Origin: a virus
Lineage: Duplodnaviria > Caudoviricetes
Virus record (IMG/VR): IMGVR_UViG_3300011008_002712
DNA length: 64,000 nucleotides
Reading direction: 5' to 3' (one strand)
Shown: positions 1-64,000 of the stretch, one piece after another
Layout of the letters: each line of letters starts with the position of its first letter
Numbering within the stretch: position 1 is the stretch's first letter
Notes under the pieces: model-generated
What the model saw: the letters and a program-made list of their open reading frames with translations, nothing else
What the model was told of the DNA's origin: nothing
Databases searched by the model: none
Made by a program: the position numbers and the translations under genes

Positions 1-21
1 TATCGCATTCATATTATACTC

Positions 22-846
22 CTATTCTGCTACTTCAATTTTAATCTGAAAACCTTTTTGATAATCAATTAATTTGAAATCATCTACAACATAATCGTAA
101 AAACTATCATGGTGATTAATTTCTAATTTTGGTGCCGGATATGTTTGACGTTTAATAAGTTCTTCAATCAAAGGAATATGCCTGTCATAAATATGGGCAT
201 CAGCAATAACATGCACTAATTCTCCAGGCTCTAAATTTGAAACATGTGCGAACATATATACCAGCATCGCATATTGACAAACATTCCATGCATTAGCTGT
301 TAAAATATCTTGGCTTCTTTGATTCAGAATAGCATTTAATTTATTTCCTTCTACATTAAACGTCATAGAATATGCACATGGATATAACGCCATGCTATTC
401 AAATCCTCAAAATTATACATTGAAGTAAGAATGCGTCTGCTGTTTGGATGATTTTTTAGATTATATAAAACATTGTCAACTTGATCCATTTCACCTTCTG
501 GGAATTTATATTTTTTCGCAAGTTGATATCCATATGCTGTTCCAATTGTTCCATCTTCTTTCATCCATGCGTCCCATATTTTACTGCCAAGTTCAGATAC
601 CTTATTTGATTTCTTTTGCCATATCCATAGTACCTCATCAACGCATAATTTCAATGGCACCGGTCGCAATGTCATAATAGGAGCTTCTTTGCTGAGATCA
701 TATCTATTTACTATACATGATTTTTTTATTGTATGAGCTGGAGTTCCATCGCTCCAATGTGCTCTTGTATCATTACTTTCATTGTAATATCCGTTCTTTA
801 ATATATTTTTACACATGTCTATAAAAATATTATCAAATTGGCTCAA
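22..846 (-). CDS. thyA: Thymidylate synthase (canonical dUMP type)
   Basis: MALYPCAY catalytic Cys; QRSQD..ANAWN with Asn at the dUMP-specificity position; DAHIYDRH. Confidence 0.95.
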   Translation of the reverse strand: MSQFDNIFIDMCKNILKNGYYNESNDTRAHWSDGTPAHTIKKSCIVNRYDLSKEAPIMTLRPVPLKLCVDEVLWIWQKKSNKVSELGSKIWDAWMKEDGTIGTAYGYQLAKKYKFPEGEMDQVDNVLYNLKNHPNSRRILTSMYNFEDLNSMALYPCAYSMTFNVEGNKLNAILNQRSQDILTANAWNVCQYAMLVYMFAHVSNLEPGELVHVIADAHIYDRHIPLIEELIKRQTYPAPKLEINHHDSFYDYVVDDFKLIDYQKGFQIKIEVAE

Positions 847-870
847 TTTATTTCATTCCTTTCATAAAGT

Positions 871-905
871 AACAGGAGCAAAAGTTTATTGCTTTTGCTC
901 CTGTT
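871..905 (-). terminator. Inverted repeat / probable intrinsic terminator after ssb
   Basis: AACAGGAGCAAAAG ... CTTTTGCTCCTGTT 14-bp stem. Confidence 0.55.
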
Positions 906-964
906 CCCACCTATCTATTTGTTCCTCCATTTCTCACAATATGAGATAGGAGCTTATTTAGTTA

Positions 965-1624
965 TTAATCAAAATCATCCCACGAACTATCTTTTACCTG
1001 AGTTTCAGTACTCTTTGATTGTTCTTGTTCATCACCCATAAGTTCACCATCTAATATGATTAACTTCATGGCTTTAATTTCCGCTATTGTATTAGGTTTC
1101 GTTACATCTTGAACATTAGGGCATTTTTTAATTGCCTCTTTCTCTTCGTCTGTAAGAAGTTCTTGCTTAGGACGAGGCACAGTAGAATAAGAAGTGCTTA
1201 ATAATTTTCCAGTTTTGGTAATCTTAAAATCATAATTCAAAGGATTGCCATAATCTTGATCATTTGCGTAATTATTAATATCCTTGACTACGCTTTGAGG
1301 AAGTGTTGCTATTTTTACAGAAATATCACCATCATATTCCTTTGTCTTGCTATCCCAATTACTCTTATCTATAACCTTGCATTGATATTGAGTACGGGGC
1401 TTTCCACCAGCTTCGCAAATTGGACAAACATCTCCAAGACAAATAATTCGTTTAAACTTACCGTCTTGTGATTTTTCATAGTGAGTACGAATCATTGATG
1501 GTTTTCCAGCAATGCGAATAACATTTTCCCCATCCTTTAGTTGGAAAAAATTATTTCCACTTCCAACATTGCTACCAATATTCAAAGTACCCCAATCATT
1601 TTCAAAACTCATTGTGTCAGACAT
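965..1624 (-). CDS. Phage single-stranded DNA-binding protein (gp32-like)
   Basis: FFQLKDGENVIRI, C..CPIC zinc motif, YDFKITKTG..TSYS, acidic tail SSWDDFD; start moved to ATG 1624 after AAAGGAG. Confidence 0.75.
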   Translation of the reverse strand: MSDTMSFENDWGTLNIGSNVGSGNNFFQLKDGENVIRIAGKPSMIRTHYEKSQDGKFKRIICLGDVCPICEAGGKPRTQYQCKVIDKSNWDSKTKEYDGDISVKIATLPQSVVKDINNYANDQDYGNPLNYDFKITKTGKLLSTSYSTVPRPKQELLTDEEKEAIKKCPNVQDVTKPNTIAEIKAMKLIILDGELMGDEQEQSKSTETQVKDSSWDDFD

Positions 1625-1823
1625 AACATTTACATCTCCTTTTAATTTTTGCAATTCATAACAATAAATGAATACTCAAGATTCTTGTGTTATTTCAATT
1701 TAGCGTTATGAGATGTTTCTAATACTTATAATGCGTCAATGCACTATAAAATTTTAATAACATATACTCTTCAATTTTATATTAGACAACATCTGATTTT
1801 TTTTAATTAAAATTTGAGCATTT

Positions 1824-2390
1824 TCAAATTTTAATATTTTTTCTTGCTATACTAATGTAATCTTGAGGGTCATTTTTATCAATAATATCTAAATCTTCTT
1901 GCTTTTGTATAAATTGCCATCTGCAACTCATTCCATAAAAAATTTTATTAAATTTAAACACAAAAATTGCTGGATTATTCATGAATTTATTTCTCACTTC
2001 TTTGTTTTTTGGATCAAACAAAGAGATAATAGATATCGGTAAATCTCCAAGGTATATTCCCAAATGCGGCTCTTCATCATATCCCTTAGCATTTAATGAT
2101 ATCATAACATATTCTCCAACATGCGTTTGTGTATTAAATGAATCATAAGATAAATCACTTACTATACTTTCAACAATAATTGGATATTGTATAAACATAG
2201 GTAAATAATCGTCGCATATATAATACATTCCCAAAACAAATTCAGCATATTCGTTTGTTCTTTTGTTTTCTTCCATGACATCAGAAAACAATTGACATTT
2301 TAATCTTTTTTTACATGTAGCGCAACATTCTTGCTTTGGTATAATATTCCCATTTGCGTCTAATTTCGGTTCTATCTGTTTTAGATTCAT
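1824..2390 (-). CDS. Hypothetical protein with N-terminal Cys cluster
   Basis: 188-aa ORF, CCATC..C; 4-nt overlap with upstream gene. Confidence 0.7.
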   Translation of the reverse strand: MNLKQIEPKLDANGNIIPKQECCATCKKRLKCQLFSDVMEENKRTNEYAEFVLGMYYICDDYLPMFIQYPIIVESIVSDLSYDSFNTQTHVGEYVMISLNAKGYDEEPHLGIYLGDLPISIISLFDPKNKEVRNKFMNNPAIFVFKFNKIFYGMSCRWQFIQKQEDLDIIDKNDPQDYISIARKNIKI

Positions 2391-3463
2391 GCTTCTTGTT
2401 CCTCATTAATCATTCTATGCTGTTTAAAAATTAAAGATTCTTCTTTTTTCAATTTTTTTAAAGCGTCTTTCAATAATTTTCTAGAAGAATTAATTTCTGT
2501 TTTTATGTTATCATGCTGCTCACGATATTCATCACGTTTTGTAGTCAATACTTCAATTTGCGAATTTAAATCATTAATTTTTTCATTTAATTCTTCTAAA
2601 TTATCTTTTTTTTGTTTCACAAACAAATAATGTTTATCGTTCATGTTTTTATATGATCTGGCCATATTTTTAACGTGTTCAAGCTGCATGATTGTTGCTT
2701 TTTTATTTATTTTATCATCAGAAAAACCAAAAGAATTTTTCCACAATGTTAAAATAACATTATCACTAGTTATTGCAAAAAATATCATATCAGAAAAATT
2801 AAGAAAAAATCTTGTTTCAAAATTTTCTGTAACGTTTGAATATACTTCTATCGAATTTTTAAACGATTTGGACAAATCATCTACTATTTTATCTCTATTT
2901 TTAATGGTTATTTTTTTATCGCTATTATTAATTCTTTCTTCCCATCTCTTTATACAATGTGCTGTCAAAAAATATTGAATTCCATTCTTTGTTATTGTAT
3001 TTTCACAATCAAAAAATTGATTTAATAATTCATCAGCTTTTCTTAATACCTTGTTGGTATATTTATTTAATTCATCAGAATTTAAATTTTCTTCTACAAA
3101 CTTAGAATACTCATCTTTTGATTTTGCTTTACTCGTAACGAAATCTATTTTTATAGAATCTATATTGTCTTTTTTCAATGGTTGAACGATTAATTCATTT
3201 TTTTTGCATAAAATACCGAACCAATTATCATTTATTTTTATGATATTCGAATTTGTAAAAGAATTAATCATATTGTCTTTTAATGATTGATATTCTTTCA
3301 TATATTTCATTCTTTCAATGACCAACATGTGACAATCTTGGTCTGTAAATTGCAGCGCTCTTGCATGTGACAATGCTTTTTCAACGCTGTCAAAATTTAA
3401 TTTTGCATCTAAAAATTTATTCAATGAATTTTCATCAAATTTAGATGATATTGATTGTTTCAT
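2387..3463 (-). CDS. Hypothetical protein with C-terminal coiled coil
   Basis: 358-aa ORF, GAGGTG RBS; TAHCIKRWEER motif then heptad-rich tail. Confidence 0.75.
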   Translation of the reverse strand: MKQSISSKFDENSLNKFLDAKLNFDSVEKALSHARALQFTDQDCHMLVIERMKYMKEYQSLKDNMINSFTNSNIIKINDNWFGILCKKNELIVQPLKKDNIDSIKIDFVTSKAKSKDEYSKFVEENLNSDELNKYTNKVLRKADELLNQFFDCENTITKNGIQYFLTAHCIKRWEERINNSDKKITIKNRDKIVDDLSKSFKNSIEVYSNVTENFETRFFLNFSDMIFFAITSDNVILTLWKNSFGFSDDKINKKATIMQLEHVKNMARSYKNMNDKHYLFVKQKKDNLEELNEKINDLNSQIEVLTTKRDEYREQHDNIKTEINSSRKLLKDALKKLKKEESLIFKQHRMINEEQEA

Positions 3464-3533
3464 TTGATTTCACCTCTTATCTTAATTTTATTAATTTAAA
3501 AATTTTATATGTCTTATAATGCATCTTTTACAA

Positions 3534-3562
3534 AAGAAATGGGAGAATTTCTCCCATTTCTT
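3534..3562 (-). terminator. Intrinsic terminator
   Basis: AAGAAATGGGAGAA/TTCTCCCATTTCTT stem followed by T run on minus strand. Confidence 0.65.
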
Positions 3563-4205
3563 AATCAATGTCTCCCCACTCTAATTCTGGCGCGCCAGAT
3601 TTATAATCATTTGGCTCTTCTGCACCGCCATCTCCATGATTAAAATCTAAATTAGTTTTCTTTCTATATTCACCAAGTTGAATCTGCATAGAAATAATAG
3701 AAGCTTGACGAGAAATAACATCTCCAATTGATTTCAAATTTCCCATGACGTTAGTGACTTCTGTTCTAAATGCTTCTATTTTTCCAAGCTGCAATACCAA
3801 ATTCGGATATCTAAGCATTGCTTCACCTTGTCGTTTATCTGCCGATTTTTGGTTGCTTACAAGATTGTTTGCAGAATATAACATATCCATTGTGCGTTTT
3901 CTTACTGCATATTCGTGTTCTACATCATATAAAATCTCACTAAGGCGATTCTTATACTGCTGTACTCTATCCATTTCTTCCAGCAACTGAAATGTATTTG
4001 GGTTTTCATATGTTTGAACGCTCATTTCAAGCATTTCATTATGATATGCATTTAAATCTAATTTTGGCAAAGTTTTAATAATATCATATACAATGGTTTC
4101 TAATTCGTTAAAATTACATTCTTTTCTAGAATGCGTTTTATCAATATCATCCATTTTATCAAAAAAATCTTTTCTGTTTGAATTATCATCAATATCTAAT
4201 GTCAT
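3561..4205 (-). CDS. Hypothetical helical protein (possible recombination mediator)
   Basis: 214-aa ORF directly downstream of sbcC; function inferred from context only. Confidence 0.65.
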   Translation of the reverse strand: MTLDIDDNSNRKDFFDKMDDIDKTHSRKECNFNELETIVYDIIKTLPKLDLNAYHNEMLEMSVQTYENPNTFQLLEEMDRVQQYKNRLSEILYDVEHEYAVRKRTMDMLYSANNLVSNQKSADKRQGEAMLRYPNLVLQLGKIEAFRTEVTNVMGNLKSIGDVISRQASIISMQIQLGEYRKKTNLDFNHGDGGAEEPNDYKSGAPELEWGDID

Positions 4206-4219
4206 AATTAAATTCTCCC

Positions 4220-6259
4220 TTATAAAATAGAAATTTGTGATCCTCTAATCGGATCTTTTTCTATTAGAACTTTTGTATCAAAAGAATCTTGTAATTCATT
4301 TATGTGAGTAATACACATTACTTGTTTGAAAATTTTGCTGATTTTATGCAGTGTATCAATAAATTTTTGCCTTGCTGATGAGTCTTGTGAACCTAACCCT
4401 TCATCTATAATGAAAAAATCTATCGTCGCTCCAGCTCTTTTTGTTAAAAATTTTGCTAATCCTATATGACAAGAAAAATCTATTCTAAATTTTTCTCCTC
4501 CAGAATAAGTTTCATAGCTTCTTGAATTAATACCATCATGAATAATTATATCCAATGTGTCAATATCTTTTTTATTCCCTTTTTTATCAGTTTCAAATCT
4601 TATAGACATTGCATTATCACTCAATAATTGTAATACATTATTGATTTCACTTTCTATATTAGGCAAATCTTTCTTTATGATACTTTTTTGTATTCCCTTT
4701 TTGCCAAAAGCTATGCTAACACTATCATAATCTCCAAATTCTAAATTAAGCTGTGCCAGTTGCTGATTTAATTGATTCAACAATTTTTCATTTTTTGAAA
4801 TATCGTCTATTTGAGATTTTGTAACAGCTATACTTTGTTCATTTTCAGAAATTTCAGATGATACTTGGCTAATTTCACGTCTTAATTCATTATCATTAAA
4901 AGTTTTTTGTTCAACATCAACAATATTGATTTTTAAATTTTCATCATATTGAACTTGATATTCATCAAGTGATTTTTGTAAAAATGAAATTTCATTTTCT
5001 AAAGATTCTTTTAAATGCTTTAATTTCTCGTTTTTATTTTTTTTATCTTGTAATTGCTGTTTTTTATTGCTAAGCAATTTACCATCTTCTGATAATTTAG
5101 AGCCGCGCTTTTTAAATTCGTCTAACGAATCATTATTTTTAGAAATTTTAACATTTGTTTCTTTGTATGTTTCTTTTAACTCAATGAGATGTTTTTCTTT
5201 ATGTTCAGGAGTAATTTCATTACCACAAAAATCACAAATTGATTTATTATATGATTCTAAATTATGATGTTTTTCTTTGATTTTCTTTTTTTCTTGTTCA
5301 AAAAAATTATTCTCTGTTTTTATTCTAGACATTTCTTCTTTTATAGAAGTAATCTCTTCTCTTTTTTTATCAATTTCTTTTTGCAATTGTTGTATTTCTG
5401 AATCAAAATCTATGTTTTCGATTTCTATTTCAGAATATCTTTCTTTTTTAAGTTCAATATCATTTTTTAAACTTGATAATTGATTCTTTAATTTAGAACG
5501 TTGATTTAAAATCAATTTATTTTTGCCAATTAAAGATTCATATTCGGCTTTTTCTTTTATGATAATTTCAAATTTGTTATTCAATTGTTCTAAGTTCTTT
5601 TTTAATTTTATATTTTTTTCTGTTTTTTCATCAATAATTTTTTGCAAAACATTGACATCTTCATACTGAGTTGAAGCAAATTCAATTTGAGAATTTAAAT
5701 TATCTATTTGTGTTTTTAACAATTTTCTTGTTTCTTTTGCTTCTTTCTCATATGCTTCATATTTTTTTATATCTAAGATTTGAGCAAGTGTTTCCTTTCT
5801 TTCATTTGGTTTTTTATTCATAAACCTAGCTGACATTCCTTGTCCAACGCAAATTGTATCAAGAAATACATCATAATCTAATTTTATAACATCAATAATC
5901 TTTTTTTGTGTTTCTAAAATTTTTTCAGTTTGACTAATTCCATCTATATAGAATTCTAATTCTCTTGGGCCATTTCTATATTTTCTTGATATAATCAAAT
6001 ATGTAGTGCCATTCATTTCAAAACAAAATTGTAATTCAAAATGATCGCAATCATGATTAATCATCTCATCCATTCCAGCTCCCTTATTGTCTGTACACGA
6101 ATTACGATAATAAAGAGCTGTCGTGATCATTTCTATAATTGAAGATTTCCCTGCTCCATTTTCTCCTATTAGACAAAAAAGATTTCCAAAATCAGAAAAA
6201 TTAATTTCTGCATCTACGTACGAACGATAACCGTGAATTTTCAAATATTTTGGTAACAT
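4220..6259 (-). CDS. sbcC: SbcC/Rad50-like ATPase (gp46-like)
   Basis: Walker A GENGAGKS, coiled coil with CDFC zinc hook, signature YSGGE, Walker B FIIDEG. Confidence 0.93.
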   Translation of the reverse strand: MLPKYLKIHGYRSYVDAEINFSDFGNLFCLIGENGAGKSSIIEMITTALYYRNSCTDNKGAGMDEMINHDCDHFELQFCFEMNGTTYLIISRKYRNGPRELEFYIDGISQTEKILETQKKIIDVIKLDYDVFLDTICVGQGMSARFMNKKPNERKETLAQILDIKKYEAYEKEAKETRKLLKTQIDNLNSQIEFASTQYEDVNVLQKIIDEKTEKNIKLKKNLEQLNNKFEIIIKEKAEYESLIGKNKLILNQRSKLKNQLSSLKNDIELKKERYSEIEIENIDFDSEIQQLQKEIDKKREEITSIKEEMSRIKTENNFFEQEKKKIKEKHHNLESYNKSICDFCGNEITPEHKEKHLIELKETYKETNVKISKNNDSLDEFKKRGSKLSEDGKLLSNKKQQLQDKKNKNEKLKHLKESLENEISFLQKSLDEYQVQYDENLKINIVDVEQKTFNDNELRREISQVSSEISENEQSIAVTKSQIDDISKNEKLLNQLNQQLAQLNLEFGDYDSVSIAFGKKGIQKSIIKKDLPNIESEINNVLQLLSDNAMSIRFETDKKGNKKDIDTLDIIIHDGINSRSYETYSGGEKFRIDFSCHIGLAKFLTKRAGATIDFFIIDEGLGSQDSSARQKFIDTLHKISKIFKQVMCITHINELQDSFDTKVLIEKDPIRGSQISIL

Positions 6260-6309
6260 TCTATCACCTCTTTTTTATTTTAGACAAAAATAAGCAGCTT
6301 TGTTGCTGC

Positions 6310-7053
6310 TTATAACAATTTATTTTCTACTAATACTTGTTTAAATGTTTTATAATTTATTCCTTTTGGAATAGCAAACACTATTTTTTTTATCGTTGTT
6401 TTTTCAAAGTTTTTAATGAAATTAAGGCACACAATGTTCGGTTTTTGTTTAAATACGCCGCATCCAAATGCGCCAAGAATTAAAGTATCAACATTGTTAT
6501 CTTCTGCAGCATATTTAATCAATTTTATTCTTTCATTTAATGCAAAATTATTTTGTGCTTCATTAAATGAATGATATTTCAACAAATTTAATCTATTAGG
6601 TGCTGCGCAAGTTATTACATCACAATATTTTTGTTTATTTCTTAATGTAAATAAAATGTTTTTGCAATACAAAAGTCTATTTTCATACATTCCTTTGTTT
6701 TTATGTTCATTATTATATCTGTAATATGTTTTTTGTTTTTTTAAAACATTGTACAAATAAGAAGCATGACACAGGCTTTCTTCTTGAGCAAATGCTCCTT
6801 CTAAAAATTTTCCGCCTGGTTCTTTATATGAAGCAAAATTCAAAACAGCACAATTGTCATAATAAAAAATAGCATCTACGCTATTCAAATCAATCAGTGT
6901 AAATTTTGGGTGTTCACCGTCTAGATTTTCTTTATATGTTGAATAAAATTTAATATTACAATCATCAATTTCGTCTTTATAACGAATTGACATTAATTCC
7001 GTATGTTCTTTTGCTTTTTGTTGAAATTCAATTTTATTTTCCCAATAATTCAT
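6310..7053 (-). CDS. Microbial-type PARG macrodomain (TIGR02452/DUF2263-like) ADP-ribose hydrolase
   Basis: VLNFAS..PGG.F..GA.AQEESLC, DVITCAAPN, LILGAFGCGVF. Confidence 0.88.
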   Translation of the reverse strand: MNYWENKIEFQQKAKEHTELMSIRYKDEIDDCNIKFYSTYKENLDGEHPKFTLIDLNSVDAIFYYDNCAVLNFASYKEPGGKFLEGAFAQEESLCHASYLYNVLKKQKTYYRYNNEHKNKGMYENRLLYCKNILFTLRNKQKYCDVITCAAPNRLNLLKYHSFNEAQNNFALNERIKLIKYAAEDNNVDTLILGAFGCGVFKQKPNIVCLNFIKNFEKTTIKKIVFAIPKGINYKTFKQVLVENKLL

Positions 7054-7059
7054 ATCATT

Positions 7060-7470
7060 TTACCCAACATTATTTATCTCATAATTATGAATCATATGAT
7101 ACCCTGTTAGATTAAAAAATCCAAGAGCATATATTTTTTTTGTAATTTCTTGTTGTGTATCTTTATCTAGTTGTATATTTATTGGAATTCCATTATTATG
7201 TAATAATTCTAATTGATTGTTTTCATCAAAATTTAATTTCATACTAGTAAAAGCATATTGATTATAAATTTCTTTTCCTATTATAAATTTTGATGATTTT
7301 TTTGAATTTCCTATTCTTTGAAATTGCAACCCATTTCCAAAAATAAATGCATAGACATCGTCGTTTTTATGCATTCTTTTCATAGCTGTTTTTAATTCAC
7401 CTTCAGAAACTATAACACCAAAATATATAAAACAATTGCATTGTATGGGTTTACGAAACATTATTCTCAA
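7060..7470 (-). CDS. Hypothetical protein
   Basis: 136-aa ORF in operon. Confidence 0.6.
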   Translation of the reverse strand: MRIMFRKPIQCNCFIYFGVIVSEGELKTAMKRMHKNDDVYAFIFGNGLQFQRIGNSKKSSKFIIGKEIYNQYAFTSMKLNFDENNQLELLHNNGIPINIQLDKDTQQEITKKIYALGFFNLTGYHMIHNYEINNVG

Positions 7471-8587
7471 CTCTTTCTACAACATCTTTACATAATTTAA
7501 TTCTTTCATCTGCTCTATTTTGACCATCATAATACATTTCTATAGCATCAAACGTTGGCAGCGAATTGCTAATTTCAATCTTATTATCTTCAATATTTTC
7601 AATTTCATATTGAATTTTTAATAAAAACTGAACATGTTTTTCTTTATATGCATATTCTATAATTCGTTTTTCGTTTATTTTAATTCCATCATTCAATTTT
7701 AATTTGATTCTCAATATTACATCTTTTAGGTTTTGTTTAGACAATTTTTTGATGATAGAATTTTCTATCGTTTCTGCATCCGATTCTTTTTTATAATCAA
7801 ATTCTAATGTTAAAAATTTTTGAGAAATATCAATTGGAATAAAATCTATATCGCATGAATCATTATCAAAATTTAAACACACATAGCCTTTATCTTGTTT
7901 TTCTTCTGAAAAATCAATTCTATCAGCGCTTCCACAATAAAATATTAACGGCTCTCGTTCTAAAATTTGGTGTTTATGAAGATGCCCGAGTATTACAGAA
8001 ATAATATTTTTTTTCTTAAAAATATTTTTGTCTATGCACTCATCGTTGTCAATAACATTCCAGTCATTTAGATTTGCATTTTTCATAGTCAAATGACCGA
8101 TGATAATTGTTTTATATTTATCATCCAAATTAGAAACTAACTCTTCAATTTCTTCCTTTGTATGATGCGTTGGAAGAAAAACGAACCTATATATATTATC
8201 ATTTATTGTTATTAATTTTTCTTCGTAAAACCTTGTCTGTGAAATAAATGGTATATTTAATGATACAAATTGATGAAGACCAGACGAAAAAGAATTAAGC
8301 TTAGATACATCATGATTGCCATCTAAAATTAATGTATGTATTTTATTCAATGATAATTTCAAAAACGCTTCACTAACCTTATTAATTAAAGTTGGGTTTG
8401 GCAAGTTGTTTTTGAACATATCACCAGCGAATACAACAACATCCACATTATTAGATATGGCATCGTCTATAATTTTATTCAATATCTTTATTGCATTTAT
8501 TTCTCTTAGATGAAGACCAGATTCAGGATCAATCTTACAATATGCTTTTTGTCCAACATGCAAATCAGCAAAACATAAAATTTTCAT
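7451..8587 (-). CDS. sbcD: SbcD/Mre11 nuclease (gp47-like)
   Basis: ADLH, AGDMF, GNHD, LGHLH metallophosphoesterase motifs. Confidence 0.93.
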   Translation of the reverse strand: MKILCFADLHVGQKAYCKIDPESGLHLREINAIKILNKIIDDAISNNVDVVVFAGDMFKNNLPNPTLINKVSEAFLKLSLNKIHTLILDGNHDVSKLNSFSSGLHQFVSLNIPFISQTRFYEEKLITINDNIYRFVFLPTHHTKEEIEELVSNLDDKYKTIIIGHLTMKNANLNDWNVIDNDECIDKNIFKKKNIISVILGHLHKHQILEREPLIFYCGSADRIDFSEEKQDKGYVCLNFDNDSCDIDFIPIDISQKFLTLEFDYKKESDAETIENSIIKKLSKQNLKDVILRIKLKLNDGIKINEKRIIEYAYKEKHVQFLLKIQYEIENIEDNKIEISNSLPTFDAIEMYYDGQNRADERIKLCKDVVERVENNVS

Positions 8588-8613
8588 TTAGAAGCTCCTT
8601 TCTTTTATTTATT

Positions 8614-9183
8614 TTACTTATTTTTGTTTTTCTTTTTTATTTTTTTGCTGACACATTCACCTTTCATAAGACAATATGTAATTGCTGCTGATATTGAATC
8701 TGTAACATCGTCTGAGAATTCTTTGACAAAATTTTCTTTTCCAAGCAATTCAAATATTTTATTTGCAACTTCTTGTTTCATTTGCGTTCCAGATTTTTTT
8801 GTTCCATCGCTATTTTTTATTTTTATTCCGCCCAAAACCTTTGATTTTAATGTCATAACAGCGTAATATACAACTGGTAGTTTTTCTTTTTTTGCTATTA
8901 ATTGCATAATACCATGAAACATACTTAGTTTTTGAATAACTTGTTTATTGCTTCCAACGAATGGTGCTTCTGCAGAAATCCCATGAGGTTTAAATTGTTG
9001 TATTATTTTTTGAAGTTGTTGTTCAAAATATAACAGCATTTCACCGATATCCATGCCATGTCTTTCAATCGTTCCATAATCTATGATTTTATATTTATTC
9101 TCTTCAATATATTCTATAACGCTCCATCCAGTTGATCTTGTTGAGATGTCTAGACCCAAAACGACAAAATTTTTAAATAACAA
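8614..9183 (-). CDS. ruvC: RuvC-like Holliday junction resolvase
   Basis: LGLDISTRSTGW, SAEAPF, DDVTDSISAA; likely TTG start at 9183. Confidence 0.85.
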   Translation of the reverse strand: MLFKNFVVLGLDISTRSTGWSVIEYIEENKYKIIDYGTIERHGMDIGEMLLYFEQQLQKIIQQFKPHGISAEAPFVGSNKQVIQKLSMFHGIMQLIAKKEKLPVVYYAVMTLKSKVLGGIKIKNSDGTKKSGTQMKQEVANKIFELLGKENFVKEFSDDVTDSISAAITYCLMKGECVSKKIKKKNKNK

Positions 9184-9236
9184 ATAAATCACACCCTTCA
9201 AAAATAAAAGTAGCGTGCAAAGATGCACGCTACTAA

Positions 9237-10070
9237 TTAAAACGTTAATTTAACAATCAATGTATTTGCATCAGTTTTTACTGTAGAAATAAATTTGAAT
9301 TGCAAAGTATGATAATTAATTAAAGCAGGATATACAATATCACATGTTTTAAATGTATTATCTTCTATGCTCATTAGACTAACTTCTGGCATTATTCCAA
9401 GAATATCTAATTTATTATTTTCAAATTTGAATTCTTTATTAGGCGTAAATACTTGATTAACATCGAAATCTATTGTTATTGAATAAGCTTGTGTATTCTC
9501 ATCTATGTTTTCAAGTTCACCCAAATCACTCAATTCAAAACTGATTGTTTTCAAAATCCCATTTTCTGGAACTGATATGCTATACACATTATTTTCATTT
9601 GATAATAATACATCAACATTTGACAAATAATTCATATTTGAACCATAATGCCAAGATGTTTCATTGCTTTTTGCATTAATCTTTTCTATAATTGACTTTG
9701 CAAACAAATTTAAATCTATATTTCTTGCATAATCTATTAGCTGCTGAGGCAAGCCGTCTAAAGACGTTGGAATGAACGAAACATTTTCATTTCGACAAAT
9801 GATTCCTTCTCCTAAACTTGGAGTCAATCCACTATTAGATTCTACAATTATTGAATCGTTTGTTAAATCATCAATATTAGATACAACAAAGAATCCAATT
9901 TCTTCATTATCATAATTATCTATGCTATTAGTAAAAACATAATCTCCGATCTGAATATCATTCATAGTATAATGCATATATCCATCAAAAAATGTAATAT
10001 GCAATTTCCATGAATTAGATGAGATTTGTTCAACATTTAATATGTTTATTTTTCCATTAAATAGCTTCAC
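9237..10070 (-). CDS. Hypothetical acidic protein, possibly virion-associated
   Basis: 277-aa ORF, GAGGTG RBS, follows fibre-like gene. Confidence 0.65.
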   Translation of the reverse strand: MKLFNGKINILNVEQISSNSWKLHITFFDGYMHYTMNDIQIGDYVFTNSIDNYDNEEIGFFVVSNIDDLTNDSIIVESNSGLTPSLGEGIICRNENVSFIPTSLDGLPQQLIDYARNIDLNLFAKSIIEKINAKSNETSWHYGSNMNYLSNVDVLLSNENNVYSISVPENGILKTISFELSDLGELENIDENTQAYSITIDFDVNQVFTPNKEFKFENNKLDILGIMPEVSLMSIEDNTFKTCDIVYPALINYHTLQFKFISTVKTDANTLIVKLTF

Positions 10071-10080
10071 TTATCTCACC

Positions 10081-12675
10081 TCAATATGTAATTTTTACAA
10101 CTACTGGACCTTGATTATCGAACGGCAAAGCACATTCGCAATAATGAGGATTATTTTCATTTGTGTAGTATATGTTTGTTCCAATCTTTGTTGCTGCTTT
10201 TGTCCCCATCAATTGCATATATTGAATATTAGCATAATCATACGTTAACATGTTATTGTTTGTTGAATTTGCATCGTAATCAATTAAGATTCTATTGTTT
10301 GATCCAATTTCATCTGTTGATACACTGAATCTCACAGATTTTACTTCTTTGTTTTTGACAATAGAAATGGAATTATTAGTTTTTGTAAATGTAATTGCAT
10401 CATTTTCATATGCAACAAAAATACAATCTCCAGAAGTAAATTCTTGTAATTCTTTTGTTCTAGAAGATACCAAAGAATCAATTTCAGATTTAGAATAAAC
10501 ATCATTTAAATTAGCTTTGCTGTTTAGTAATGTATCAGCTTCTGACTTTGTATATGCGTCAATTGAAACATTATTAACTAAACCATCAACTTCATCTTTA
10601 GAATATACACTACCAACTGACACTTTGTCGTTAAGTAGTGAATCAACCTCTGTTTTTGTGTATGCGTCAATTTGAGAAGGAATTAGATTATCTACTTCTT
10701 CTTTTGTATATACAGATGAAACATTTGCTTTGCCATCTATATTAGAAACCAAATTGGAAATAGAAGAATCTATTTCATTTTTTGTGTAATAATTACTAAG
10801 ATCTACTTCTGTTCCAAGATTTTCTGGTTTATTAGTAATATTATTCCAATCAACAGATTGAAGTTGATTATGACTAGTGCAAACAAACTCATTGTTATGA
10901 TATACATATTCTGCTCTTCCTGTGATTCCACTAGGATCTCCAGTTGCATCTAATACAACATAATGGTTTCCATCTTTTAATTTCATATCTGGAATAACAA
11001 GAAGATCGTCATATGTATCAATTACTTCAATAGATGTTTCATTTTTTGCTTCATCTGGAATATATTCAATGGGAATTTGTCCATTATTATCTAATGGAGC
11101 ATAACCATTTGCTAGTCCCTTCTTAGAAGAATCTTCAGGAACAAATCCTAATGCATCTTGTTTTGAATTCCAAGAGTTGATTTGATTTTTGCTAACAAAA
11201 TTATGCGCATCATCTTCAATAATATCTCCAGATGAATGATTATGATTAGATAAAGCTCGTTCATTTAATAATACATCAACTGCTGATTTTTCATAAAACA
11301 GATTTTTATGATTATTATCCAATTGAACAAACTGGTTATCAATATAATCTTTTGTATATACATCGCTTACATTTGCTTTATTATCCAATTCAGTATGAAC
11401 ATCTACAGCATTTGCTTTTGTGTCCAGTTTCGCATCTAAGACATTGCGAGTATATGTATTAGTAACAACACTTTGCAGTAAAGAATCCGTTTCGCTTTTA
11501 ACATAATAGTTGTTAATGTTAAAATCTTTCAATGCACTTAAATCTAAGCTGTTGAATAAATCATCAGTTTCTGCCTTAGTATAATAATTTTGCAATGCAT
11601 TGTCTACATCTGCTTTTGTATATACTTGTGCTGCATTTGCTTTTACTTGTAAGAATGAATCAATCTGACCGCGTGTATACGTGTCAAGCATACTATTGCT
11701 AAGAGAACTCTTTGTAACAAATATATTATTAATATCGTCTTTTGAATAAGTTCCCTCTACGTCCATCTTATCTTCTAGTCGATTAAGAACTTCTTCTCGC
11801 GTTATGTATATGTTACGCAGATCATTTTTAGTTACTTTTTCGTCTATAGATAAGTATCTTGGATCGTTAATGCCAACAGCAATTGGTTCATCGCTTGGAT
11901 CTGCGCTTAATTTTACAACGCCGAATTCTGTAGCAGAAGCATTTGGAGTATTAACACCATCATTCCAAGAAAGCCAATTTGTTCCGTCATTGCTATATTG
12001 CCATTCATCTAAATCTTCATTGTATTTAATTCCGACTTTTGGCAAAGCACCGCGATTAACATAAATACCACAATGCTCAACTGGAACACCAGAATCATCT
12101 GCATTCAATGTAAATGAAGATGATACTGTTCCATTATAATCAGCCTTATTACGTATCAAATTTTTAGCATCTTCAGATGTAATTTTTTCATCTAATTCTT
12201 CACGTAATCCAGTAATCGCTTCAATTGAATGAGCATTATCTTTATTACGATTCTGTAAATCGTTATGATGAATTGGATATCCGCCAACAACAAACTCTGG
12301 ACGAGCATCGTATACCATATCATTAGTAATGACAGTCGTAGAAGATTTGACATATACAAATGCTAATGGTAACATATTTTGAGAAAGCGTTGGTGGTTCT
12401 GGATTATTAGCTCTTGGTAATCCATTAACAATAACACATTTTCCAGTCTTATTTAAAGCTACCAAAACCCATTTTGCTCCAGAACTTGGAACTTCAATTT
12501 TGGGTGATACACCGCCTGCATATTCAATAAATTTTTCATTGTTTATCCAAAAAGAACCTTGTTTAATTCTTATTGTCATATCGGGCGTGTCATTCGCAGA
12601 AGGCTGAAACATCATTCCAGCGAAATTTCCACGACGATATTCATCGCCTTTAGGTGGTCTATTCACGTAATTCAC
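10081..12675 (-). CDS. Fibre-like virion protein with YTKxExD repeats
   Basis: About 14 copies of Y(T/S)KxE(V/T/I)D-like motif; ASATEFGVVKLS and KGLANGYAPLD motifs typical of phage fibres. Confidence 0.65.
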   Translation of the reverse strand: MNYVNRPPKGDEYRRGNFAGMMFQPSANDTPDMTIRIKQGSFWINNEKFIEYAGGVSPKIEVPSSGAKWVLVALNKTGKCVIVNGLPRANNPEPPTLSQNMLPLAFVYVKSSTTVITNDMVYDARPEFVVGGYPIHHNDLQNRNKDNAHSIEAITGLREELDEKITSEDAKNLIRNKADYNGTVSSSFTLNADDSGVPVEHCGIYVNRGALPKVGIKYNEDLDEWQYSNDGTNWLSWNDGVNTPNASATEFGVVKLSADPSDEPIAVGINDPRYLSIDEKVTKNDLRNIYITREEVLNRLEDKMDVEGTYSKDDINNIFVTKSSLSNSMLDTYTRGQIDSFLQVKANAAQVYTKADVDNALQNYYTKAETDDLFNSLDLSALKDFNINNYYVKSETDSLLQSVVTNTYTRNVLDAKLDTKANAVDVHTELDNKANVSDVYTKDYIDNQFVQLDNNHKNLFYEKSAVDVLLNERALSNHNHSSGDIIEDDAHNFVSKNQINSWNSKQDALGFVPEDSSKKGLANGYAPLDNNGQIPIEYIPDEAKNETSIEVIDTYDDLLVIPDMKLKDGNHYVVLDATGDPSGITGRAEYVYHNNEFVCTSHNQLQSVDWNNITNKPENLGTEVDLSNYYTKNEIDSSISNLVSNIDGKANVSSVYTKEEVDNLIPSQIDAYTKTEVDSLLNDKVSVGSVYSKDEVDGLVNNVSIDAYTKSEADTLLNSKANLNDVYSKSEIDSLVSSRTKELQEFTSGDCIFVAYENDAITFTKTNNSISIVKNKEVKSVRFSVSTDEIGSNNRILIDYDANSTNNNMLTYDYANIQYMQLMGTKAATKIGTNIYYTNENNPHYCECALPFDNQGPVVVKITY

Positions 12676-12818
12676 CTACCCTATTTATATTAATTTTTGC
12701 AAAAATTAAATAAATTTCAAAGAAAATATCATTTTCTTCTCATTTAAAAAAATAATATAAATAATTGTGGTGTTTATCCTAAATGAAAGTATAAAGGAAT
12801 AAAAGAAAAATAAAATTG

Positions 12819-12850
12819 CTATGTACATTCAATATTTACTATGTTAAAAT
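12819..12850 (+). promoter_or_regulatory. SigA-type promoter, CTA-extended class
   Basis: CTA-TGTACA-N17-TAAAAT with TG at -15. Confidence 0.6.
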
Positions 12851-12869
12851 TAAACAGAGGTGAAAGAAC

Positions 12870-13157
12870 ATGCGCCTAAGCGAAATGAATGATGATGAAA
12901 AGAAGAAATTCAAAAAACAATTCGGACTGCCGCAAAACAAAGATATAATTTATTACGACAGCTATAAACCTTATTCAAAGCATATAGTAAGTGATTTAGA
13001 AATTATATATACGTATAAATCTGGTTGTGTTACATTAGACGTTTGGTTAGAAAATGGAGAAAAAACAGAACTTCCTATTCATTCTTCTTATTTAAAAGAA
13101 ATGCAAAACAAAAATTTTCTTAAGCATAGATTAGAAGGGAATGATACAAATGAATGA
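12870..13157 (+). CDS. Hypothetical protein
   Basis: 95-aa ORF, GAGGTG RBS, promoter upstream. Confidence 0.7.
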   Translation: MRLSEMNDDEKKKFKKQFGLPQNKDIIYYDSYKPYSKHIVSDLEIIYTYKSGCVTLDVWLENGEKTELPIHSSYLKEMQNKNFLKHRLEGNDTNE

Positions 13158-14265
13158 CATTAATTTAAATGACCTAATGAAAGAAGCGGAAGGAGAAGTA
13201 AAACGAGAATTAGAAATTGTTAAACAAACAGTTGAACAACTTTCTCCAGATGAAAGAAAAAAAATAGACAACATAAAAGAAAGCATTAACATACAAGATT
13301 CTTCTTATGTCCTGTCATTCGGTTCTGCTGCACAACAAGATATTGCTGCATTTACTGATGGAATACTTTCATCTGTTCGTTCTAAAGATTCTGGACCGGT
13401 TGGAGAGCTTCTAGGGCAGTTTGTTGCTAAAACAAGAGAATTGAAACCAGAAAGCGAAAGAAGTTTTTTCACAAGAATACCAATTATTAAAAATTTTATC
13501 AATAAGGGACAAAGTTTAATGGATAGATATGATAAGCTATCTACCCAAATTGATATGATACAAGCTGAACTTGAGAAAAATAAAATGGACATGATGAAAG
13601 ACATTATCATGTTTGATGAATTATTCAAACAAAATGTCAATTATTTCAGAAACCTCAATTCGTATATTATTGCTGGCGAAGAAAAAATAAAAGAAATGAA
13701 TGAAACAACGTTGCCAAAACTTCGTCAACAAGCCGCAGAATCAAAAGATCAAATGGCTATTCAAGTTGTGAATGATTTTGAACAAAATTTAGATAGATTT
13801 GAAAAGAAAATTCACGATTTGAAGCTCAGCAAAACAATATCTTTGCAAATGGCTCCACAGATAAGATTAATGTCAAATACAAATAAAACTCTTTGCGAAA
13901 AAATACAGACAATAAGTTTCGCATCTATCCCAATTTGGAAAAATCAGATTGTCATTGCTCTTGGATTAACAAGACAAAAACAAGTATTATCAATGAATCG
14001 CGCAATTAGCGACACAACAAATGAAATGCTAAAAAGAAACGCAGAACTTTTAAAAATGAATTCAATTGAAACAACAAAAGAGTCAAACAGAGGAATTGTT
14101 GACATTGAAACGTTAAAAAAAGCAAACGAAGATATAGTAACAACAATAGAAGAAACAATAAAAATACAACAATCTGCGCGATCAGCAAGGCAGTCTGCTG
14201 AAAAAGAACTACTAGCTATTGAAGAAAGATTAAGAAAAACATTACTAAAAACAGCTTCTCATTAA
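13141..14265 (+). CDS. telA: TelA/KlaA toxic-anion resistance family protein
   Basis: FGSAAQ, DSGPVGELL, DRFEKKIHDLKLS, QMAPQIRL, IPIWKNQ, TNEMLKRNAE, RGIVDIETLKK. Confidence 0.92.
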   Translation: MIQMNDINLNDLMKEAEGEVKRELEIVKQTVEQLSPDERKKIDNIKESINIQDSSYVLSFGSAAQQDIAAFTDGILSSVRSKDSGPVGELLGQFVAKTRELKPESERSFFTRIPIIKNFINKGQSLMDRYDKLSTQIDMIQAELEKNKMDMMKDIIMFDELFKQNVNYFRNLNSYIIAGEEKIKEMNETTLPKLRQQAAESKDQMAIQVVNDFEQNLDRFEKKIHDLKLSKTISLQMAPQIRLMSNTNKTLCEKIQTISFASIPIWKNQIVIALGLTRQKQVLSMNRAISDTTNEMLKRNAELLKMNSIETTKESNRGIVDIETLKKANEDIVTTIEETIKIQQSARSARQSAEKELLAIEERLRKTLLKTASH

Positions 14266-14267
14266 AA

Positions 14268-14300
14268 AAGAGAGAGGATTTTTAAATCCTCTCTTGTTTT
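14268..14300. terminator. Bidirectional terminator between telA and dnaE-C
   Basis: AGAGAGGATTT/AAATCCTCTCT stem flanked by A and T runs. Confidence 0.7.
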
Positions 14301-16792
14301 TATTCATTTTCTTCTAAGTTATCGCCATTTATCCATTTTTCATTAATTTTTTTCACTTTATCATGGTCTATATATTTTGCACTCAATCCGCCATAGCCTT
14401 TATCTCCAGAAATAACTAACAAATTACCTTTTTTCAAAATATCAGAATTATTTTTGTACATATCATTCCACATTGTAATTCCGACAATTTCTAAAGGTGT
14501 TATTAAAATTATTCTATAATATTCATTGCCCTTTTTCGAACGTTTTTTAACAACTTCTTTTATCAATCCTCCAATTTCAATACTATCTCCATCTTTTATG
14601 TCTTCTAAAGACTTAAGATGCTTTTTGTTTTTAAACGGATGATCAATAAAGCTAATTTCAAATGTATCTAAATCATCAAGATAACATTTAACCTTATTAA
14701 ATTTCGTTCTATATATTTTTGTTTTTGCTTTAACAAATGCATGAACAAATTTATCTTTAACTTCTTCTTTTACTACTTCAAATATACCTTTTGGTTTGCA
14801 TCTTGTTTTTTCTACATCATCAATTATTTTCCCAAATTTTTCAAGAAATGGTTCTGGAACAACAACACAATTGGGATTCTTTTTTTCTTTAATAAGTTCG
14901 TCTTCCCCAAATGCATTTAAATATTTTCCAGCAACAGTTGTCAAATCAACTAAATAATTTGGTATACTAGTTTTTGAATTTGTCTCTTGATAACTTTCAA
15001 ACCATTTCCTTTGCTGTGCTCTATTCATATAAAGCAAACAACAATCATCTTTTTCTTCTACTTTTATAAATTCTTTGCATTTATCATCTACAATATCTTT
15101 TGGAACTTGCAATGGCAAGCTTTCAAATGCCCCTATTTGAATACATACATCAACATTTCGTTTATTGTGTCCTTGGCTTCCAGTTTTTTCAAAAAATTCT
15201 TGTATCGTTGAAAATGGTTGCGCATTCATAATGTCTGCTGCGCCAGCTGCGCCCAATCCTTTTATGCAATTCAATCCCATTCTAATAGAATTATTATCGA
15301 TATTTTCTATTTTTGCTTCAAACTTACTTGCAGAAATATCCGGCGGCCTAACATCAATATTAAATGCTCTTGCTTCTTGCATGCAATTATTAAAATGTTC
15401 CAACTTCTCATTATTAAATAACACAGTAAAAAACACTAATGGATAATTTGCTTTTACCCATGCACACCAATATGCGATGTACGAATAACATACTGAGTGC
15501 GATTTGTTAAATAAATAAGCACTATTATCAATGATAGCTTGCGCTATTGTTTTACATGCTTTTTCTGGTATTCCACGTGATAATCCAGTCGGTATAACTT
15601 CTTTATTAAATTTTTCTACCCATGGTATGTTCTTCTTTTTATCAGGTTTTTCAAGTGCTCTTCTATATATATCAGCTTCACCAAAGTCAATTCCTAATAA
15701 TTCAGCAATAAGTCCCATCACTTGTTCTTGATACACTATACCACCCATCGTGGGCTCCAATATTTTATCAAATGCTGGCCAAATTTTCTTTAGTTTACTT
15801 GGATCTTTTTTTGCTGCGCAATATTCATCTAACCCAGAAGTACCAGGTCGTATAAAAGCATTTACAGCCGATAATTCTTCCATCGTACGCGGCTTTATTT
15901 TTTTTATTACAGGAACAGCTGCCGCACCATCCATTTGAAACACACCACGAAGATATTTTGCGTCACATATTAAGTCCCAAGCTTTATCGTTATCTAACGG
16001 TATAGACATCTGTTTTAAATCTTTATGATAATATTTATTGATTAAATTTAACTCATCGCAAATAATATCCATTGTGCGTAATCTAAGTATATCGTATTTC
16101 ATGCCACCAATTTGCTCTATCTCATCTTTACAATACATGCTTCTATACCATGTATTATGTGATGAAGTTTCTACAGCCGGTGCAACTGGAGTCAAATCAG
16201 TTATTTCCATATTAGATGGAGTTATTACAATTCCTGCTGGATGTTGAGATACAGATTTCGGAAGATTCATAAATGTTTTCAAATAATCTCTTAGATGATA
16301 ATTTTCATATTTATCTAAGAATTCATTCACTTCTTTAACATCTTTTATATCATCAAATGTTTTTGCATCTTTGTCAATTTTTTTAGCTGCGAAATCAACT
16401 TCTGCAAGTGGAATTTCAAAAACTCTCGCAATATCTCTCAAAGCAGCTTTTGGTTTCATATATTGAAAAGTAGCTATATTACAACAATGATTTTTACCAA
16501 ATGTTTGATTCAAAAAATCATATATTTCATCACTTCTAAGATAGGAAGTATCTCCGTCAATATCTGGTACATGACCGACTCTACGGGGATTCAAAAATCG
16601 TTCAAAAAATAAATCATACTCAAGAGGATCTACTTGAGTAATATCTAGTGCATAATTTAAAAGTGATCCAGCACCAGAATTATGCACTATTAAACCGTCA
16701 ATATTATATGAATGTACATCTTTTACTTCTAAGTCGTAAACTTTCCCTTTGTATTGAAAAGTTTTTTTAGAAGTAAGTCTTTTATATTTCAT
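14300..16792 (-). CDS. dnaE: DNA polymerase III alpha, C-terminal half, fused to C-part of a split intein
   Basis: IntC ...VYDLEV..HSYNIDGLIVHN then SGAGSLL, FERFLNP, PDIDGD, QHPAG, KYDIL, GVFQ, FNKSH, C-terminal OB fold; AAAGGA RBS before ATG 16792. Confidence 0.95.
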   Translation of the reverse strand: MKYKRLTSKKTFQYKGKVYDLEVKDVHSYNIDGLIVHNSGAGSLLNYALDITQVDPLEYDLFFERFLNPRRVGHVPDIDGDTSYLRSDEIYDFLNQTFGKNHCCNIATFQYMKPKAALRDIARVFEIPLAEVDFAAKKIDKDAKTFDDIKDVKEVNEFLDKYENYHLRDYLKTFMNLPKSVSQHPAGIVITPSNMEITDLTPVAPAVETSSHNTWYRSMYCKDEIEQIGGMKYDILRLRTMDIICDELNLINKYYHKDLKQMSIPLDNDKAWDLICDAKYLRGVFQMDGAAAVPVIKKIKPRTMEELSAVNAFIRPGTSGLDEYCAAKKDPSKLKKIWPAFDKILEPTMGGIVYQEQVMGLIAELLGIDFGEADIYRRALEKPDKKKNIPWVEKFNKEVIPTGLSRGIPEKACKTIAQAIIDNSAYLFNKSHSVCYSYIAYWCAWVKANYPLVFFTVLFNNEKLEHFNNCMQEARAFNIDVRPPDISASKFEAKIENIDNNSIRMGLNCIKGLGAAGAADIMNAQPFSTIQEFFEKTGSQGHNKRNVDVCIQIGAFESLPLQVPKDIVDDKCKEFIKVEEKDDCCLLYMNRAQQRKWFESYQETNSKTSIPNYLVDLTTVAGKYLNAFGEDELIKEKKNPNCVVVPEPFLEKFGKIIDDVEKTRCKPKGIFEVVKEEVKDKFVHAFVKAKTKIYRTKFNKVKCYLDDLDTFEISFIDHPFKNKKHLKSLEDIKDGDSIEIGGLIKEVVKKRSKKGNEYYRIILITPLEIVGITMWNDMYKNNSDILKKGNLLVISGDKGYGGLSAKYIDHDKVKKINEKWINGDNLEENE
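16679..16792 (-). mobile_element. Split intein C-fragment (38 aa)
   Basis: Block F VYDLEV, block G IVHN, Ser+1; Lys/Arg-rich. Confidence 0.92.
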
Positions 16793-16879
16793 CCATATCA
16801 TCCTTTCTTCTATTTATTTTATAAAAATTATTTTCTTTTTATAAAGAAACATCTATCAATTTCTTGAAAATTTATTTTT

Positions 16880-18580
16880 TTAGTTATTACATTCAATCCA
16901 TTCTTGATTAAACGTCGGTTCTAATGAATAGAAAAATCCATTTATTTCTTTATGATTCATTGCTTTTGTTTTACTAATTTTTAATTTTTTGAATTCATCA
17001 AACATTTCTGTTTTTGTATGATATGTTTTCACGATATTACCATCATGATCAAACTTATAACATGTTTTTGAATGTTTACACGGAAAAGATTTTTCTGTAT
17101 AATTTCTGCTTCCTTTTTTAAAAATCATTCCGTGATATGTTTCTCCAGTTTTGACACATTTTTCCAATCTATAGTGTGTCATATTCAATTTTTCACAAGT
17201 TTCATTATTTGTCTTAAATTCATAAATTAATTCATTTTCTTCATTAAATACTTTAACTGGGACACCATTTACTGCATTTTCACCTTTTTTGTTGAACATC
17301 CCATTTTTTTCACCAGTTGTAGATTTTTTCCAATGTTCAATCTTATTTTTTGTGTCTTCTGTCCATTCAAAATAATGATCTTTTACCAGTAAATGTTCAT
17401 TTATTGCATTTTTAATTTCTTGTTTTGTCAAAGAAAATTCATTTTCTAACGCAACTATAGACAAAAATGTTTTGACAAATTTCATGTTTTTATCATATAC
17501 ATTAATGTGATATCCATTGATGGATTTTTCCACTTTTTTCCCATGCATGCCATTCAATTTTCCTCGTGTTTTACCATTTTTTATTCTTTTTTTGCTTAGT
17601 GCTTTTTTCTGTTCCTCTGTCCATTTATTTCCATAATTTGGATTTTTTTCTCCAGTTACAGCTTTGGACATTTTTTGTTTAAAAAACTCTCGTTCTTTCT
17701 TTGTCATGTTTTTCCAAGCTTCTTGTTTTATCTTGCTTTGATGCAAACATTCTTCTTTTGATCTAACATTATTTTTTCTTTTAAATTTTACATCGTTTCT
17801 AATTTTACCAAAACGTTTTGTAATTTTAAATAACTCATATTCATTATTTGAATATCCCAAAATATCAATTTTTTCGTTTTCATTGATAAGAGAATCAATA
17901 AATTTTTGAGAAAAATCTTTAGTAATTACATAATCACAGATCTTAGAATCTGTTAATAAGTTTGTAATTACATAAGCAAATCCAATTGAATCGTTTTTAG
18001 GCATTAATTCATTATTCCAAGATTGTGGCATCGATGTTATCATCAAATGTGCATTATCAAAAAAAATCAAATTTTCTTGATTTGTGACGTGAATAAAGTC
18101 TCTCATTCTTTTTAAATCTTTTAGCGTCAAAAATTGATAATTCATATTATGTTTTAAACAAAAATCTTTAGCAGCTAATGATTTAATTTTTGACCATTCA
18201 TCAATTTTTCCTTTTATTTCAATGATAGAATTATTGACAATGAAATCAGGATAGTAAAAATGACTTTCATTTCCAGTTAAATATGGAATTTGAACATCAC
18301 ATCGTTTTATTGGGATGTTATTTTTAATACAATGATGAATAAAGCCTAATTCATAACTACTTTCAAATTTTATCCCATAATAACTACCATGAAGTGTTTT
18401 ATGAGAAACATATTTGTTAATGCATTTATTACATATTGCCTCATACTTATGTTGTCTTGTTTGCAAAGAATTCCACGAAACAACACTCTCTTTGTTACAT
18501 TCTTTACACACTATAAGAACGTTACAATTTCTTTTTTCCGTTTTATGTTCTAAAAAATAATTATAATCGACTGTTTTCAA
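16880..18580 (-). CDS. Putative homing endonuclease: Zn finger + PD-(D/E)XK (TnsA-N-like) + NUMOD3/NUMOD1-like repeats
   Basis: FESSYE..YYPDF..IIEIKG; GEKNPNYG/GEKNGMF repeats; likely TTG start at 18580 aligning with paralog start. Confidence 0.75.
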   Translation of the reverse strand: MKTVDYNYFLEHKTEKRNCNVLIVCKECNKESVVSWNSLQTRQHKYEAICNKCINKYVSHKTLHGSYYGIKFESSYELGFIHHCIKNNIPIKRCDVQIPYLTGNESHFYYPDFIVNNSIIEIKGKIDEWSKIKSLAAKDFCLKHNMNYQFLTLKDLKRMRDFIHVTNQENLIFFDNAHLMITSMPQSWNNELMPKNDSIGFAYVITNLLTDSKICDYVITKDFSQKFIDSLINENEKIDILGYSNNEYELFKITKRFGKIRNDVKFKRKNNVRSKEECLHQSKIKQEAWKNMTKKEREFFKQKMSKAVTGEKNPNYGNKWTEEQKKALSKKRIKNGKTRGKLNGMHGKKVEKSINGYHINVYDKNMKFVKTFLSIVALENEFSLTKQEIKNAINEHLLVKDHYFEWTEDTKNKIEHWKKSTTGEKNGMFNKKGENAVNGVPVKVFNEENELIYEFKTNNETCEKLNMTHYRLEKCVKTGETYHGMIFKKGSRNYTEKSFPCKHSKTCYKFDHDGNIVKTYHTKTEMFDEFKKLKISKTKAMNHKEINGFFYSLEPTFNQEWIECNN

Positions 18581-19781
18581 ATTAACACTCATTTCTATTC
18601 GCACTATCACATATAATGTATCTTCCGTCATTCAAAATCAACTTGTTATTCATCATTTTCTTTTTATTAAATTTTAATTCTTTTTCTGCCGATGTAATTG
18701 TTGGAAATTCTTTTATTAATTGATTATCACTTGAAAATAACATTACCTTTTTGCCGCCTTTATTTTTTGTGCTACAACGTTTTTGTTTACAGTGTTTTTC
18801 GTAAATTTTTTTAGAACGTTCAGTGAATTCCAAATAACATTCATTATTTATTGGCAAATGATTAATTACAATGTTTTTTAGTTCTTTTCTATTTAAATTA
18901 AATCTTTTTAGAGCTATATAAGTGTTTAAAATATAATCAATGATTTCACCATTCGAATTCACTAAATTATAGTCATATCCTGTAAAAGATTTTTCTTGTT
19001 TTTTACCGAACATTGGATTCTGTTTACCAAACATCCCGTTTTTACTGCCAGCATTTTTTCCTTTTAATTTTTCTCCTATGTTTCTTCGTTGTTCTTCATT
19101 CAAATGATTACCAAACATTGGATTTTTTGTTCCAGAATTCATTTCAACGTACTTTTTCTTATATAAAAAGTTTTCTTCTTCTGTTGGAGTTCTTGGTAAA
19201 TTGTTTATTTTTTCAATTGTGATGTTTTTTAAATGAACCAAGTCATATTCAAAATTTTTATATCCTATGATTTGAATTTCGTTATGAATAATATCATTAT
19301 TACATAAAGAAATTAATGTTTTATCTGTTGCTTTTCCAATGCATATATCACAAAAAACATTGTTCGTTAAATAATTTTTTATCAAATAAACAAAACCCAA
19401 ATAATTTTCTGGTTCTTTTATTTTATTCATTTCAAAACTATCTGGGTATGATGTTATCATTAGATGTTCTTTGTCAAATAAAATTAAATCTTCAAAACTA
19501 GAACAAAAAATAAAATTATTTAAATTTTTTAAATCTTTTCTTGTCAACAAGACATAATTTTTTAAAGAATTTTTAGCATACTGTTCTTTTTGTTTTGCAT
19601 TATCATTATAAATTCCTTTAATTTCAACAATGTTATTTTCAACTAAAAAATCTGGGTGATATGTTCTTTTTATTCCATTTTCATCAACATATTTTACTAT
19701 CCCAGTGTATCTTTTGATGTTTAATTTGTTTTTAATGCAATGATGAATAAAGCCTAATTCATAACTACTTTCAAATTTTAT
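18330..19781. repeat. 44-bp identical direct repeat (18330-18373 and 19738-19781)
   Basis: CAATGATGAATAAAGCCTAATTCATAACTACTTTCAAATTTTAT occurs in both endonuclease genes. Confidence 0.9.
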
Positions 19782-20006
19782 TCCGTAGTAATTCCCTCTC
19801 AAGTGACTTTTGGAACGATATTTCAAAATGCATTTATTGCATATTTGTTGATAACGTACATTTTGATTTCTAGAAACTAAATTTTTCCAATGTACTAATG
19901 ACTTTTGTTTACAATCTTTGCAAATTATTTCTACTAATCTATTTTGTTTTTCTGTTCTATGTTCTAAAAAATAATGATAATCAACTGTTTTCATTCTCTT
20001 CTCCAT
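18582..20006 (-). CDS. Putative homing endonuclease, paralog of 16880..18580
   Basis: FESSYE..YHPDF..IVEIKG; GTKNPMFG/GSKNGMFG repeats; IKEFPTITSAEKEL NUMOD1-like. Confidence 0.75.
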   Translation of the reverse strand: MEKRMKTVDYHYFLEHRTEKQNRLVEIICKDCKQKSLVHWKNLVSRNQNVRYQQICNKCILKYRSKSHLRGNYYGIKFESSYELGFIHHCIKNKLNIKRYTGIVKYVDENGIKRTYHPDFLVENNIVEIKGIYNDNAKQKEQYAKNSLKNYVLLTRKDLKNLNNFIFCSSFEDLILFDKEHLMITSYPDSFEMNKIKEPENYLGFVYLIKNYLTNNVFCDICIGKATDKTLISLCNNDIIHNEIQIIGYKNFEYDLVHLKNITIEKINNLPRTPTEEENFLYKKKYVEMNSGTKNPMFGNHLNEEQRRNIGEKLKGKNAGSKNGMFGKQNPMFGKKQEKSFTGYDYNLVNSNGEIIDYILNTYIALKRFNLNRKELKNIVINHLPINNECYLEFTERSKKIYEKHCKQKRCSTKNKGGKKVMLFSSDNQLIKEFPTITSAEKELKFNKKKMMNNKLILNDGRYIICDSANRNEC

Positions 20007-20130
20007 TTTTTATTTATTTTAAACATAAATTAAAAAAAAATAAAAAGAAAATTGCATTTTTGCTACAAAGTAGTATGCTTCATAATTTTTTTAATAAAAT
20101 AAATTACTTTACTGAAAGGAGCAAAAATAA

Positions 20131-20502
20131 ATGAATTTAGAACAACAAGTTAAAAACGCTGGTCCTCATGAATTGGTTTTAATGCTTTATGATGGTTGCA
20201 TTAACTTTATTGATAAGGGAGAAGAGGCACTCGTTAATAAAGACTATGAAACATCAAATAATTTTCTTCAAAGAGCAGAAAATATTTTGACAGAACTTAC
20301 TATCAATCTCGATATGAAGTATGATATTTCTAAACAATTATCTTCTCTTTATTGTTATGCTTATGATCGTTTAGTAGAAGGTAATTTGTTTAGCAAAACA
20401 TCTCTAATTGAAGAAGCAAAGAAAATTGTTTCAGAACTTAGAGATGCATGGATTCAAGCAATTAACAAAGTAACTCCAGAAGAAATTGAAGCGTTCGCAT
20501 AA
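20131..20502 (+). CDS. fliS: Flagellin export chaperone FliS homolog
   Basis: A.P.ELVLMLYDGCI, RAENILTEL..LD, L.SLY.Y...RL, ELRDAW. Confidence 0.9.
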   Translation: MNLEQQVKNAGPHELVLMLYDGCINFIDKGEEALVNKDYETSNNFLQRAENILTELTINLDMKYDISKQLSSLYCYAYDRLVEGNLFSKTSLIEEAKKIVSELRDAWIQAINKVTPEEIEAFA

Positions 20503-20520
20503 TTTTTCTCTTTATATCTA

Positions 20521-20548
20521 AAGGAGGATGCATTGCATCCTCTTTTTT
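20521..20548 (+). terminator. Intrinsic terminator after fliS
   Basis: GAGGATGCA/TGCATCCTC followed by T run. Confidence 0.7.
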
Positions 20549-20606
20549 ATTTTTAACATCAAAATTTATTTATTTTATAGAAGAAATTTTTGGGAGGCGC
20601 TTATCA

Positions 20607-21137
20607 ATGGGAAGAGTGAAAGTAGGTGTAAGAACAAAAGAACTCATTGAGAAGATTGACAAACCTCAAGAATGTCAAGAAGTTAAAAAACCGCAAGAAG
20701 AAGCTGTGCAGGAAAAACCAAAAAGAAAAATATCTTTTATAAGATGTTTTGTAAAAAACTTTGATATTCTTATGTGCTTGTTTAGAAAATTTGTACCAGA
20801 ATTCATCATAATGGCTTTGCTTGGTTTGTTTGGATTATGGGGTTTTGGTTATATAATGAATGGATTATATGGAATGGCGTTTCAATTAGATAGTAGCTTA
20901 GCTGCAGTTGGTGCCATTTCATCAGCTGGCGTTCTTTCTTTAATTAGATATTTGACAGATAGTAAATTGAACAGCGTACTGGGATCTGCTCCAACTAAAG
21001 CATTAACCGATAAACTTAATAGATATATAGCTGGTAAAGATCATTTTGTTGATGAAAACAAAAATGGAATAGATGATAGAAAAGAATGCAATGAATTTCC
21101 TGGAAAGAAAGACATGAACTATAAGGATGGTGAATGA
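20607..21137 (+). CDS. Two-TM membrane protein, probable holin
   Basis: Two hydrophobic segments; directly upstream of amidase. Confidence 0.55.
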   Translation: MGRVKVGVRTKELIEKIDKPQECQEVKKPQEEAVQEKPKRKISFIRCFVKNFDILMCLFRKFVPEFIIMALLGLFGLWGFGYIMNGLYGMAFQLDSSLAAVGAISSAGVLSLIRYLTDSKLNSVLGSAPTKALTDKLNRYIAGKDHFVDENKNGIDDRKECNEFPGKKDMNYKDGE

Positions 21138-21669
21138 TATGTCAAGTTGTTTGATAAATGCTGGACATCATGTAACATACGACGCGGGAGCCGTCTCTCC
21201 AAGGACTGGCCTTAGAGAAACAGATGTAGCATTAAAAGTAAGCAATCTAATTGTTGATTATCTAAATGCTGCTGGCGTATATTCTCAACAATTTCAAGCA
21301 AATGAATTAGATGAAATCACAGATTATGCTAATAACAATGAATTTGATTTATTTGTAAGCATTCATTGTAATGCTGCTAGTAATTATTCTGCACAAGGCA
21401 CTGAAACTTGGTATTATCAAGGAAGCAGCAACAGCCAACATCTGGCTTCTTGTATTCAAGATCAAATTATAAATTCATTACCTGTTACTGATAGAGGAAT
21501 CAAACCAACTACAGGATTATATGTGCTTAAACATACAGATATGCCAGCAGCTTTGGTAGAATTGGCATTTATAACAAACGAATACGATGAAAGTCTTTTA
21601 TCAAATGATCATTATATAGATGAATTTGCAAGAGCTATTGCTCGAGGAATTACTGATGCGTTACAATAA
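21127..21669 (+). CDS. N-acetylmuramoyl-L-alanine amidase (Amidase_3), probable endolysin
   Basis: INAGH, E, FVSIHCNAA, GTETWY, LYVLKHTDMPAALVELAFITN. Confidence 0.92.
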   Translation: MVNDMSSCLINAGHHVTYDAGAVSPRTGLRETDVALKVSNLIVDYLNAAGVYSQQFQANELDEITDYANNNEFDLFVSIHCNAASNYSAQGTETWYYQGSSNSQHLASCIQDQIINSLPVTDRGIKPTTGLYVLKHTDMPAALVELAFITNEYDESLLSNDHYIDEFARAIARGITDALQ

Positions 21670-21679
21670 TGTATAAATA

Positions 21680-21705
21680 AAAAGAGGGAATTTTCCCTCT
21701 TTTTT
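21680..21705 (+). terminator. Intrinsic terminator after amidase
   Basis: AAAAGAGGGAA/TTCCCTCTTTT followed by T run. Confidence 0.7.
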
Positions 21706-21714
21706 CTTTTTTAA

Positions 21715-21746
21715 CTATTTACATTTATTTTTTTTTATGATAAAAT
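21715..21746 (+). promoter_or_regulatory. SigA-type promoter, CTA-extended class
   Basis: CTA-TTTACA-N17-TAAAAT with TG. Confidence 0.7.
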
Positions 21747-21759
21747 TGCATTAGAAAGG

Positions 21760-22578
21760 ATGATTAAAATGATTATTGGAAGCCACTTATCTACATCTAA
21801 AGGGTTTTTTAAAATGGCACAAAACGCCGTTAATATGAATGCCAATACTTTTGCGTTTTTTATTCGCAATCCTCGTGGATTTAGCGCAAAGGTTATAGAC
21901 AAGGATGATGCAAAAAGAATGAATGATTTATTAAAAGAATATAATTTTGGTAAATTGGTTGTGCACGCTCCCTATACATTGAATTTGTGTTCAAATGACA
22001 AAAAAATCTTAGAGGTTTTTAAGGATGATTTACAAAGGATGGAAAATTTTCCTGGTAATTACTACAACCTCCATCCAGGAACTCACGGTGGGAAAGGAGA
22101 AATGACAGGCATCATCAATGTTATTTGCAATTTAAACGATGCTCTTACCAGTGACTTGAATACTATCGTCCTTATTGAGACAATGGCTGGAAAAGGCACC
22201 GAAATCGGCAAGACATTTAAAGAAATAAAAAATATGATTTCTGGAGTTAAGTTAAAAGATAAGATTGGAGTCTGCCTTGATACATGCCATGCTTGGGATG
22301 CTGGATATGACATGAGAAACATAGACACTGTGCTGGAAGAATTCGATAAAGTAATAGGTATAGATTATTTAAAAGCAGTACATTTAAATGATAGTAAGAA
22401 CGAGATGGGCTCTCATAAGGATCGTCACGCTCAATTGGGTGAAGGCAAAATCGGATTAGAAGCACTAACCAAAATTGTCAATCATAAACATCTTAAAAAA
22501 TTGCCATTTATTTTGGAGACACCAAATGTTTCTATGCACGCTGGAGAAATTGCTTTGATGAGGCAACGAGAAGTTTAA
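21760..22578 (+). CDS. nfo: Endonuclease IV (AP endonuclease)
   Basis: GSHLS, HAPY, HPG, ETMAGKG, DTCH, HLNDSK, DRH, ILETP. Confidence 0.95.
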   Translation: MIKMIIGSHLSTSKGFFKMAQNAVNMNANTFAFFIRNPRGFSAKVIDKDDAKRMNDLLKEYNFGKLVVHAPYTLNLCSNDKKILEVFKDDLQRMENFPGNYYNLHPGTHGGKGEMTGIINVICNLNDALTSDLNTIVLIETMAGKGTEIGKTFKEIKNMISGVKLKDKIGVCLDTCHAWDAGYDMRNIDTVLEEFDKVIGIDYLKAVHLNDSKNEMGSHKDRHAQLGEGKIGLEALTKIVNHKHLKKLPFILETPNVSMHAGEIALMRQREV

Positions 22579-22703
22579 AAATGAAAACTAAAATTAGAAT
22601 GAATGTATAAGAGTTTTTATAACGGGAGAATTTATAGTTTTTCACGTTATTAATTGACTATGCCGTTTGACTATCATAATTTATGTAAAATGGAGGTTTT
22701 TAA

Positions 22704-23237
22704 ATGAAAAAAATGTTTTCTATCAAGAATATAGCAGCAATTATGTTGTGTGTAATTACAATGATAGTTTCTGCTTGTGGTGGACATCCAGTAGAAGAAT
22801 GGCCTGAATATAAAGATGCGAAAAAATCATACGATACGTGGTTTTATTGCTGGACAGAAAAATTTAATGGTAAAGACATTCATATTGATAGCAGAATAAA
22901 ATCAGTTAATTTTAAACCTTCAGCTAATATTTCTGGAAATTTAGAAATGAGTGGATTATTCTTTGTTGGACGAGGACAAATAGACTCAACTGATTATTAT
23001 TATGTATATCAAGAAGTCGATCCTGATAAGTATAAATTAGTTAAAATACCTGCTGATGAGACTATCATTTTAGAAACAAATGAAATCTCTCCAAGTATTG
23101 CTGCTGAGTATGATTTTGAATTTGATTTAAATTTATATTATGACTGGAAACATGGTCATTATTCATTCACAAAGAATAACCTTATAATAGTACCAAAAGA
23201 TACTGTTATACAAGAATTTAATGTACAAAATATTTGA
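22704..23237 (+). CDS. Lipoprotein of unknown function
   Basis: Basic-hydrophobic signal peptide with lipobox VSAC; GGAGG RBS. Confidence 0.75.
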   Translation: MKKMFSIKNIAAIMLCVITMIVSACGGHPVEEWPEYKDAKKSYDTWFYCWTEKFNGKDIHIDSRIKSVNFKPSANISGNLEMSGLFFVGRGQIDSTDYYYVYQEVDPDKYKLVKIPADETIILETNEISPSIAAEYDFEFDLNLYYDWKHGHYSFTKNNLIIVPKDTVIQEFNVQNI

Positions 23238-23371
23238 ATAAAGAAAAATTTTGGTACATAATTGGGCTGGTTTTGCTATCATTTGTATATGCATTGACTA
23301 GCCCAATTATACGCGTTTATGCGCAAGTTTTCTTGGGGGCTATTTTAGCAATTATTTTTGTAGAAATTTAA
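23234..23371 (+). CDS. Small 45-aa hydrophobic protein (not in ORF track)
   Basis: TTG overlapping upstream TGA; MNKEKFWYIIGLVLLSFVYALTSPIIRVYAQVFLGAILAIIFVEI. Confidence 0.45.
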   Translation: MNKEKFWYIIGLVLLSFVYALTSPIIRVYAQVFLGAILAIIFVEI

Positions 23372-23519
23372 GTAGAATATTGCATAATGATTCAATGCAT
23401 AGTAAACTTTACAATGTAATGCACAGACTGTTACATATACAAAATTTTAAAAAATAAATTATAAAAACGACGTTTATTTATAATAAAATGTTATTATAAA
23501 TGATAGGAGATAATTAATA

Positions 23520-23960
23520 ATGAAAAAACATTTGATACGTCGTAAAACAGCTTCAATATTGGAAAAACTTAACATTGATACTAATGATGTTAGATTTATA
23601 GGCAAAAATGAAGATGCCACTGTCGATAATGAATTTAAAGTTATTGATTTTTTTAACGATTTAAATGATGAAGATAAGCAACATGCAGTAAGCATAATGA
23701 ACAATGAATATCACAATAGATTTAAAGATTCTACAACTATTAACCTTCGCGAAGCATATTTGATATTGAAAACCTTAGGTGATAACAAAAATTTACCAAT
23801 TTGGAAAAATGTTATTGGTAAGTTAGAACCATTTTATTACTATTCTTGTTCCACGGATTTATTTAATGACGAATCTTTTAATTGGTTTACAAAAGATGAT
23901 TTAATTGAATACATTGATCCAAAAACTGGAGATTATTATGAAGAATACAAATTGCAATGA
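23520..23960 (+). CDS. Hypothetical protein with basic N-terminal motif
   Basis: MKKHLIRRKTAS then acidic body; AGGAG RBS. Confidence 0.7.
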   Translation: MKKHLIRRKTASILEKLNIDTNDVRFIGKNEDATVDNEFKVIDFFNDLNDEDKQHAVSIMNNEYHNRFKDSTTINLREAYLILKTLGDNKNLPIWKNVIGKLEPFYYYSCSTDLFNDESFNWFTKDDLIEYIDPKTGDYYEEYKLQ

Positions 23961-24034
23961 AAAACAATGATAGTACTTATTTTATGCTATACAAATATTA
24001 TTAAATAAATTTGTTTAACAATTTTTTTATTTAA

Positions 24035-24065
24035 CTATTTACATTTTATTGTTTTACTGTATAAT
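24035..24065 (+). promoter_or_regulatory. SigA-type promoter, CTA-extended class
   Basis: CTA-TTTACA-N16-TATAAT. Confidence 0.6.
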
Positions 24066-24082
24066 ATTAAATAAGAAAGAAG

Positions 24083-24586
24083 TTGGCAATGATGTTTAAA
24101 ACATTAACTAATAAAGTTAAACAAAAATACATTGATTTCGGAAATTTTGTTATTAAAAAAATTTTAAACAACAACTATAAAAATATTTGCGTTTTTGGAA
24201 CATGCTCAGATGATATCAACAACATGGGATGGATAAAATCTATGTATCATTTGCAAGAACTTGATGATGCAACTTTTTATGCGGCATTAAATAAAAATGG
24301 TAAAACTTTAGAGAACATTGTTGATTACGACATGGTAATTCTTCTTGATTTGAAATTTAATAATGATAAGTTTGATATTTCATTCGAAATGATTTCGTCT
24401 AATGATATTGGAATAAATAGCAATGTACCTGTTATTCAACTTCATTATATGTTAAATGATGACAAATTTGAAATTGAAAGAGATTGTAATCTATTTTCTG
24501 ATGGTATTTCTGACGTTACTTTTATAAAAAGTCAAAAATATAGGAAAATTCCAAATGAATTAACAAAACAAGAACTTTTAAATTAA
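24083..24586 (+). CDS. Hypothetical protein, paralog family A copy 1
   Basis: WIKSM(Y/F)H, GKTLENI.DYDMVILL, SDGIS shared with next two genes. Confidence 0.8.
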   Translation: MAMMFKTLTNKVKQKYIDFGNFVIKKILNNNYKNICVFGTCSDDINNMGWIKSMYHLQELDDATFYAALNKNGKTLENIVDYDMVILLDLKFNNDKFDISFEMISSNDIGINSNVPVIQLHYMLNDDKFEIERDCNLFSDGISDVTFIKSQKYRKIPNELTKQELLN

Positions 24587-24627
24587 TCAAAAGCAAAAAC
24601 ACAGACATAAAAATGAAAGATGAAATA

Positions 24628-24654
24628 AAAAGGAGAGGTTTTACCTCTCTTTTT
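24628..24654. terminator. Bidirectional terminator
   Basis: GAGAGGT/ACCTCTC stem with A/T flanks between convergent genes. Confidence 0.65.
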
Positions 24655-24660
24655 CAATAG

Positions 24661-25155
24661 TTAAAAAAGATTTTTTTCTTCCTGTTTATCCAATTCCCAG
24701 TAATGTTTTTTATATTTTTCAATACTTTTTTTATCTTTTGCATCGCTTATTCCATCTGAAATCAAAATATCGTATTCTTCTGGTATGAAATGATCTTTTG
24801 CGAAACAATAATCGATTTGTACCAACGGAACATTATTCTTAATGCCAAAGTCGGAAGAGTTTTTATCTTCAAACATAATGTCAAAATTTCTGCAATTAAA
24901 TTGCTGATTAATGATTATACCCATGTCGCATTGAGACAAATCGTTCAAACTTTTTCCTTCGCAATCTAATGCAGTCCAAATACAAACGTCATTAATCATA
25001 CATCCATGGAACATAGATTTAATCCACCCAACATTGTTAAGATTGTCAGGCAATGCAGAAAACACACCAACATTTTTATAGTTGTTTAACAAAATTTTAT
25101 TAATAATGTAATTTCCTAATGAAACATATTTTTCCTTAAGATTTTCACCTTGCAT
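24661..25155 (-). CDS. Hypothetical protein, paralog family A copy 2
   Basis: GWIKSMFHGC, SDGIS, EEKNLF. Confidence 0.8.
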   Translation of the reverse strand: MQGENLKEKYVSLGNYIINKILLNNYKNVGVFSALPDNLNNVGWIKSMFHGCMINDVCIWTALDCEGKSLNDLSQCDMGIIINQQFNCRNFDIMFEDKNSSDFGIKNNVPLVQIDYCFAKDHFIPEEYDILISDGISDAKDKKSIEKYKKHYWELDKQEEKNLF

Positions 25156-25191
25156 TACGATTGCCCCTTTCTAACATGATATCTAATTTTA

Positions 25192-25223
25192 ATTATATCA
25201 TAATTTTAAACAAAAGTAAATAG
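25192..25223 (-). promoter_or_regulatory. SigA-type promoter, CTA-extended class
   Basis: CTA-TTTACT-N17-TATAAT with TG; abuts hairpin 25221-25248. Confidence 0.7.
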
Positions 25224-25296
25224 CTTAAGAAAATTTTTTCTTAAGCTATACAAAATTAGTTAATCAATTGTTAATTTCTTTTTTCAATTTCAATAG

Positions 25297-25803
25297 TTAA
25301 AAAAGATTTTTTTCTTCTTCTTGAGTCAAATCCCAATAAGGTTTGTTATGTTTCTTTATACTTTGAATTTTTTTAGCATTGCTAATCCCATCTGAAACGA
25401 GATCGCTATCTTCTACATAAAATTTATCAGTATCAAACAAATAATTAATCTGAATGATTGGAACTTGCCCCGCAACACCAATATCGTCTGAAATTTTATC
25501 TTCATACGTGACATTGAATTCGTCATTATTGAATTGCAAATTAAGCAAAATCACCATATCATAATCAGCAATGTTCTCTAAAGTTTTTCCTTTGCTTTCC
25601 AATGCAGCTTCAATAACAGCATCTCTGATTTCGCATCCATGAAACATGGACTTAATCCAAGAAATATCATTACTGCGATCAGACGATGTTGCGAAAACGC
25701 CAATGTTTTTGTGTTCGTTGTTTATAATGCTATTGACAATATGATTGCCAATAGCAATGTATGATTGTTCCAATTTTTTGTCAAGTTGTCTGCATTTGGC
25801 CAT
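25297..25803 (-). CDS. Hypothetical protein, paralog family A copy 3
   Basis: WIKSMFHGC, SDGIS, EEKNLF; start ATG 25803 after AGGAGG. Confidence 0.8.
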   Translation of the reverse strand: MAKCRQLDKKLEQSYIAIGNHIVNSIINNEHKNIGVFATSSDRSNDISWIKSMFHGCEIRDAVIEAALESKGKTLENIADYDMVILLNLQFNNDEFNVTYEDKISDDIGVAGQVPIIQINYLFDTDKFYVEDSDLVSDGISNAKKIQSIKKHNKPYWDLTQEEEKNLF

Positions 25804-25836
25804 TTTGTTATTACCTCCTAAATAATCTTTTATTAT

Positions 25837-25868
25837 ATTATACCATACGTACAAGAAAAAGTAAATAG
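25837..25868 (-). promoter_or_regulatory. SigA-type promoter, CTA-extended class
   Basis: CTA-TTTACT-N17-TATAAT with TG; -35 overlaps hairpin 25862-25899. Confidence 0.7.
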
Positions 25869-25902
25869 CCAAAATAAAAATTTTTATCTTGGCTATTTAA
25901 AA

Positions 25903-26763
25903 TTAATCAATTAAATACTTATCACGTTTTTCAATTTCATTATCTACAAAATCTTTAGTATCTTGATATGTTAATTTATTTGTATACATAAACGTATTTC
26001 CATCATTTAACTTATAACCATTTTGTTTGATTTTATCGCGAATTGTTACCCATAATTCACCTGGAAATTTTTGATAAGTCGATTTTGATATTTTCCCATC
26101 TGTATCATATTTGTGTTCTACAACTACAACTTCTTTTTTTCCTGTTTTCATTAAGTAACACTCTTCAAGAAGATATATAATAGGATGTTGAACGCCAATT
26201 GGCGGTAATTGATATCCGAAACAACCAAAACATCCTCTTTCGTCATTGTCAAACCATTCAAATCCTTCTTTTAAAAGCGTTTGCAATAATTCATTGAAAA
26301 TTTGTTCTGTTTGTGATTGAGGCACATCATGAATATCCCTTGTATCACTAATTTTTTGCAATCTTTTTTTAGATCCTTCACATCCGCCAAAATCTCCACC
26401 CATTCCTATATCAGAACCACTCCATTCTCCTCCAGATGTATCTGAAGATGAATCCGTAGCGCCATAATCAGAATATCCATAATAGTTATCATATCCCCAG
26501 TTTCCCCACCAATATGGAGTATACCATATATGTTGCTGAGATTGTGGTAGTTTTTTCACTAAATGTTTTTTAGAATTTTTGCCAATGTAATTTTCATCTG
26601 GATCCATCCAATTTTCAAATTCTTCGCTTTCATTTCTTGGCCAATTATCAGCACAATAAAAGTAAAATGGACAAGGGCCATATATTATGTGATTTTCTGG
26701 TTTTACCATTGTATTATTTTGTGGCCATTCTGAAAATTTTATATTTTTTTGTAATCTTTTCAA
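25903..26763 (-). CDS. Hypothetical protein with Tyr/Trp/Gly-rich linker and repeated basic motif
   Basis: MKRLQK, KKHLVKK, KKRLQK; WYTPYWWGNWGYDNYYG and GGDFGG segment. Confidence 0.7.
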   Translation of the reverse strand: MKRLQKNIKFSEWPQNNTMVKPENHIIYGPCPFYFYCADNWPRNESEEFENWMDPDENYIGKNSKKHLVKKLPQSQQHIWYTPYWWGNWGYDNYYGYSDYGATDSSSDTSGGEWSGSDIGMGGDFGGCEGSKKRLQKISDTRDIHDVPQSQTEQIFNELLQTLLKEGFEWFDNDERGCFGCFGYQLPPIGVQHPIIYLLEECYLMKTGKKEVVVVEHKYDTDGKISKSTYQKFPGELWVTIRDKIKQNGYKLNDGNTFMYTNKLTYQDTKDFVDNEIEKRDKYLID

Positions 26764-26766
26764 TAT

Positions 26767-27087
26767 TTACACCCCAAAATATAATGCATATTTATTTAAT
26801 ATATATAATCTTAGTTCTTCAATTTCTTTTTCTATTTTATAAATAAATTTATTGTAATTTGCAAAGTTATTGAAAATAAATTGATGAAAAAATTTCTTTT
26901 TTAAAAAAATTAAAAATATATCAAATTGTCTTGATTGTTCAAAACTATTTATAAAATCAGGAACAAAATTTGATATATTTATAATATCATTAGAAATGCT
27001 AATTGCCAAATTACATTTTTCAATATTAAATTTTAAAATTATCAAAAAAAACGTTTTTTTCTTTTTAAAAGATTTTACTACTATCAT
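26767..27087 (-). CDS. Possible hypothetical protein
   Basis: 106-aa ORF with TAATG overlap; very AT-biased composition. Confidence 0.4.
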   Translation of the reverse strand: MIVVKSFKKKKTFFLIILKFNIEKCNLAISISNDIINISNFVPDFINSFEQSRQFDIFLIFLKKKFFHQFIFNNFANYNKFIYKIEKEIEELRLYILNKYALYFGV

Positions 27088-27851
27088 TATAAATATCCCG
27101 ATTTTTTTGCTAGTTCGTCATATGCTCTAATTAAATTATCGTCGTCTAACTCATGATAGCAATTTATGACAAATTGAGCAAATTCTTGATGATTTAACAA
27201 ATAATGTGTTTTCTGATTATCACTACTCATATATTCTATATTAATTCTATACACATAATGATTGTTTTTTTCAATCTTTACTTTAAATAATGAATCAACT
27301 TGATCTTTTGCGTCATATGCAGTTCGTAAATCTACAAACATAGTATGGCAATTATTATAATATGCATGATCATTATACATAAGCAAAAATGGATATTTCG
27401 CAGAATTCAAATATTTGTCAATGTCTTCTACATTAAACACACATTCCATATGTTCTTTTCCAGATGCAAAAAAATGTCTTCTTATAGCTGTTGGACCAAG
27501 CATTTTAACATCAACTGCTATATTAAAATCTGATTGAAAATCTATTGATGAATAATTAAAATTATAGTCGTCAGTTGTAAAGATATATAAATCATGATCG
27601 CCCATATATTTAAAAAGTCTTCCGAAAAATGGATTCCTTCCAAATTTAATTTCTCCTATCCTGCCTTCAAGTAATCTCCCATTTATGCCAGATAAATCCC
27701 ATTTATGGTTTTTCAATCCATGATAAATTTGTATGGTTTCATCATGAAAAATCGGAGATGTTTCAATCAAATTTTTCATATATTGTGAACGATATTTTTT
27801 TAACAAATTTGATTTGAAATTTTCCATATCATTCCTCTTGTATAAAATCAA
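27087..27851 (-). CDS. Hypothetical protein, possible PD-(D/E)XK nuclease
   Basis: GRLLEGRIGE...IDF...AVDVK pattern. Confidence 0.5.
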   Translation of the reverse strand: MILYKRNDMENFKSNLLKKYRSQYMKNLIETSPIFHDETIQIYHGLKNHKWDLSGINGRLLEGRIGEIKFGRNPFFGRLFKYMGDHDLYIFTTDDYNFNYSSIDFQSDFNIAVDVKMLGPTAIRRHFFASGKEHMECVFNVEDIDKYLNSAKYPFLLMYNDHAYYNNCHTMFVDLRTAYDAKDQVDSLFKVKIEKNNHYVYRINIEYMSSDNQKTHYLLNHQEFAQFVINCYHELDDDNLIRAYDELAKKSGYL

Positions 27852-28395
27852 AAATTTCTTTATTCATCATTATTAATTGAAGCAATTTCTTGCCAAAGAG
27901 TTTATCATCATTTTCTTCATATTCTAAATTATTTTCTTCTAACATAAGTTTTGCAATTAAAACAAACATATTACTCAACTTATATTCATTACATCCGTTT
28001 TTTACATACAAAATATAATTCTCTAAATCAATTTTATTGACCAAACCGTATTCTATTTTAAAATTTAACCCATTAAAACAAATCTTTTTTGCATTGCATT
28101 CATTTCTATAACAAGAAGATATAAAATCTTGGTTTATTTGTACAAAACTAAGAAAATCGTGAGAAAGTAATTCATTATATGTTTCAGAATTCAATGTATG
28201 CAACGAAGAATCATAGAGAAGAGCATGCATAATTTCATGAAAAATAGTTTCTTGTTTTCTTTGAAGAGACAAGCCATCTTTAATAAGAATGACTGTCTCT
28301 TCGTATTTTACCAATCCATTGCAAAGAGAATTTGCATATTCTATGCGATCTACAAAATTAATGTCGTAGTATAGCCCATTTATAAAAACATTCAT
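27829..28395 (-). CDS. HEXXH metallopeptidase-like protein
   Basis: QETIFHEIMHA..E. Confidence 0.7.
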   Translation of the reverse strand: MNVFINGLYYDINFVDRIEYANSLCNGLVKYEETVILIKDGLSLQRKQETIFHEIMHALLYDSSLHTLNSETYNELLSHDFLSFVQINQDFISSCYRNECNAKKICFNGLNFKIEYGLVNKIDLENYILYVKNGCNEYKLSNMFVLIAKLMLEENNLEYEENDDKLFGKKLLQLIMMNKEIFDFIQEE

Positions 28396-28832
28396 GACAA
28401 TTTCTCCTTAATGATATTAGAAGCTAATTTCCCATCGTAAGTGCCAGCATGTTCATTTTTCAAACGATTCATAATAACACCAATAGATTTCTTATCTACA
28501 CTTGGTAGTTCGCTAATATAATTTGAAATGATTTTATCGAGCTCTTCTTTAGAAAGCTGTTTTGGTATATATTTTTGAAGAAGTTCAATCTTATTTTTAT
28601 ATTCCAGCACTTTTGATGGATCTTTTTTATTAAGTAGATCTATAACTTCTTCGGTTTTAGATTGGAAATTTTTTAAAATTTTAATAGCCTCGGCATCTGT
28701 AGTCTCTCTATTTCCATTGTTTTTACCAAAAGCAATAACATCTGCATACATTGTAGAAAGAAAACTAACAACATTAGATTGTTTATTCTTCCTAGCAGTA
28801 TCTAAATCTTTCTTAATTTCTTGTGCAATCAT
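28392..28832 (-). CDS. GatB/YqeY domain protein
   Basis: IKKDL..ARK, ELLQKYIPKQLS.EEL, IGVIM..LK, YDGK; start ATG 28832. Confidence 0.85.
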   Translation of the reverse strand: MIAQEIKKDLDTARKNKQSNVVSFLSTMYADVIAFGKNNGNRETTDAEAIKILKNFQSKTEEVIDLLNKKDPSKVLEYKNKIELLQKYIPKQLSKEELDKIISNYISELPSVDKKSIGVIMNRLKNEHAGTYDGKLASNIIKEKLS

Positions 28833-28872
28833 TTTATTTACTCCCTTCTGATTATCAAAACATATTAATAAT

Positions 28873-29376
28873 TCATTGTGCAAGATAACAATTATTGTTA
28901 ATAATGCACTTTTTTGCTAATTTATCAAATGCTTCACAAGCAATACAATTATCTTCATGTTCTTCATCTTTTATTAAAGATAAATCTTTATGAATAACAA
29001 TTGGAGAAAAACCATGAATTTCATCATATAGTATTCCTTCTGGAATATCGTTATAAAGATAAATTTTCTTAGCATTCATATAGGCTTCATACATTTCAAG
29101 AAATGTGGCACCGCCAATATAATTGATTTTATTTTCTATAGTAAGATTAAATACAAGCACAGCATCTACTTGAGAAATGACATTGGCACTTTTTTGATAC
29201 ATAGATTTCTTAAATTGTCTATGTGCTTCTTCACCTTTTGCCCAAGCTTCTTTTTCTGCGTCTGCATTGTCAATACAATTTGGAAGAAATACTTCATGAT
29301 TCAGCGATTCTAACTTATTTTTTAAATCATTTACATAGCAGTAAGATTTTTTACTGCAAATTATCAAAATTTTCAT
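28873..29376 (-). CDS. Nucleoside 2-deoxyribosyltransferase / nucleotide N-glycosidase-like protein
   Basis: L...HEVFLP, ISQVDAVLVFN, YIGGATFLEM.EAY..KKIY; start ATG 29376 after GAGGTGG. Confidence 0.65.
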   Translation of the reverse strand: MKILIICSKKSYCYVNDLKNKLESLNHEVFLPNCIDNADAEKEAWAKGEEAHRQFKKSMYQKSANVISQVDAVLVFNLTIENKINYIGGATFLEMYEAYMNAKKIYLYNDIPEGILYDEIHGFSPIVIHKDLSLIKDEEHEDNCIACEAFDKLAKKCIINNNCYLAQ

Positions 29377-30508
29377 TTTCCACCTCACAACTCTTAATAA
29401 GAAATAATAATAAAAACATTTTAGAATGTATGACCTTGTCGTACCAACGAAAAAATGAATTATCATTTTTTTTATCAAGTTCGTTAAGATTTACATTCTG
29501 ATAACGTATATAGAAATCAATTAATTCTTTAGCAGCTTCTTTAGATTCTATATTTTCAAATTTTTTTTGAATTTTTTTAACAAAACTATTTTTATCCCAT
29601 AAAAATGATTCAATTTTATCTGTATTCCAAGCATAAGGCACTGATGTAATAATTAAATCGTGTGGTTCAAAAATCAATAATTCTTCTGGCGTAAGAAATG
29701 TTATGTCTAAATCATTCCGAGTGATAATTTTGAATTTTTTGTTTCTTCTCTCGCAATATTGCATTGCATATTCCATTTTTTTAGTCTCAAAATATGTTTT
29801 TACATCGCCTTTTATTTCAAACAAAGTATCATTTATTTGAAAGTCTGGTGTGTATATATGCCATTCATTATTTGCGTTTAGATATGGTATTTGTTCTGTG
29901 CAGTAAACAACGTTTTTATCTTCATTTTGATATAAAAACGATAATTCATAGCTGCTTGCGAAAAACCATTTTTTACGGAAAAATCCTTTTAAAAATCTTC
30001 CTTTGCCAATGCTTCTTTTTAGTGCAAAAAATTTATCCTTTTGAAACGTTAAAGATATAGATTTTTTTATTTTATCTTTTACACTTTGACTAGATTGTAC
30101 TGCTTTTTGAGCCTCACTGTTTGTAGTTTTCCATTCATCTAAAGATGTCACATAATTCATTATACAGTCATTGCAAATTTGTATATTGTTTGCATATTTC
30201 GAATGAATTATTTTGTCGATTCTACGAATATCTTTTTTTCCACATTTTTCACAAGTAATTTCAACAAATAATTTTGTGCTTTTTGATAAAACATCTCTAT
30301 TTTTTTGAAAAACTTCCCAAGAAAAAGGATTATTACGAGGCCCATAGTACAATGCATCAGGTGTTAATTTGTCTTTGTATAAAGTGTTTAGCACTCTAAA
30401 ACATCCAGAACAAATATTGGGATCATACCCTTGCGATATCTTTTTATTTTTGCTTTTTTCTGATTGTATAAAATTTTCTTTGCACCTAATGCATTGCATT
30501 GTTTTCAC
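29351..30508 (-). CDS. Putative free-standing endonuclease (Zn fingers + PD-(D/E)XK), directly after dnaE-N
   Basis: CxxC pairs, FASSYE..YTPDF..LFEIKG; same family as the genes at 16880 and 18582. Confidence 0.75.
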   Translation of the reverse strand: MKTMQCIRCKENFIQSEKSKNKKISQGYDPNICSGCFRVLNTLYKDKLTPDALYYGPRNNPFSWEVFQKNRDVLSKSTKLFVEITCEKCGKKDIRRIDKIIHSKYANNIQICNDCIMNYVTSLDEWKTTNSEAQKAVQSSQSVKDKIKKSISLTFQKDKFFALKRSIGKGRFLKGFFRKKWFFASSYELSFLYQNEDKNVVYCTEQIPYLNANNEWHIYTPDFQINDTLFEIKGDVKTYFETKKMEYAMQYCERRNKKFKIITRNDLDITFLTPEELLIFEPHDLIITSVPYAWNTDKIESFLWDKNSFVKKIQKKFENIESKEAAKELIDFYIRYQNVNLNELDKKNDNSFFRWYDKVIHSKMFLLLFLIKSCEVENENFDNLQ

Positions 30509-30510
30509 CT

Positions 30511-32010
30511 TTAAATTTCACATATAACATCATTAATTTCTAACTTATCGGCTTCAATCCATTGAGGAATTCTTATGCCATTATCAAAGTCTTTAGCTTT
30601 TATTGCTAAGATTTTATGATCTTTTGTGACACCATCAATCATTTTATCTTCAATTTGAAGTTGTAATAACTTTTCGTCTACATCATAAATAAATTTATTA
30701 ACAACTTCATGAAGTTTTTCATCTTTAGCATAGACAAGCTCACCAACATTTACGTCTCTAATTTGTTTTAACCCATACTGGGTTAAAACAAAATTATTAT
30801 CTTTAAAGCAACCCCTTCCAGGACCACATGGTATTTTAGCTTTATTTCTAATAAAATCAATTAAGCTTCCATATAAAATGAAATATGTCTCAAATCCCAT
30901 CTCTTTAATGACTTTCATTTCATGTGCAGCTCTAATTCTATCTTTTTTTGATTGTGCTCGTTTTTTTGTCAACCCATTAAGAAAAAGATATTCAAGATAT
31001 TTAGTTTTTTCTAACTCTTTTCCTCTAGATTCTTTTGATTTTTCTTTCCACTCATTATAAACACTATCATTTTTTGGTATTTCTACACTTGGCAAATAAT
31101 GAACGTCTGTAACAAATTCAACACTACATTGTTTTGCTATATCTTCAGAAAATTCAACAGCACTTAAAACCGCTTTTTGATCTAAAACTTCGTGACCAGA
31201 ACATTTAAATGCATTTAAAATTTCATCTTTTGTCATAATATAATAAGTATTCCCGCCATAAGTCCATCTATCTGGATTTGACATGACATCTTTACTCTGC
31301 ATGCAAAGAAGCACATCATGAGCTTCTTTGTGTTCTTGAGTCAAATAATGCGCATCTGTTGTAGCAACTAGTGGTATACCCATTTCTTTTGACAATTCTA
31401 TCAGCACTTTATTTACGATAACTTGATGTTCTATTGCTGTTGGCTGTATTTCTAAATAAAAATTACCATGAAATAATTTATGATAATATTCAATCCATTT
31501 TTTTGCTCCAACTATATCATCATTCATGATGCAACGTGGAATTCTACCAGCAATGCACGCAGACGTCGCTATTAAATCGTCAGTACCAATATCTTCAAGA
31601 CATTTATCGTCAATCCTTGCTTTATAGTAAAAACCTTTTGTTGCAGCTAAAGATGCCAATTTAGAAATTCTTTTATAACCTTCTATATTTTTTGCAAGAA
31701 TTATCATATGCTCATTCTTATATTGACGATAATGTTCAATGTCTTTATTATTCATATCATCTGTTACATAAAATTCTTCTCCAATAATTGGAATTACATC
31801 ATTTTTTTTAGCTTCATTATAATGAAACATAACAGCATATAAATTTCCATGATCTGTTATGCAACTATATACTTGGTGAGTTTCTCCAGTTTTTTTATTA
31901 AATTCATCTGTAATTTCTTTATTACGTCTTACTAAATCTTCTAACCTAAGGCAAGAATCCAATAAAGAATATTGAGAATGAACATGTAAATTGACAAAAT
32001 TATTGGACAT
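30511..32010 (-). CDS. dnaE: DNA polymerase III alpha, N-terminal half (PHP domain), fused to N-part of a split intein
   Basis: FVNLHVHSQYSLLD, ITDHGNLY, ATTDAHY, MGFETYF, CGPGRG then intein CFKDNNFV. Confidence 0.95.
   Translation of the reverse strand: MSNNFVNLHVHSQYSLLDSCLRLEDLVRRNKEITDEFNKKTGETHQVYSCITDHGNLYAVMFHYNEAKKNDVIPIIGEEFYVTDDMNNKDIEHYRQYKNEHMIILAKNIEGYKRISKLASLAATKGFYYKARIDDKCLEDIGTDDLIATSACIAGRIPRCIMNDDIVGAKKWIEYYHKLFHGNFYLEIQPTAIEHQVIVNKVLIELSKEMGIPLVATTDAHYLTQEHKEAHDVLLCMQSKDVMSNPDRWTYGGNTYYIMTKDEILNAFKCSGHEVLDQKAVLSAVEFSEDIAKQCSVEFVTDVHYLPSVEIPKNDSVYNEWKEKSKESRGKELEKTKYLEYLFLNGLTKKRAQSKKDRIRAAHEMKVIKEMGFETYFILYGSLIDFIRNKAKIPCGPGRGCFKDNNFVLTQYGLKQIRDVNVGELVYAKDEKLHEVVNKFIYDVDEKLLQLQIEDKMIDGVTKDHKILAIKAKDFDNGIRIPQWIEADKLEINDVICEI
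30514..30810 (-). mobile_element. Split intein N-fragment (99 aa)
   Basis: Cys1 CFKDNNFVLT..G.KQI.DV.VGE.V, block B TKDH, WIEADKLEIND then stop. Confidence 0.92.
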
Positions 32011-32078
32011 AAGTACATTCCTCCCAATTTATTATAAAAAAATAAGCGATCATATGATCGCTTATTTTAATAAATTCA

Positions 32079-32420
32079 TTAGTCATCTATCCCTAAAAAT
32101 ACAAATCCGTCATGTTTTTTACAAAAATCAATTGCATATTCTGATAAATTGTTTTCACCATATCCAAAATCTTTTTGGAAAATTTGACAGTCTTTATCAA
32201 TATATTCTTTTATTTTATTATGCAATTCATCAGAATATTCACAATCGTTTGATTGTTCATATTTTGTTATATTAATTCCTTTTTCTCCGTTGCTAAGACT
32301 ATCATTCATAAGAATATAGTCAAAAACTTTCATATCTGGTTGATCAATATTTGAATTTTTTACTGCGAAAATATAACTAGAAGACGACGAATTGGTTATA
32401 AAATCTGTTCTAATTTTCAT
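32079..32420 (-). CDS. Conserved phage hypothetical protein (KIRTDFxTNSSSSS family)
   Basis: N-terminal MKIRTDFITNSSSSSY. Confidence 0.75.
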   Translation of the reverse strand: MKIRTDFITNSSSSSYIFAVKNSNIDQPDMKVFDYILMNDSLSNGEKGINITKYEQSNDCEYSDELHNKIKEYIDKDCQIFQKDFGYGENNLSEYAIDFCKKHDGFVFLGIDD

Positions 32421-32423
32421 GAT

Positions 32424-33410
32424 TCATTCCTTCAACAAAGATTTGTATTTGTTAAGAATATATATGAGTTCATTCGTAATGAATGGATGCAACTTGTTTA
32501 AAAATTTATTATCCTTTTTGTTTTTACGATAATTATATAATGCTAAAAATGCCGCATTTGATTTCCAATATGGAGAATCCATATCGTTCAACATTTTTAC
32601 AATATGAGCAAATTCTATTTTATTTGCTAATTTTCTTGTTGTTTGTTCAATATTAATGAATGTTTGAATATCATTTTCTGTTGTTGGTCTATCAAATACA
32701 TGACCTTCATATAAATTAAAATCTTTTTCATTCAATATGTCTTTACACCAATCGATTTGATTCATATACATGTGCAAAGAATCAACGACATGAGTATAAA
32801 TACCAACTTTTACATTCAATTTACTAGCCATAATAACTTGCAAACTTGTAAAATTAAACACATCATAAGGATATCCAAACATAATATCATTACTTCTCAT
32901 AAAAACAATCATATTTAATTTATTGTTTCTTATTGAGAATCTCATTAAATTAGTACATGGTTTATCTTTTGTTTTTAAAAAATCTAATGATGGATCAAAT
33001 AACACTATCGTTCCCTGGCGAGATTCTGGATCTTCTTTTAGAAGTTCAACAACTTTATCAAACTGATTAATGTGCTTACTACCATAATCGAAAATACGTT
33101 TACCGTAAGCGCCGTTCAACGTCTTTCCATCATCACTAAAATTACTCCAATTTTTGTTATACCAACAAATATGATTCATGTCGTCACTTTTTTGCAAAAT
33201 CCAAGTTAATTCACCTAACATAAAACCATAATTAAGCTTTCTAGCATCACTGTAGATGATATTTTCCAATGGATTATTAATAGTTATAGATACTGGAGAA
33301 AGTTCCAACGTTTCTAATCCTCTTGGTGATATTCTTTTTCCGCCTTCCAATATAGCTGAAATTAAGCATTTATAGGATTCATTAATATTATTAAAATTAA
33401 ATGAATACAT
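32424..33410 (-). CDS. Thymidylate-synthase-family dCMP hydroxymethylase (or methylase)
   Basis: NGAYGKR, DPESRQ, DKPCT catalytic Cys, MRSND.MFG.PYD with Asp at the specificity position, SLHMY. Confidence 0.82.
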   Translation of the reverse strand: MYSFNFNNINESYKCLISAILEGGKRISPRGLETLELSPVSITINNPLENIIYSDARKLNYGFMLGELTWILQKSDDMNHICWYNKNWSNFSDDGKTLNGAYGKRIFDYGSKHINQFDKVVELLKEDPESRQGTIVLFDPSLDFLKTKDKPCTNLMRFSIRNNKLNMIVFMRSNDIMFGYPYDVFNFTSLQVIMASKLNVKVGIYTHVVDSLHMYMNQIDWCKDILNEKDFNLYEGHVFDRPTTENDIQTFINIEQTTRKLANKIEFAHIVKMLNDMDSPYWKSNAAFLALYNYRKNKKDNKFLNKLHPFITNELIYILNKYKSLLKE

Positions 33411-33476
33411 TTTACCAACCTCCTTAATTTATTTTAAACAAAAAAAAAGAGGAAATTAATTCCCCCTTTTCATTTT

Positions 33477-34256
33477 TCAAATTTTAATAACTTGAAACAG
33501 TGTCATATCGTTAACATCAAGACAGTTATCAAAATGAACTACTTCTCCTGGTTCTATGCTCGATCCAAAACATCCTCCAGCTCCGTCATATATTGCAATA
33601 TATGAATTATTGTCATATACGATAACGTCACCTTCGTCTATGTCCAACAAATTACCTGAGAATGAATGCACTTTTTGTTGTAAATCATCTAATACTACAT
33701 CTATTGATGTTACATTTCTAACTAATTCTCTTTTTAAATCAGTGCTATAATAACTTCCAATAGATAAGACAATTTCAACATAATTTACTTTAGGATCAAT
33801 ATCAACAACTACTTCTTTTGCTTTTCGTCTCATATATCCTTTATATGCAAGACTTTGAAAAGTATTTTTTGAAGTATTAACTAATTCCCATTCATTCCAA
33901 GAATTAGAATCTTGGCTTCCTGAACGAAAATATAATTTATTGATTTTTGATTCATCTGTAATATCGTTTATTACGTACATGAATTGGAAACAGTATCTAT
34001 TTGCTGCAAAATGAATGATTGTTCCATTTGTGCAAAAATCTTCACTTATATTCATTTGAGGAAGAATTGAATATAATTGTATTCCATGACTTGGCCATAA
34101 TCCTGGCGAATCCTCATCAACAGTAATATCAATTGGGAATCTATCACTTTCAGTAAACAACTCATATAAATAATCTATTTTTCCTCCAGCTGTTTCTTTA
34201 AATTTATTCAATGAGTTAGAAATTTCAGCTAAAGAAAGTCCTTTATTTTCAGCCAA
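33477..34256 (-). CDS. Hypothetical protein with fibre/knob-like segment
   Basis: G.IIHF..YCFQ...LYFRSG...WNEWE resembles phage fibre knob modules. Confidence 0.55.
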   Translation of the reverse strand: MAENKGLSLAEISNSLNKFKETAGGKIDYLYELFTESDRFPIDITVDEDSPGLWPSHGIQLYSILPQMNISEDFCTNGTIIHFAANRYCFQFMYVINDITDESKINKLYFRSGSQDSNSWNEWELVNTSKNTFQSLAYKGYMRRKAKEVVVDIDPKVNYVEIVLSIGSYYSTDLKRELVRNVTSIDVVLDDLQQKVHSFSGNLLDIDEGDVIVYDNNSYIAIYDGAGGCFGSSIEPGEVVHFDNCLDVNDMTLFQVIKI

Positions 34257-34775
34257 TTATTTTTCACCTCTTCGAGTTCTTATGCAATTATTTTTATCGA
34301 TGAATTCTTGAAATTCATCTACATTAAGAACATCAATTTTTATACTTTTTAAAAGCTGATTAGCTATTTCATCATCTAATCCATGACTATAATCGCCACA
34401 GTAAACTAATCTTTTTATCCCTGCTGCAATTATAATTTTTGTACAATTTACGCATGGTTTACATGTTACATATAGTGTTGAATCCTTTATGTTTACTCCA
34501 TTTTGTGCAGCTTGTGCTATTGCATTTCCTTCTGCATGTCCAGATCTACATAATTCACTTCTTTCACCAGAAGGTATATTTAATTTGCTTCTTATACATA
34601 AATCAGGATTATCAGTGCAATGTTCTAATCCACTTAGTGCTCCGTTATATCCAGCGCCAAGTTGTATTTTATCTCTTACTATGACTGCGCCAACTTGTCG
34701 TCTTATACATGTCGAACGCGTTGCATACATAAACGCAATCTTCATAAAAAAATTGTCTAATGATTCTCTACACAT
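34257..34775 (-). CDS. dCMP deaminase
   Basis: RSTCIRRQVGAV, GYNG, HAEGNAI, PCVNC. Confidence 0.93.
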   Translation of the reverse strand: MCRESLDNFFMKIAFMYATRSTCIRRQVGAVIVRDKIQLGAGYNGALSGLEHCTDNPDLCIRSKLNIPSGERSELCRSGHAEGNAIAQAAQNGVNIKDSTLYVTCKPCVNCTKIIIAAGIKRLVYCGDYSHGLDDEIANQLLKSIKIDVLNVDEFQEFIDKNNCIRTRRGEK

Positions 34776-34776
34776 A

Positions 34777-35487
34777 TCATTCCATCCTTACAATTCTTTG
34801 AGGTTTAATAATTTTAGACTGTTCTTCAACATCTCTATCAATTGTAATCCAAATATTTCTTCCAATTATATCCGGCCTTGTAATTTTCGTAGAAAAATCA
34901 TCATCTTTTACAACATATAATTCATTTGCGTTTATATCTCCACGCGGAATTTTATCCCATCCATTAACCAATTTTCTTATCGATTCGTATTTTTTTATAC
35001 AACGTAATACTTTTTGAAAAGCTTTGCCGTAAAAAAGTCGTGATGTATTAATTGTGCAATAAGGAAGATGTTGTTTTGCAACAAAATTATCAAAATTCAA
35101 TCTTTCAATTGGATAATGTTCTGGCATTACAAAATCTTCTCCACGTTTTTCAATTCGTGACGTTATATCTTTAATTTTTGCAAAAACATAAACAAAAAAT
35201 GGAACATATTCAAGATCATATAATTTATTTTCAAATTCTAATAAATAATCTCCTTCATATCCTCTGAAAATTGGAGCATATATCCACTCTCCATCATGGA
35301 ATCTATCAAACAAATAACTTTTATCATTATTCATTTGTTCTACAAAATCAAAATATTGTTTCTTTCCATCTTCCATATCTTTAGGATTTGAAAAATGAGT
35401 ATCTATTAGTTCGGGATATTTCTTTTTTAGTTTTTTGCATAATGTCGTTTTCCCAGCTCCATTTACGCCAGATACTAAAATATTCAT
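34777..35487 (-). CDS. Deoxynucleoside monophosphate kinase (thymidylate kinase-like)
   Basis: P-loop GVNGAGKTT, FDRFH.GE.IY, RIEKRGE. Confidence 0.82.
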   Translation of the reverse strand: MNILVSGVNGAGKTTLCKKLKKKYPELIDTHFSNPKDMEDGKKQYFDFVEQMNNDKSYLFDRFHDGEWIYAPIFRGYEGDYLLEFENKLYDLEYVPFFVYVFAKIKDITSRIEKRGEDFVMPEHYPIERLNFDNFVAKQHLPYCTINTSRLFYGKAFQKVLRCIKKYESIRKLVNGWDKIPRGDINANELYVVKDDDFSTKITRPDIIGRNIWITIDRDVEEQSKIIKPQRIVRME

Positions 35488-35560
35488 TTATCTTCCTCCT
35501 TGTTACATTCATCACAAAAGCTTCTGCTATTATTTTAAGCAGAAGCTTTATTTTTTTTAT

Positions 35561-35971
35561 TTATTTACTATCATTTTCTTGTTCTTCTAGCAAATCTGGA
35601 CGTCTTTCCGATTCAGAACTAGACGTGTCCTTATAAGAAAAATCAATTTCATCACTATCAATTTCATCGTTAATATTTTTTAATTCTTCTTTTGAATGAA
35701 TTGTGTCATCTTTTAAAATTTTATCAAGATGACCTTCTAGTAAAATTCTATCGCCTTCAGGGTTTTGTTTTATGTTATTTTCATATAAAAAATATTGAAG
35801 TATGCTTTGATCCCAATTCGAAAAATGGTCTCTCATCCAAGTTCTAAATTTTTTCCCAATCTCGTCTGTTTCAACTGGATCATCTTCATGTATGTCCAAG
35901 CAATATTTCATTGTCAATATAATGCTTTTCCTTTTTCTTCTTGGTTTTCCAAGTCTTTTTATTTTTTCCAT
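35561..35971 (-). CDS. Hypothetical protein
   Basis: 136-aa ORF, basic N-terminus and acidic C-terminus. Confidence 0.65.
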   Translation of the reverse strand: MEKIKRLGKPRRKRKSIILTMKYCLDIHEDDPVETDEIGKKFRTWMRDHFSNWDQSILQYFLYENNIKQNPEGDRILLEGHLDKILKDDTIHSKEELKNINDEIDSDEIDFSYKDTSSSESERRPDLLEEQENDSK

Positions 35972-36044
35972 TTATTTCACGCTCACACTTAACTCTTTTA
36001 AATTAAATAAGGAAGAGCTTTGTTTTTAGCTCTTCCTTATTATT

Positions 36045-37466
36045 TTACTTATTTTTTTTCAATCTTGACTTTTTAAATTCTTTAATTTCAACTTCTTTAT
36101 TGCCGTCAAGAATAGAAAAAATATTTTTTTCATACATTTCTCTATAACCAAACACTACAACATGATCATCTTTATACTCATTATACAATTTTAAATATTC
36201 GTCTACATATTCTGGAGCAATAAGATGTCTAATAATATCTTCATTCGTCTTAAATTTCTTCTTATCTTTTCCAACATCAATAAAATCTTGTAACATTGAT
36301 GGGCAGATATTATCAGCGTCAAATTCCATTTTTATAACATTGAATCCATTATCAATCATTTCTTTTTGCTTTGATTCATTTTTAGAAATATCGATAATTT
36401 CCTTTGCTGTTTCTTCCAATTTTTCTCTATCACTAACAATCATAAAAGGATGTTCAATATTATAATTGTAAAATGTTTTTCCAGTAGAAGCCATAACATT
36501 ATGTTTCGCCCAATGCACATCAAAAACTGGAATAGCGCCATTTACTATAATTTCCATCATAGTATATTCCATACGATCGCCATATTCTTCTGGATGTTTG
36601 TCTAAATGGAAAAAACTACATCCAAACATTGTATTTGACATTTCCTGCATGGCTTCATCATGAATATATTCCTTATATACCTCAGCACATCCATGTTCAT
36701 TTACAATTGGGCCTTTCTTCTCACTTGTCATATCTATGCAATAGGGATTATCATAGATATCATCCTTTGCACCACGACTCTTTTCAATTCCACGTAAAAC
36801 TATCTTAAAATCATTATCTAGTTTTTTAATATGAGGAGCTAAAAACAACAGTCTATGCGGTTCTTTTGTAGATGTCCAACGGCCAATATACATAATTTTA
36901 TGTTCTTTACCAGGATTTTCATTACGATATTTTACAGCTGTTTCAAAATCAAGCCACAGTGGGATTCTTTTTACTCTGTTATCTTTCACTTTTGACGGAA
37001 ACATTTCATTCATAGCTCTATTGAACCAAGTTGTTGGCCCATATCCATAAATTGCATCCATATTATTCATAATTCCAACCATATATGGAATTTTGTCTAT
37101 ATATGTCTTATGAACCTCATGAATAAATCCAATTTTAACTGGATTATTTACTCCCATTATGATTTTATCATAAAAAGATTTAACGTATGAATGATCTGAT
37201 TTTGCATATGGATAACTAAAGAAAATAACAACATCTTTTTTATTAAGTGATTCTTGAAGATTATCTAGGTCTTTTTCTTTATATCCTACATAATCCATAA
37301 CATGTGCTTTATACCTAGACATCTTTTTTCCTTCATAAGCAAAAATTTCTAATTCTACTCCATTTCTATTGCACCACGTTTGAAGTTCTACGGCACATTT
37401 TGTTAAACCACACCCATCAATTGCTCTACCAATTACAAGCCCATACTTAGCGTCTTTATAATTCAT
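36045..37466 (-). CDS. agt: DNA alpha-glucosyltransferase homolog (T4 Agt-like GT-B)
   Basis: GRAIDGCGLTK, YIGRWTSTK, GIEKS, EMSNTMFG, MEYTMME..NGAIPVF match T4 Agt motifs ARGLEGCGVTK, WIGRTTTWK, GLERS, RMSKSGFG, LEYTHLE..CGTIPVF as recalled. Confidence 0.85.
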   Translation of the reverse strand: MNYKDAKYGLVIGRAIDGCGLTKCAVELQTWCNRNGVELEIFAYEGKKMSRYKAHVMDYVGYKEKDLDNLQESLNKKDVVIFFSYPYAKSDHSYVKSFYDKIIMGVNNPVKIGFIHEVHKTYIDKIPYMVGIMNNMDAIYGYGPTTWFNRAMNEMFPSKVKDNRVKRIPLWLDFETAVKYRNENPGKEHKIMYIGRWTSTKEPHRLLFLAPHIKKLDNDFKIVLRGIEKSRGAKDDIYDNPYCIDMTSEKKGPIVNEHGCAEVYKEYIHDEAMQEMSNTMFGCSFFHLDKHPEEYGDRMEYTMMEIIVNGAIPVFDVHWAKHNVMASTGKTFYNYNIEHPFMIVSDREKLEETAKEIIDISKNESKQKEMIDNGFNVIKMEFDADNICPSMLQDFIDVGKDKKKFKTNEDIIRHLIAPEYVDEYLKLYNEYKDDHVVVFGYREMYEKNIFSILDGNKEVEIKEFKKSRLKKNK

Positions 37467-37631
37467 ATCAATACCTCCATATGATTTATAATGTATAAAC
37501 TGGCATAAACAAATATTAACCCAAACTTATCTAAGCCAATCATTTAATTATATTCTACTAATTAAATTAAAATTTAAATTAAAAAAAGAAACAATTTCAC
37601 TTTTAATAACATTTATATCGCTAAATTAAAA

Positions 37632-37651
37632 AAGGCACTTTCGAAGTGCCT
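37632..37651 (-). terminator. Intrinsic terminator after sigma factor
   Basis: AGGCACTT-(TCG)-AAGTGCCT followed by T run on minus strand. Confidence 0.7.
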
Positions 37652-37671
37652 ACTATAATCTATCTTAACTG

Positions 37672-38445
37672 TCATGCAGCGACAGAGAATGCTTTTATTT
37701 TATTAGTTTTATAATATAATGATTTCAATATATCACTTAATCCTTCTTTTTCTCTCATCTTTTTTAGCCTCATATATACGCTAGCAGTATTGATTTTCAA
37801 TTTTTCTGCTACTTCTTTTACTGTAAAACCTCCAACAATCATCTTTACAATGGTTTGGTCTTCACAAGTAAGCTTGGGTAAAATTAATTGCTTTAAAATA
37901 TTTTTAAACAAAATATCATCAAATTCATTATCAACAGATTTGTCTTCTATAATATTTTCCAATGTTACATCCGTATCTGCCGTTGTCGCATTAAGAGAAA
38001 TTTCTCCAAATTCATTTTTTCTTTTTTTAGAATTTCCTCTTATCTGTATCATTCCAACGTGATTTTGAGCCGCTGTCCAAAATAGAGTATTAAAGCAACT
38101 TGAACCTCCAGCTTCATATTTCTGAACACAATGATATAATACCATCCCAAGTTCTTGAATTAAATCTTCGTTGTTATATTTTGCAGCCACATAACTGAAT
38201 TTCTTTTTATAATGATTATACAGATAATCAAATGCCTCTTTGCATCCACACTTAAAATCTTCTACAGCTTGTTCTCTAGTAGGTTTCTTGAATTTAAATT
38301 TTGCCAAAATAGCTTTTTCTGCATTATTCATAAACTTTGGCAAATCTTTATAAAGACAATCGTTACTATCGAACATATCTTCTGTGCATTTTACTGGAAA
38401 ATCGCTATACGCAATTACATCCCCACTAGCTAAAGCTACACTCAT
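37672..38445 (-). CDS. Phage sigma-70 family RNA polymerase sigma factor
   Basis: Region 2 EDLIQE..L..C.QKY..FNT; ISLNA; region 4 HTH GFTVKEVAEKLKI..ASVY; upstream TTTACA-N17-TAAAAT. Confidence 0.85.
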   Translation of the reverse strand: MSVALASGDVIAYSDFPVKCTEDMFDSNDCLYKDLPKFMNNAEKAILAKFKFKKPTREQAVEDFKCGCKEAFDYLYNHYKKKFSYVAAKYNNEDLIQELGMVLYHCVQKYEAGGSSCFNTLFWTAAQNHVGMIQIRGNSKKRKNEFGEISLNATTADTDVTLENIIEDKSVDNEFDDILFKNILKQLILPKLTCEDQTIVKMIVGGFTVKEVAEKLKINTASVYMRLKKMREKEGLSDILKSLYYKTNKIKAFSVAA

Positions 38446-38671
38446 AGTATCACATCTCCATTCTTTAAATTCTAAAAACCAATTTCAATTTATTGTAGGC
38501 TAAATCTCAATTTTATTTATTGAGATTTAAAAGAATTCACGGTAAGTAATGACATACAATTTAACGATACATGTTTATTTTAACTCATCTCATGCTAAAT
38601 GTAAAATGTTTTTTGTTTTCATTAATTTGTCAAAAGTTTCATCTGATTTTTGATAAATTACAAGTTGACAA

Positions 38672-39325
38672 TCATTGTTTTTGTTCTGTTGGTTCTTCAG
38701 GACGTTCATCGATAAATTGCTCATTCATTTCAATTTCATCATTTGATTCTTTTGTTTCTTCAAAATCTTGAGGATTTTCATCTAATTCGTTATTTGTAAT
38801 ACTATTAACTAGTTCTTCTTGCGACATTGTATTATCTATATTTAATTCTACTTCTTGCGCATTCTCTAAAGATTCAATGGCATCATCATATGGTAATTCT
38901 GCCTCTTCCAACTCACTCTCTTCTATTATTTGATCAATATTTGGTAACATTGGAATCAAATAATCGTCTGGAGAATTATTTGGCATATTATTTTCTTGAA
39001 CATTTTGTTGCTCTACATTATTATATGCATTAATTAATGAATCGTCAACAAATACTTGAAGAATTCTATCAAATCTATATGATCTAATAGATGAATCTTC
39101 TTTATATGACATCAACAATAAATTATTATCTTTGCTGACAGACCATCCATACGGTGCTATTTTTCTAAATCCACTTTGTAAATATTCAATCTCAATTAAT
39201 TGTGAATTTGCCATAGCGTCTGTAATAAGTTGAATCGCATTATCTCCTAATCCAACACTAACATATTCTGCTATTTTTTTAAATCTTTTTTTTCCAAGAC
39301 GTCTAAGCATCATTTTCAACTCCAA
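38672..39325 (-). CDS. WYL-domain protein with acidic tail
   Basis: IEIEY...RKIAPY...IRSYRFDRI. Confidence 0.75.
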   Translation of the reverse strand: MELKMMLRRLGKKRFKKIAEYVSVGLGDNAIQLITDAMANSQLIEIEYLQSGFRKIAPYGWSVSKDNNLLLMSYKEDSSIRSYRFDRILQVFVDDSLINAYNNVEQQNVQENNMPNNSPDDYLIPMLPNIDQIIEESELEEAELPYDDAIESLENAQEVELNIDNTMSQEELVNSITNNELDENPQDFEETKESNDEIEMNEQFIDERPEEPTEQKQ

Positions 39326-39552
39326 ATGTTGTCTATAATTTTACTCCCTTTATGTTTAACATTGTCATTATTTATAAAATAGAAAGATGACACTCTTAAA
39401 ATATACTATGTTACTTATCAAATACAAATATAGTCACAAATTTTAATATTTATTTAATGTACACTCAACAAATATTTTAATTTAGACGGTCATGCATTTT
39501 TTACGTAACCCTTCTATCATAAGATTGCCTCTTTCAATTTTTTATATAAAAA

Positions 39553-40521
39553 TTATGATTCATTATTTATTTTTCTCATTGTTTTTCTTATTAAAGAATC
39601 AATAAATACATATATGTCTTTACAATAATAATTGCTAATTCCAGCGGCTGAAGAATGTCCCCCTCCCCCGAACTCTAACATTATCTCTCCAACATTTACC
39701 AAATCACTTCTCGCTTTAATAGAAAGCCGATTTTTATTCTGTATGATAAGATATATTACCTTTATCTCTTTAATATCTTTGAGAAGATCTATGACATGAG
39801 AAGCATCATTAAAATTAGAACCACATAAATCTATCTCTTCTTTTGTAATAATCAAATATGCTATTTGAGAATTATTATTGTATACAAGTTTATTTAATGT
39901 TTTCCCTATTAATTTAACAAATGAAATGTTGTTCTGTTCTATTTCATCAAGAATTTTCATATCAGGGCTATATTTTGTCAATTCTGAAGCCATCTTATAT
40001 ATATCAAAATTGTTATTGTTAATTTTAAAATTATTTGTATCTCCACGAATTGACAAAAACAAATTTGTTGCTATAAAAGAATTGAATTTAAATTCTGTTA
40101 TTTGCTCAAAATACAAAAGCAATTGATAGATCAATACACCAGTAGATTGAACATTTTCTCTCCAGCAAATATTCCCCTCATTATCTCTTGAAAAATGATG
40201 ATCTATTATGATAATAAAATCACTTAAGTCATGACAATCAATATTTTGTATTCTATCCAAACAAGAACAGTCTAATACAAAAACTAAATCAAATATTTCA
40301 TTTTTTTTAGGTAGCTGTTTTACTCTGTCACCCAAAACGGCTTTAAATGCATCATTTACGTTGGTCTGTAATATATACCTTACATTCTTATTTAGTTGCC
40401 TCAATGCGTCTTCTAGGGCTAAAGATGACCCTATTGCATCTGCATCTGGTCCATCGTGGCTAATGATGCAGATATTTTTTGCATTGAGGACTTTTTTGGT
40501 TATATCTTCAATCATTGACAT
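39553..40521 (-). CDS. DHH/DHHA1 phosphoesterase (NrnA-like)
   Basis: SHDGPDADAIGS, LDC, IIDHH, GDT..F, GGGHSSAAG. Confidence 0.9.
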   Translation of the reverse strand: MSMIEDITKKVLNAKNICIISHDGPDADAIGSSLALEDALRQLNKNVRYILQTNVNDAFKAVLGDRVKQLPKKNEIFDLVFVLDCSCLDRIQNIDCHDLSDFIIIIDHHFSRDNEGNICWRENVQSTGVLIYQLLLYFEQITEFKFNSFIATNLFLSIRGDTNNFKINNNNFDIYKMASELTKYSPDMKILDEIEQNNISFVKLIGKTLNKLVYNNNSQIAYLIITKEEIDLCGSNFNDASHVIDLLKDIKEIKVIYLIIQNKNRLSIKARSDLVNVGEIMLEFGGGGHSSAAGISNYYCKDIYVFIDSLIRKTMRKINNES

Positions 40522-40602
40522 ACGATGATTTACTTCCTATCTTAATAAAATTGAGATGCATAAAATGCATCTCTAATAAAGAAATAAAGCACCATATATA
40601 AG

Positions 40603-41817
40603 TTATTCCGATTTGAATCCTTTTGTCTTTAACTCATATACAATGATAAGATTGATAAACATTAGCGCTGCAAAAATATACATTGCTAAAGTATACGTGC
40701 CAATATACGTTTTGATTAACGCAATTAACGGAACAGAAAATAATCCAGCCAATCCCCAAGCAAATAATATTTTGCCATGTATTGTTGATAAATGTTTGTT
40801 AGTAAACAAATCAATTAATGATGCTGGCATCACTGCAAAATATGCTCCATAGCTTGATACTATCATAACAATAAGCAGTTCAAACAAGTATTCGCTTCCA
40901 ATGATTGGAAGCATCAAAAATGATACAAACTCAATTATCATGAACGTAAGTATTGTATTAGGACGTCCTATGTAATCACTTAGTCCACTCCACATAATAC
41001 GTCCACACCCGTTTGCAAGACCAGCGATGCCGACTAAAGCTGCAGCTCTAGTCGCTGTAAAATTCATTAATTCTTGAGCCATAGGAGAAACTATTGACAA
41101 CAGCGCTATTCCGCAAGCAATATTGATAAAAAATGAAATAAACAACGCTTTAAATTGCCAAGTTTTTGTAATTTGACATACTTCTAATGATTTTGATTCA
41201 CCGTGTTCAGATGTTTGCATTTCATCCGGATAGTCTAAATATAGCGATGCAATAAGCATAATCATCAAATAAGCAAAACCTAAAATCAAAAAATTACTTA
41301 TCAAACTATATGTAGATACAAGATATTGCTGCAGAGGACCAGCTATCATAGAAGCAAATCCAAAACTCATTACACAGGCTCCTCCAGCTAATCCGGGGGT
41401 TTTATTAAACCAAGACACAATACATTTTATTGGTGTTACATATCCTATTCCGTATGCACACCCGCATATTATCCCAGAAAACAAATACATCAAAACAAGG
41501 TTATGTATAGATATTGCTAAAGCAGAACCAAATAATCCAATTGCGAACAAAACAGCTGACGCCAAACCAGTTTTTGTTGGTCCATATTTTTCTACATATT
41601 TGCCTCCAAATGAAGCTGACGTTCCCAAAAAGAAAATCGCTATAGAAAAAATAAATGTTGTTGCAAATAACGACCATCCAGTTTCAGCAATAATTGGCAA
41701 AACTAATGTAGAATATGCATAAACAGAACCAATAGATATATGTATTAGACATGCTGCCAATAACATTAGCCATTTATTTCTTGGTAATTTTTCTAATCTT
41801 ATTCCCAAAACTATCAC
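40603..41817 (-). CDS. MFS transporter, oxalate/formate antiporter (OFA) family
   Basis: About 12 TM; HISIGSVYAYS, GIGYVTP....WF....GLA.G, NGCGR..WS.LSDYIGR. Confidence 0.9.
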   Translation of the reverse strand: MIVLGIRLEKLPRNKWLMLLAACLIHISIGSVYAYSTLVLPIIAETGWSLFATTFIFSIAIFFLGTSASFGGKYVEKYGPTKTGLASAVLFAIGLFGSALAISIHNLVLMYLFSGIICGCAYGIGYVTPIKCIVSWFNKTPGLAGGACVMSFGFASMIAGPLQQYLVSTYSLISNFLILGFAYLMIMLIASLYLDYPDEMQTSEHGESKSLEVCQITKTWQFKALFISFFINIACGIALLSIVSPMAQELMNFTATRAAALVGIAGLANGCGRIMWSGLSDYIGRPNTILTFMIIEFVSFLMLPIIGSEYLFELLIVMIVSSYGAYFAVMPASLIDLFTNKHLSTIHGKILFAWGLAGLFSVPLIALIKTYIGTYTLAMYIFAALMFINLIIVYELKTKGFKSE

Positions 41818-41844
41818 TCTTTTCTGCTATTTGTTAATTTTTAT

Positions 41845-43518
41845 TTAAACATCATGATCTTTAAAATCAATTGGAAGAAGCTGTATATTTTTCTTTCCGG
41901 CAAATTCGTTAACAGATATTGTATAAATCATGTCTATATGTGTACTTTTATCAAATTGCTCCAAATAATAGTCTTTCAATTCATTAAAACAAATCGCAGG
42001 AATTTCATAATTATCATGACTTAACATAAACTTTAAAGCATTTTTCTTTCTTCCAAATACTTGTTTAGAAAGTACATTGATATTTTTAGTGCAAAATTTT
42101 ATTTCATCGTTTCCTTGACCAAACGGACGGAATTGATTGATTTGATCAATCAATTTGAAATTAATATCGCAGAAATTAATTTCAAAATCAACATTCAAAA
42201 TTGGATGAGAATCGTTTTCTGAGCGTGATGCTAAAAATTCTAGATAACTATCATTACAACGTTTTTTGAATTCTTCAAAATTTTTTTCGTTTATACTCAT
42301 AGCACACGCTTCAGAATGCCCGCCGCCATCAATATCTAAATCCTTATTCTGAACTATATTTTGAGATATGTCATAACCCAAAATGCTTCTTCCCGAACCA
42401 CCATACTTATCACCATACTTTATTAATGCAAAACAAGGTCTTTGATATTTATGAGATATTTTATTCGCAGCTATGCCAAGAAGTCCAGCTGGGACATTGT
42501 CAAATACTTGCACGATAAAAGATTCTTTTCCTATGTTAACTTGTGCCATAAGTTTTTCGGTAAGCTCTTTTCTTTTTTCATTTAACATGATAGCACGTTT
42601 TGCTATTTTTTCAGCGTCTATTTCGCAATCAGCTAAAAACATATCAACCAATTGTCCTGCATTTTCCATACGTCCAACTGCATTAATGCATGGAGCTATA
42701 CTAAAACCAATATCTGTTTCTGTAACAGCCTTATTGTCAAGCTTAAGAAGTTTCAACAATGCATTAATTCCATAGTTCTTAGTTTGATTAATAAGTTTCA
42801 AGCCATGATAGACAAAAATTCTATTTTCATCTTCTAATTTCATAACATCTGCTATAGTTGCCATAGAAGCCAAGGCAATTAATTGATTATTTAAATCTTT
42901 ATTCATTTTTTTAAGTTCTGGTATCAGTGCGCGAATTACTTTATATGCTACCATAGCTCCACAAATATAAGGAAACTCATAACTGGAATCTATAAACGGA
43001 TCCACTGTAATTTCGCAAGGAAGAGTATCACTATTCCAAGGATGATGATCTGTCACAATGACTTCAATATCGTTGTCTTGAGCATATTTGATATTTTCAT
43101 GTTCTGCTATTCCTGTATCTACAGTAATAATCAAATTAACATTATTCTTAATGCATTCATCTATTTGACGTTTTGAAATTCCATACCCATCTTTTTGTCT
43201 GTCTGGAACTGAAAATGACACATTTGTTGTAAGCTGTAAAAATCCTAACATCATAATAGAAGCAGCAGAAATACCATCAACGTCGTAGTCTGCGCAGATC
43301 ATGATTTTTTCATTATTAAGTATTGCATTTTGAACCCTATCAACAAGTTTGTCCATATTTTTTAACTGAAATGGATTTCTTATTTTTCCAACATGATTGA
43401 TAAAATCATCAAATTTATCAATATCCAATCCCATATCTTGTTGTTTAGCTTCAAAAAGATTATTATTATATTGATGCTTTATTTCCCATTTATAATTCAT
43501 ATTTATTTTCACCTTCAA
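41845..43518 (-). CDS. recJ: RecJ single-stranded DNA exonuclease
   Basis: DYDVDG, ITVDTG, TDHH, TIADVM, PCINAVGR, GSGRS, GGGH, PFGQGN. Confidence 0.93.
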   Translation of the reverse strand: MKVKINMNYKWEIKHQYNNNLFEAKQQDMGLDIDKFDDFINHVGKIRNPFQLKNMDKLVDRVQNAILNNEKIMICADYDVDGISAASIMMLGFLQLTTNVSFSVPDRQKDGYGISKRQIDECIKNNVNLIITVDTGIAEHENIKYAQDNDIEVIVTDHHPWNSDTLPCEITVDPFIDSSYEFPYICGAMVAYKVIRALIPELKKMNKDLNNQLIALASMATIADVMKLEDENRIFVYHGLKLINQTKNYGINALLKLLKLDNKAVTETDIGFSIAPCINAVGRMENAGQLVDMFLADCEIDAEKIAKRAIMLNEKRKELTEKLMAQVNIGKESFIVQVFDNVPAGLLGIAANKISHKYQRPCFALIKYGDKYGGSGRSILGYDISQNIVQNKDLDIDGGGHSEACAMSINEKNFEEFKKRCNDSYLEFLASRSENDSHPILNVDFEINFCDINFKLIDQINQFRPFGQGNDEIKFCTKNINVLSKQVFGRKKNALKFMLSHDNYEIPAICFNELKDYYLEQFDKSTHIDMIYTISVNEFAGKKNIQLLPIDFKDHDV

Positions 43519-43805
43519 TTCTTAATTATTTTAAGAATTTTAACATCTGGAATTTTGTTTTAGTATTAGAAACACTAATAGCCTGAGCTAATTCAGGCTA
43601 TTTCTTTGAATATACACTTTTTGAAGAAAAATAAGCCTCTAAAATTACTTGGCACCCATATGGTAATATTTTGATATACATAAATAAACAAAATAGTATA
43701 GTGTTTATTCAACTAGAGATTTTAAAGCAAAGTCTTAAAGACTAAAAAATACAAGCATCCGCGATAAGATATTTAAATGTTTTTCATATAAATTGTCTAA
43801 ACCAA

Positions 43806-45011
43806 TTATTCTTTATTTTCAATTGAATTTGTATGTTTTTCTAAAATATCATCTTCTTTAACAACATGTTTTTTGGTTTTTGTACCAGGAAGTCTATACA
43901 TTATGTCCAACAAACTATCTTCTATGACTGATTTAAGACCACGAGCGCCAGTTTTTCTTTTTAATGCGATTTTTGCAATTTTTCTAATTGCAGCATTGTC
44001 AAATTCTAAATCAATATTATCCATTTTGAATAATTGTTGATATTGTTTAATCAAAGAATCTTTTGGTTTAGTTAAAACATCTATTAGCGCATTTTCATCT
44101 AATGCATCTAATGTAACAATAATTTGAAGTCTCCCAATAAGTTCTCTTACTAAACCAAATTTTTGCAAATCTTGTTGCTGAATTTGATGTATTAATGACG
44201 AATCAGCTTTTATATTTTTAGAATCAGAACCGAATCCGATAGCTTTTTTGTTTAATCTTGCAGCAACTATTTCTTCAATCCCAGAAAACGAACCAGTACA
44301 TACAAATAGGATATTTGTAGTATCTATAACAGGATCAGAATTTTTAGAAAATGGGTTTTTAACTCCTTCTAAAGTAAATTTAGAACCTTCAACTAATTTT
44401 AAAATAGAATTCTGAGCATCTGCGCCATTTACATCTTTTCCGTCATTTCCACTTTGTTTTATTTTATCAATCTCATCTAATATGATGATTCCACGTTGAG
44501 CTACTTCTATATCACCATCGGCTTCGTTAAGAAGCTGAACAAGAACATCGTCTACAGACATTCCAACATATCCTTCAGATGTGATTTGTGTAGCACTTAT
44601 TACAATCATTGGCACTTCTAATATTTTTGCTATGGTTCTAACCAAATGTGTTTTTCCAGTGCCAGATGGACCAATAAGCAACATATTGCTTTTTGTTATT
44701 TCAATATCATTATTTTTGTCAATATGTTGTTTAAATACTCGTTTATAATGATTATAGACAGCAACGCTTAATGCTTTTTTTGCATATTCTTGTCCGACGA
44801 CGTATTCGTCTAATTTTTTCTTTATTTCTCTTGGATTCAAAATTTCTTTATTTGCTTTAGTTTGTATTTTTCTTCCTGCCATAATTTGTTGGCATAAATC
44901 TACACATTTTTCACATATATTAACAGAAGAAGTTGTTCCGTAAATTATTTTGTCTTTTTCAACTTCTTCTCCACAAAATTTGCATTTTACTTTATTACTT
45001 TTTGAAGCCAA
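43806..45011 (-). CDS. clpX: ClpX ATPase
   Basis: C4 zinc finger, VAVYNHYKR, GPSGTGKT, GYVG, DEIDK, IGF loop, TGARGL. Confidence 0.93.
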   Translation of the reverse strand: MASKSNKVKCKFCGEEVEKDKIIYGTTSSVNICEKCVDLCQQIMAGRKIQTKANKEILNPREIKKKLDEYVVGQEYAKKALSVAVYNHYKRVFKQHIDKNNDIEITKSNMLLIGPSGTGKTHLVRTIAKILEVPMIVISATQITSEGYVGMSVDDVLVQLLNEADGDIEVAQRGIIILDEIDKIKQSGNDGKDVNGADAQNSILKLVEGSKFTLEGVKNPFSKNSDPVIDTTNILFVCTGSFSGIEEIVAARLNKKAIGFGSDSKNIKADSSLIHQIQQQDLQKFGLVRELIGRLQIIVTLDALDENALIDVLTKPKDSLIKQYQQLFKMDNIDLEFDNAAIRKIAKIALKRKTGARGLKSVIEDSLLDIMYRLPGTKTKKHVVKEDDILEKHTNSIENKE

Positions 45012-45055
45012 TATCGTTCATCTCCTATCGTTTAATTTATTTTAATAAATTAAAC

Positions 45056-45784
45056 CTAACCTATTGACGCAAAAATTGTATCATTCATCTTGAATGGCTT
45101 ATTTATTTTGACAAATTTGTTATTCTTATATTGAAAATAGTCAACTTCTAAAGTCAAAGAAGGTATTCCACTTAATCTTTTTTCTATAGTTGCATATCTA
45201 AGCAAACCATCATGCGACAAGGTTAATGCATTATTTTTTATAAATTCTTCTGCTTCATCTTTTTTATAAAAAAATCCCATAATTCTTTTAGCACCAAAAA
45301 TACCTTGCAAATTTTTATTGAATTTCAGTTTTTCAAATGCTGACAAAATATAAATCGGAGGCATTGTTATCCCTTCATTATAGAATGAAATGTACAAATC
45401 TTTTTTTTCTCTAGTTATGTCTCTGGCATATACAAAAACTAAACAACCCAATTTATCTCGTTTTATAAAAAATCTTTTTTCATGTTTTAACTTCTTAAAC
45501 TTATAAAATGATAATTCCTTTGTTATATATTCTTTTATCCAATTTAATGTCATTCCAAAACGTCCATCTACCCATTCATCAGCCCAAACATTTTTTTTAG
45601 ATATGTTTTCATAAAAATATTCAGTGATTGCCATATTGTCAAATGTATCAAATAACATTTTTACATTTTCTTTTGTCAGATTCCATTGTTTATATCCTTT
45701 AATTGCTTCACTATATCCAATTCCTCTTATCATGTTTAAAATGGGAGAGCATATTAACTCTCCCATACACTCAGATCCTTTCAA
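45056..45784 (-). CDS. Hypothetical protein
   Basis: 242-aa ORF in operon. Confidence 0.65.
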   Translation of the reverse strand: MKGSECMGELICSPILNMIRGIGYSEAIKGYKQWNLTKENVKMLFDTFDNMAITEYFYENISKKNVWADEWVDGRFGMTLNWIKEYITKELSFYKFKKLKHEKRFFIKRDKLGCLVFVYARDITREKKDLYISFYNEGITMPPIYILSAFEKLKFNKNLQGIFGAKRIMGFFYKKDEAEEFIKNNALTLSHDGLLRYATIEKRLSGIPSLTLEVDYFQYKNNKFVKINKPFKMNDTIFASIG

Positions 45785-48125
45785 TATTAAATGTATTTGG
45801 ATGATTTTTGACTATATCGCCTTTTTCTATACGATGTTTAAATACATATTTTTTAATTTCTAGCAAATTATTCTTTTCATCATAAAATGTTGCTTTATCT
45901 CCAATATTTATTTTTAACATTTTACTGAAATTTTTATCAAAAATATGTTTTATAGCTCTTGATATTCTTCCTTTTATAAGTATATCTTTTGCTTTCATTA
46001 CTTTATATCCAAAGGTATTATCTGAATTTTCATATAACATCAAAATTTTGTCCGTATCGTTATTAGACAAAGATGAAACTTCGCAATCTACAATAAAGTC
46101 TCCGTCTTCTAATTTTGAAGTTGGAGTTCCACGAGTTCCAAGTCCAGTTGATGTAAATGAATTAGCACTAAATCTTGATACACATCCTTGATTTGTTGCA
46201 AGATTTATAATCTCATCTTCTGTATCAGAAATTAATTTATTTGCAGCAATATCGCAATCAATGTCTTTAATCAATTTTTTTCCAGATTTTAATTTAGATA
46301 TGTGAGTTTTTTTCGCCAAACCATTTTTTAAGATTGTAAATATTGTCTTATCAATATTTGCTGGATAAACAGACATAACATCTTTTATTTTTGCTCCGTC
46401 AATGTCTCTGGCTTTAATTGATGATATCTCACCATTTTTAAATATGATAAAAATATCATCATTTATTTTACAATCAAAATAAGACTTAAATATAGCAGAT
46501 TTATCTCTTAATTTGGAATCATCAAAATCTTTTTTATCATACAACTTTAATCCAGATGTTGTATTAACAACTACAGCATCTATAAATTTATCTGTTTCTT
46601 CTTCTGACATCTCTTTAAATTTATTAACAATTTTTGTCCTACGAGCATCGCCAAATTGTTCTTTCAATTCAGTGAGCTCTTTTACAATAAATTTATTTCT
46701 TGTATCATCATCTTCAAGTATGGCTTTGTGTTCAGCTATGCTGTTTTCTAAATTATGAATTAAAACATGAATAGCATTAATATTTTTCTTGACTAATGAT
46801 CGAATCTTTTTATCAAGTATATAATTAGCTTGAAGTTCTGTCAAACCATATTTATTCATCAATAAATCTAAAGCTTCTTGATCATCTTCGCAATCAATAA
46901 TTTCTTTTGACATCACTTTTACCTTATCCATAACTTTAGCAATGCCACGATTTATTTCTAATTTTTTAGACTCTTCATCAACTAAAAATTTCATCCTCTT
47001 TTTCAAAACTTTTCTTCTATTTTCCAAATAAATAGATACATAATCCATTAATGTTATTAGTTTTGGCGTTTTGTTGACAATGCCACACATAACATATGAT
47101 ATGCTTTTTTGCAAATCTGTTTCTTTATATAAAGTATTAATAATGAAATTCAAATTTGCAGTTTTTGAACATTCAATAACAATCCTTAGTTGTTTGTCTT
47201 CGCTTTCATCTCTTACATCAAGTGCTTTTACAAGTTGCTTGCTTGAAATCATATTATAAATTTTCTCAAGTGTCTTATTGATATTCATATTTGGTGTAAT
47301 ATCAGTAAAAACAATTTGAGGATTTTCATTTTCATGATTTATTTCAATTTCATAATTTGCTCTATATACTACTTTTGCTTTTCCAGTTTCATATAATTCT
47401 TTTAAATTTTCAGACGAAATGCATCCTCCTAGAGGTGCATCTGGTCCTTTAATAAATCTCATTAAATCTTTTAATTCATATTCTTTATTTTGCAATGCAT
47501 ATATTAAAGCATCACATACTTCTGTCAAATTATGACTCGGGCAATTTGTTGTCATTCCAACAGCTATGCCAGATGCTCCATTAATCAAAAAATTTGGAAG
47601 CAAAGCTGGTAAAACTACTGGTTCTTTTGTTGTTTCCGAATAATTTGGACGAAACTCAACACTACATTCATCCATAACATCTTCTAACAATGTATATGAT
47701 ATCTTTTGGAGGCGTCCTTCTGTATAACGATCTGCAGCAGCATCATCTCCAGATACAGAACCATTGCATCCATGAAAGTCTATTAAAGGATATCTAAATT
47801 CCCAATCCTGAGACATATTGACTATAGTGCCGTAACAAGATGCATGAGGATGATAATTACCCATAACTTCGCCAGAAATTTTCGCATTTTTAACGTATGG
47901 TTTATTCCAATCATGTTTTTGTTCTAAGCATGAATATAAAATGCGTCTTTGTGCAGGTTTTAGTCCATCTAAAACATCTGGTATTGCTCTTGATAAAATA
48001 ACTAACATTGAGTATGACAACATCGACGTCTTAATTTCATTGCTTATTTCTCCAGTAATAATATTTTCGTTCGCTAAAAGTTTGTCAACATCTAAACGAG
48101 AAGATTTCTTAGCCAAATTTATCAT
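45771..48125 (-). CDS. Type IIA topoisomerase subunit A (GyrA/ParC-like)
   Basis: RAIPD..DGLKP.QRRI, YHPH, AAADRYTE catalytic Tyr, NG.SGIAVGM.T. Confidence 0.92.
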   Translation of the reverse strand: MINLAKKSSRLDVDKLLANENIITGEISNEIKTSMLSYSMLVILSRAIPDVLDGLKPAQRRILYSCLEQKHDWNKPYVKNAKISGEVMGNYHPHASCYGTIVNMSQDWEFRYPLIDFHGCNGSVSGDDAAADRYTEGRLQKISYTLLEDVMDECSVEFRPNYSETTKEPVVLPALLPNFLINGASGIAVGMTTNCPSHNLTEVCDALIYALQNKEYELKDLMRFIKGPDAPLGGCISSENLKELYETGKAKVVYRANYEIEINHENENPQIVFTDITPNMNINKTLEKIYNMISSKQLVKALDVRDESEDKQLRIVIECSKTANLNFIINTLYKETDLQKSISYVMCGIVNKTPKLITLMDYVSIYLENRRKVLKKRMKFLVDEESKKLEINRGIAKVMDKVKVMSKEIIDCEDDQEALDLLMNKYGLTELQANYILDKKIRSLVKKNINAIHVLIHNLENSIAEHKAILEDDDTRNKFIVKELTELKEQFGDARRTKIVNKFKEMSEEETDKFIDAVVVNTTSGLKLYDKKDFDDSKLRDKSAIFKSYFDCKINDDIFIIFKNGEISSIKARDIDGAKIKDVMSVYPANIDKTIFTILKNGLAKKTHISKLKSGKKLIKDIDCDIAANKLISDTEDEIINLATNQGCVSRFSANSFTSTGLGTRGTPTSKLEDGDFIVDCEVSSLSNNDTDKILMLYENSDNTFGYKVMKAKDILIKGRISRAIKHIFDKNFSKMLKINIGDKATFYDEKNNLLEIKKYVFKHRIEKGDIVKNHPNTFNIERI

Positions 48126-48204
48126 CCTTTCTTTTTTATTTTTTATTTTAATTTTTACACTTTAAAATCATAAACAAAAGAAATAGGCGGTAAACCCGTC
48201 TATT

Positions 48205-48735
48205 TCATAAATCAATTTTACATAAACAATTTGTCACATAATTATCATTCATTTGAGGACTGTTCCATAATGTAATGTTATCGACTAAAATTGGAACTCT
48301 AGATAATTTCATATACTCGTATTCTGGGACATCATATGCAAAAGTGATGTGAGGCGTATATCCATCAAATTTGTCTTCTTTTCTTTTATATCCAGTATCA
48401 TCAATCAATTTTTCTAAAATATGTTTTATTTTATACAGCTTAAAGCTTTGATGAACACCCATCCAACAAACTCCACTGTCAAATCTATATAGTCCCTCCG
48501 CAAAGACATAAAATGACTTGAACTCGTTAGCATATAATTCTTTAAATTTTAACATTGCTTGCTGAACTAGATTATTATCATCTTCATCGTCGTTCAAAAA
48601 ACTAATTGTAATATGGAATGTTTGATCATCTACATAATTCCCAGGATTTTTTTGTTTTGCTAAAGTTTGACAATAACTAAGCATTGCTATGGTCTCTCTA
48701 TCATGAATATCCATAACAACATATAACGAACTCAT
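48205..48735 (-). CDS. 2H phosphoesterase (LigT-like)
   Basis: Two HxT motifs: FHITISF and PHITFA; start ATG 48735. Confidence 0.85.
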   Translation of the reverse strand: MSSLYVVMDIHDRETIAMLSYCQTLAKQKNPGNYVDDQTFHITISFLNDDEDDNNLVQQAMLKFKELYANEFKSFYVFAEGLYRFDSGVCWMGVHQSFKLYKIKHILEKLIDDTGYKRKEDKFDGYTPHITFAYDVPEYEYMKLSRVPILVDNITLWNSPQMNDNYVTNCLCKIDL

Positions 48736-48736
48736 T

Positions 48737-49213
48737 TTATTCACCCTTTTTATAGACATCTGGCATAATTCCAACCCATGTATAATTCAACCAGACTTTT
48801 TCGAATCCTTTAAAACCAATTTTGTCTCTATATAATGAATATACATTTTTTCTTCTTTCGCCTCTTGCATACCGAGTTCGTATATCTATAACATCTTTTA
48901 ATGATAATTTGTGATGCGGTGAATTTTCATATTTCATGATTTTTCCTCCAGAACGTATGTTATATCCATTATTTATAGAATCAAATTTGTTTATCCAAAA
49001 TGCTTCTCTAGATTCATCGTTTGTGATTTCTACAATCTGAAAACAAAAATTTTCAATTCCGTATTTTCTAATAGCATTATATAAGTGGATTTTTTTATTA
49101 TGCGAAAAAGCGCTATTAATGTGTTGTTGCCACCTATTCAACACATTAGATGACATGCCTACATAAATTTTGTTATTAACTAAATTTTTAATAATATAGA
49201 CTCCTGAAATGAT
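48737..49213 (-). CDS. GIY-YIG homing endonuclease lacking a canonical start codon
   Basis: Frame extends upstream of annotated ATG as IISGVYIIKNLVNNKIYVG; RW..H, E...I, GYN. Confidence 0.75.
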   Translation of the reverse strand: MISGVYIIKNLVNNKIYVGMSSNVLNRWQQHINSAFSHNKKIHLYNAIRKYGIENFCFQIVEITNDESREAFWINKFDSINNGYNIRSGGKIMKYENSPHHKLSLKDVIDIRTRYARGERRKNVYSLYRDKIGFKGFEKVWLNYTWVGIMPDVYKKGE

Positions 49214-49426
49214 TTATATCACTTCTCTCTAAAAAATATACATTTTCGCAGTGATTAAAATTAACATTGCATACAAAACATTCAAAAATGCTATTTTGAC
49301 ATGCATGAAGAAAAATTTTTTATGTTTATCCTTTTTAAATAATTAAAGACACAATTTAGTTGCGTCTTATATTTATTATTCATTTTTTGACGCAAAATTT
49401 TTTTAACAACAGTATTTGTATCTTTT

Positions 49427-49771
49427 TTAAATAGCTTTAAATTCATTCATTTGATTCTCCACTTCTGCTTTTAATTGATTAATTCGATTTATTAAAAAAT
49501 CTTTAATGTACATTTTCATATTTTCTTTTTGTTCATAATCAAGAAAATCTAAAAACATAAACTCATCGCTATTATTAAGATACAAAGTAACATTATGAAT
49601 TCCAAATTTTTCTATTTTATCAACAGCATCAATTAAATTATTTATCTTCTTACATTTTCTAATGATACGTTTTCTAGAAATTTCTCTATCTTTATCATTT
49701 TCTCTTTCTATTTTGAATTGAGTATTTACATCATCTATGTAACTCTTTATTTTTTCAAAATTGCAACACAT
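49427..49771 (-). CDS. Hypothetical protein
   Basis: 114-aa ORF with AAGGAG RBS. Confidence 0.7.
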   Translation of the reverse strand: MCCNFEKIKSYIDDVNTQFKIERENDKDREISRKRIIRKCKKINNLIDAVDKIEKFGIHNVTLYLNNSDEFMFLDFLDYEQKENMKMYIKDFLINRINQLKAEVENQMNEFKAI

Positions 49772-49912
49772 AATTAATCTCCTTTGTATCTTAATTTTAA
49801 TTTATTTTATAAACAAATATAATTCATAATTATGATCGCAACAAATATTCGATTTTTTATTTGTAGTTTAATTATCATAAACATGCATGTCTATAGTCTT
49901 ACATACTCTTCT

Positions 49913-50038
49913 TATCCAAATTTACAAAAACGTGTTATAAGACATTTTTTCTTTAAACATTTTGAATACGTCGCTGCGTCGTTGTCCATCAAAACGCATT
50001 TGGTGTATTTGTTTTATATCATCTTCTATTAGATTATG
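49913..50038 (-). pseudogene. Remnant of homing-endonuclease C-terminal DNA-binding domain
   Basis: HNLIEDDIKQIHQMRFDGQRRSDVFKMFKEKMSYNTFL*IW aligns with HKLSLKDVIDIRTRYARGERRKNVYSLYRDKIGFKGFEKVW of the GIY-YIG gene; internal TAA, no start. Confidence 0.55.
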
Positions 50039-50085
50039 TCATAAATTTTATAAAAATGGGAGAAGATATCTTCTCCCATAAATCA

Positions 50086-52026
50086 TTATAAACTACTTAA
50101 ATCTGCAGAGAATGCATTTTCTTCTATAAAGACTTTTCGTAATGAAGCATCTTTCCCCATTAAAATTTCAAATGTTCTTGCCGCTTCTTCTGCATCGTCT
50201 ATACTAATTCTCATTAATGTTCTTTTGCGAGGATCCATGACGGTCTCTTTAAGTTCTTGCGCATTCATCTCCCCAAGGCCCTTAAAGCGATTAACTGTAT
50301 ATTTTTCGCCTGGATGTTGCTTTCTATATTCTTCTAATGCCTTGTCATCTGTAAGATACAATGATGTTGTATCTTTTTTAATGATTCTATATAATGGGGG
50401 TATTGCTGCATATACATGACCATTTGTTATCAATTGCGGCATATAATAATAAAACAATGTAAGCAAAAGTGATTTAATATGACTGCCGTCTACATCAGCA
50501 TCGCACATCATTATTACTTTATCATATCTGATGTTATTAATATCAAACGATTTTCCAACACCACCACCAACAGCGGCAAAAATTCCTTTTATGATTTCTG
50601 AATTAAGAATTTTTCCAATGTCTGCTTTAGAAACATTTAATATCTTTCCTCTTAAAGGAAGAACGGATTGGAACTCTTTCCACCTGGCAGCTTTTGTAGA
50701 CCCAGCTGCAGAATCTCCTTCGACTATAAAAAGCTCACTTTGTCCGTCATGATTTGCACAATCTGCTAATTTGCCTGGCAATGCCATTTTATTTAAATTT
50801 TTTGCTTTACGTGAATTTGCTCTAGCTTGTCTAGCCGCTAATTCTGCTACTTTTGTCTTATTTGCCCTATCAACAATCAAATCAATTGTTTTACACAATT
50901 GTTTATTTTTGATTATTTTTTCAAATCCTTTTTTTAGTACATCTACAACGGCATCTTTTGCAATCGCATTTCCTAATTTTGTTTTTGTCTGACCTTCAAA
51001 TTCTGCATTCGTCATCTTTAACGAAATTGTTACATATAATCCATCTTCAAGATAACGCATCTCAATAGGTTCTTTTATAAGTTTTTTGTTTATCGCATAT
51101 TCATTAATAATTTCTCTATATCCTTGTCTAAATCCAAGCACATGAGTACCAAATTCATAAGTATTTACACTATTAACAAACGCTTTTACTTTCCCACTTG
51201 GTTCAGTTTCATCATCATGAATAAACGAAATATCTACATTAATTTTTGAACCATCAAGATTATCAAAATCACCTTTTATTGAAAAAGGATCTTCATAAAG
51301 TTTTTGTCTATTTTCTATCATTTGAAGAGTATAGCCTCTAATACCATCTTCAAAAAAGAAAGTTTTATTTATTTTTCGTTTATCATTGATATAATTGATT
51401 GTAAGACCAGAATTTAATGAAGCAAGTTCTGATAAACGTTGTTCCATCTTTCCATAAGGTTCTAATGAAATTTTATAAATTGTTTTATCTGGGTGATAAA
51501 AAATTGTCGTTCCAGTTTCATCTGTATCTCCAATTATTTCTACATCTGTAACTGGAATTCCTTTTTCAAATTCCTGTCTATAAATATGACCATTGCGTTT
51601 TACGGTCGCAATAAATTTATCTGATACCGCATTTGTAGCACATGCACCGCAACCGTGCAAACCGGATGTTGCTGTTTTATATCCAGAATCTCCCATATGA
51701 GAATATTTGCCGCCAGAATGTAATGTAGTTAAAATTCCTGTTAATGTATCAATTGGATTGCCATTATCATCTTTAAAAATTTTCGATAAACCAACAGGAA
51801 TACCTCTGCCTCTATCAGTTATTTCAACAGAACAATCTTTAAAAATATGAACATCAATTACATTACCATGACCAGCCATAAATTCATCGATTGAATTACT
51901 AATAATTTCAATGAGAAGTTGTTCTGTGGAATTCAAATTTCCAAGATACATTGCGGGCATTTGACGAATGACATCAATATTTTGTAAAGATTTAATCTGA
52001 TCTACATCATATTCTATTTTACTCAT
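50086..52026 (-). CDS. Type IIA topoisomerase subunit B (GyrB/ParE-like)
   Basis: EIISNSIDE, DRGRGIP, LHSGGK, GLHG.G, VEGDSAAG, PLRGKILN, DADVDG, RFKGLGEM. Confidence 0.94.
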   Translation of the reverse strand: MSKIEYDVDQIKSLQNIDVIRQMPAMYLGNLNSTEQLLIEIISNSIDEFMAGHGNVIDVHIFKDCSVEITDRGRGIPVGLSKIFKDDNGNPIDTLTGILTTLHSGGKYSHMGDSGYKTATSGLHGCGACATNAVSDKFIATVKRNGHIYRQEFEKGIPVTDVEIIGDTDETGTTIFYHPDKTIYKISLEPYGKMEQRLSELASLNSGLTINYINDKRKINKTFFFEDGIRGYTLQMIENRQKLYEDPFSIKGDFDNLDGSKINVDISFIHDDETEPSGKVKAFVNSVNTYEFGTHVLGFRQGYREIINEYAINKKLIKEPIEMRYLEDGLYVTISLKMTNAEFEGQTKTKLGNAIAKDAVVDVLKKGFEKIIKNKQLCKTIDLIVDRANKTKVAELAARQARANSRKAKNLNKMALPGKLADCANHDGQSELFIVEGDSAAGSTKAARWKEFQSVLPLRGKILNVSKADIGKILNSEIIKGIFAAVGGGVGKSFDINNIRYDKVIMMCDADVDGSHIKSLLLTLFYYYMPQLITNGHVYAAIPPLYRIIKKDTTSLYLTDDKALEEYRKQHPGEKYTVNRFKGLGEMNAQELKETVMDPRKRTLMRISIDDAEEAARTFEILMGKDASLRKVFIEENAFSADLSSL

Positions 52027-52037
52027 AGATTTTCCTC

Positions 52038-52295
52038 CTACTTCCATCTGTCGTTAATTTTATAGCCATTCAGTCTCAATGATAAAAATCCCAATTCACA
52101 TAAATAAGAAAGATAATTTTTTAATTCTCGATCACAAAAATTGATGTTTTTACTTAGCAAAATATCAATAAAGTCTTTTAATGTTTTCTCTTTATTTCTA
52201 TTTTCATACATAAAATCATAAATGCATTTACACATAATCTGATTGTCAGAACACCGATCATAGTTTATAAATGCATCATGACAAGCATCACTCAT
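52038..52295 (-). CDS. Hypothetical protein
   Basis: 85-aa ORF with AAGGAG RBS. Confidence 0.65.
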   Translation of the reverse strand: MSDACHDAFINYDRCSDNQIMCKCIYDFMYENRNKEKTLKDFIDILLSKNINFCDRELKNYLSYLCELGFLSLRLNGYKINDRWK

Positions 52296-52379
52296 GTTTT
52301 TAACTCCTTTCGAAGAAAAACGACAGATCTATTTGATTTCAAATTAATCTGTCTACAAAATTTTATTTTTGTTGTTTCA

Positions 52380-53192
52380 TTAAAAAACATATTTTTTTAA
52401 TCTTTTTGCTATACGCTTAATTGAATTACTATTAAAAGTTTCGGCTATATAAACTTTATCATAATTTAATTTACTAATTATTTCTTGCATATCTACATTA
52501 TTCATCGTATCTTTTTCTATGACAGCTATATTTCCTATGATATGTCCTGCTGCAAATTTTATGTCAGAATCTATAGATTTTTTACCAAACCCAACAGTAC
52601 GTAAACTCATAATTTCCATATATGTTTTTTTGTCAATACTAAGATTAGATATAATGGATGTATGAGTTATACCAGTATAAACTTCTCCATCATAGTAAAC
52701 AAAAGCTTTGTCTCTACCTTTTTCAACATATCCATTTTCAATTTCTACAGTATCATTTACATCATCTTCTATGTCTGGAAGTTCTTTAAGAGTTTGAATA
52801 GCATGTGCTAAACGTTTTGTCTTTTTCTCAGTCAAAAGATAAACTTTATCAAATCCATAATTTTTTAATGCCTCAGCAATTTCTGATGAATATGCATTAA
52901 CTATTGTGACTTTATCAAGAAAAGCGCAATTATTAATGATATGCCCAAAAGCAAGACTTGAATCAATATCAAAAAATCCTTGTCTTGCTCGAAGTAAAAC
53001 ATCGCCATTCAAATTATATTCTTTTGATACTTTATCTATTAAATCATTATGAGTCTGAGATGAATTTCCAATGTATATATCGCCATCATAGTACATGAAA
53101 CAACCATCTCTATGATTAATTTCCGGACGAAGGTCTAAAACATTTTCGTCATTTATTTTGTCATCTAAATCAACTAAATCATCAATTTTCAT
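52380..53192 (-). CDS. Hypothetical protein, two copies of module B
   Basis: RD..F.YYDG...H...GHI..A...KVY...KR(L/I)A twice. Confidence 0.8.
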   Translation of the reverse strand: MKIDDLVDLDDKINDENVLDLRPEINHRDGCFMYYDGDIYIGNSSQTHNDLIDKVSKEYNLNGDVLLRARQGFFDIDSSLAFGHIINNCAFLDKVTIVNAYSSEIAEALKNYGFDKVYLLTEKKTKRLAHAIQTLKELPDIEDDVNDTVEIENGYVEKGRDKAFVYYDGEVYTGITHTSIISNLSIDKKTYMEIMSLRTVGFGKKSIDSDIKFAAGHIIGNIAVIEKDTMNNVDMQEIISKLNYDKVYIAETFNSNSIKRIAKRLKKYVF

Positions 53193-53371
53193 AATGCGTT
53201 ATTATTCACCTCCAAGGGATAACATCCATGTTGCTTTCTAAAATTCTCTCTTGCAACCTGCTTTTGTTTGGCGAGAGGCCAAGTCGGATCTATGGGTTGG
53301 GGTTCTACTTGCTTTCTATAGAAATCTATTTGATCTTCTAAGTTAAATTGGTTGAATATATTATTAAGCAT
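53189..53371 (-). CDS. Small hypothetical protein
   Basis: 60-aa ORF coupled to neighbours. Confidence 0.6.
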   Translation of the reverse strand: MLNNIFNQFNLEDQIDFYRKQVEPQPIDPTWPLAKQKQVARENFRKQHGCYPLEVNNNAL

Positions 53372-53373
53372 AA

Positions 53374-54210
53374 TTATTTCCTCTCTTTTAAAATATTAGC
53401 AACCCTTCTAAGTTCATCAAAATCATCAAAATAAATTTTTTCTGCGTAATTAGACAATGAATTCGCTACTTCTTTTCCAGATACATTTTCAGTATAAGTT
53501 ATGAAAGCAGAATTTCCACATATACTTCCAAATCCTAATGGAGGATTATTCATGTGTTCATTGATCAAATCTATCATATTATCTTCAGTGACATAAGTTT
53601 CATGAAATTTTTCTTCTAAAATGTCGGACAACACATGAACATGCCATTGATTTTCTTGGGATAAGTATAAATCCCCATCTAAATAAACAAATGCTTTATC
53701 ACGATTGTCAAAATCAATAATTTCATCAAGTTGCAATGTGTCTCCAACCTTATCATCTGTGTAATCAGCTTCATAAGCATTAGATATCTCGTGCATTGAT
53801 GCAACGCGCTTAATTGTGTCATTATAATAATCATAAAAATATACTTTTTTGAAGAATTGACTTAACTTATCTATTACATCTTTAACGTTGCAACGAAACA
53901 TCGTGTTTTTTTCAATAAATGCATAATCATCAACTACATCACCAAGAGCAATAGCCGGACCAAGTTCTCTTAGTTGTTGTTCTGTTGGACGTTCATTAAA
54001 ATCTTCTGAATTAATATGAAGCTTAGACAAATATTGATTAATTGCTTTATAATGTTCATCTGCAAAATAAATGTCCCCATCAATAAAAGCAAAAGCGTCA
54101 TCTCTGATTCCGTTGTCAATGACACAGTCTATTTCAAATTCATCACCAATGTTATCATCTTTATATAATTCGTCTAAATTTCTTCTTTCCATTGCATTTC
54201 TTCTAAACAT
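53374..54210 (-). CDS. Hypothetical protein, two copies of module B
   Basis: RD.AF..DG...H...G....AFI...K(V/I)Y...(K/R)RVA twice. Confidence 0.8.
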   Translation of the reverse strand: MFRRNAMERRNLDELYKDDNIGDEFEIDCVIDNGIRDDAFAFIDGDIYFADEHYKAINQYLSKLHINSEDFNERPTEQQLRELGPAIALGDVVDDYAFIEKNTMFRCNVKDVIDKLSQFFKKVYFYDYYNDTIKRVASMHEISNAYEADYTDDKVGDTLQLDEIIDFDNRDKAFVYLDGDLYLSQENQWHVHVLSDILEEKFHETYVTEDNMIDLINEHMNNPPLGFGSICGNSAFITYTENVSGKEVANSLSNYAEKIYFDDFDELRRVANILKERK

Positions 54211-55318
54211 GAATAATCAAATAATTGTTATTTTTTAAAGCAATACACAAATTGTTGCCGTTTTTTAATTTAATCGAATACATTGGCTGTTTTTCTTCAT
54301 ATTTCATAATTTGTGTAGAAACTACTTTATGATTATAATTATTGACATGATTCATGTAATTATGAAAATTTTTAAAATATTTTTCTATTTTTGAAAATGG
54401 TTGAGCTTTAATATGAAGTTGTTTTTTCTTTTCTTCATAATTGAACTCATTAATTTCTTTTCCTTCATCTAACAAAAGACGGCCTATTTTTGCCATATTA
54501 TCTTTTTTTATTGCTTTTCTTTCATCTGGAGTTTTAGTCAATTTGTTATATTCACTTTCCGTTAGATGATTCTCATATTCATATGATAAAATTAAAAATT
54601 CATCAAATGTTTCAAAATATTTGTCTATCAAAAACAAACTAATAGGATATCTAAGAAAGCCCAATATTTTTTTAGATTCTATTAAATCTTTGTCTAATAT
54701 AAAATACTTTCTTATTAAACAAGCTGCTGATGCCAAAATAACATTTCTTTTTTGATCGTTATTAAAATTTTTATCTCTTTCTGAATTATATTTATTTATT
54801 TTTTCGCGTTCATGAAATGTTTTATGCTTATTTGAATCTAGCCACATCAAATTAGTTGGATTATTATTAAAATGATTTTCGTCTATGTGATGAATATCAA
54901 AACCTCCAACATCTGTCTTAGGTTCCATATAATTCATAACAGCATGATGAGTAAATATGTATCTATTTTGAACAAAATCATAAAACATTTCTCTATTAAA
55001 ATTATATTCTTCTTTATTAATTTGAAAATTCATTGGAAGAAGACTATCTCCGTTTTTAAGAAGATTAGCACATGAAATACTTATGTCTCTTTTGACAAAC
55101 AAATGATTTTCATCACTTTCTATATAGTCTCCGCAATCAATTTTTGTAATGAATGTATTAAAAGAATAAGATTTACTTATAGATTTTATTTTTGATGGGA
55201 AAAATTGATAATTTTCATCTATAGAATAGACAAAAAAATCATCTTTCTTTTTAAACATATCATCTAATGAAAGAATTTCACCAGACAATAATTTTATTTT
55301 TGTATTTCCATGCAGCAT
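54203..55318 (-). CDS. Stand-alone degenerate intein (Hint fold) with HNH endonuclease, no exteins
   Basis: MLHGNTKIKLLSG block A-like, DENHLF block B-like, LKNGDSL, HHIDEN.FNNNPTNL HNH, NHKVVS..MYSI..IIHV-stop. Confidence 0.8.
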   Translation of the reverse strand: MLHGNTKIKLLSGEILSLDDMFKKKDDFFVYSIDENYQFFPSKIKSISKSYSFNTFITKIDCGDYIESDENHLFVKRDISISCANLLKNGDSLLPMNFQINKEEYNFNREMFYDFVQNRYIFTHHAVMNYMEPKTDVGGFDIHHIDENHFNNNPTNLMWLDSNKHKTFHEREKINKYNSERDKNFNNDQKRNVILASAACLIRKYFILDKDLIESKKILGFLRYPISLFLIDKYFETFDEFLILSYEYENHLTESEYNKLTKTPDERKAIKKDNMAKIGRLLLDEGKEINEFNYEEKKKQLHIKAQPFSKIEKYFKNFHNYMNHVNNYNHKVVSTQIMKYEEKQPMYSIKLKNGNNLCIALKNNNYLIIHV

Positions 55319-55338
55319 GTTTGTTACCTCATTTATTC

Positions 55339-56322
55339 TTAAATGTCAGCTACACGTTTAATATTATATTTATCAGGATAAGTATAAATTTTCTGTACTT
55401 TCCCTCTTAACGCATTTACTATTTCATTAACGTTGCATCCATCTAGCGTATCTGTCTCAATAAACGCAACGCCATTAGATATATGACCAAACCCCAATTT
55501 ATTTATTGGCATGTATTCTTCTATATCGTTTTTAGATGGACGGCCATAAGCTTCGCTATTTTCAAATTTAATATTCTTAGATTTAAGATACTTTTCAATG
55601 ACTTTACCATGCGTTGACGCTGCATTATCTCCCAATATTAACTCACCATTAATATACACAAAACAATTGTCTCTAGTATCATATTCTATTTCTCTAGAAA
55701 GAACAGATTCATCTCCAATTTTATCATCAACATCAATAACTTCATTAGCAAACAACGTATTAAAAGCTTGATTAAAATCTCTATCTGATTGACAAATCTG
55801 ATCATAATTATTTTCTGTAACTTCGACAATTTTACAGCCTTGTCCCAAATAGTAACTAAAGTTAAACAAAAGATATACATAAATTTCGTTATTCAGAATA
55901 TAAATATTTGTATCTTCTTCTATATTCTTTTTTGTTTTTTCTTCGTCACACAACGACAAAAAATCAACATTATGCTCTTGAATATATTTGCCTAATTCCG
56001 ATTTTGAAGACAAATTGTTTTTTGTTTTATATCCAGAAACCAATGTATTATAATCTTTTTCTTTAAAATTTTTATCTTTTATAAATTCTAAAACCTTATC
56101 TTTTTCTGGTATAACATATTTTTGACATTGCCACAATTCGGTAGTTATAGTTTTATATAAATAATCAATTATTTCTTGTTTTCCAGAAGCTTTACCATAA
56201 AATCTTATTTGACTATCTTTTATAATATCTCCTTTTCTTAAATCTTTTGATTGAGATATTGCTTGTTGCAAAGTAGCTGATTTTTCTTGAAAAATTAAAT
56301 GTCTTTTTACAAGCCTTTTCAT
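55339..56322 (-). CDS. Hypothetical protein, C-terminal copy of module B
   Basis: Start MKRLVKR at ATG 56322 after AGGAGG; RDNCFVYING..H..FGHI..AFIE..KIY..IKRVA. Confidence 0.8.
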   Translation of the reverse strand: MKRLVKRHLIFQEKSATLQQAISQSKDLRKGDIIKDSQIRFYGKASGKQEIIDYLYKTITTELWQCQKYVIPEKDKVLEFIKDKNFKEKDYNTLVSGYKTKNNLSSKSELGKYIQEHNVDFLSLCDEEKTKKNIEEDTNIYILNNEIYVYLLFNFSYYLGQGCKIVEVTENNYDQICQSDRDFNQAFNTLFANEVIDVDDKIGDESVLSREIEYDTRDNCFVYINGELILGDNAASTHGKVIEKYLKSKNIKFENSEAYGRPSKNDIEEYMPINKLGFGHISNGVAFIETDTLDGCNVNEIVNALRGKVQKIYTYPDKYNIKRVADI

Positions 56323-56380
56323 AAAAATGCCTCCTTTTTCTATTATACAAATAGATGAAACAAACTGAATTAAACCAAAG

Positions 56381-56743
56381 GTGAAATATGATATGAATTT
56401 AATTAAATTGCGCATTAAATTATCATCAAAAATAGAAGATTTTTTAAAAAATTTTTCATATGATTTTTTTGAAAAACATAAAAATGACATAGTTAATCTT
56501 GTCAAAAATGACAAGAACTATGCCAAAGCAACAATTAATTTTTATTTAGTTGGAATTTTATCAAACGATCCACAAGTAATAGATTTTGCAAAATCTTATC
56601 ATTATAGTCCAATAAAAATGGCATCTGTCATTGCAAATCATCCAACATTTCAATTTGTTTGTAATCAATTAGAACAAAATGCATTAAATCATTTTGGAGA
56701 AAATAACATTGATTTGCAACCTCCTTGGGATGCGAAATATTAA
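56381..56743 (+). CDS. Hypothetical protein
   Basis: About 116-120 aa, ends at bidirectional terminator. Confidence 0.6.
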   Translation: MKYDMNLIKLRIKLSSKIEDFLKNFSYDFFEKHKNDIVNLVKNDKNYAKATINFYLVGILSNDPQVIDFAKSYHYSPIKMASVIANHPTFQFVCNQLEQNALNHFGENNIDLQPPWDAKY

Positions 56744-56744
56744 T

Positions 56745-56770
56745 GAGGAGGAGAATTTATTCTCCTCCTC
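56745..56770. terminator. Hairpin between convergent genes
   Basis: GAGGAGGAGAAT/ATTCTCCTCCTC. Confidence 0.65.
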
Positions 56771-56775
56771 GTAAA

Positions 56776-58641
56776 TTATTTAAGAATTTCTAACAATTCT
56801 TCTTCTGTATAAATAATTTTAACATCATTTTTTTCTGCAGCTTTTAGTTTATTCCCTCCAGCTTTTTCTCCAACAAGAAGATAATCCGTTTTTTTGGTTA
56901 TGCAAGTACCAAATATATGACCATGAGAAACTATCAAATCTTCAAAATAGCTCCTCGGCTTATCAAATGTTCCAGTAACAACTATCGTCAAAGCATTCTC
57001 GTTTTGTTCATGCCTTTCTTCAACATCTTCTGGTATAATATATTCGTGTAATTTTTCAATGTCTTGGAGGGCACTAGAAAGATGACGAGATACAATTCCG
57101 CCGATGCCGTTGATATTTTTTATGTTATTACAATTATTTTTTACTTCTTCAATCAAATTATCATATGTTTTTATATAATCTGCTATGTCTTTAGCTGTAG
57201 CTTTGCCAATATTGTCTATTCCAAGGCAATATATAAATGTACTAAGTGGAACATGTTTTTTTGCGTTTTTAATATTATCTGCTAATTTTTGTGCGGATTT
57301 TTCAGCAAAACCAGGAACTGATAAAAGTTGTTCTTTTGTTACATCAAAAATATCGTGCCAAGAATTAAATTGCAATGTATCAAGAATTTTTTCAGCCGTC
57401 TTTTTAGAAAGTCCTCTAATATCTAGAGCTGGTTTTGATGCAATATATTGTATATGCAATTTCATTTTCCCCAAACAAGCATCATTATCGCAATATAGCA
57501 TTGCATCTTTCCTTATGATTTGACCGCCACAGACCGGACAAATTTTAGGTATCTCAATTTCTTTATAACCGTCATTTAAAACTTCTACAACCTGAGGAAT
57601 GATTTCATTTGCTTTTTCAACCAACACCTCAGAACCAATCATTAAATGTTTTGCTTCAATCCAATCAAAATTATGAATAGATGCTCTTTCAACTTTAGTC
57701 CCAGCAAGACGAACTGGTTCCAAAACTGCTACTGGAGTTATTTTTGTTCTTCCAATACTAAATTCTACATCTTTAATCCTTGTCTTTTTTCTTTCTGGAG
57801 GAAATTTAATTGCTATAGAATCTTTAGGATGATGTCCAGTTACGCCATATTTTTTATAACTATTTTCATCTAAACATTTCATTACAAGCCCATCAATATC
57901 ATAAGATAAAGAGTTTTTATCAAATGTTTGAATAAAATCTATCATTTCATCAAAGTCATTAAAATACCATGTATCTGGAGTTTCATACCCAAATTTTTTA
58001 AGCAATCTCAAATCGTCTTTGTAGGAAAGAACATGTCCTTTAATATCTTTATCTTTTTTTCTTATTTCATAGGCAAGAAAATGAATTGGATAATACTTTC
58101 CATCATCTAGATTATGCAAAATACCAGCTGCTGCATTTCTAGCATTTTCAAATAATTCTAAGCAATTTTTTTCTCTAGATTCATTAATTTGAATAAATGT
58201 ATCTTTATCTATAAACGCTTCTCCTCTTACGACATATCCAGGCGCGGATCCCATGCTAATTTTATTGGCAAGTGGCAAGATATCTCCTTGTATTCCTGTA
58301 CCACGCGATACTCTTATATTATTTTGATAATCTACTAATGTCAGTCCGTCAATTTTTGGTTGGATCATGACATTGCTTCCAAATTTAACGAAATATTTTT
58401 CAATTTCTTCTACATCTGAAGATTTTACTTTTTCAAGAGACATCATATCAAAATCATGTTTGCGTTTAGCAAAATTATGATTCTGATCACTTGGAATATA
58501 ATTCAAATCTTTTGCTCCATATTGTGAAATATAATCATTTCTAATCTTATCATATTCACTATCGCTTACCAACGGATGATTATTTTCATAATAAGCAACA
58601 TCATACATATTGATAAGATTAAGCATCTCCTGTTTTGTCAT
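56776..58641 (-). CDS. ligA: NAD-dependent DNA ligase
   Basis: SDSEYD, MMSL.K, PKIDG, RGE, NARNAAAG, IDGLV.K, C4 zinc finger, BRCT. Confidence 0.95.
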   Translation of the reverse strand: MTKQEMLNLINMYDVAYYENNHPLVSDSEYDKIRNDYISQYGAKDLNYIPSDQNHNFAKRKHDFDMMSLEKVKSSDVEEIEKYFVKFGSNVMIQPKIDGLTLVDYQNNIRVSRGTGIQGDILPLANKISMGSAPGYVVRGEAFIDKDTFIQINESREKNCLELFENARNAAAGILHNLDDGKYYPIHFLAYEIRKKDKDIKGHVLSYKDDLRLLKKFGYETPDTWYFNDFDEMIDFIQTFDKNSLSYDIDGLVMKCLDENSYKKYGVTGHHPKDSIAIKFPPERKKTRIKDVEFSIGRTKITPVAVLEPVRLAGTKVERASIHNFDWIEAKHLMIGSEVLVEKANEIIPQVVEVLNDGYKEIEIPKICPVCGGQIIRKDAMLYCDNDACLGKMKLHIQYIASKPALDIRGLSKKTAEKILDTLQFNSWHDIFDVTKEQLLSVPGFAEKSAQKLADNIKNAKKHVPLSTFIYCLGIDNIGKATAKDIADYIKTYDNLIEEVKNNCNNIKNINGIGGIVSRHLSSALQDIEKLHEYIIPEDVEERHEQNENALTIVVTGTFDKPRSYFEDLIVSHGHIFGTCITKKTDYLLVGEKAGGNKLKAAEKNDVKIIYTEEELLEILK

Positions 58642-58666
58642 AAAACCCGCCCCTTTCTTAATGTTA

Positions 58667-58698
58667 ATTATAACATATAGATTAATTTTTGTATATAG
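58667..58698 (-). promoter_or_regulatory. SigA-type promoter, CTA-extended class
   Basis: CTA-TATACA-N17-TATAAT with TG. Confidence 0.6.
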
Positions 58699-58757
58699 CT
58701 TGCGTTAAAAATTCAAAAAAATAAAATGCTATAGTTACAATTCTATAGCATTTTGTT

Positions 58758-59108
58758 TTATTGACGACTTTTATCAATAGGCAATTTTAACGTATCTTCA
58801 AAAATCTTTTTTGCAGCTCCATTCCCACCTAATGCAGAATACGATTCAAACAATTCTGAAACATTTTCTAGTTGTTCTACAGTAATAGACCCCTTTACTT
58901 CGCATTGTGAGCAAACATATAGTAATCTATCTCTTAATATAGCTCTAATACCATTTTTTAATGCTAATTCTTCTTTTGTTATTTTATCTTCTGCTGCATC
59001 CCTGCGTTCTTGTTCTTTTGCTATTTTTTTACCTAAATATGCAACTACTACAGATAAGACTGAGGATACGATCATGAATATTATTTGTAACCAAACCGGA
59101 ATATCCAT
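58758..59108 (-). CDS. Single-TM holin-like phage protein
   Basis: N-terminal TM, G.RAILRDRL, Y.ALGGNG motif. Confidence 0.65.
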   Translation of the reverse strand: MDIPVWLQIIFMIVSSVLSVVVAYLGKKIAKEQERRDAAEDKITKEELALKNGIRAILRDRLLYVCSQCEVKGSITVEQLENVSELFESYSALGGNGAAKKIFEDTLKLPIDKSRQ

Positions 59109-59215
59109 GTATATGAACCTCCTGCATCCATCTCGGATCTTCGCGTTAAAATCTCTATAAAAAAGTAATATTTTTTTATTTAAGTTTTAACACTTAATGC
59201 TCTAAGTAAGAAGAA

Positions 59216-59701
59216 TCAGATCCAAATAGAATCAAAATAATCTACAAATAGTTGCAATCCTAAATTTCTTGCTTGAAGTTCATCGCTCGTCATAATTTCA
59301 GAACTATGAGCTGCTAATTGAAACGCATATATCATTTTATCTATTATGTCATTCCAGCATTCTAACGCTTTTTCACTATCATTATATTTCATGTGGATTG
59401 ACTGAGGAATAGAATATGATTTCTTTTTAAATCTTATCAGAGTTTCAGCTATTATACTCGCAATTACATCATTAGTATTCCATTCTATGTCTGAAATGTC
59501 TTTTATACAATGATAATCTTCTTTGTCTCCGGTAAGAAATCTAATTACAGCAAGCATTTTTTGTTTTTCTTCTCTGTTTTTTCTTTTGCAAAGATGTAAT
59601 CTTTTTTTTAGATTTTCATTTTGTTTTTTCAATTCATCATTTTCTATTTTCAATTTATTCATTAAAATCACCCATTTTATTTTAAAACAAAAGAGAGACA
59701 T
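59216..59701 (-). CDS. Hypothetical phage protein
   Basis: WN....IA..L..FK, W..I.DKMI.AF, GL.LF..YF..IW pattern. Confidence 0.7.
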   Translation of the reverse strand: MSLFCFKIKWVILMNKLKIENDELKKQNENLKKRLHLCKRKNREEKQKMLAVIRFLTGDKEDYHCIKDISDIEWNTNDVIASIIAETLIRFKKKSYSIPQSIHMKYNDSEKALECWNDIIDKMIYAFQLAAHSSEIMTSDELQARNLGLQLFVDYFDSIWI

Positions 59702-59704
59702 AAA

Positions 59705-60007
59705 TTAGTCTCTCTGATTATTTTCTCCGTGTTCAATTTTTTCTTTCAAAGAAGAAGATACTACTAATTTAAGAGCGCGTTTTGGAGGAATAACAAGTCT
59801 TTCATGTGTCGCTGGATTTCTTCCAGATCTAGCTGCCCTTTGGACTGTTTTGAATGTTCCAAACTTAGTATGATTATAGCTATCGCCTTCAATAAGACAT
59901 TCCGCCAATGTATCAAATAACGCATCTACACATAATTCTACTCTTCCTTGAGTAAGTTCTCCATTCAATTTTGAATGAATTCGTTTTATCAATTCGGGTT
60001 TTTTCAT
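59705..60007 (-). CDS. hup: HU family DNA-binding protein
   Basis: MKKPELI, FGTF..V.RAARSGRNPAT. Confidence 0.9.
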   Translation of the reverse strand: MKKPELIKRIHSKLNGELTQGRVELCVDALFDTLAECLIEGDSYNHTKFGTFKTVQRAARSGRNPATHERLVIPPKRALKLVVSSSLKEKIEHGENNQRD

Positions 60008-60111
60008 TCATTCACCTTCAATCTTTCTGATGAAATGATACCGCAAATTTATCATACAATTAAAAAATAAATAAAAAATCTTGATTTATTACAAAGATAA
60101 TGGTTCTATGA

Positions 60112-60142
60112 AAAAAAGAGCGGAGAATTCTCCGCTCTTTTT
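60112..60142 (-). terminator. Intrinsic terminator
   Basis: AAAAAGAGCGGAGAATTCTCCGCTCTTTTT palindrome. Confidence 0.75.
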
Positions 60143-60921
60143 CATTTATTCGAATAACGATCTACATTTTTTACAGATTCACTAACAACATCATTAAAAT
60201 CATCTAAATTCAAAACAGCTGATTTATGCACTCTTCTATTCAGCCAGTTCGTTTGACACTTAGCAATCATTTGCTTTTGTACATGTTTTGCAAGAATCAA
60301 ATTTTGAGTAACATAAATTTCATCAATATAATTTTCCGGATTCTGCGCTCTTATTATATAAGTATTTTTATCCTGATACAATGTGACAATAATTGTTGTA
60401 TAATCAAATACTCTTTTTTCTTGTTCTATGATATCCAAACCAGCCAAATCTTCAATCTTATAGCTTCCAATTGGCTTAATATATGCTCTTTCAAAGTGCT
60501 GCCTCTTAATTTCTTCTTCTATCATGGCTAATGATGCAAGCGGAATAGAATTAAAATTATCTCTGTATTGATTGAACAACGCTTCATCTGCAAGAGGATA
60601 ACGAGTCCTCAAATCTCTTAATTTGCTAAGTGCAGCGTAAACAATTTCATCATGCTTTTGTTTGATCTGTTCGTTGTATTTTTTTTCTTCATCTGCTCTT
60701 TTCAGCTCTTCTCTTAGATTTTCTTGTTCTTGATATCTTTGATAAGTTCCATCACTTTTCAATTCATTTTTCAAAATCAAATGATTAAGAATATAACTCA
60801 TAATCCCGTATCCAGCTTTTCCCAAGCAAATACCGGTATTATATGTAAGTTTTCCAATTATGTATATCATTGCTATTGCCATCATCAAAACGCCAATAGC
60901 AATTAACATCAAACTCAACAT
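60142..60921 (-). CDS. Membrane-anchored hypothetical protein
   Basis: N-terminal hydrophobic helix, coiled segment. Confidence 0.7.
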   Translation of the reverse strand: MLSLMLIAIGVLMMAIAMIYIIGKLTYNTGICLGKAGYGIMSYILNHLILKNELKSDGTYQRYQEQENLREELKRADEEKKYNEQIKQKHDEIVYAALSKLRDLRTRYPLADEALFNQYRDNFNSIPLASLAMIEEEIKRQHFERAYIKPIGSYKIEDLAGLDIIEQEKRVFDYTTIIVTLYQDKNTYIIRAQNPENYIDEIYVTQNLILAKHVQKQMIAKCQTNWLNRRVHKSAVLNLDDFNDVVSESVKNVDRYSNK

Positions 60922-60967
60922 AACTATTCACCCTTTCAAATCCTGTTATATCCTTTATCTTGATTAA

Positions 60968-60999
60968 ATTATACCACAAGATTTCATAGATGTAAATAG
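60968..60999 (-). promoter_or_regulatory. SigA-type promoter, CTA-extended class
   Basis: CTA-TTTACA-N17-TATAAT with TG. Confidence 0.75.
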
Positions 61000-61016
61000 T
61001 TTTATGCAAAAAAAAT

Positions 61017-61640
61017 TTATTTTTCTAATAAAATTTTCCTATTATTTATCTTTTTTACAACTTCTTCATAAATATTCTGAAGTTGTATAGCTGATTTGTT
61101 TTCAAAATTATCATCTAACCATTTATATAATTCTTGTAAATAATCAAATTCTCTATCAAATAAATGAGGATAATCTTCTCTTACTTCAAACAAATATCTT
61201 CTGCAATAAGAAGAACATCTTATATTTAATTCATTTATAGACATAATATTTACAGATGAATTATTTTGAAGAAATTGCAGCTGTTGTTTTATATCCATCA
61301 ATCTTTCATCTTCACCAAATGCAACTCCATATTTTTTTTCAAAAAATTCAAATGTTTCATCATACGTATCGTGATTTTCTATTATATGCACAAAATTTAC
61401 TATATTGCCAGCAGCAGAACATCCGAAACAATAATACGTAAGATGATCTTGTTCTTCTTTTTTAGAATTTATAAATCCTTTTGGATATACAGTAAAAGAA
61501 GGTGTCCTTTCATTATGGAAAGGACATCTGCAACGATACAAATCGTTTATTTGTTTTAATTTTATATATGATTTCATTATATCCAAATCATTTACATGAG
61601 TAGCGATATAATGAATTTTACTTTTAGTCTCCTGATTCAT
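61017..61640 (-). CDS. Stand-alone DnaG-type CHC2 zinc-finger protein
   Basis: CPFHNERTPSF..YYCFGC..GN; no TOPRIM domain; TAATG coupling to helicase. Confidence 0.85.
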   Translation of the reverse strand: MNQETKSKIHYIATHVNDLDIMKSYIKLKQINDLYRCRCPFHNERTPSFTVYPKGFINSKKEEQDHLTYYCFGCSAAGNIVNFVHIIENHDTYDETFEFFEKKYGVAFGEDERLMDIKQQLQFLQNNSSVNIMSINELNIRCSSYCRRYLFEVREDYPHLFDREFDYLQELYKWLDDNFENKSAIQLQNIYEEVVKKINNRKILLEK

Positions 61641-62986
61641 TATGCACTCCTCTCTAATGCCTCTTCCCAACTATCTTGAGACATTTCTATAATATTCATT
61701 TTATCATATTGTTTTTCGAAATGGAATTCAAATGGTTCACCGTCTCTTGTCTTAAATGATTCAATAATTCCATTTTCATCACTTATGGAACGAATTGCAA
61801 TTCCCCAATCTATATGATCTGATATTTGATCTGATTCTGCAACATGTTCTGTGCCAGCATGCCCATTTTTGCCTTGAGTCTCAGTTTTACCGGCTCTTGT
61901 CATTTGAGCAGCAGATATTACTATTTTATTTTTACTTCTTGCAATATGTTTCAAATCTAATGCTATCGAACCAAGATTATCTCTTTTAACATCAGTTTTT
62001 ATATTTGGTTCCATAATTTGAGCATAATCAACAACAATGCAATCAAATTTAATGCCTAACTTTTGTTCAACTTCTTCCGTTTTTGTTTCTATATATGCTG
62101 GTGTACACTTACCAGGAACATCAACTACATAAAATTTACCTACTTGTTTTCCATTTGGAGATAGATTTTTTTCAAGATTTTCCAAATAATGAAAATATTT
62201 AGCTTCATCTGATTCGTTTAGCGTACCAAGTTTTAATCCTTTACTTGGAACTAACGCTGCTCTAGAATCAAATCTTCTCATATAATCTTTACGCGAAATT
62301 TCTAACGAATATAAGATAACATTCTTATTTTGTCTCCACATGTGATAGGCAAAATTCAGCATCAAAACAGACTTGCCATCACCTTTTCGTCCAATTACAT
62401 AAATAAGTTCTCCAAAAGCAAATCCTCCATTTGCATCATCTATAGCTTTAAATCCAGATTTAATAAGATTTAACATTTCTGGATTTGTTTTGATTTTAAT
62501 ATAATCATTTTTCCTATCTAATGCATCTTCGTCAGCAGCGCCTTGTTGTACAGAATTTTGCCCTAATACATTTAATCTAGAAGCTTTTTGATTAATATTA
62601 TTTAAAATTGAGTTTATTTCACTAACATCGTTTATTTTTATTTCATTTGTTACTTCACTTAACAAATCAATAACTTGATTCTTTTTATAATTATTGAGAA
62701 CTTTTTTTACTAAATAATCATATGCTAAAATCGGATCGCTAACATTTTTTGTCATATTACTTTGAGTTAGCTCATAAACCATTGGTCTTGGCAAATCTAT
62801 AATATGCTCATTTAACGCTCCTTTTATTTGGCTATACGCTTCTTTTAATGTCGTAAAAATTTCTTTTGAACGAGGCAAATTAAAATATTTTGTTTCTAAT
62901 TCTGTCATTGCCATTGGCAAAACTTTTTGATTCTGCCAAATAAATGCAAGAAGTTGTTGTTCATTTTTATCACTTTCTTGTTGCAC
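61640..62986 (-). CDS. dnaB: DnaB-like replicative helicase
   Basis: SGF..ID, GRKGDGKS, YSLE, VVDYAQ, LK.IA, AAQMTR, ESDQI. Confidence 0.9.
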   Translation of the reverse strand: MQQESDKNEQQLLAFIWQNQKVLPMAMTELETKYFNLPRSKEIFTTLKEAYSQIKGALNEHIIDLPRPMVYELTQSNMTKNVSDPILAYDYLVKKVLNNYKKNQVIDLLSEVTNEIKINDVSEINSILNNINQKASRLNVLGQNSVQQGAADEDALDRKNDYIKIKTNPEMLNLIKSGFKAIDDANGGFAFGELIYVIGRKGDGKSVLMLNFAYHMWRQNKNVILYSLEISRKDYMRRFDSRAALVPSKGLKLGTLNESDEAKYFHYLENLEKNLSPNGKQVGKFYVVDVPGKCTPAYIETKTEEVEQKLGIKFDCIVVDYAQIMEPNIKTDVKRDNLGSIALDLKHIARSKNKIVISAAQMTRAGKTETQGKNGHAGTEHVAESDQISDHIDWGIAIRSISDENGIIESFKTRDGEPFEFHFEKQYDKMNIIEMSQDSWEEALERSA

Positions 62987-62999
62987 TCGTTACCCTCCC

Positions 63000-63758
63000 T
63001 TAGAACTTAAACGACTTTATGTTAATATCTTCTGTCGCATCTATTACTTTATTCGTTTTTATAAAATTTGATATTTCTTTCCCATACATTGACTCCATTG
63101 CTTTTGTATCTAAAGTTGAAATCAAAACAATTAATTTACAGTCATTATCTCTTTTTCTAATTATATTTTCTAAAAAACGTTGTGAAAATTTATTGTCATT
63201 TCGACCAAATTCGCCACCAACATTATCTATGAATAATACATCACTTTTATACAACATGTAATTTAACTGTGCAGATTTTTCGCTATCAAAACTCATTTTA
63301 ATGATATCGGAAAACAAAGAATATGAAACATCAAACATTTTGTTTTTTACATCTGGATTTTTTAATTTAGATATATGTTTAATCAAAAATGAATTAATCT
63401 TAGACGTATTATAACTCAATCCACATATAAACAAATGATTTAATTCTTGATAATTTTGTTGAAAATTTTCAGCATATTCTTTTAAATCATTTGCGAATTT
63501 ACCTAATTTCAGCAACTTTGATTCATTTTCAGAAACAAGATATTTTTTTGGTATACCACAATCTAATAATTGAACATATCTTTTGACTTTTTTTAGACAA
63601 TCGCATGTATTTGAAATTTCATATCCGTCATTATCTTGTACAACAAATCCTCTTCCATTGCATTTTTCACATGTCGATACATATCTTTGTTTAAAGAATT
63701 GTTCGTTTGTTTTTATTTCTTCACTTGACAAAAACATTATACAAAACTCCTTAATCAA
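63000..63758 (-). CDS. DnaC/DnaI-like helicase loader with degenerate Walker A
   Basis: C..C..G..CDC zinc motif, GIPKKY, LFICG (no GKT), DVLFIDNVG.E. Confidence 0.7.
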   Translation of the reverse strand: MIKEFCIMFLSSEEIKTNEQFFKQRYVSTCEKCNGRGFVVQDNDGYEISNTCDCLKKVKRYVQLLDCGIPKKYLVSENESKLLKLGKFANDLKEYAENFQQNYQELNHLFICGLSYNTSKINSFLIKHISKLKNPDVKNKMFDVSYSLFSDIIKMSFDSEKSAQLNYMLYKSDVLFIDNVGGEFGRNDNKFSQRFLENIIRKRDNDCKLIVLISTLDTKAMESMYGKEISNFIKTNKVIDATEDINIKSFKF

Positions 63759-63978
63759 TTAATTGATATGCTTTAGCCCATTTTTTATATATCTCATATT
63801 CGTTTTTAATTTTTTCAAGAATTTCATCATCATTTTTATGAACATCGAATAACGTTTGAAATCTTGATTGACGATCATTATGTTCAGAAATAAATTTAAT
63901 TAATTCTTTATCTGGTACCATCTGAATTTTATACAAAAATTCAGAATAATTATAATTTTTGTCAAAATCATTTGACAT
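63751..63978 (-). CDS. Hypothetical protein
   Basis: 75-aa ORF. Confidence 0.55.
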   Translation of the reverse strand: MSNDFDKNYNYSEFLYKIQMVPDKELIKFISEHNDRQSRFQTLFDVHKNDDEILEKIKNEYEIYKKWAKAYQLID

Positions 63979-64000
63979 TATTTTTTCTTTTATCTTCTTA

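Follow-up and report, generated by a model that had tools for sequence, protein, structure and literature searches.

How does a phage obtain a working replicase when the gene for its DNA polymerase lies in two pieces? The question is raised by a 416-kb phage genome from sheep and goat gut samples, in which DnaE is encoded by two genes 13.7 kb apart on the same strand, each carrying one half of an intein. DnaE is the sole DNA polymerase of this phage: the genome, rated 99% complete, contains one DnaE and gave zero matches to PolA or PolB. The surrounding replication module includes DnaB, ligase, topoisomerase II and SbcCD. Both dnaE genes, separated by about 19 open reading frames (ORFs) on both strands, fall within the window, that is, the whole stretch of 64,000 nucleotides that was analyzed, and are laid out as follows.

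14300-16801, minus strand: dnaE-C ORF, 833 aa; the gene runs from the ATG at 16792
14300..16678, minus strand: dnaE-C extein, 792 aa, beginning SGAGS (Ser+1), with the remaining palm, fingers, HhH and C-terminal region (PF07733, DNA_pol3_finger, HHH_6)
16679..16792, minus strand: IntC, 38 aa (MKYKRL...VYDLEV...HSYNIDGLIVHN), blocks F and G, His-Asn end (TIGR01443)
16801..16807, minus strand: ribosome-binding site GAAAGGA (core AAGGA), 8 nt 5' of the ATG at 16792
20007..29350, both strands: intervening cargo of about 16 ORFs (YqeY, M78-like peptidase, Amidase_3, AP_endonuc_2, FliS and unknowns)
30511-32010, minus strand: dnaE-N ORF, 499 aa
30511..30810, minus strand: IntN, 99 aa (C401 to I499, ending ICEI499), and TAA stop; block A Cys1, block B TKDH, acidic tail
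30811..32010, minus strand: dnaE-N extein, residues 1-400, with the PHP domain and the start of the palm, ending GPGRG (Pfam PHP E=1e-34)

An earlier note, made from the letters of the DNA, had described a 400-aa dnaE-N running through GPGRG into a 99-aa IntN with Cys1 and TxxH, and a dnaE-C opening with a 38-aa IntC (VYDLEV...VHN) followed by SGAGS. It had further claimed that each half is its own ORF, that the distal IntN is acidic and IntC basic, and that splicing restores GPGRG-SxAGS in a DnaE of about 1192 aa at a Ser+1 site other than the cyanobacterial one. These elements were all recovered. GPGRG occupies residues 396-400 of the dnaE-N product, and the IntN nucleophile C401, invariant in relatives, follows directly; block B is T462-K-D-H465, with its T and H invariant in split and contiguous alleles alike. 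The true start of dnaE-C is the fourth codon of the ORF, because the ATG at 16792 has the ribosome-binding site 8 nt in front of it and the homologues all begin MK(Y/F)K, and IntC is therefore 38 aa long. It matches the TIGR01443 intein_Cterm model (16.8 bits against a cut-off of 15.6) and ends HSY...LIVHN, the next residue being the +1 Ser of SGAGS. IntN and IntC thus belong to different genes, IntN closing with a stop codon and IntC opening with a ribosome-binding site and start codon of its own. IntN has a net charge of -6, of which the distal half contributes -4, and IntC one of +4. By direct reading, the dnaE-C extein contains PDIDGD and KYDIL, and FNKSH is uninterrupted.

Since the source is a metagenome-assembled genome, the gene could in principle be contiguous in the real phage and the separation an assembly artefact or strain chimera, a doubt that the earlier note had itself raised. 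An independent ENA assembly (NODE_1, 380,737 bp) contains the identical N half and the same downstream genes. Logan contigs from runs X1 and X4 span 29854-30688, 30266-30645 and 16655-18329, which cover both the stop of IntN and the start of IntC, and record 1 of contig X1 joins P0164, the gene directly upstream of IntC, to IntC. Three independent assemblies are concordant on the split layout, relatives have the same layout, and the N half has a stop, and the C half a ribosome-binding site and start, of their own. Among the contig joints, none fuses 30511 to 16792; all those listed have sides of at most 25 nt and are AT-rich. With both gene ends spanned by public contigs and by independent assemblies, the split is not an artefact, and that explanation is effectively refuted.

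A second way to a contiguous gene would be repair at the DNA level, with the 13.7-kb interval excised during infection to leave one intein-containing dnaE. The halves do share a strand and follow one another from N to C, but the interval edges were free of repeats of at least 12 nt, whether direct or inverted, no recombinase was found within the interval, it holds genes that are syntenic in a 504-kb relative, and the joined form is missing from the contigs. We consider such excision extremely unlikely. The sole 11-mer common to both edges, which codes WIE at 30553 as well as at 16892, is probably a chance match.

The 504-kb relative, whose genome was assembled twice, has the same split with its halves about 22.7 kb apart (computed from contig ranges), and the cargo interval is partly syntenic between the two phages. 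The same split of DnaE recurs in several further lineages; among viral contigs, a single-protein scan matched no relatives and an alignment-based scan did. For L019, no C half was found within 4 kb. In a representative library, at least 33 N halves stop 88-111 aa past GPGRG/C (the slash marking the intein boundary), representing at least 33 clusters with the same split, and 32 proteins have a contiguous intein at the GPGRG/S site. Many metagenomic DnaE proteins have contiguous inteins at this site; examples are gp329 of Bacillus phage G (245 aa) and the metagenomic P0011 (133 aa), compared with 99 + 38 = 137 aa here, and the two halves align end to end with the 133-aa mini-intein. IntN is conserved in P0003, P0004 and L011 and aligns with the N part of these contiguous inteins. 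The alignments place the break at the endonuclease-insertion loop, and the fragment sizes fit those of naturally split inteins (about 100 aa for N, 35-50 aa for C).

Do the two exteins make up one polymerase? Profile matches pass from one half to the other at the break: of PF07733 the N half takes up positions 2-66 and the C half 66-259, and of TIGR00594 the two take up 1-363 and 363-929. NCBIfam DnaE models cover 2-361/363 in the N half and are continuous over both halves together. PHP, palm (PF07733), finger and HhH domains follow in DnaE order across the combined halves. By these profiles the exteins abut exactly, with a predicted spliced length of 400 + 792 = 1192 aa.

The splicing residues are retained as well. 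Across three more N halves and five more C halves there is no variation in C1, TxxH, the Asp and His of block F, the terminal HN or Ser+1. We estimated dN/dS at 0.12-0.22 for IntN and 0.05-0.31 for the exteins, values that are rough because dS is near saturation. IntC identity (84% and 68%) equals or exceeds that of the adjoining extein (80% and 52%). On these sequence comparisons the intein halves are under purifying selection.

Such constraint bears on the view that the split dnaE is a decaying, non-functional gene and that the phage uses the host replisome. Further dnaE breaks occur in phage G and another relative, and the locus is crowded with mobile nucleases, as decay would have it. Yet both ORFs are full-length, the PHP, palm (PDIDGD, KYDIL), finger and HhH regions are intact, extein dN/dS is in the range just given, and the architecture is kept in several lineages; we regard decay as very improbable.

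Structure prediction gives a view of how the intein halves would meet. The complex of IntN with IntC scored 0.90, compared with 0.04 for the best of three controls, a score that may reflect homologous split-intein complexes already solved. The mark used for docking in this test was attained by 58 of 80 solved complexes and by 2 of 110 mismatched pairs. The docking runs share at least 92% of contacts, with partner pLDDT of at least 76. Pfam Hint and Intein_splicing matches on this phage's own halves are under the cut-off, and a phmmer search of the PDB with IntN alone returned nothing significant; solved inteins were reached through the contiguous relative. The HINT-fold model was likewise made from the contiguous same-site allele, this phage's fragments being modeled as a complex only. 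That allele is predicted to form a HINT domain (pLDDT 90.2). Inteins or HINT domains account for every one of its top PDB matches, the best being the gp41-1 intein (TM 0.78-0.89, 24% identity), NrdJ-1 and Npu DnaE.

The predicted docking would also suit a two-chain enzyme in which the intein halves clasp the DnaE chains together non-covalently and never splice. This is improbable, if somewhat less so than decay: all splicing residues are kept across lineages that are just 50-80% identical, and where this site holds a contiguous allele, splicing is needed for a working enzyme. Moreover, without splicing the GPGRG-SxAGS nucleotide-binding loop would contain a HINT domain of about 137 aa, as judged from the known role of that motif.

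Trans-splicing is the best reading of the locus because splicing residues are conserved, selection is purifying, docking is predicted and there is no second polymerase gene. All computational tests favor, and so support, a putatively active, naturally split class-1 intein at GPGRG/S. In the proposed pathway, DnaE-N(1-400)-IntN(99 aa) would be transcribed together with nucleotide-metabolism genes, and IntC(38 aa)-DnaE-C(792 aa) from the same strand, 13.7 kb further downstream. IntN, being acidic, would pair with the basic IntC to form a HINT domain, and class-1 trans-splicing would proceed by an N-S acyl shift at Cys1, attack by Ser+1, cyclization of Asn38 and an O-N shift. The product would be a contiguous 1192-aa polymerase with its dNTP-binding loop, GPGRG-SGAGS, restored. 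The split probably arose from a contiguous intein, an allele still present at the same site in other phages, and would be older than the divergence of the 416-kb phage from the 504-kb relative; free-standing PD-(D/E)XK homing-endonuclease genes would have invaded both broken ends after the split. We hold this account as a whole, a two-chain DnaE joined by trans-splicing, with a contiguous-intein origin and later nuclease invasion, to be highly probable. Of its parts, association of the fragments is suggested by the models and splicing itself by the conserved residues. That replication would depend on trans-splicing we infer because the genome contains no other polymerase gene, although copying by the Pol III of the host is an alternative.

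The nucleases invoked in this account belong to one PD-(D/E)XK family with three members, the only ones in the genome, all located on the two broken ends.

16880..18631, minus strand: P0164, likely start M14 at 18592, PD-(D/E)XK core with NUMOD3/NUMOD1, directly upstream of IntC
18582..20006, minus strand: P0163, 474 aa, PD-(D/E)XK core with NUMOD3
29351..30499, minus strand: P0165, 382 aa, PD-(D/E)XK (TnsA-like) homing-endonuclease candidate in the IntN 3' tail (PF08722 E=2e-5; phrog_945 'endonuclease')
29354..29392, minus strand: relic (CEVENENFDNLQ) of what was the IntN tail in the ancestor, today closing the nuclease ORF at its 3' end; IntN of the relative L004 ends in a matching stretch

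P0164 and P0163 are 40% identical, and P0165 is a paralogue of both. The catalytic motif E...PD...ExK (E83, D119, E128-x-K130) is invariant in all three; their Pfam and PHROG matches are weak (TnsA_N, PDDEXK_3, Phage_endo_I, 'endonuclease'), and a sequence search of the PDB with the nuclease core gave nothing significant. All three genes are missing from the 504-kb relative, and P0165 is also missing from L004 and L011. In L004, IntN ends in ICEVENEDFDNLQ and continues into the same downstream DNA that follows the relic in the 416-kb phage, and TGTGAR stands at both edges of the P0165 insertion. Aligned with L004, P0165 is demonstrably an insertion into the IntN tail, with precise limits. DNA upstream of IntC, where the putative insertion of the tandem P0163/P0164 pair lies, has no homology to the 504-kb relative. 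The presence of nuclease genes on the broken ends was absent from the earlier note.

All three genomic copies of the nuclease are at this locus, one of them inside the IntN tail, and they might specifically target the coding sequence of the intein halves. The locus might then be a snapshot of a compact fractured gene turning into an unlinked one, break-and-repair activity of the nucleases having brought cargo between the halves, and the pair might be a fast trans-splicer orthogonal to Npu DnaE and gp41-1; we offer this whole proposal tentatively, as possible and rather doubtful.

How new is such an arrangement? Literature searches on the GPGRG/S site or the locus found no description of either, but the earlier note overstated the novelty: the allele is widespread in metagenomes in split and contiguous form alike, and split inteins in phage-type DnaE were already on record. 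Dassa, London, Stoddard, Schueler-Furman and Pietrokovski (2009; PMC2677866) reported three DnaE loci of phage-like type whose split inteins occupy sites other than the cyanobacterial one, with an IntN of 88-105 aa, an IntC of 33-54 aa and free-standing homing endonucleases at the break. A 'Vsr-like/EDxHD' family also figures in their work, and their model includes a later uncoupling of the halves ('step IV'). The present locus resembles theirs in having a phage-type DnaE broken inside an intein, off the cyanobacterial site, with nucleases at the break. There, however, the halves flank one endonuclease gene in one compact locus, whereas here 13.7 kb and about 19 ORFs separate them and paralogous nucleases stand on both ends, which places the locus outside a strict fractured-gene definition (halves flanking one endonuclease in a single compact locus). 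Novelty is therefore modest: the arrangement is known, and the site, different from the cyanobacterial one, and the nuclease genes on both broken ends set this locus apart. The footprints of intein-attacking mobile nucleases at the locus bear on the 2009 gene-breaking model. Current understanding is not overturned.

The cyanobacterial split DnaE intein (Ssp, Npu; Wu et al., 1998; Caspi et al., 2003, both as cited in PMC2677866) shares with this system the host protein, unlinked genes, a design of about 100 + about 36 aa and charge complementarity. It is cellular, unlike the viral system here, and interrupts the finger region before CFNK with Cys+1, whereas the phage intein interrupts the palm at GPGRG/S with Ser+1 and so falls outside the cyanobacterial family. 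The contiguous relative resembles it only distantly, at a phmmer E of about 1e-4 and with about 22% identity in a structure alignment. Among solved structures, gp41-1 (PDB 6qaz, 6riz) is the closest to that allele (E=6e-7). It has in common Ser+1, a phage-metagenome origin and the charge-zipper design, and differs in its helicase host protein, its low identity and its compact fractured locus. Phage G gp329 and P0011 (GCA_004196295.1) share the site itself, GPGRG/C...HN/S(G/A)AGS, with homology clearest in blocks F and G (YKG.VYDL.V...SY....L.VHN), but are single-chain and splice in cis.

Should the pair prove active, it would add to the known split inteins a Ser+1 member whose IntC is short, at 38 aa. 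Its identity to every solved intein is below 25%, and its many natural variants, which fill dozens of clusters at 50% identity, could be screened for speed and orthogonality. A huge gut phage could then owe its sole polymerase to the joining, after translation, of proteins made from two separate transcription units. The split PolB intein of Nanoarchaeum equitans (Choi et al., 2006, as cited in PMC2677866) likewise assembles a replicative polymerase from two unlinked genes with an intein half on each, but the polymerase is archaeal and of family B, and the site is unrelated. Endonuclease genes also split DNA polymerase genes in the gut 'Jug' jumbo phages reported in 2026 (PMC12880540).

[quoted passage not shown] This split intein is real, well conserved and very probably functional.

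30511-32010, minus strand: dnaE-N (P0001), ORF of 499 aa
14300-16801, minus strand: dnaE-C (P0002), ORF of 833 aa

Residues 1-400 of dnaE-N comprise a PHP domain together with the opening 66 positions of PF07733, the Pfam model of the palm, and end ...IPCGPGRG. IntN, the first intein half, occupies residues 401-499, with Cys first, TKDH at 462-465 and the C-terminus ...EINDVICEI-stop; the ORF thus agrees with an earlier note, made from sequence only, that described a 400-aa extein up to GPGRG and a 99-aa IntN with Cys1 and TxxH. The dnaE-C product opens with a Lys-rich peptide running to ...YNIDGLIVHN, then SGAGSLLNYALD..., followed by PF07733 positions 66-259, a finger domain and an HhH domain. 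Its true start is the ATG at 16792, because a GAAAGGA ribosome-binding site lies 8 nt 5' of it and every homologue starts MK(Y/F)K; counted from there, the second half, IntC, has the 38 aa originally proposed. PF07733 has only two matches in the whole genome, at profile positions 2-66 and 66-259, so the exteins of both halves abut to the residue. NCBIfam DnaE models are covered over 2-361/363 by dnaE-N and from 360-366 on by dnaE-C. Net charges of -6 for IntN and +4 for IntC match the acidic and Lys-rich halves described, and FNKSH, the motif at the split site of cyanobacteria, runs unbroken through dnaE-C, confirming that the two sites differ. All details of the note's observation thus hold.

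The source is an IMG/VR virus record (416,024 bp, rated 99% complete, GC ~28%), and public runs that include portions of the sequence come mostly from gut metagenomes of sheep and goats. The window covers a replication and nucleotide-metabolism module with a DnaB-like helicase, NAD-dependent ligase, both topoisomerase II subunits, SbcCD, thymidylate synthase and dCMP deaminase. The 416-kb genome contains no detectable family A or family B polymerase and no second DnaE. The replication module also includes a free-standing gene with only HNH-endonuclease PHROG matches:

54203-55318, minus strand: HNH gene, 371 aa

An assembly artefact, which the earlier note had named among the outcomes that would refute its reading, is ruled out. 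The identical N-half protein and the same downstream genes occur on an independent ENA assembly (NODE_1, 380,737 bp, coverage 25), and Logan contigs from other runs cross the junctions at 95-98% identity: X1 record 8 (29854-30688) and X4 record 30 (30266-30645) extend past the stop of IntN into the gene that follows, and X1 record 1 (16655-18329) runs from the upstream gene into IntC. No contig fuses the intein ends. On these three grounds the 13.7-kb separation is real.

Approximately 19 ORFs on both strands separate the halves, so the locus is not a compact fractured gene like those of Dassa et al., 2009. They include YqeY, an M78-like peptidase, Amidase_3, an AP-endonuclease-2 family protein and FliS. 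Excision of the interval at the DNA level could also bring the halves together, but there is nothing to suggest it: neither flanking repeats of 12 nt or more at the interval's edges nor a recombinase within it were found. Plus-strand genes of this region are as follows, the last three forming part of an opposite-strand block between the halves.

13141-14265, plus strand: TelA, full protein (E=3e-108)
20131-20502, plus strand: FliS flagellar-chaperone homologue (E=5e-32)
21127-21669, plus strand: Amidase_3 lysin
21760-22578, plus strand: AP_endonuc_2 TIM-barrel protein

Candidate free-standing PD-(D/E)XK homing-nuclease genes stand at both broken dnaE ends.

29351-30499: P0165, directly downstream of IntN; TnsA-like endonuclease N domain (E=2e-5), PHROG 'endonuclease' family
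18582-20006: P0163, upstream of IntC, paired with P0164; NUMOD3/NUMOD1 motifs and PD-(D/E)XK-type matches
16880-18631: P0164, upstream of IntC, paired with P0163; NUMOD3/NUMOD1 motifs and PD-(D/E)XK-type matches

P0163 is 40% identical to P0164 and 28% identical to P0165 over ~200 aa (E=3e-12); all three are paralogues and have an invariant E...PD...ExK motif. They are the only three copies of the family in the 416-kb genome. All are missing from a 504-kb relative with the same DnaE split, and another relative has an HNH endonuclease gene in the corresponding spot after its N half. In the related locus L004, IntN ends ...ICEVENEDFDNLQ-stop. The window's IntN ends ...ICEI-stop, followed by AGGTGA, ATG and the P0165 ORF, whose 3' end reads ...SCEVENENFDNLQ-stop before downstream DNA matching L004. 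The L004 tail, the shared downstream DNA and TGTGAR at both insertion edges indicate that a cassette of ~1.1 kb (~29393-30519) was inserted in the dispensable acidic IntN tail, giving IntN a new stop codon, with the P0165 ORF running on into what had been the tail. Such an insertion is consistent with the model of intein-targeted endonuclease invasion (Dassa et al., 2009; PMC2677866). The most original element here is this legible scar together with one nuclease family found exclusively at both intein ends. An 11-nt identity (coding WIE) between 30553, in the distal region of IntN, and 16892, in the last P0164 codons, is probably chance; it could be a second intein-tail relic.

The search for related phages proposed in the earlier note revealed the same split elsewhere. 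Word-index searches limited to the intein parts gave further IntN-terminated N halves, P0003 and P0004 (82% and 70% identity, respectively, over the intein region), and C halves with an N-terminal 38-aa IntC (P0006 to P0010). In the 504,279-bp phage, of which JGI/IMG-VR and ENA have separate, independent assemblies, both halves lie on one strand (N half ~287.6-289.1 kb, C half ~262.5-264.9 kb, gap ~22.7 kb); they are 74% and 68.5% identical to those of the window phage. Both flanks are syntenic and the interval partly so, and hence the unlinked split predates the divergence of the two phages. Contiguous inteins occupy the same site:

Bacillus phage G gp329: 245 aa, GPGRG/C...AVHN/SAAGS
P0011 (GCA_004196295.1): mini-intein of 133 aa, aligning end to end with IntN + IntC

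Lactococcus phage 949 ORF116 (1429 aa) probably has another. When 1.84 billion representatives were searched exhaustively by phmmer with IntN and 40 residues of the extein, 602 matches reached E<=1e-3. The best 150 of these include at least 33 split proteins, ending 88-111 aa past GPGRG/C, and 32 that have a contiguous intein from GPGRG/C to HN/SxAGS (eight mini-inteins of 129-184 aa; 24 of 303-482 aa that presumably include an endonuclease domain). The allele is therefore widespread, and splitting at GPGRG/C is common in uncultured phages.

Some relatives are interrupted further. The phage G dnaE (L001, NC_023719: 239245-250008) has two breaks besides its intein, which suggests introns or further splits: gp329 terminates right after ERFLNPTRG, ahead of the catalytic PDxD motif; next come gp330, a GIY-YIG-like homing endonuclease, then gp331 (158 aa), ~5 kb of other genes and gp339 (606 aa). 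P0011, in L010 (SDBS01000023.1), also terminates, after FLSPSRGG; its DnaE continues ~8.4 kb downstream in a C part of 1031 aa that contains another intein, and a SpoVR-like neighbour has two LAGLIDADG inteins. P0010 (1045 aa, Logan contig) has, besides the same IntC, a contiguous intein that includes an HNH-like region and sits at FNK/C...VVCN/SH, three residues off the cyanobacterial split site.

Several lines of evidence, taken together, favour IntN and IntC forming a working trans-splicing intein. All class-1 residues (Cys1, block B Thr and His, block F Asp and His, the His-Asn terminus and Ser+1) are present, and are invariant across split and contiguous relatives. IntN is under purifying selection (dN/dS 0.12 and 0.22 against two relatives, rough values as dS of 0.9-1.2 is near saturation), and conservation of IntC equals or exceeds that of the palm extein next to it. 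The top PDB neighbours of the contiguous-allele model (pLDDT 90.2, pTM 0.84) are all inteins or HINT domains, led by gp41-1 (TM 0.78-0.89, 24% identity), then BIL, NrdJ-1, DnaB and Npu DnaE; gp41-1 is also the closest solved chain by sequence (E=6e-7). The predicted complex of IntN (394-499) and IntC (1-46) scored 0.90, whereas the highest of three controls scored 0.04. Of 80 solved complexes 58 attained that mark for the pair, as did 2 of 110 mismatched pairs; runs share at least 92% of contacts, with partner pLDDT of at least 76. Since the PDB holds homologous split-intein complexes, the score shows likeness to these, not proven binding. The intein halves might instead act as a purely non-covalent clasp, docking the DnaE chains without splicing. 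The GPGRG-SxAGS loop binds the incoming nucleotide, and from this role an unspliced HINT domain of ~137 aa within it would very probably block catalysis, which argues against a clasp and leaves trans-splicing the favoured reading.

Naturally split DnaE inteins have been known from cyanobacteria, at a different DnaE site, since 1998 (as cited in PMC2677866). Dassa et al. (2009; PMC2677866) described split inteins at three DnaE loci from phage-like metagenomic sequences; GPGRG/S may or may not be among their three sites. The PolIII-alpha insertion points listed by Novikova et al. (2015) cluster in the finger domain, whereas the present site is in the nucleotide-binding loop of the palm. For the 'Jug' jumbo phages of the gut, a 2026 paper notes that endonuclease genes split DNA polymerase genes and does not analyse trans-splicing (PMC12880540), and in a Pseudomonas jumbo phage a putative PolB split intein lies either side of an HNH gene. 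The system is thus of a known kind, and its allele is common in metagenomes.

Two further observations lie outside the window. In a related locus, L009:1-100, two CRISPR-repeat-like copies (GTCGCACC...GGTGCGTGAAT), ~36 nt apart, lie directly 5' of an IntC-dnaE-C gene; they may represent a mini-array carried by the phage, or the contig may be chimeric. The window phage itself carries a contiguous mini-intein (Intein_splicing, residues 210-348) in a 619-aa SF2 helicase (ResIII/DEAD/Helicase_C):

G000:C1:92845-93261 (L016:556-2415): SF2 helicase intein, ~2.7 kb outside the window

Follow-up and report, generated by a model that had tools for sequence, protein, structure and literature searches.

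The presence of fliS, the gene for a flagellin chaperone, in a bacteriophage genome raises the question of what such a protein would do for the phage. The window, which is the whole stretch of 64,000 nucleotides analyzed here, corresponds to bases 95,998-159,997 of a 416,024-bp IMG/VR record, read on the reverse strand. We propose that the phage protein may act as a flagellin trap, incapable of docking, and so stop filament export, a reading to which we give about an even chance. The FliS chaperone itself is well understood; what appears to be new, as judged from the sequence, is a phage-borne FliS that specifically lacks the element for docking at the export gate.

The product of the open reading frame at 20131-20502 is a member of the FliS family, far above chance. 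It matches the Pfam FliS profile PF02561 with an E-value of 5.4e-32 (110.9 bits, cut-off 26.7) and the NCBIfam equivalog TIGR00208 with an E-value of 1.2e-24 (86.8 bits, cut-off 53.75), while the PHROGs contain no FliS family (best match E 0.083). The alignments start at position 6 of 115 in the Pfam profile and 13 of 124 in TIGR00208, indicating a short N-terminus. An in-frame stop codon abuts the start codon and thus excludes a longer N-terminus, and translation of the 120 nt upstream of fliS revealed no FliS-like remnant in any frame. The hairpin and T-run downstream of the gene, which the terminator scan placed at 20520-20546, close a one-gene unit (Table 1). Terminator-like sites number five in the 5-kb region around fliS, compared with 1.3 expected from shuffles, and a sequence scan upstream of the gene found no consensus sigma-70-like promoter. 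The preliminary description of this locus had read a FliS homologue at 20131-20502, encoded as a single-gene unit with a ribosome-binding site and a terminator. Family matches, fold and exact coordinates agree with that reading, and both signals can be read in the sequence.

Table 1. Features of the fliS region in window coordinates, and FliS proteins that lack the N-terminal tyrosine.
Feature	Position	Strand	Description
fliS homologue	20131-20502	+	123 aa, N-terminus MNLEQQV; Pfam, TIGR00208, alignment, AF2 model
Ribosome-binding site GAAAGGAG	20114-20121	+	9 nt 5' of the ATG; direct sequence reading
In-frame TAA	20128-20130	+	Abuts the fliS start codon; sequence
Terminator-like hairpin	20520-20556	+	12-bp stem, 3-nt loop, then T-run; terminator scan, sequence
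DnaE (Pol III alpha) halves	14300-16801 and 30511-32010	both -	13.7 kb apart, fliS between
Two paralogous ORFs, 583 and 474 aa	16880-18631 and 18582-20006	both -	NUMOD3 motifs
176-aa protein without family, then overlapping 180-aa Amidase_3 start	20607-21669	+	Directly after fliS
AP endonuclease, Nfo/xylose-isomerase-like TIM-barrel	21760-22578	+	PF01261, 5e-49
473-aa match to phage alpha-glucosyltransferase	36045-37466	-	phrog_2888, 1.9e-79
Tyr-less FliS, orphan: 416-kb phage			
Tyr-less FliS, orphan: P0109, P0113			On 20-25% G+C contigs of co-directional ORFans
Tyr-less FliS, orphan: P0121			Partial; truncated or chimeric at C-terminus after about residue 95
Tyr-less FliS, orphan: P0190			Beside AAA/DUF3150/DUF1257 genes
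Tyr-less FliS, orphan: P0107			On 59.8-kb, 61% G+C IMG/VR record with direct terminal repeats
Tyr-less FliS, flagellar locus: P0138	L021:175-986		Two tandem FliS (118, 145 aa) before FliD-like; first copy Tyr-less
Tyr-less FliS, flagellar loci: P0203, P0122			

The 416-kb record is a phage, a rumen-type myovirus. CheckV rates it 99% complete, and its IMG/VR class is 'provirus'. It encodes a terminase large subunit (phrog_2, 1.6e-31) and, by PHROG family matches, a tail sheath and a baseplate wedge; the Pfam family Phage_sheath_1 has no match in the record. A tmRNA (tag ANEEYAIAA) is followed by 12 clustered tRNA genes at G000:C1:240720-256453, and the G+C content is about 30% throughout. Comparison of the window with phage families revealed a replication module of DnaE, topoisomerase II, NAD ligase, RecJ, DnaB and SbcC. 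Searches of the whole record for the flagellin N domain, the flagellin C domain and CsrA returned no match, and tblastx with a 12-gene late flagellar operon from Mitsuokella found a counterpart to FliS alone. The absence of other flagellar genes, previously remarked for the neighbourhood of fliS, thus extends across the 416-kb record.

Nearly all genes in the window lie on the minus strand. A plus-strand island at 20131-24586, where the GC skew flips, begins with fliS and has one half of a split dnaE on either side. The genes around fliS encode homing-endonuclease-like proteins, a membrane protein, an amidase and an AP endonuclease, and do not form a late flagellar operon. The N-half of DnaE matches positions 41-406 of phrog_405 and the C-half positions 407-1074, with a weak Intein_splicing match at residues 6-41 of the C-half; by sequence the split dnaE looks like a split intein or a 'fractured gene'. 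The paralogous 583- and 474-aa ORFs have N-terminal parts that are PD-(D/E)XK or endonuclease-I-like, have a 120-nt stretch in common at 83% identity, and are probable free-standing homing endonucleases adjoining the dnaE C-half. The 176-aa protein and the Amidase_3 gene after fliS are a possible holin-endolysin pair, closed by a strong terminator at 21679-21704. In a diverged lineage of the phage (contig L003) the amidase frame is only 143 aa long and the AP endonuclease is reduced to 219 aa. The alpha-glucosyltransferase match elsewhere in the window hints at glucosylated DNA.

The position of fliS bears on whether the gene has a function at all. An opposite-strand island in a split dnaE, beside two homing-endonuclease-like genes, looks like an insertion-prone region, and one related protein from another contig (P0121 in Table 1) is damaged at its C-terminus, both of which would suit a decaying passenger gene. 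The gene itself argues otherwise. Its frame is intact and its ribosome-binding site and terminator are present. The identical FliS protein occurs in the same gene order on seven contigs from several metagenomes. In the diverged lineage fliS differs at two of 372 nt, both of them synonymous third-codon positions, whereas the flanking 7.7 kb differ by 2.6% and the flanks further out by 6-8%. The GC3 of fliS is 0.18, which is phage-like, compared with 0.64-0.78 in fliS of the donor clade, so that base composition is fully ameliorated. The identical protein, the synonymous-only changes and the phage-like GC3 together indicate an old resident gene; by these sequence comparisons, phage fliS was not captured recently and does not stem from chimeric assembly. 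Considering in addition that related FliS proteins outside flagellar loci, at 43-47% identity, retain intact FliS cores, we see hardly any probability that fliS is a functionless passenger.

The closest relatives of the phage protein are Selenomonadaceae FliS, at 52-56% identity. In a survey of 5.8 billion proteins the nearest matches are 52-55% identical to it and 130-143 aa long if near full length, and the named ones are Mitsuokella or Negativicutes FliS. The best 35 matches in reference genomes all come from Selenomonadaceae or unclassified Selenomonadales-type MAGs and include the genera Selenomonas, Mitsuokella, Quinella and Schwartzia, with Anaerovibrio within the next four; rumen MAGs make up most of the best reference-genome matches. 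Alignment with the 13 closest aligned homologues (131-140 aa) revealed that these carry 7-11 extra N-terminal residues, including a tyrosine. The N-terminus of the relatives reads MVN(x)AAEAY-KRQQ..., and the AEAY-type tyrosine is conserved. Phage FliS starts one residue before the tyrosine column and has Asn2 in that column, where 13 of 13 aligned homologues have tyrosine. When the 80 nearest named bacterial genomes were put through a crude motif check, 79 showed the N-terminal tyrosine; in the remaining one the start call is over-extended. All 78 metagenome loci examined keep the tyrosine save for two cut genes. In an ungapped alignment residue 5 of phage FliS lies opposite residue 13 of B. 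subtilis FliS; numbered after the B. subtilis protein, phage FliS would in effect be a natural Δ1-8, Y10N variant. The shortened N-terminus without tyrosine that was first noticed from the reading frame is therefore borne out, by Asn2 in the tyrosine column and by the stop codon upstream. The possibility that the nearest bacterial FliS proteins might be equally short, which would have made this feature unremarkable, is answered by the alignment and the tyrosine survey: they are longer.

The two ends of the protein and the setting of its gene also differ from those of its relatives. The C-terminal tail is acidic in phage FliS and basic or glycine-rich in aligned bacterial FliS. The 23 bacterial genome loci inspected have fliS in the context fliW-csrA-flaG-fliD-fliS-fliT, often followed by flagellin, and the same context was found in almost every metagenome locus of sufficient length. 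Flagellated Selenomonadaceae are the source of all the nearest relatives, which fits the flagellated host suggested in the preliminary description, and fliS suggests as the probable host or former host a flagellated rumen bacterium of the Selenomonadaceae type.

In bacterial FliS the segment missing from the phage protein has a defined role. According to a study on Salmonella, residues Ile7, Tyr10 and Val13 of the N-terminal helix insert into a cleft of FlhA, and Tyr10, there termed absolutely conserved, is essential for the complex with FlhA_C (PMC5932034). Unbound FliS keeps the helix buried in an autoinhibitory position, from which flagellin displaces it (PMC5932034). In B. subtilis the fliS variants Δ2-18 and Y7A,Y10A have the phenotype of a ΔfliS strain in swarming and flagellin secretion (PMC6070490). 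The missing segment had initially been taken as a cap over the flagellin-binding pocket; the cap role stands, and that it is a cap alone does not, as both reports describe it also as the FlhA docking helix (PMC5932034, PMC6070490). Since the missing helix is the FlhA docking element and bears the essential tyrosine, the specific prediction is a protein that binds flagellin and cannot deliver it. We infer this loss of FlhA docking in a Negativicutes-type FliS by analogy with contacts mapped in Salmonella and Bacillus.

These roles also bear on the simplest reading of the gene, that phage FliS is an ordinary export chaperone that still hands over flagellin through a different surface and sustains or increases the motility of the infected host. 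The protein passes the equivalog cut-off of TIGR00208, and HDX data from B. subtilis suggest that flagellin itself also contacts FlhA-C (PMC6070490). However, the B. subtilis variants that lack the helix or its tyrosines are null and Tyr10 of Salmonella FliS is essential for FlhA_C binding, and the nearest named bacterial FliS proteins keep the tyrosine by motif check. We consider this reading very unlikely.

The AF2 model of phage FliS is a four-helix bundle with a mean pLDDT of 85. Its helices span residues 12-35, 39-60, 71-87 and 90-113, and the N-terminal helix is only a 7-residue stub (3-9). The best Foldseek matches were B. subtilis FliS from the flagellin complex, 6GOW_E and 5MAW_E, with TM-scores of 0.81-0.91 and an rmsd of 1.7-1.8 Å, and the first 15 matches were all FliS or flagellar chaperone entries. 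Residues 360-455 of Selenomonas ruminantium flagellin, as a stand-in for the host protein, were used as partner for complex prediction. Flagellins of Selenomonas and Mitsuokella have a nearly invariant C-terminal stretch of 50 residues, and which of them stands in should therefore matter little. ESMFold2 gave the complex a score of 0.81, compared with 0.00 for the best of three controls; this is a textbook pair with solved complexes, and the score may therefore reflect likeness to known flagellin binders and is no proof of binding. Among 80 solved complexes 58 attain the mark applied to this score, as do 2 of 110 mismatched pairs. At least 77% of contacts are shared between runs, the partner pLDDT is at least 66, and the interface lies on flagellin at residues 412-455. 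Phage FliS still looks like a flagellin binder in these models.

Another reading of the fold is that the bundle has been repurposed for a new partner, which could be host FlgM, a different flagellar regulator of the host, or phage proteins whose C-termini are helical. FliS interacts with FlgM in Salmonella. With the N-terminal plug missing the pocket should be constitutively open, the acidic C-terminal tail sets the phage protein apart from bacterial FliS, and 34 of the 526 predicted phage proteins end in G[LIM] after a hydrophobic helix. A role for FliS as reader of the Gly-Leu endings was also considered, but these bear no likeness to the flagellin C-terminus and are absent on the other contigs that carry FliS outside flagellar loci. 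The probability of a repurposed binder appears distinctly low, considering that the core is 52-56% identical to true FliS and that flagellin is docked to it with high model confidence.

Whether loss of the tyrosine is peculiar to this phage was addressed with the best 150 representatives of 3,644 FliS homologues found in 1.84 billion proteins. About 136 of the 150 have the tyrosine, seven are N-terminal fragments, and seven are full-length proteins without it. Including the phage protein and an IMG/VR match, six Tyr-less FliS proteins lie outside any flagellar context, hereafter orphans, and three lie inside flagellar loci (Table 1). As P0138, P0203 and P0122 belong to bacterial flagellar loci, loss of the tyrosine is not unique to orphans. 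P0121, being truncated or chimeric, was handled as partial. The tyrosine is absent in six of six orphans, and there is no orphan among the approximately 100 Tyr-bearing loci that were checked. Its loss in all six orphans suggests that the loss was selected and not accidental.

In a maximum-likelihood tree of about 120 columns, which is weakly resolved, phage FliS groups with P0109, P0113 and P0121 (SH-aLRT 93), nested in Selenomonadaceae-like FliS (98). P0107 falls elsewhere in the tree, implying a second, independent capture and loss of the tyrosine. The record that carries P0107 (G001, with loci L108-L110) is 59,782 bp long, has direct repeats at its termini and a completeness rating of 100%. 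Its ten largest genes belong to no PHROG family, neither a terminase nor another hallmark gene was found in the record, and a Pfam search of ten of its genes, seven of them among the ten largest, returned only a DNA methylase, a weak BNR and a weak radical-SAM match. On three related orphan contigs that are candidate phage sequences (L012, L015 and L020) the neighbours of fliS have no Pfam or PHROG match, and ten neighbours on L012 and L015 likewise have no PHROG match. Comparison of the orphan contigs with the proteome of the 416-kb phage by blastx found FliS as the only match, and IMG/VR scans with a neighbour protein from an orphan contig and with P0109 returned no match. A metagenome scan with an alignment of the orphan clade gave as its best 80 matches only bacterial, Tyr-bearing, operon-embedded FliS. 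Together these sequence comparisons suggest at least two separate captures of orphan FliS, with two copies in viral records.

The consistent loss of the tyrosine also bears on a protective holdase, a reading in which phage FliS keeps flagellin soluble and unpolymerised after infection has disturbed export, and in which a block of the flagellum is not the purpose. The benefit would be that flagellin aggregates do not disorder the cytoplasm in which the phage replicates. The predicted evidence for binding, from Foldseek and the complex model, is the same as for a trap. FliS keeps cytoplasmic flagellin from aggregating (PMC6070490), and restricting cytoplasmic Hag matters for the organisation of the B. 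subtilis cytoplasm, as reported in PMC6529632. A holdase would, however, leave unexplained why every orphan has lost the tyrosine, since an intact FliS would do just as well and the host FliS is already there. We regard it as unlikely.

We therefore return to the trap as the preferred reading. Under this proposal fliS would have been captured long ago from a Selenomonadaceae-type bacterium and would have become a stand-alone gene in the 416-kb myovirus. Its product has kept the four-helix body, predicted to enfold flagellin over its C-terminal ~44 residues, and lacks the N-terminal helix residues and the tyrosine for docking at the FlhA export gate. With the autoinhibitory plug gone, its pocket may be constitutively open. 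Phage FliS would compete with host FliS for newly made flagellin and form complexes that the export gate refuses, and filament export would slow or stop as a result of this competitive flagellin sink. A second effect may follow in bacteria such as the donor clade, where fliW and csrA lie next to fliS. In the B. subtilis model, FliW sits on flagellin until export and is then released to antagonise CsrA (PMC6070490). If flagellin were retained in the cytoplasm, FliW would stay bound and CsrA would be free, so that flagellin translation would be repressed; through this loop the synthesis of an abundant protein would fall too. Three steps of this scheme are inferred: that flagellin is bound in vivo, that the effect is dominant-negative, and that FliW and CsrA respond as described.

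Candidate gains for the phage are saved resources, fewer flagella that could serve as phage receptors or traps, and an ordered cytoplasm; the preliminary description had put forward superinfection exclusion, energy saving or altered motility, which would likewise be candidate purposes. A point against the trap is that a block of export leaves the already built filament in place, so that a gain within one lytic cycle is questionable. We further put forward, more tentatively and as something that falls short of probable, that such phage 'decoy chaperones' are recurrent, with at least two unrelated lineages having captured FliS from different bacteria and lost its tyrosine, and with a dominant-negative trap that also silences flagellin translation via FliW-CsrA.

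If the trap is real, phages would shut down the flagellum at the step of protein delivery by means of a 123-residue protein, and the FliW-CsrA feedback would mean that assembly and synthesis of the filament are both disabled. Phage FliS would also be a natural tool for uncoupling flagellin binding from export-gate docking. As the missing element has a defined, experimentally tested job, the prediction is a sharp one: the protein should bind flagellin, should not bind FlhA, and should inhibit filament export when co-expressed.

A survey of fliS in phage genomes had been suggested in the preliminary description, and it yielded no bona fide FliS among 50,697 deposited phage records. A tblastn search of these records with FliS returned five matches, all human faecal scaffolds labelled 'UNVERIFIED: Bacteriophage sp.' (L102-L106; GenBank MT836588, MT836129, MT837262, MT835518 and MT835713). 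These were rejected as phage FliS, as two carry fliW-csrA-flaG-fliD-fliS and three have fliS beside flagellin; from their sequence they appear to be bacterial DNA that ended up in a virome data set. When the 12-kb surroundings of fliS were compared with deposited phages by megablast, no match was obtained, and a full-text literature search found no description of a phage-encoded or jumbo-phage FliS.

Compared with known systems, the phage protein is alike in family (PF02561, TIGR00208) and four-helix fold to bacterial FliS, as represented by 5MAW and 6GOW from B. subtilis, 1ORY from Aquifex and the Salmonella FliS-FliC-FlhA_C complex, 6CH3. The way in which it is predicted to wrap the last ~44 residues of flagellin also agrees with bacterial FliS. 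It differs from bacterial FliS in that it lacks 7-11 N-terminal residues and the docking tyrosine, stands outside a fliD-fliS-fliT operon and has an acidic tail. The closest natural precedent for a phage that acts on host flagellin is the temperate Enterobacter phage FRphi, with a TldR RNA-guided repressor and FliC_P (PMC13418256). However, FRphi acts on transcription and brings its own flagellin, whereas the 416-kb phage has no flagellin gene; the FRphi paper makes no mention of FliS or any chaperone (PMC13418256). A natural antagonist is known from C. jejuni, where FlaG competes with FliS-flagellin for FlhA and limits filament growth (PMC11536152). FlaG is a host protein at the gate, whereas phage FliS would intervene at the preceding step, by tying up flagellin. 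The closest parallels are laboratory alleles: B. subtilis fliS Δ2-18 and Y7A,Y10A and the Salmonella Tyr10 mutants remove the same element that is missing from phage FliS. Those docking mutants replaced the wild type as loss-of-function alleles, whereas phage FliS would accompany an intact host FliS, and any effect that it has must therefore be competitive.

Follow-up and report, generated by a model that had tools for sequence, protein, structure and literature searches.

Four neighbouring genes in a 64,000-nucleotide stretch of phage DNA (the window), part of a 99%-complete bacterial virus record of 416 kb, raise the question of which base this phage may modify and by what route. The chemistry of glycosylated hydroxymethylcytosine (hmC) is textbook, and an earlier note on the window had proposed it here: dCMP is converted to hmdCMP, incorporated by DnaE and glycosylated on DNA as a defence against restriction. 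Residues, fold, co-occurrence and restriction-site usage support this proposal. The genes probably serve phage G-like jumbo phages as an accessory module against restriction, in which hmC is made and then decorated with sugar.

The putative modification gene cluster

All four genes lie within 32424–37466 on the minus strand (Table 1), with the synthase grouped, as described earlier, with a dNMP kinase, a dCMP deaminase and a protein resembling T4 α-glucosyltransferase (AGT), each matched by Pfam and/or PHROG. Two further ORFs in this interval, absent from the earlier note, are not pathway genes; relatives of the longer reach 650–750 aa, and an Atlas search with either gave nothing useful. The shorter was considered as a new dCTPase and ruled out, because it is retained in sister phages lacking the module. 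A promoter scan gave 65 hits against 66 expected, no more than chance.

Table 1 Genes of the cluster and associated replication and thymine genes
Feature	Coordinates	Strand	Remarks
AGT-like GT-B DNA glycosyltransferase (predicted), 473 aa	36045..37466	-	orthologue of phage G gp306/gp313
P-loop dNMP kinase	34777..35487	-	PHROG 761; 39% to phage G gp315
dCMP deaminase	34257..34775	-	Pfam E=2.9e-23; 38% to phage G gp317
Predicted dCMP hydroxymethylase, 328 aa	32424..33410	-	orthologue of phage G gp319
Conserved backbone gene, 136 aa	35561..35971	-	kept in sister phages without the four genes
Backbone gene, 259 aa	33477..34256	-	homologue in module-less sisters
DnaE N-terminal half (PHP domain)	30511..32010	-	split-intein N fragment at end
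DnaE C-terminal half	14300..16801	-	intein C fragment at start
Canonical ThyA	22..846	-	adjoins DHFR

The gene cluster itself is not new. Cultured phage G (Bacillus/Lysinibacillus) carries this gene set in matching order (gp313, gp315, gp317 and gp319; 38–46% identity, with 46% for the synthase against gp319), with syntenic orthologues for AGT, kinase, deaminase, synthase and DnaE; it also encodes a separate ThyA and shares the atypical C5-methyltransferase (gp301, 45%). Its AGT homologues are already in the literature (PMC6024577, PMC13216743), and glycosylated cytosine has experimental support in the DnaE-encoding phage VPE25 (PMC4999554); the novelty implied by the earlier note was overstated.

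The synthase

The synthase, a second thymidylate-synthase (TS) homologue with the motif RSNDIMFGYPYD, matches Pfam Thymidylat_synt (E=2.4e-32). Diagnostic positions of the family were taken from PMC6400193, PMC5175136 and PMC13326640. At the cytosine-specificity position (T4 179, E. coli 177), where Asp is expected in a dCMP hydroxymethylase, the synthase has Asp183, aligned to Asp179 of T4 gp42 and, as the earlier note had observed, to an Asn (Asn188) in the window's own ThyA. An acidic side chain is also expected three positions upstream of the catalytic Cys (T4 D145, C148; criterion from PMC6400193) and is present (D149, C152), as are E67, Y102, R131, S173 and D175. Of the water-binding Ser/Thr-x-Tyr pair (T4 S94, Y96), the Tyr is kept (Y102) and the Ser is replaced by Gly; SPO1 gp29, a proven hydroxymethylase, has Ala at this position. 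At the sequence level the published dCMP hydroxymethylase signature (Asp183, Asp149, Asp175 and Arg131/Ser173) is confirmed, and four published diagnostic positions agree in predicting dCMP hydroxymethylation. The D/C/D/D set is shared by 39 of 39 distinct TS homologues beside AGT-like genes, which are related rather than independent. The best PDB sequence match is MilA (E=6.5e-34); a MilA/BcmA-type CMP hydroxymethylase was rejected, as Lys133 and Ala176, associated with ribose preference (PMC5175136), are absent and R131 and S173 are found instead.

Monophyly with T4 gp42 was rejected (constrained tree, p-AU 0.007); the grouping tested had been chosen in the light of a first tree. The synthase groups with the SPO1/SP10 dUMP hydroxymethylases, with sister-clade support of 100/96 in the first tree and 94/95 in a later one, and the SPO1 enzymes may, as the tree suggests, be nested within dCMP enzymes (p-AU 0.16). 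The earlier description of the system as T4-style thus holds for its predicted chemistry and fails for its ancestry, because the synthase lies outside the gp42 clade.

The transferase and its probable sugar

The transferase matches Pfam AGT above the cut-off (E=1.4e-6) and PHROG 2888 (E=1.9e-79), and is 41% identical to phage G gp306, 39% to gp313 and about 17–19% to T4 AGT. Its structure model (pLDDT 93) is most similar to T4 AGT (Z 39.2, r.m.s.d. 2.6, 382 residues aligned), followed by a match with Z 25.6. G20, H116, R196, E300 and E305 (own numbering) are kept, and G20, R196, E300 and E305 correspond to the UDP-binding residues G15, R204, E306 and E311 of T4 AGT. By modelled fold and UDP-binding residues, the protein belongs to the T4 AGT family, bearing out the likeness first noticed. 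Only one of the three glucose-contacting His residues of T4 (H114, H116 and H140; PMC6024577), namely H114, is kept; His116 is replaced by Val and His140 by Tyr. No literature was found on which glucose hydroxyl His114 of AGT contacts.

These two replacements favour a variant of the same hmC pathway in which the sugar, drawn from a host NDP-sugar, would be a pentose, galactose, GlcNAc or uronic acid; we count this as a possibility, while leaning against it. In a sister clade (60–64% identical), the genes immediately upstream of the transferase are ugd, a UDP-glucuronate decarboxylase gene (matching UXS1, E=4e-101) and galE; many distant family members adjoin HAD, kinase and nucleotidyltransferase genes, and L019 combines a retained His with a UXS-like gene in the vicinity. 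However, the sister-clade sugar genes are all missing here, as no NDP-sugar enzyme genes were found in the 99%-complete genome. Moreover, the transferase retains His116 and an EYT motif, whereas the cassette-bearing clade has Tyr and ECA/ECS; the His-to-Tyr change is confined to that clade and so represents a single event, there combined with UDP-xylose/arabinose genes. As the phage transferase keeps the His, a host UDP-hexose is, on sequence grounds, the likelier donor, with glucose as the best guess.

Nucleotide supply, polymerase and companion genes

The kinase, which matches a thymidylate kinase family (E=1.2e-18) and is inherited together with the synthase, is predicted to phosphorylate hmdCMP. 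At its C-terminus is what is left of a UDG-like domain; relatives have a longer version, and one of them (L022) combines Thymidylate_kin with UDG. The deaminase is predicted to provide dUMP for ThyA and to compete for dCMP, and thymine would be made normally by the canonical ThyA (Leu154, Asn188) beside DHFR. The N-terminal half of DnaE matches Pfam PHP, DNA_pol3_alpha and Hint, with its intein junction between GPGRG and C; the C-terminal half, with its junction between HN and SGAGSL, matches phage G gp329. This split DnaE was the only DNA polymerase found, no A- or B-family enzyme (such as T4 gp43) being detected in the genome, in keeping with the C-family polymerase named in the earlier note.

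A search of the 99%-complete genome for dCTPases (T4 gp56, phage G MazG, Pfam MazG, MazG-like, dUTPase_2 and PRA-PH) found none, extending to the whole genome, for these families, the absence reported for the window and answering the check then proposed. A dCTP-deaminase-like ORF (G000:344594–345154) falls just under the TIGR02274 cut-off and was rejected as a likely dCTP sink; the residues that we take to be the catalytic Arg and Glu appear to be missing from its alignment. The genome also has one NUDIX and one HD-domain protein, and nothing ties either to dCTP removal. The atypical C5-methyltransferase, encoded here at G000:273919–275145 and bearing CPC and ENAP motifs, is present in seven of seven transferase-bearing genomes checked.

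Gain, loss and restriction-site usage

In three sister lineages with the same backbone, all four genes are missing together at syntenic slots, occupied in one lineage by Dam- and EcoRI-type methylases. Module-less sisters avoid C-containing restriction sites and the module-bearing phage does not: for CCGG, GCGC, CGCG and GGCC combined, observed/expected is 0.02–0.58 in the sisters, against 0.90 in this phage, 1.09 for a segment of T4 and 0.78–1.02 for three further large samples that carry the module. The contrast covers three lineages without the module, possibly with different hosts, in which the genes are missing from the locus or from a record that is half complete. AT-only palindromes are at 0.89–1.01 in all samples, and GATC is still depleted (820/1427 in this phage, 6/369 in G001). 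In gut jumbo phages the module comes and goes as a whole, and restriction-site avoidance changes with it; the relaxed avoidance suggests that most cytosines are protected somehow.

Proposed pathway and alternatives

The synthase would hydroxymethylate dCMP with methylene-THF, and the phage kinase, together with host NDP kinase, would yield hmdCTP for incorporation by the split DnaE. The AGT-like enzyme would then attach to hmC in DNA, in α linkage, a sugar that is most probably a hexose supplied by a host UDP-sugar, shielding phage DNA from host cutting enzymes. The deaminase and ThyA would supply dTMP, diverting some dCMP. As no dCTPase is recognisable, C is probably still incorporated to some extent and may serve as substrate for the co-occurring C5-methyltransferase. 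Several observations count against the pathway: Gly and Gln at the positions of T4 Ser94 and Arg124 (Ala and Gln in SPO1), the replacement of two glucose-contacting His residues, the lack of a dCTPase of the families searched and the persistent depletion of GATC. The question raised is how cytosine is protected without a recognisable dCTPase; a tentative and rather doubtful answer is two-tier protection, in which DnaE would incorporate a C/hmC mix, hmC being glycosylated and leftover C methylated by the co-inherited methyltransferase, with the sugar swappable through NDP-sugar cassettes. The genome would then be a mixture of 5mC and glycosyl-hmC.

Could the modified base instead be hmU? The synthase might make hmdUMP, directly or through hmdCMP deamination, and the DNA would bear glycosylated or phosphorylated hmU. 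The SPO1/SP10 affinity of the synthase, a gene with a 5-hmdU DNA kinase helical domain (G000:164884–165822) and the crystallisation of T4 AGT with hmU DNA speak for this reading. It is nevertheless quite improbable: an SPO1-type enzyme would be expected to have Asn where the synthase has Asp183 (PMC5175136), ThyA and DHFR are intact, the kinase-like gene is found neither in phage G nor in G001, and among the sites with relaxed avoidance are CCGG and GCGC, both T-free. A non-DNA acceptor for the transferase (cell surface or protein), leaving hmC unglycosylated, is slightly less probable again. GT-B enzymes act on diverse acceptors, the transferase has low identity to T4 AGT, and one homologue (L020) sits among capsid genes, but the structural match to AGT far exceeds the next, the transferase is gained and lost together with the synthase, and its family lies beside predicted hmdCMP synthases across distant phages. 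Geobacillus phage GR1, on which no literature was found, has a distant AGT-like gene without a ThyA-family synthase; hmC may thus not be the substrate of every family member. We hold least likely a flavin-dependent 5-hydroxy-dCMP synthase of RB69 type or a dCMP methylase: the superfamily is shared and RB69 gp48 likewise has N177D, yet the diagnostic D169N change (PMC13326640) is absent (Asp175, against Asn186 in RB69) and Asp149 stands where methylating enzymes have Leu.

Relation to known systems

The hmC pathway favoured here shares with T4 (gp42, gp1, gp56, cd, AGT and BGT) the predicted chemistry, catalytic residues, AGT fold, deaminase and ThyA. Unlike T4, this phage has a synthase from another branch, a C-family instead of a B-family polymerase, a transferase with one of the three glucose-contacting His residues and a companion C5-methyltransferase, and lacks BGT and, among the families searched, a gp56-type dCTPase. 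Enterococcus phages VPE25/VFW, whose glycosylated C was demonstrated by bisulfite, MspI and PvuRts1I (PMC4999554), likewise have a Bacillota host and an Asp-type synthase adjoining a kinase homologue, but are 86-kb siphoviruses with a BGT homologue in place of the AGT homologue. SPO1 and SP10 provide the nearest characterised relatives of the synthase and share its Gln at the T4 Arg124 position, but have Asn at the base-specificity position and modify T, giving hmU DNA. The arabinosyl-hydroxycytosine system of RB69/DLP3 also combines a TS homologue, a kinase and a DNA glycosyltransferase, but has a D169N flavin hydroxylase and an arabinose pathway, neither of which is present here.

Phage G DNA migrates as anomalously large, for which base modification is held responsible (10.1101/2024.12.16.628780); no report on the chemistry of its modified base was found in the literature, and gp306 awaits biochemistry (PMC6024577). 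A residue-level prediction is now available for this unexplained modification, directly testable because phage G is in culture. Phage G differs in carrying two AGT paralogues (gp306 and gp313) where this genome has one, as well as a sugar nucleotidyltransferase/HAD/kinase block (gp309–311) and a MazG-like gene that have no counterparts here.

A predicted phage G-type modification module

The gene cluster of the window is a real and well-supported predicted glycosyl-hydroxymethylcytosine (hmC) module. Among 50,697 phage records, the top match for both key proteins, the AGT-like transferase and the synthase (second TS homologue), is phage G, whose gp313, gp315, gp317 and gp319 lie in the same order. 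The two AGT homologues of phage G have been described as uncharacterised (PMC6024577, PMC13216743) and the size anomaly of its DNA attributed to modification (10.1101/2024.12.16.628780); no report of its actual base was found in the literature searched, itself largely without subscription journals.

Genes of the window, and related features elsewhere (L, extracted loci; G000, whole record)
Feature	Position	Strand	Remark
AGT-like gene	36045-37466	minus	First in cluster order
136-aa ORF	Between AGT-like gene and dNMP kinase	minus	
dNMP kinase	34777-35487	minus	
dCMP deaminase	34257-34775	minus	
259-aa ORF	Between dCMP deaminase and second TS homologue	minus	
Second TS homologue	32424-33410	minus	DnaE N-half comes next
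DnaE, two genes	30511-32010, 14300-16801		Split-intein fragments at junction
Canonical ThyA	22-846		DHFR immediately beyond window edge
ugd/UDP-xylose synthase/galE cassette	L008:6584-11419, L015:5446-11416, L024:6659-11419		Sister phages
C5-methyltransferase homologue	G000:273919-275145 (L011:920-2146)		CPC and ENAP motifs

The record (416,024 bases; 30% G+C; estimated completeness 99%) encodes an intact formate-THF ligase (L013:860-2518; G000:89359-91017), which could supply one-carbon units to both synthases. The nearest proteins to this ligase are from Selenomonadales (62-64%), making a Negativicutes (Bacillota) host plausible. FliS-like (window 20131-20502) and SLH-domain OmpM-like (G000:253070-254314) genes, recognised by eye, are probably host-derived. 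Elsewhere in the genome are an MT-A70 methyltransferase (L012:5748-6539) and a second cytidine-deaminase-family gene (L011:4354-4758). The dCMP deaminase carries an intein in close relatives (L014:13959-14885, L027:4239-5165) and none in the window. Directly downstream of the synthase (window 32079-32420) is an ORF beginning MKIRxDFxTNSSSSS, one of many in the genome; such an ORF holds the same position in L008.

Synthase and polymerase

The synthase was aligned with T4 gp42, SPO1 gp29, SP10, RB69 gp48, VPE25 and phage G gp319. As the earlier note had it, Asp stands where dUMP enzymes have Asn: Asp183 occupies the position of T4 Asp179, the cytosine determinant, which is Asn in SPO1, SP10 and ThyA, including the window's own. 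Asp149 corresponds to T4 Asp145 (Leu in ThyA), where Asp is the hydroxymethylase signature (PMC6400193). Asp175 is kept, so the enzyme lacks the D169N change marking 5-hydroxy-dCMP synthases (PMC13326640), and Arg131 with Ser173 forms a deoxyribose-type pair, from which MilA differs (PMC5175136). T4 Ser94 and Arg124 are replaced by Gly and Gln (Ala and Gln in SPO1).

In trees the synthase falls together with gp319 in a clade whose sister is SPO1/SP10 (support 100/96 in one tree, 94/95 in another); a grouping with the gp42 clade was rejected (p-AU 0.007). The earlier label 'T4-style' thus fits the predicted working of the system but not the derivation of its synthase, and this phage G-type variant further differs from T4 in its DnaE, the absence of a recognisable dCTPase and a companion methyltransferase. 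A C-family DnaE in place of a T4 B-family polymerase was borne out, the split DnaE being present and no A- or B-family DNA polymerase being found in the whole record. VPE25, judged by gene content, is a precedent for hmdCTP use by a phage DnaE; in VPE25 and VFW the DNA carries glycosylated C (PMC4999554).

Transferase and sugar

The proposed likeness to T4 alpha-glucosyltransferase extends to the fold: the transferase model (pLDDT 93) matches T4 AGT with a Foldseek E value of 1.7e-23 (next family 3.5e-11) and a structural Z of 39.2 (next 25.6). Equivalents of T4 Gly15, His114, Arg204, Glu306 and Glu311 are retained, and T4 His116 and His140 are lost. In the related loci the hydroxymethylase signature is shared by every one of the 39 distinct TS homologues that adjoin an AGT-like gene. 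One exception is Geobacillus phage GR1, with a distant AGT-like homologue and no ThyA-family gene in its genome; its transferase may have a different acceptor base. At L002:10601-13374 the GR1 gene adjoins nucleoside deoxyribosyltransferase, thioredoxin and HD genes.

Judging from gene content, the sugar donor would have to be a host NDP-sugar, because G000 has no match to epimerase or NTP-transferase families and only a single weak 14-bit match to the sister phages' UDP-glucose dehydrogenase; it has only one GT1-like gene. In three sister phages, ugd, UDP-glucuronate decarboxylase (UDP-xylose synthase) and galE lie directly upstream of the transferase, and in exactly these three His116 (window numbering) is Tyr and EYT is ECA or ECS; their transferases form one clade (support 100/100). 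This His we take, from retaining GT-B enzymes generally, to contact the sugar O6, which a pentose lacks. Xylosyl- or L-arabinosyl-hmC is predicted for the cassette-bearing sisters. Since the window enzyme keeps His116 and EYT, a hexose, most likely glucose, is favoured; L019, which keeps the His beside a UXS-like gene, counsels caution in this reading. Further, as yet undescribed sugars on hmC are likely in a large uncultured family of AGT-like loci (L031-L091), where genes for gp42-like synthase, HAD/kinase, nucleotidyltransferase and C5-methyltransferase also occur.

Extent of substitution

The absence of a dCTPase, noted earlier for the window, extends to the 99%-complete genome for the families searched. 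A dCTP-deaminase-like protein (L010:1095-1655; G000:344594-345154), its catalytic residues apparently missing, is followed by a Ham1 pyrophosphatase gene. The genome also encodes an atypical C5-methyltransferase homologue (45% identity to phage G gp301, 67% to the copy in G001, another large module-bearing sample). Its family occurs in 7/7 transferase-bearing genomes tested, was not found in a half-complete module-less genome, and often adjoins the transferase in distant phages; it keeps company with both AGT-like genes and hmdCMP synthases, in phage G-like as well as distant T4-like phages. A cytosine methylase would be pointless were all C replaced; most simply, then, part of the C would escape replacement and become methylated. 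A stand-alone 5-hmdU DNA kinase helical-domain protein (L009:5885-6823; G000:164884-165822; Pfam E=6e-102) is missing from phage G and G001.

Module-less sister phages

Sister phages found through the two intervening ORFs share a backbone of 136-aa ORF, long ORF and dnaE-N, preceded in L190/L191 by a sigma-like gene. Transferase, kinase, deaminase and synthase are jointly missing from three of these lineages; the four are therefore one accessory module, and the 136-aa and 259-aa ORFs, present without them, lie outside it. One module-less sister (L188:10425-14605) has Dam-type and EcoRI-type methylases in the kinase/deaminase and synthase slots.

Observed/expected ratios for CCGG, GCGC, CGCG and GGCC summed were 0.90 in G000, 0.88 in G001, 1.02 in G006 (also large and module-bearing), 0.78 in phage G, 1.09 in a T4 segment and 0.68 to 1.58 in small module-bearing loci, against 0.02 and 0.04 (one lineage), 0.57 and 0.58 in module-less sisters. 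GCWGC stood at 401/397 in G000 and at 29/85, 0/11 and 0/3 in module-less sisters. Site usage thus tracks the module, consistent with cytosine protection, in a comparison of few lineages whose hosts may differ. GATC is absent from every module-less sample, stands at 820/1427 in G000 and is very low also in module-bearing G001 and G006.
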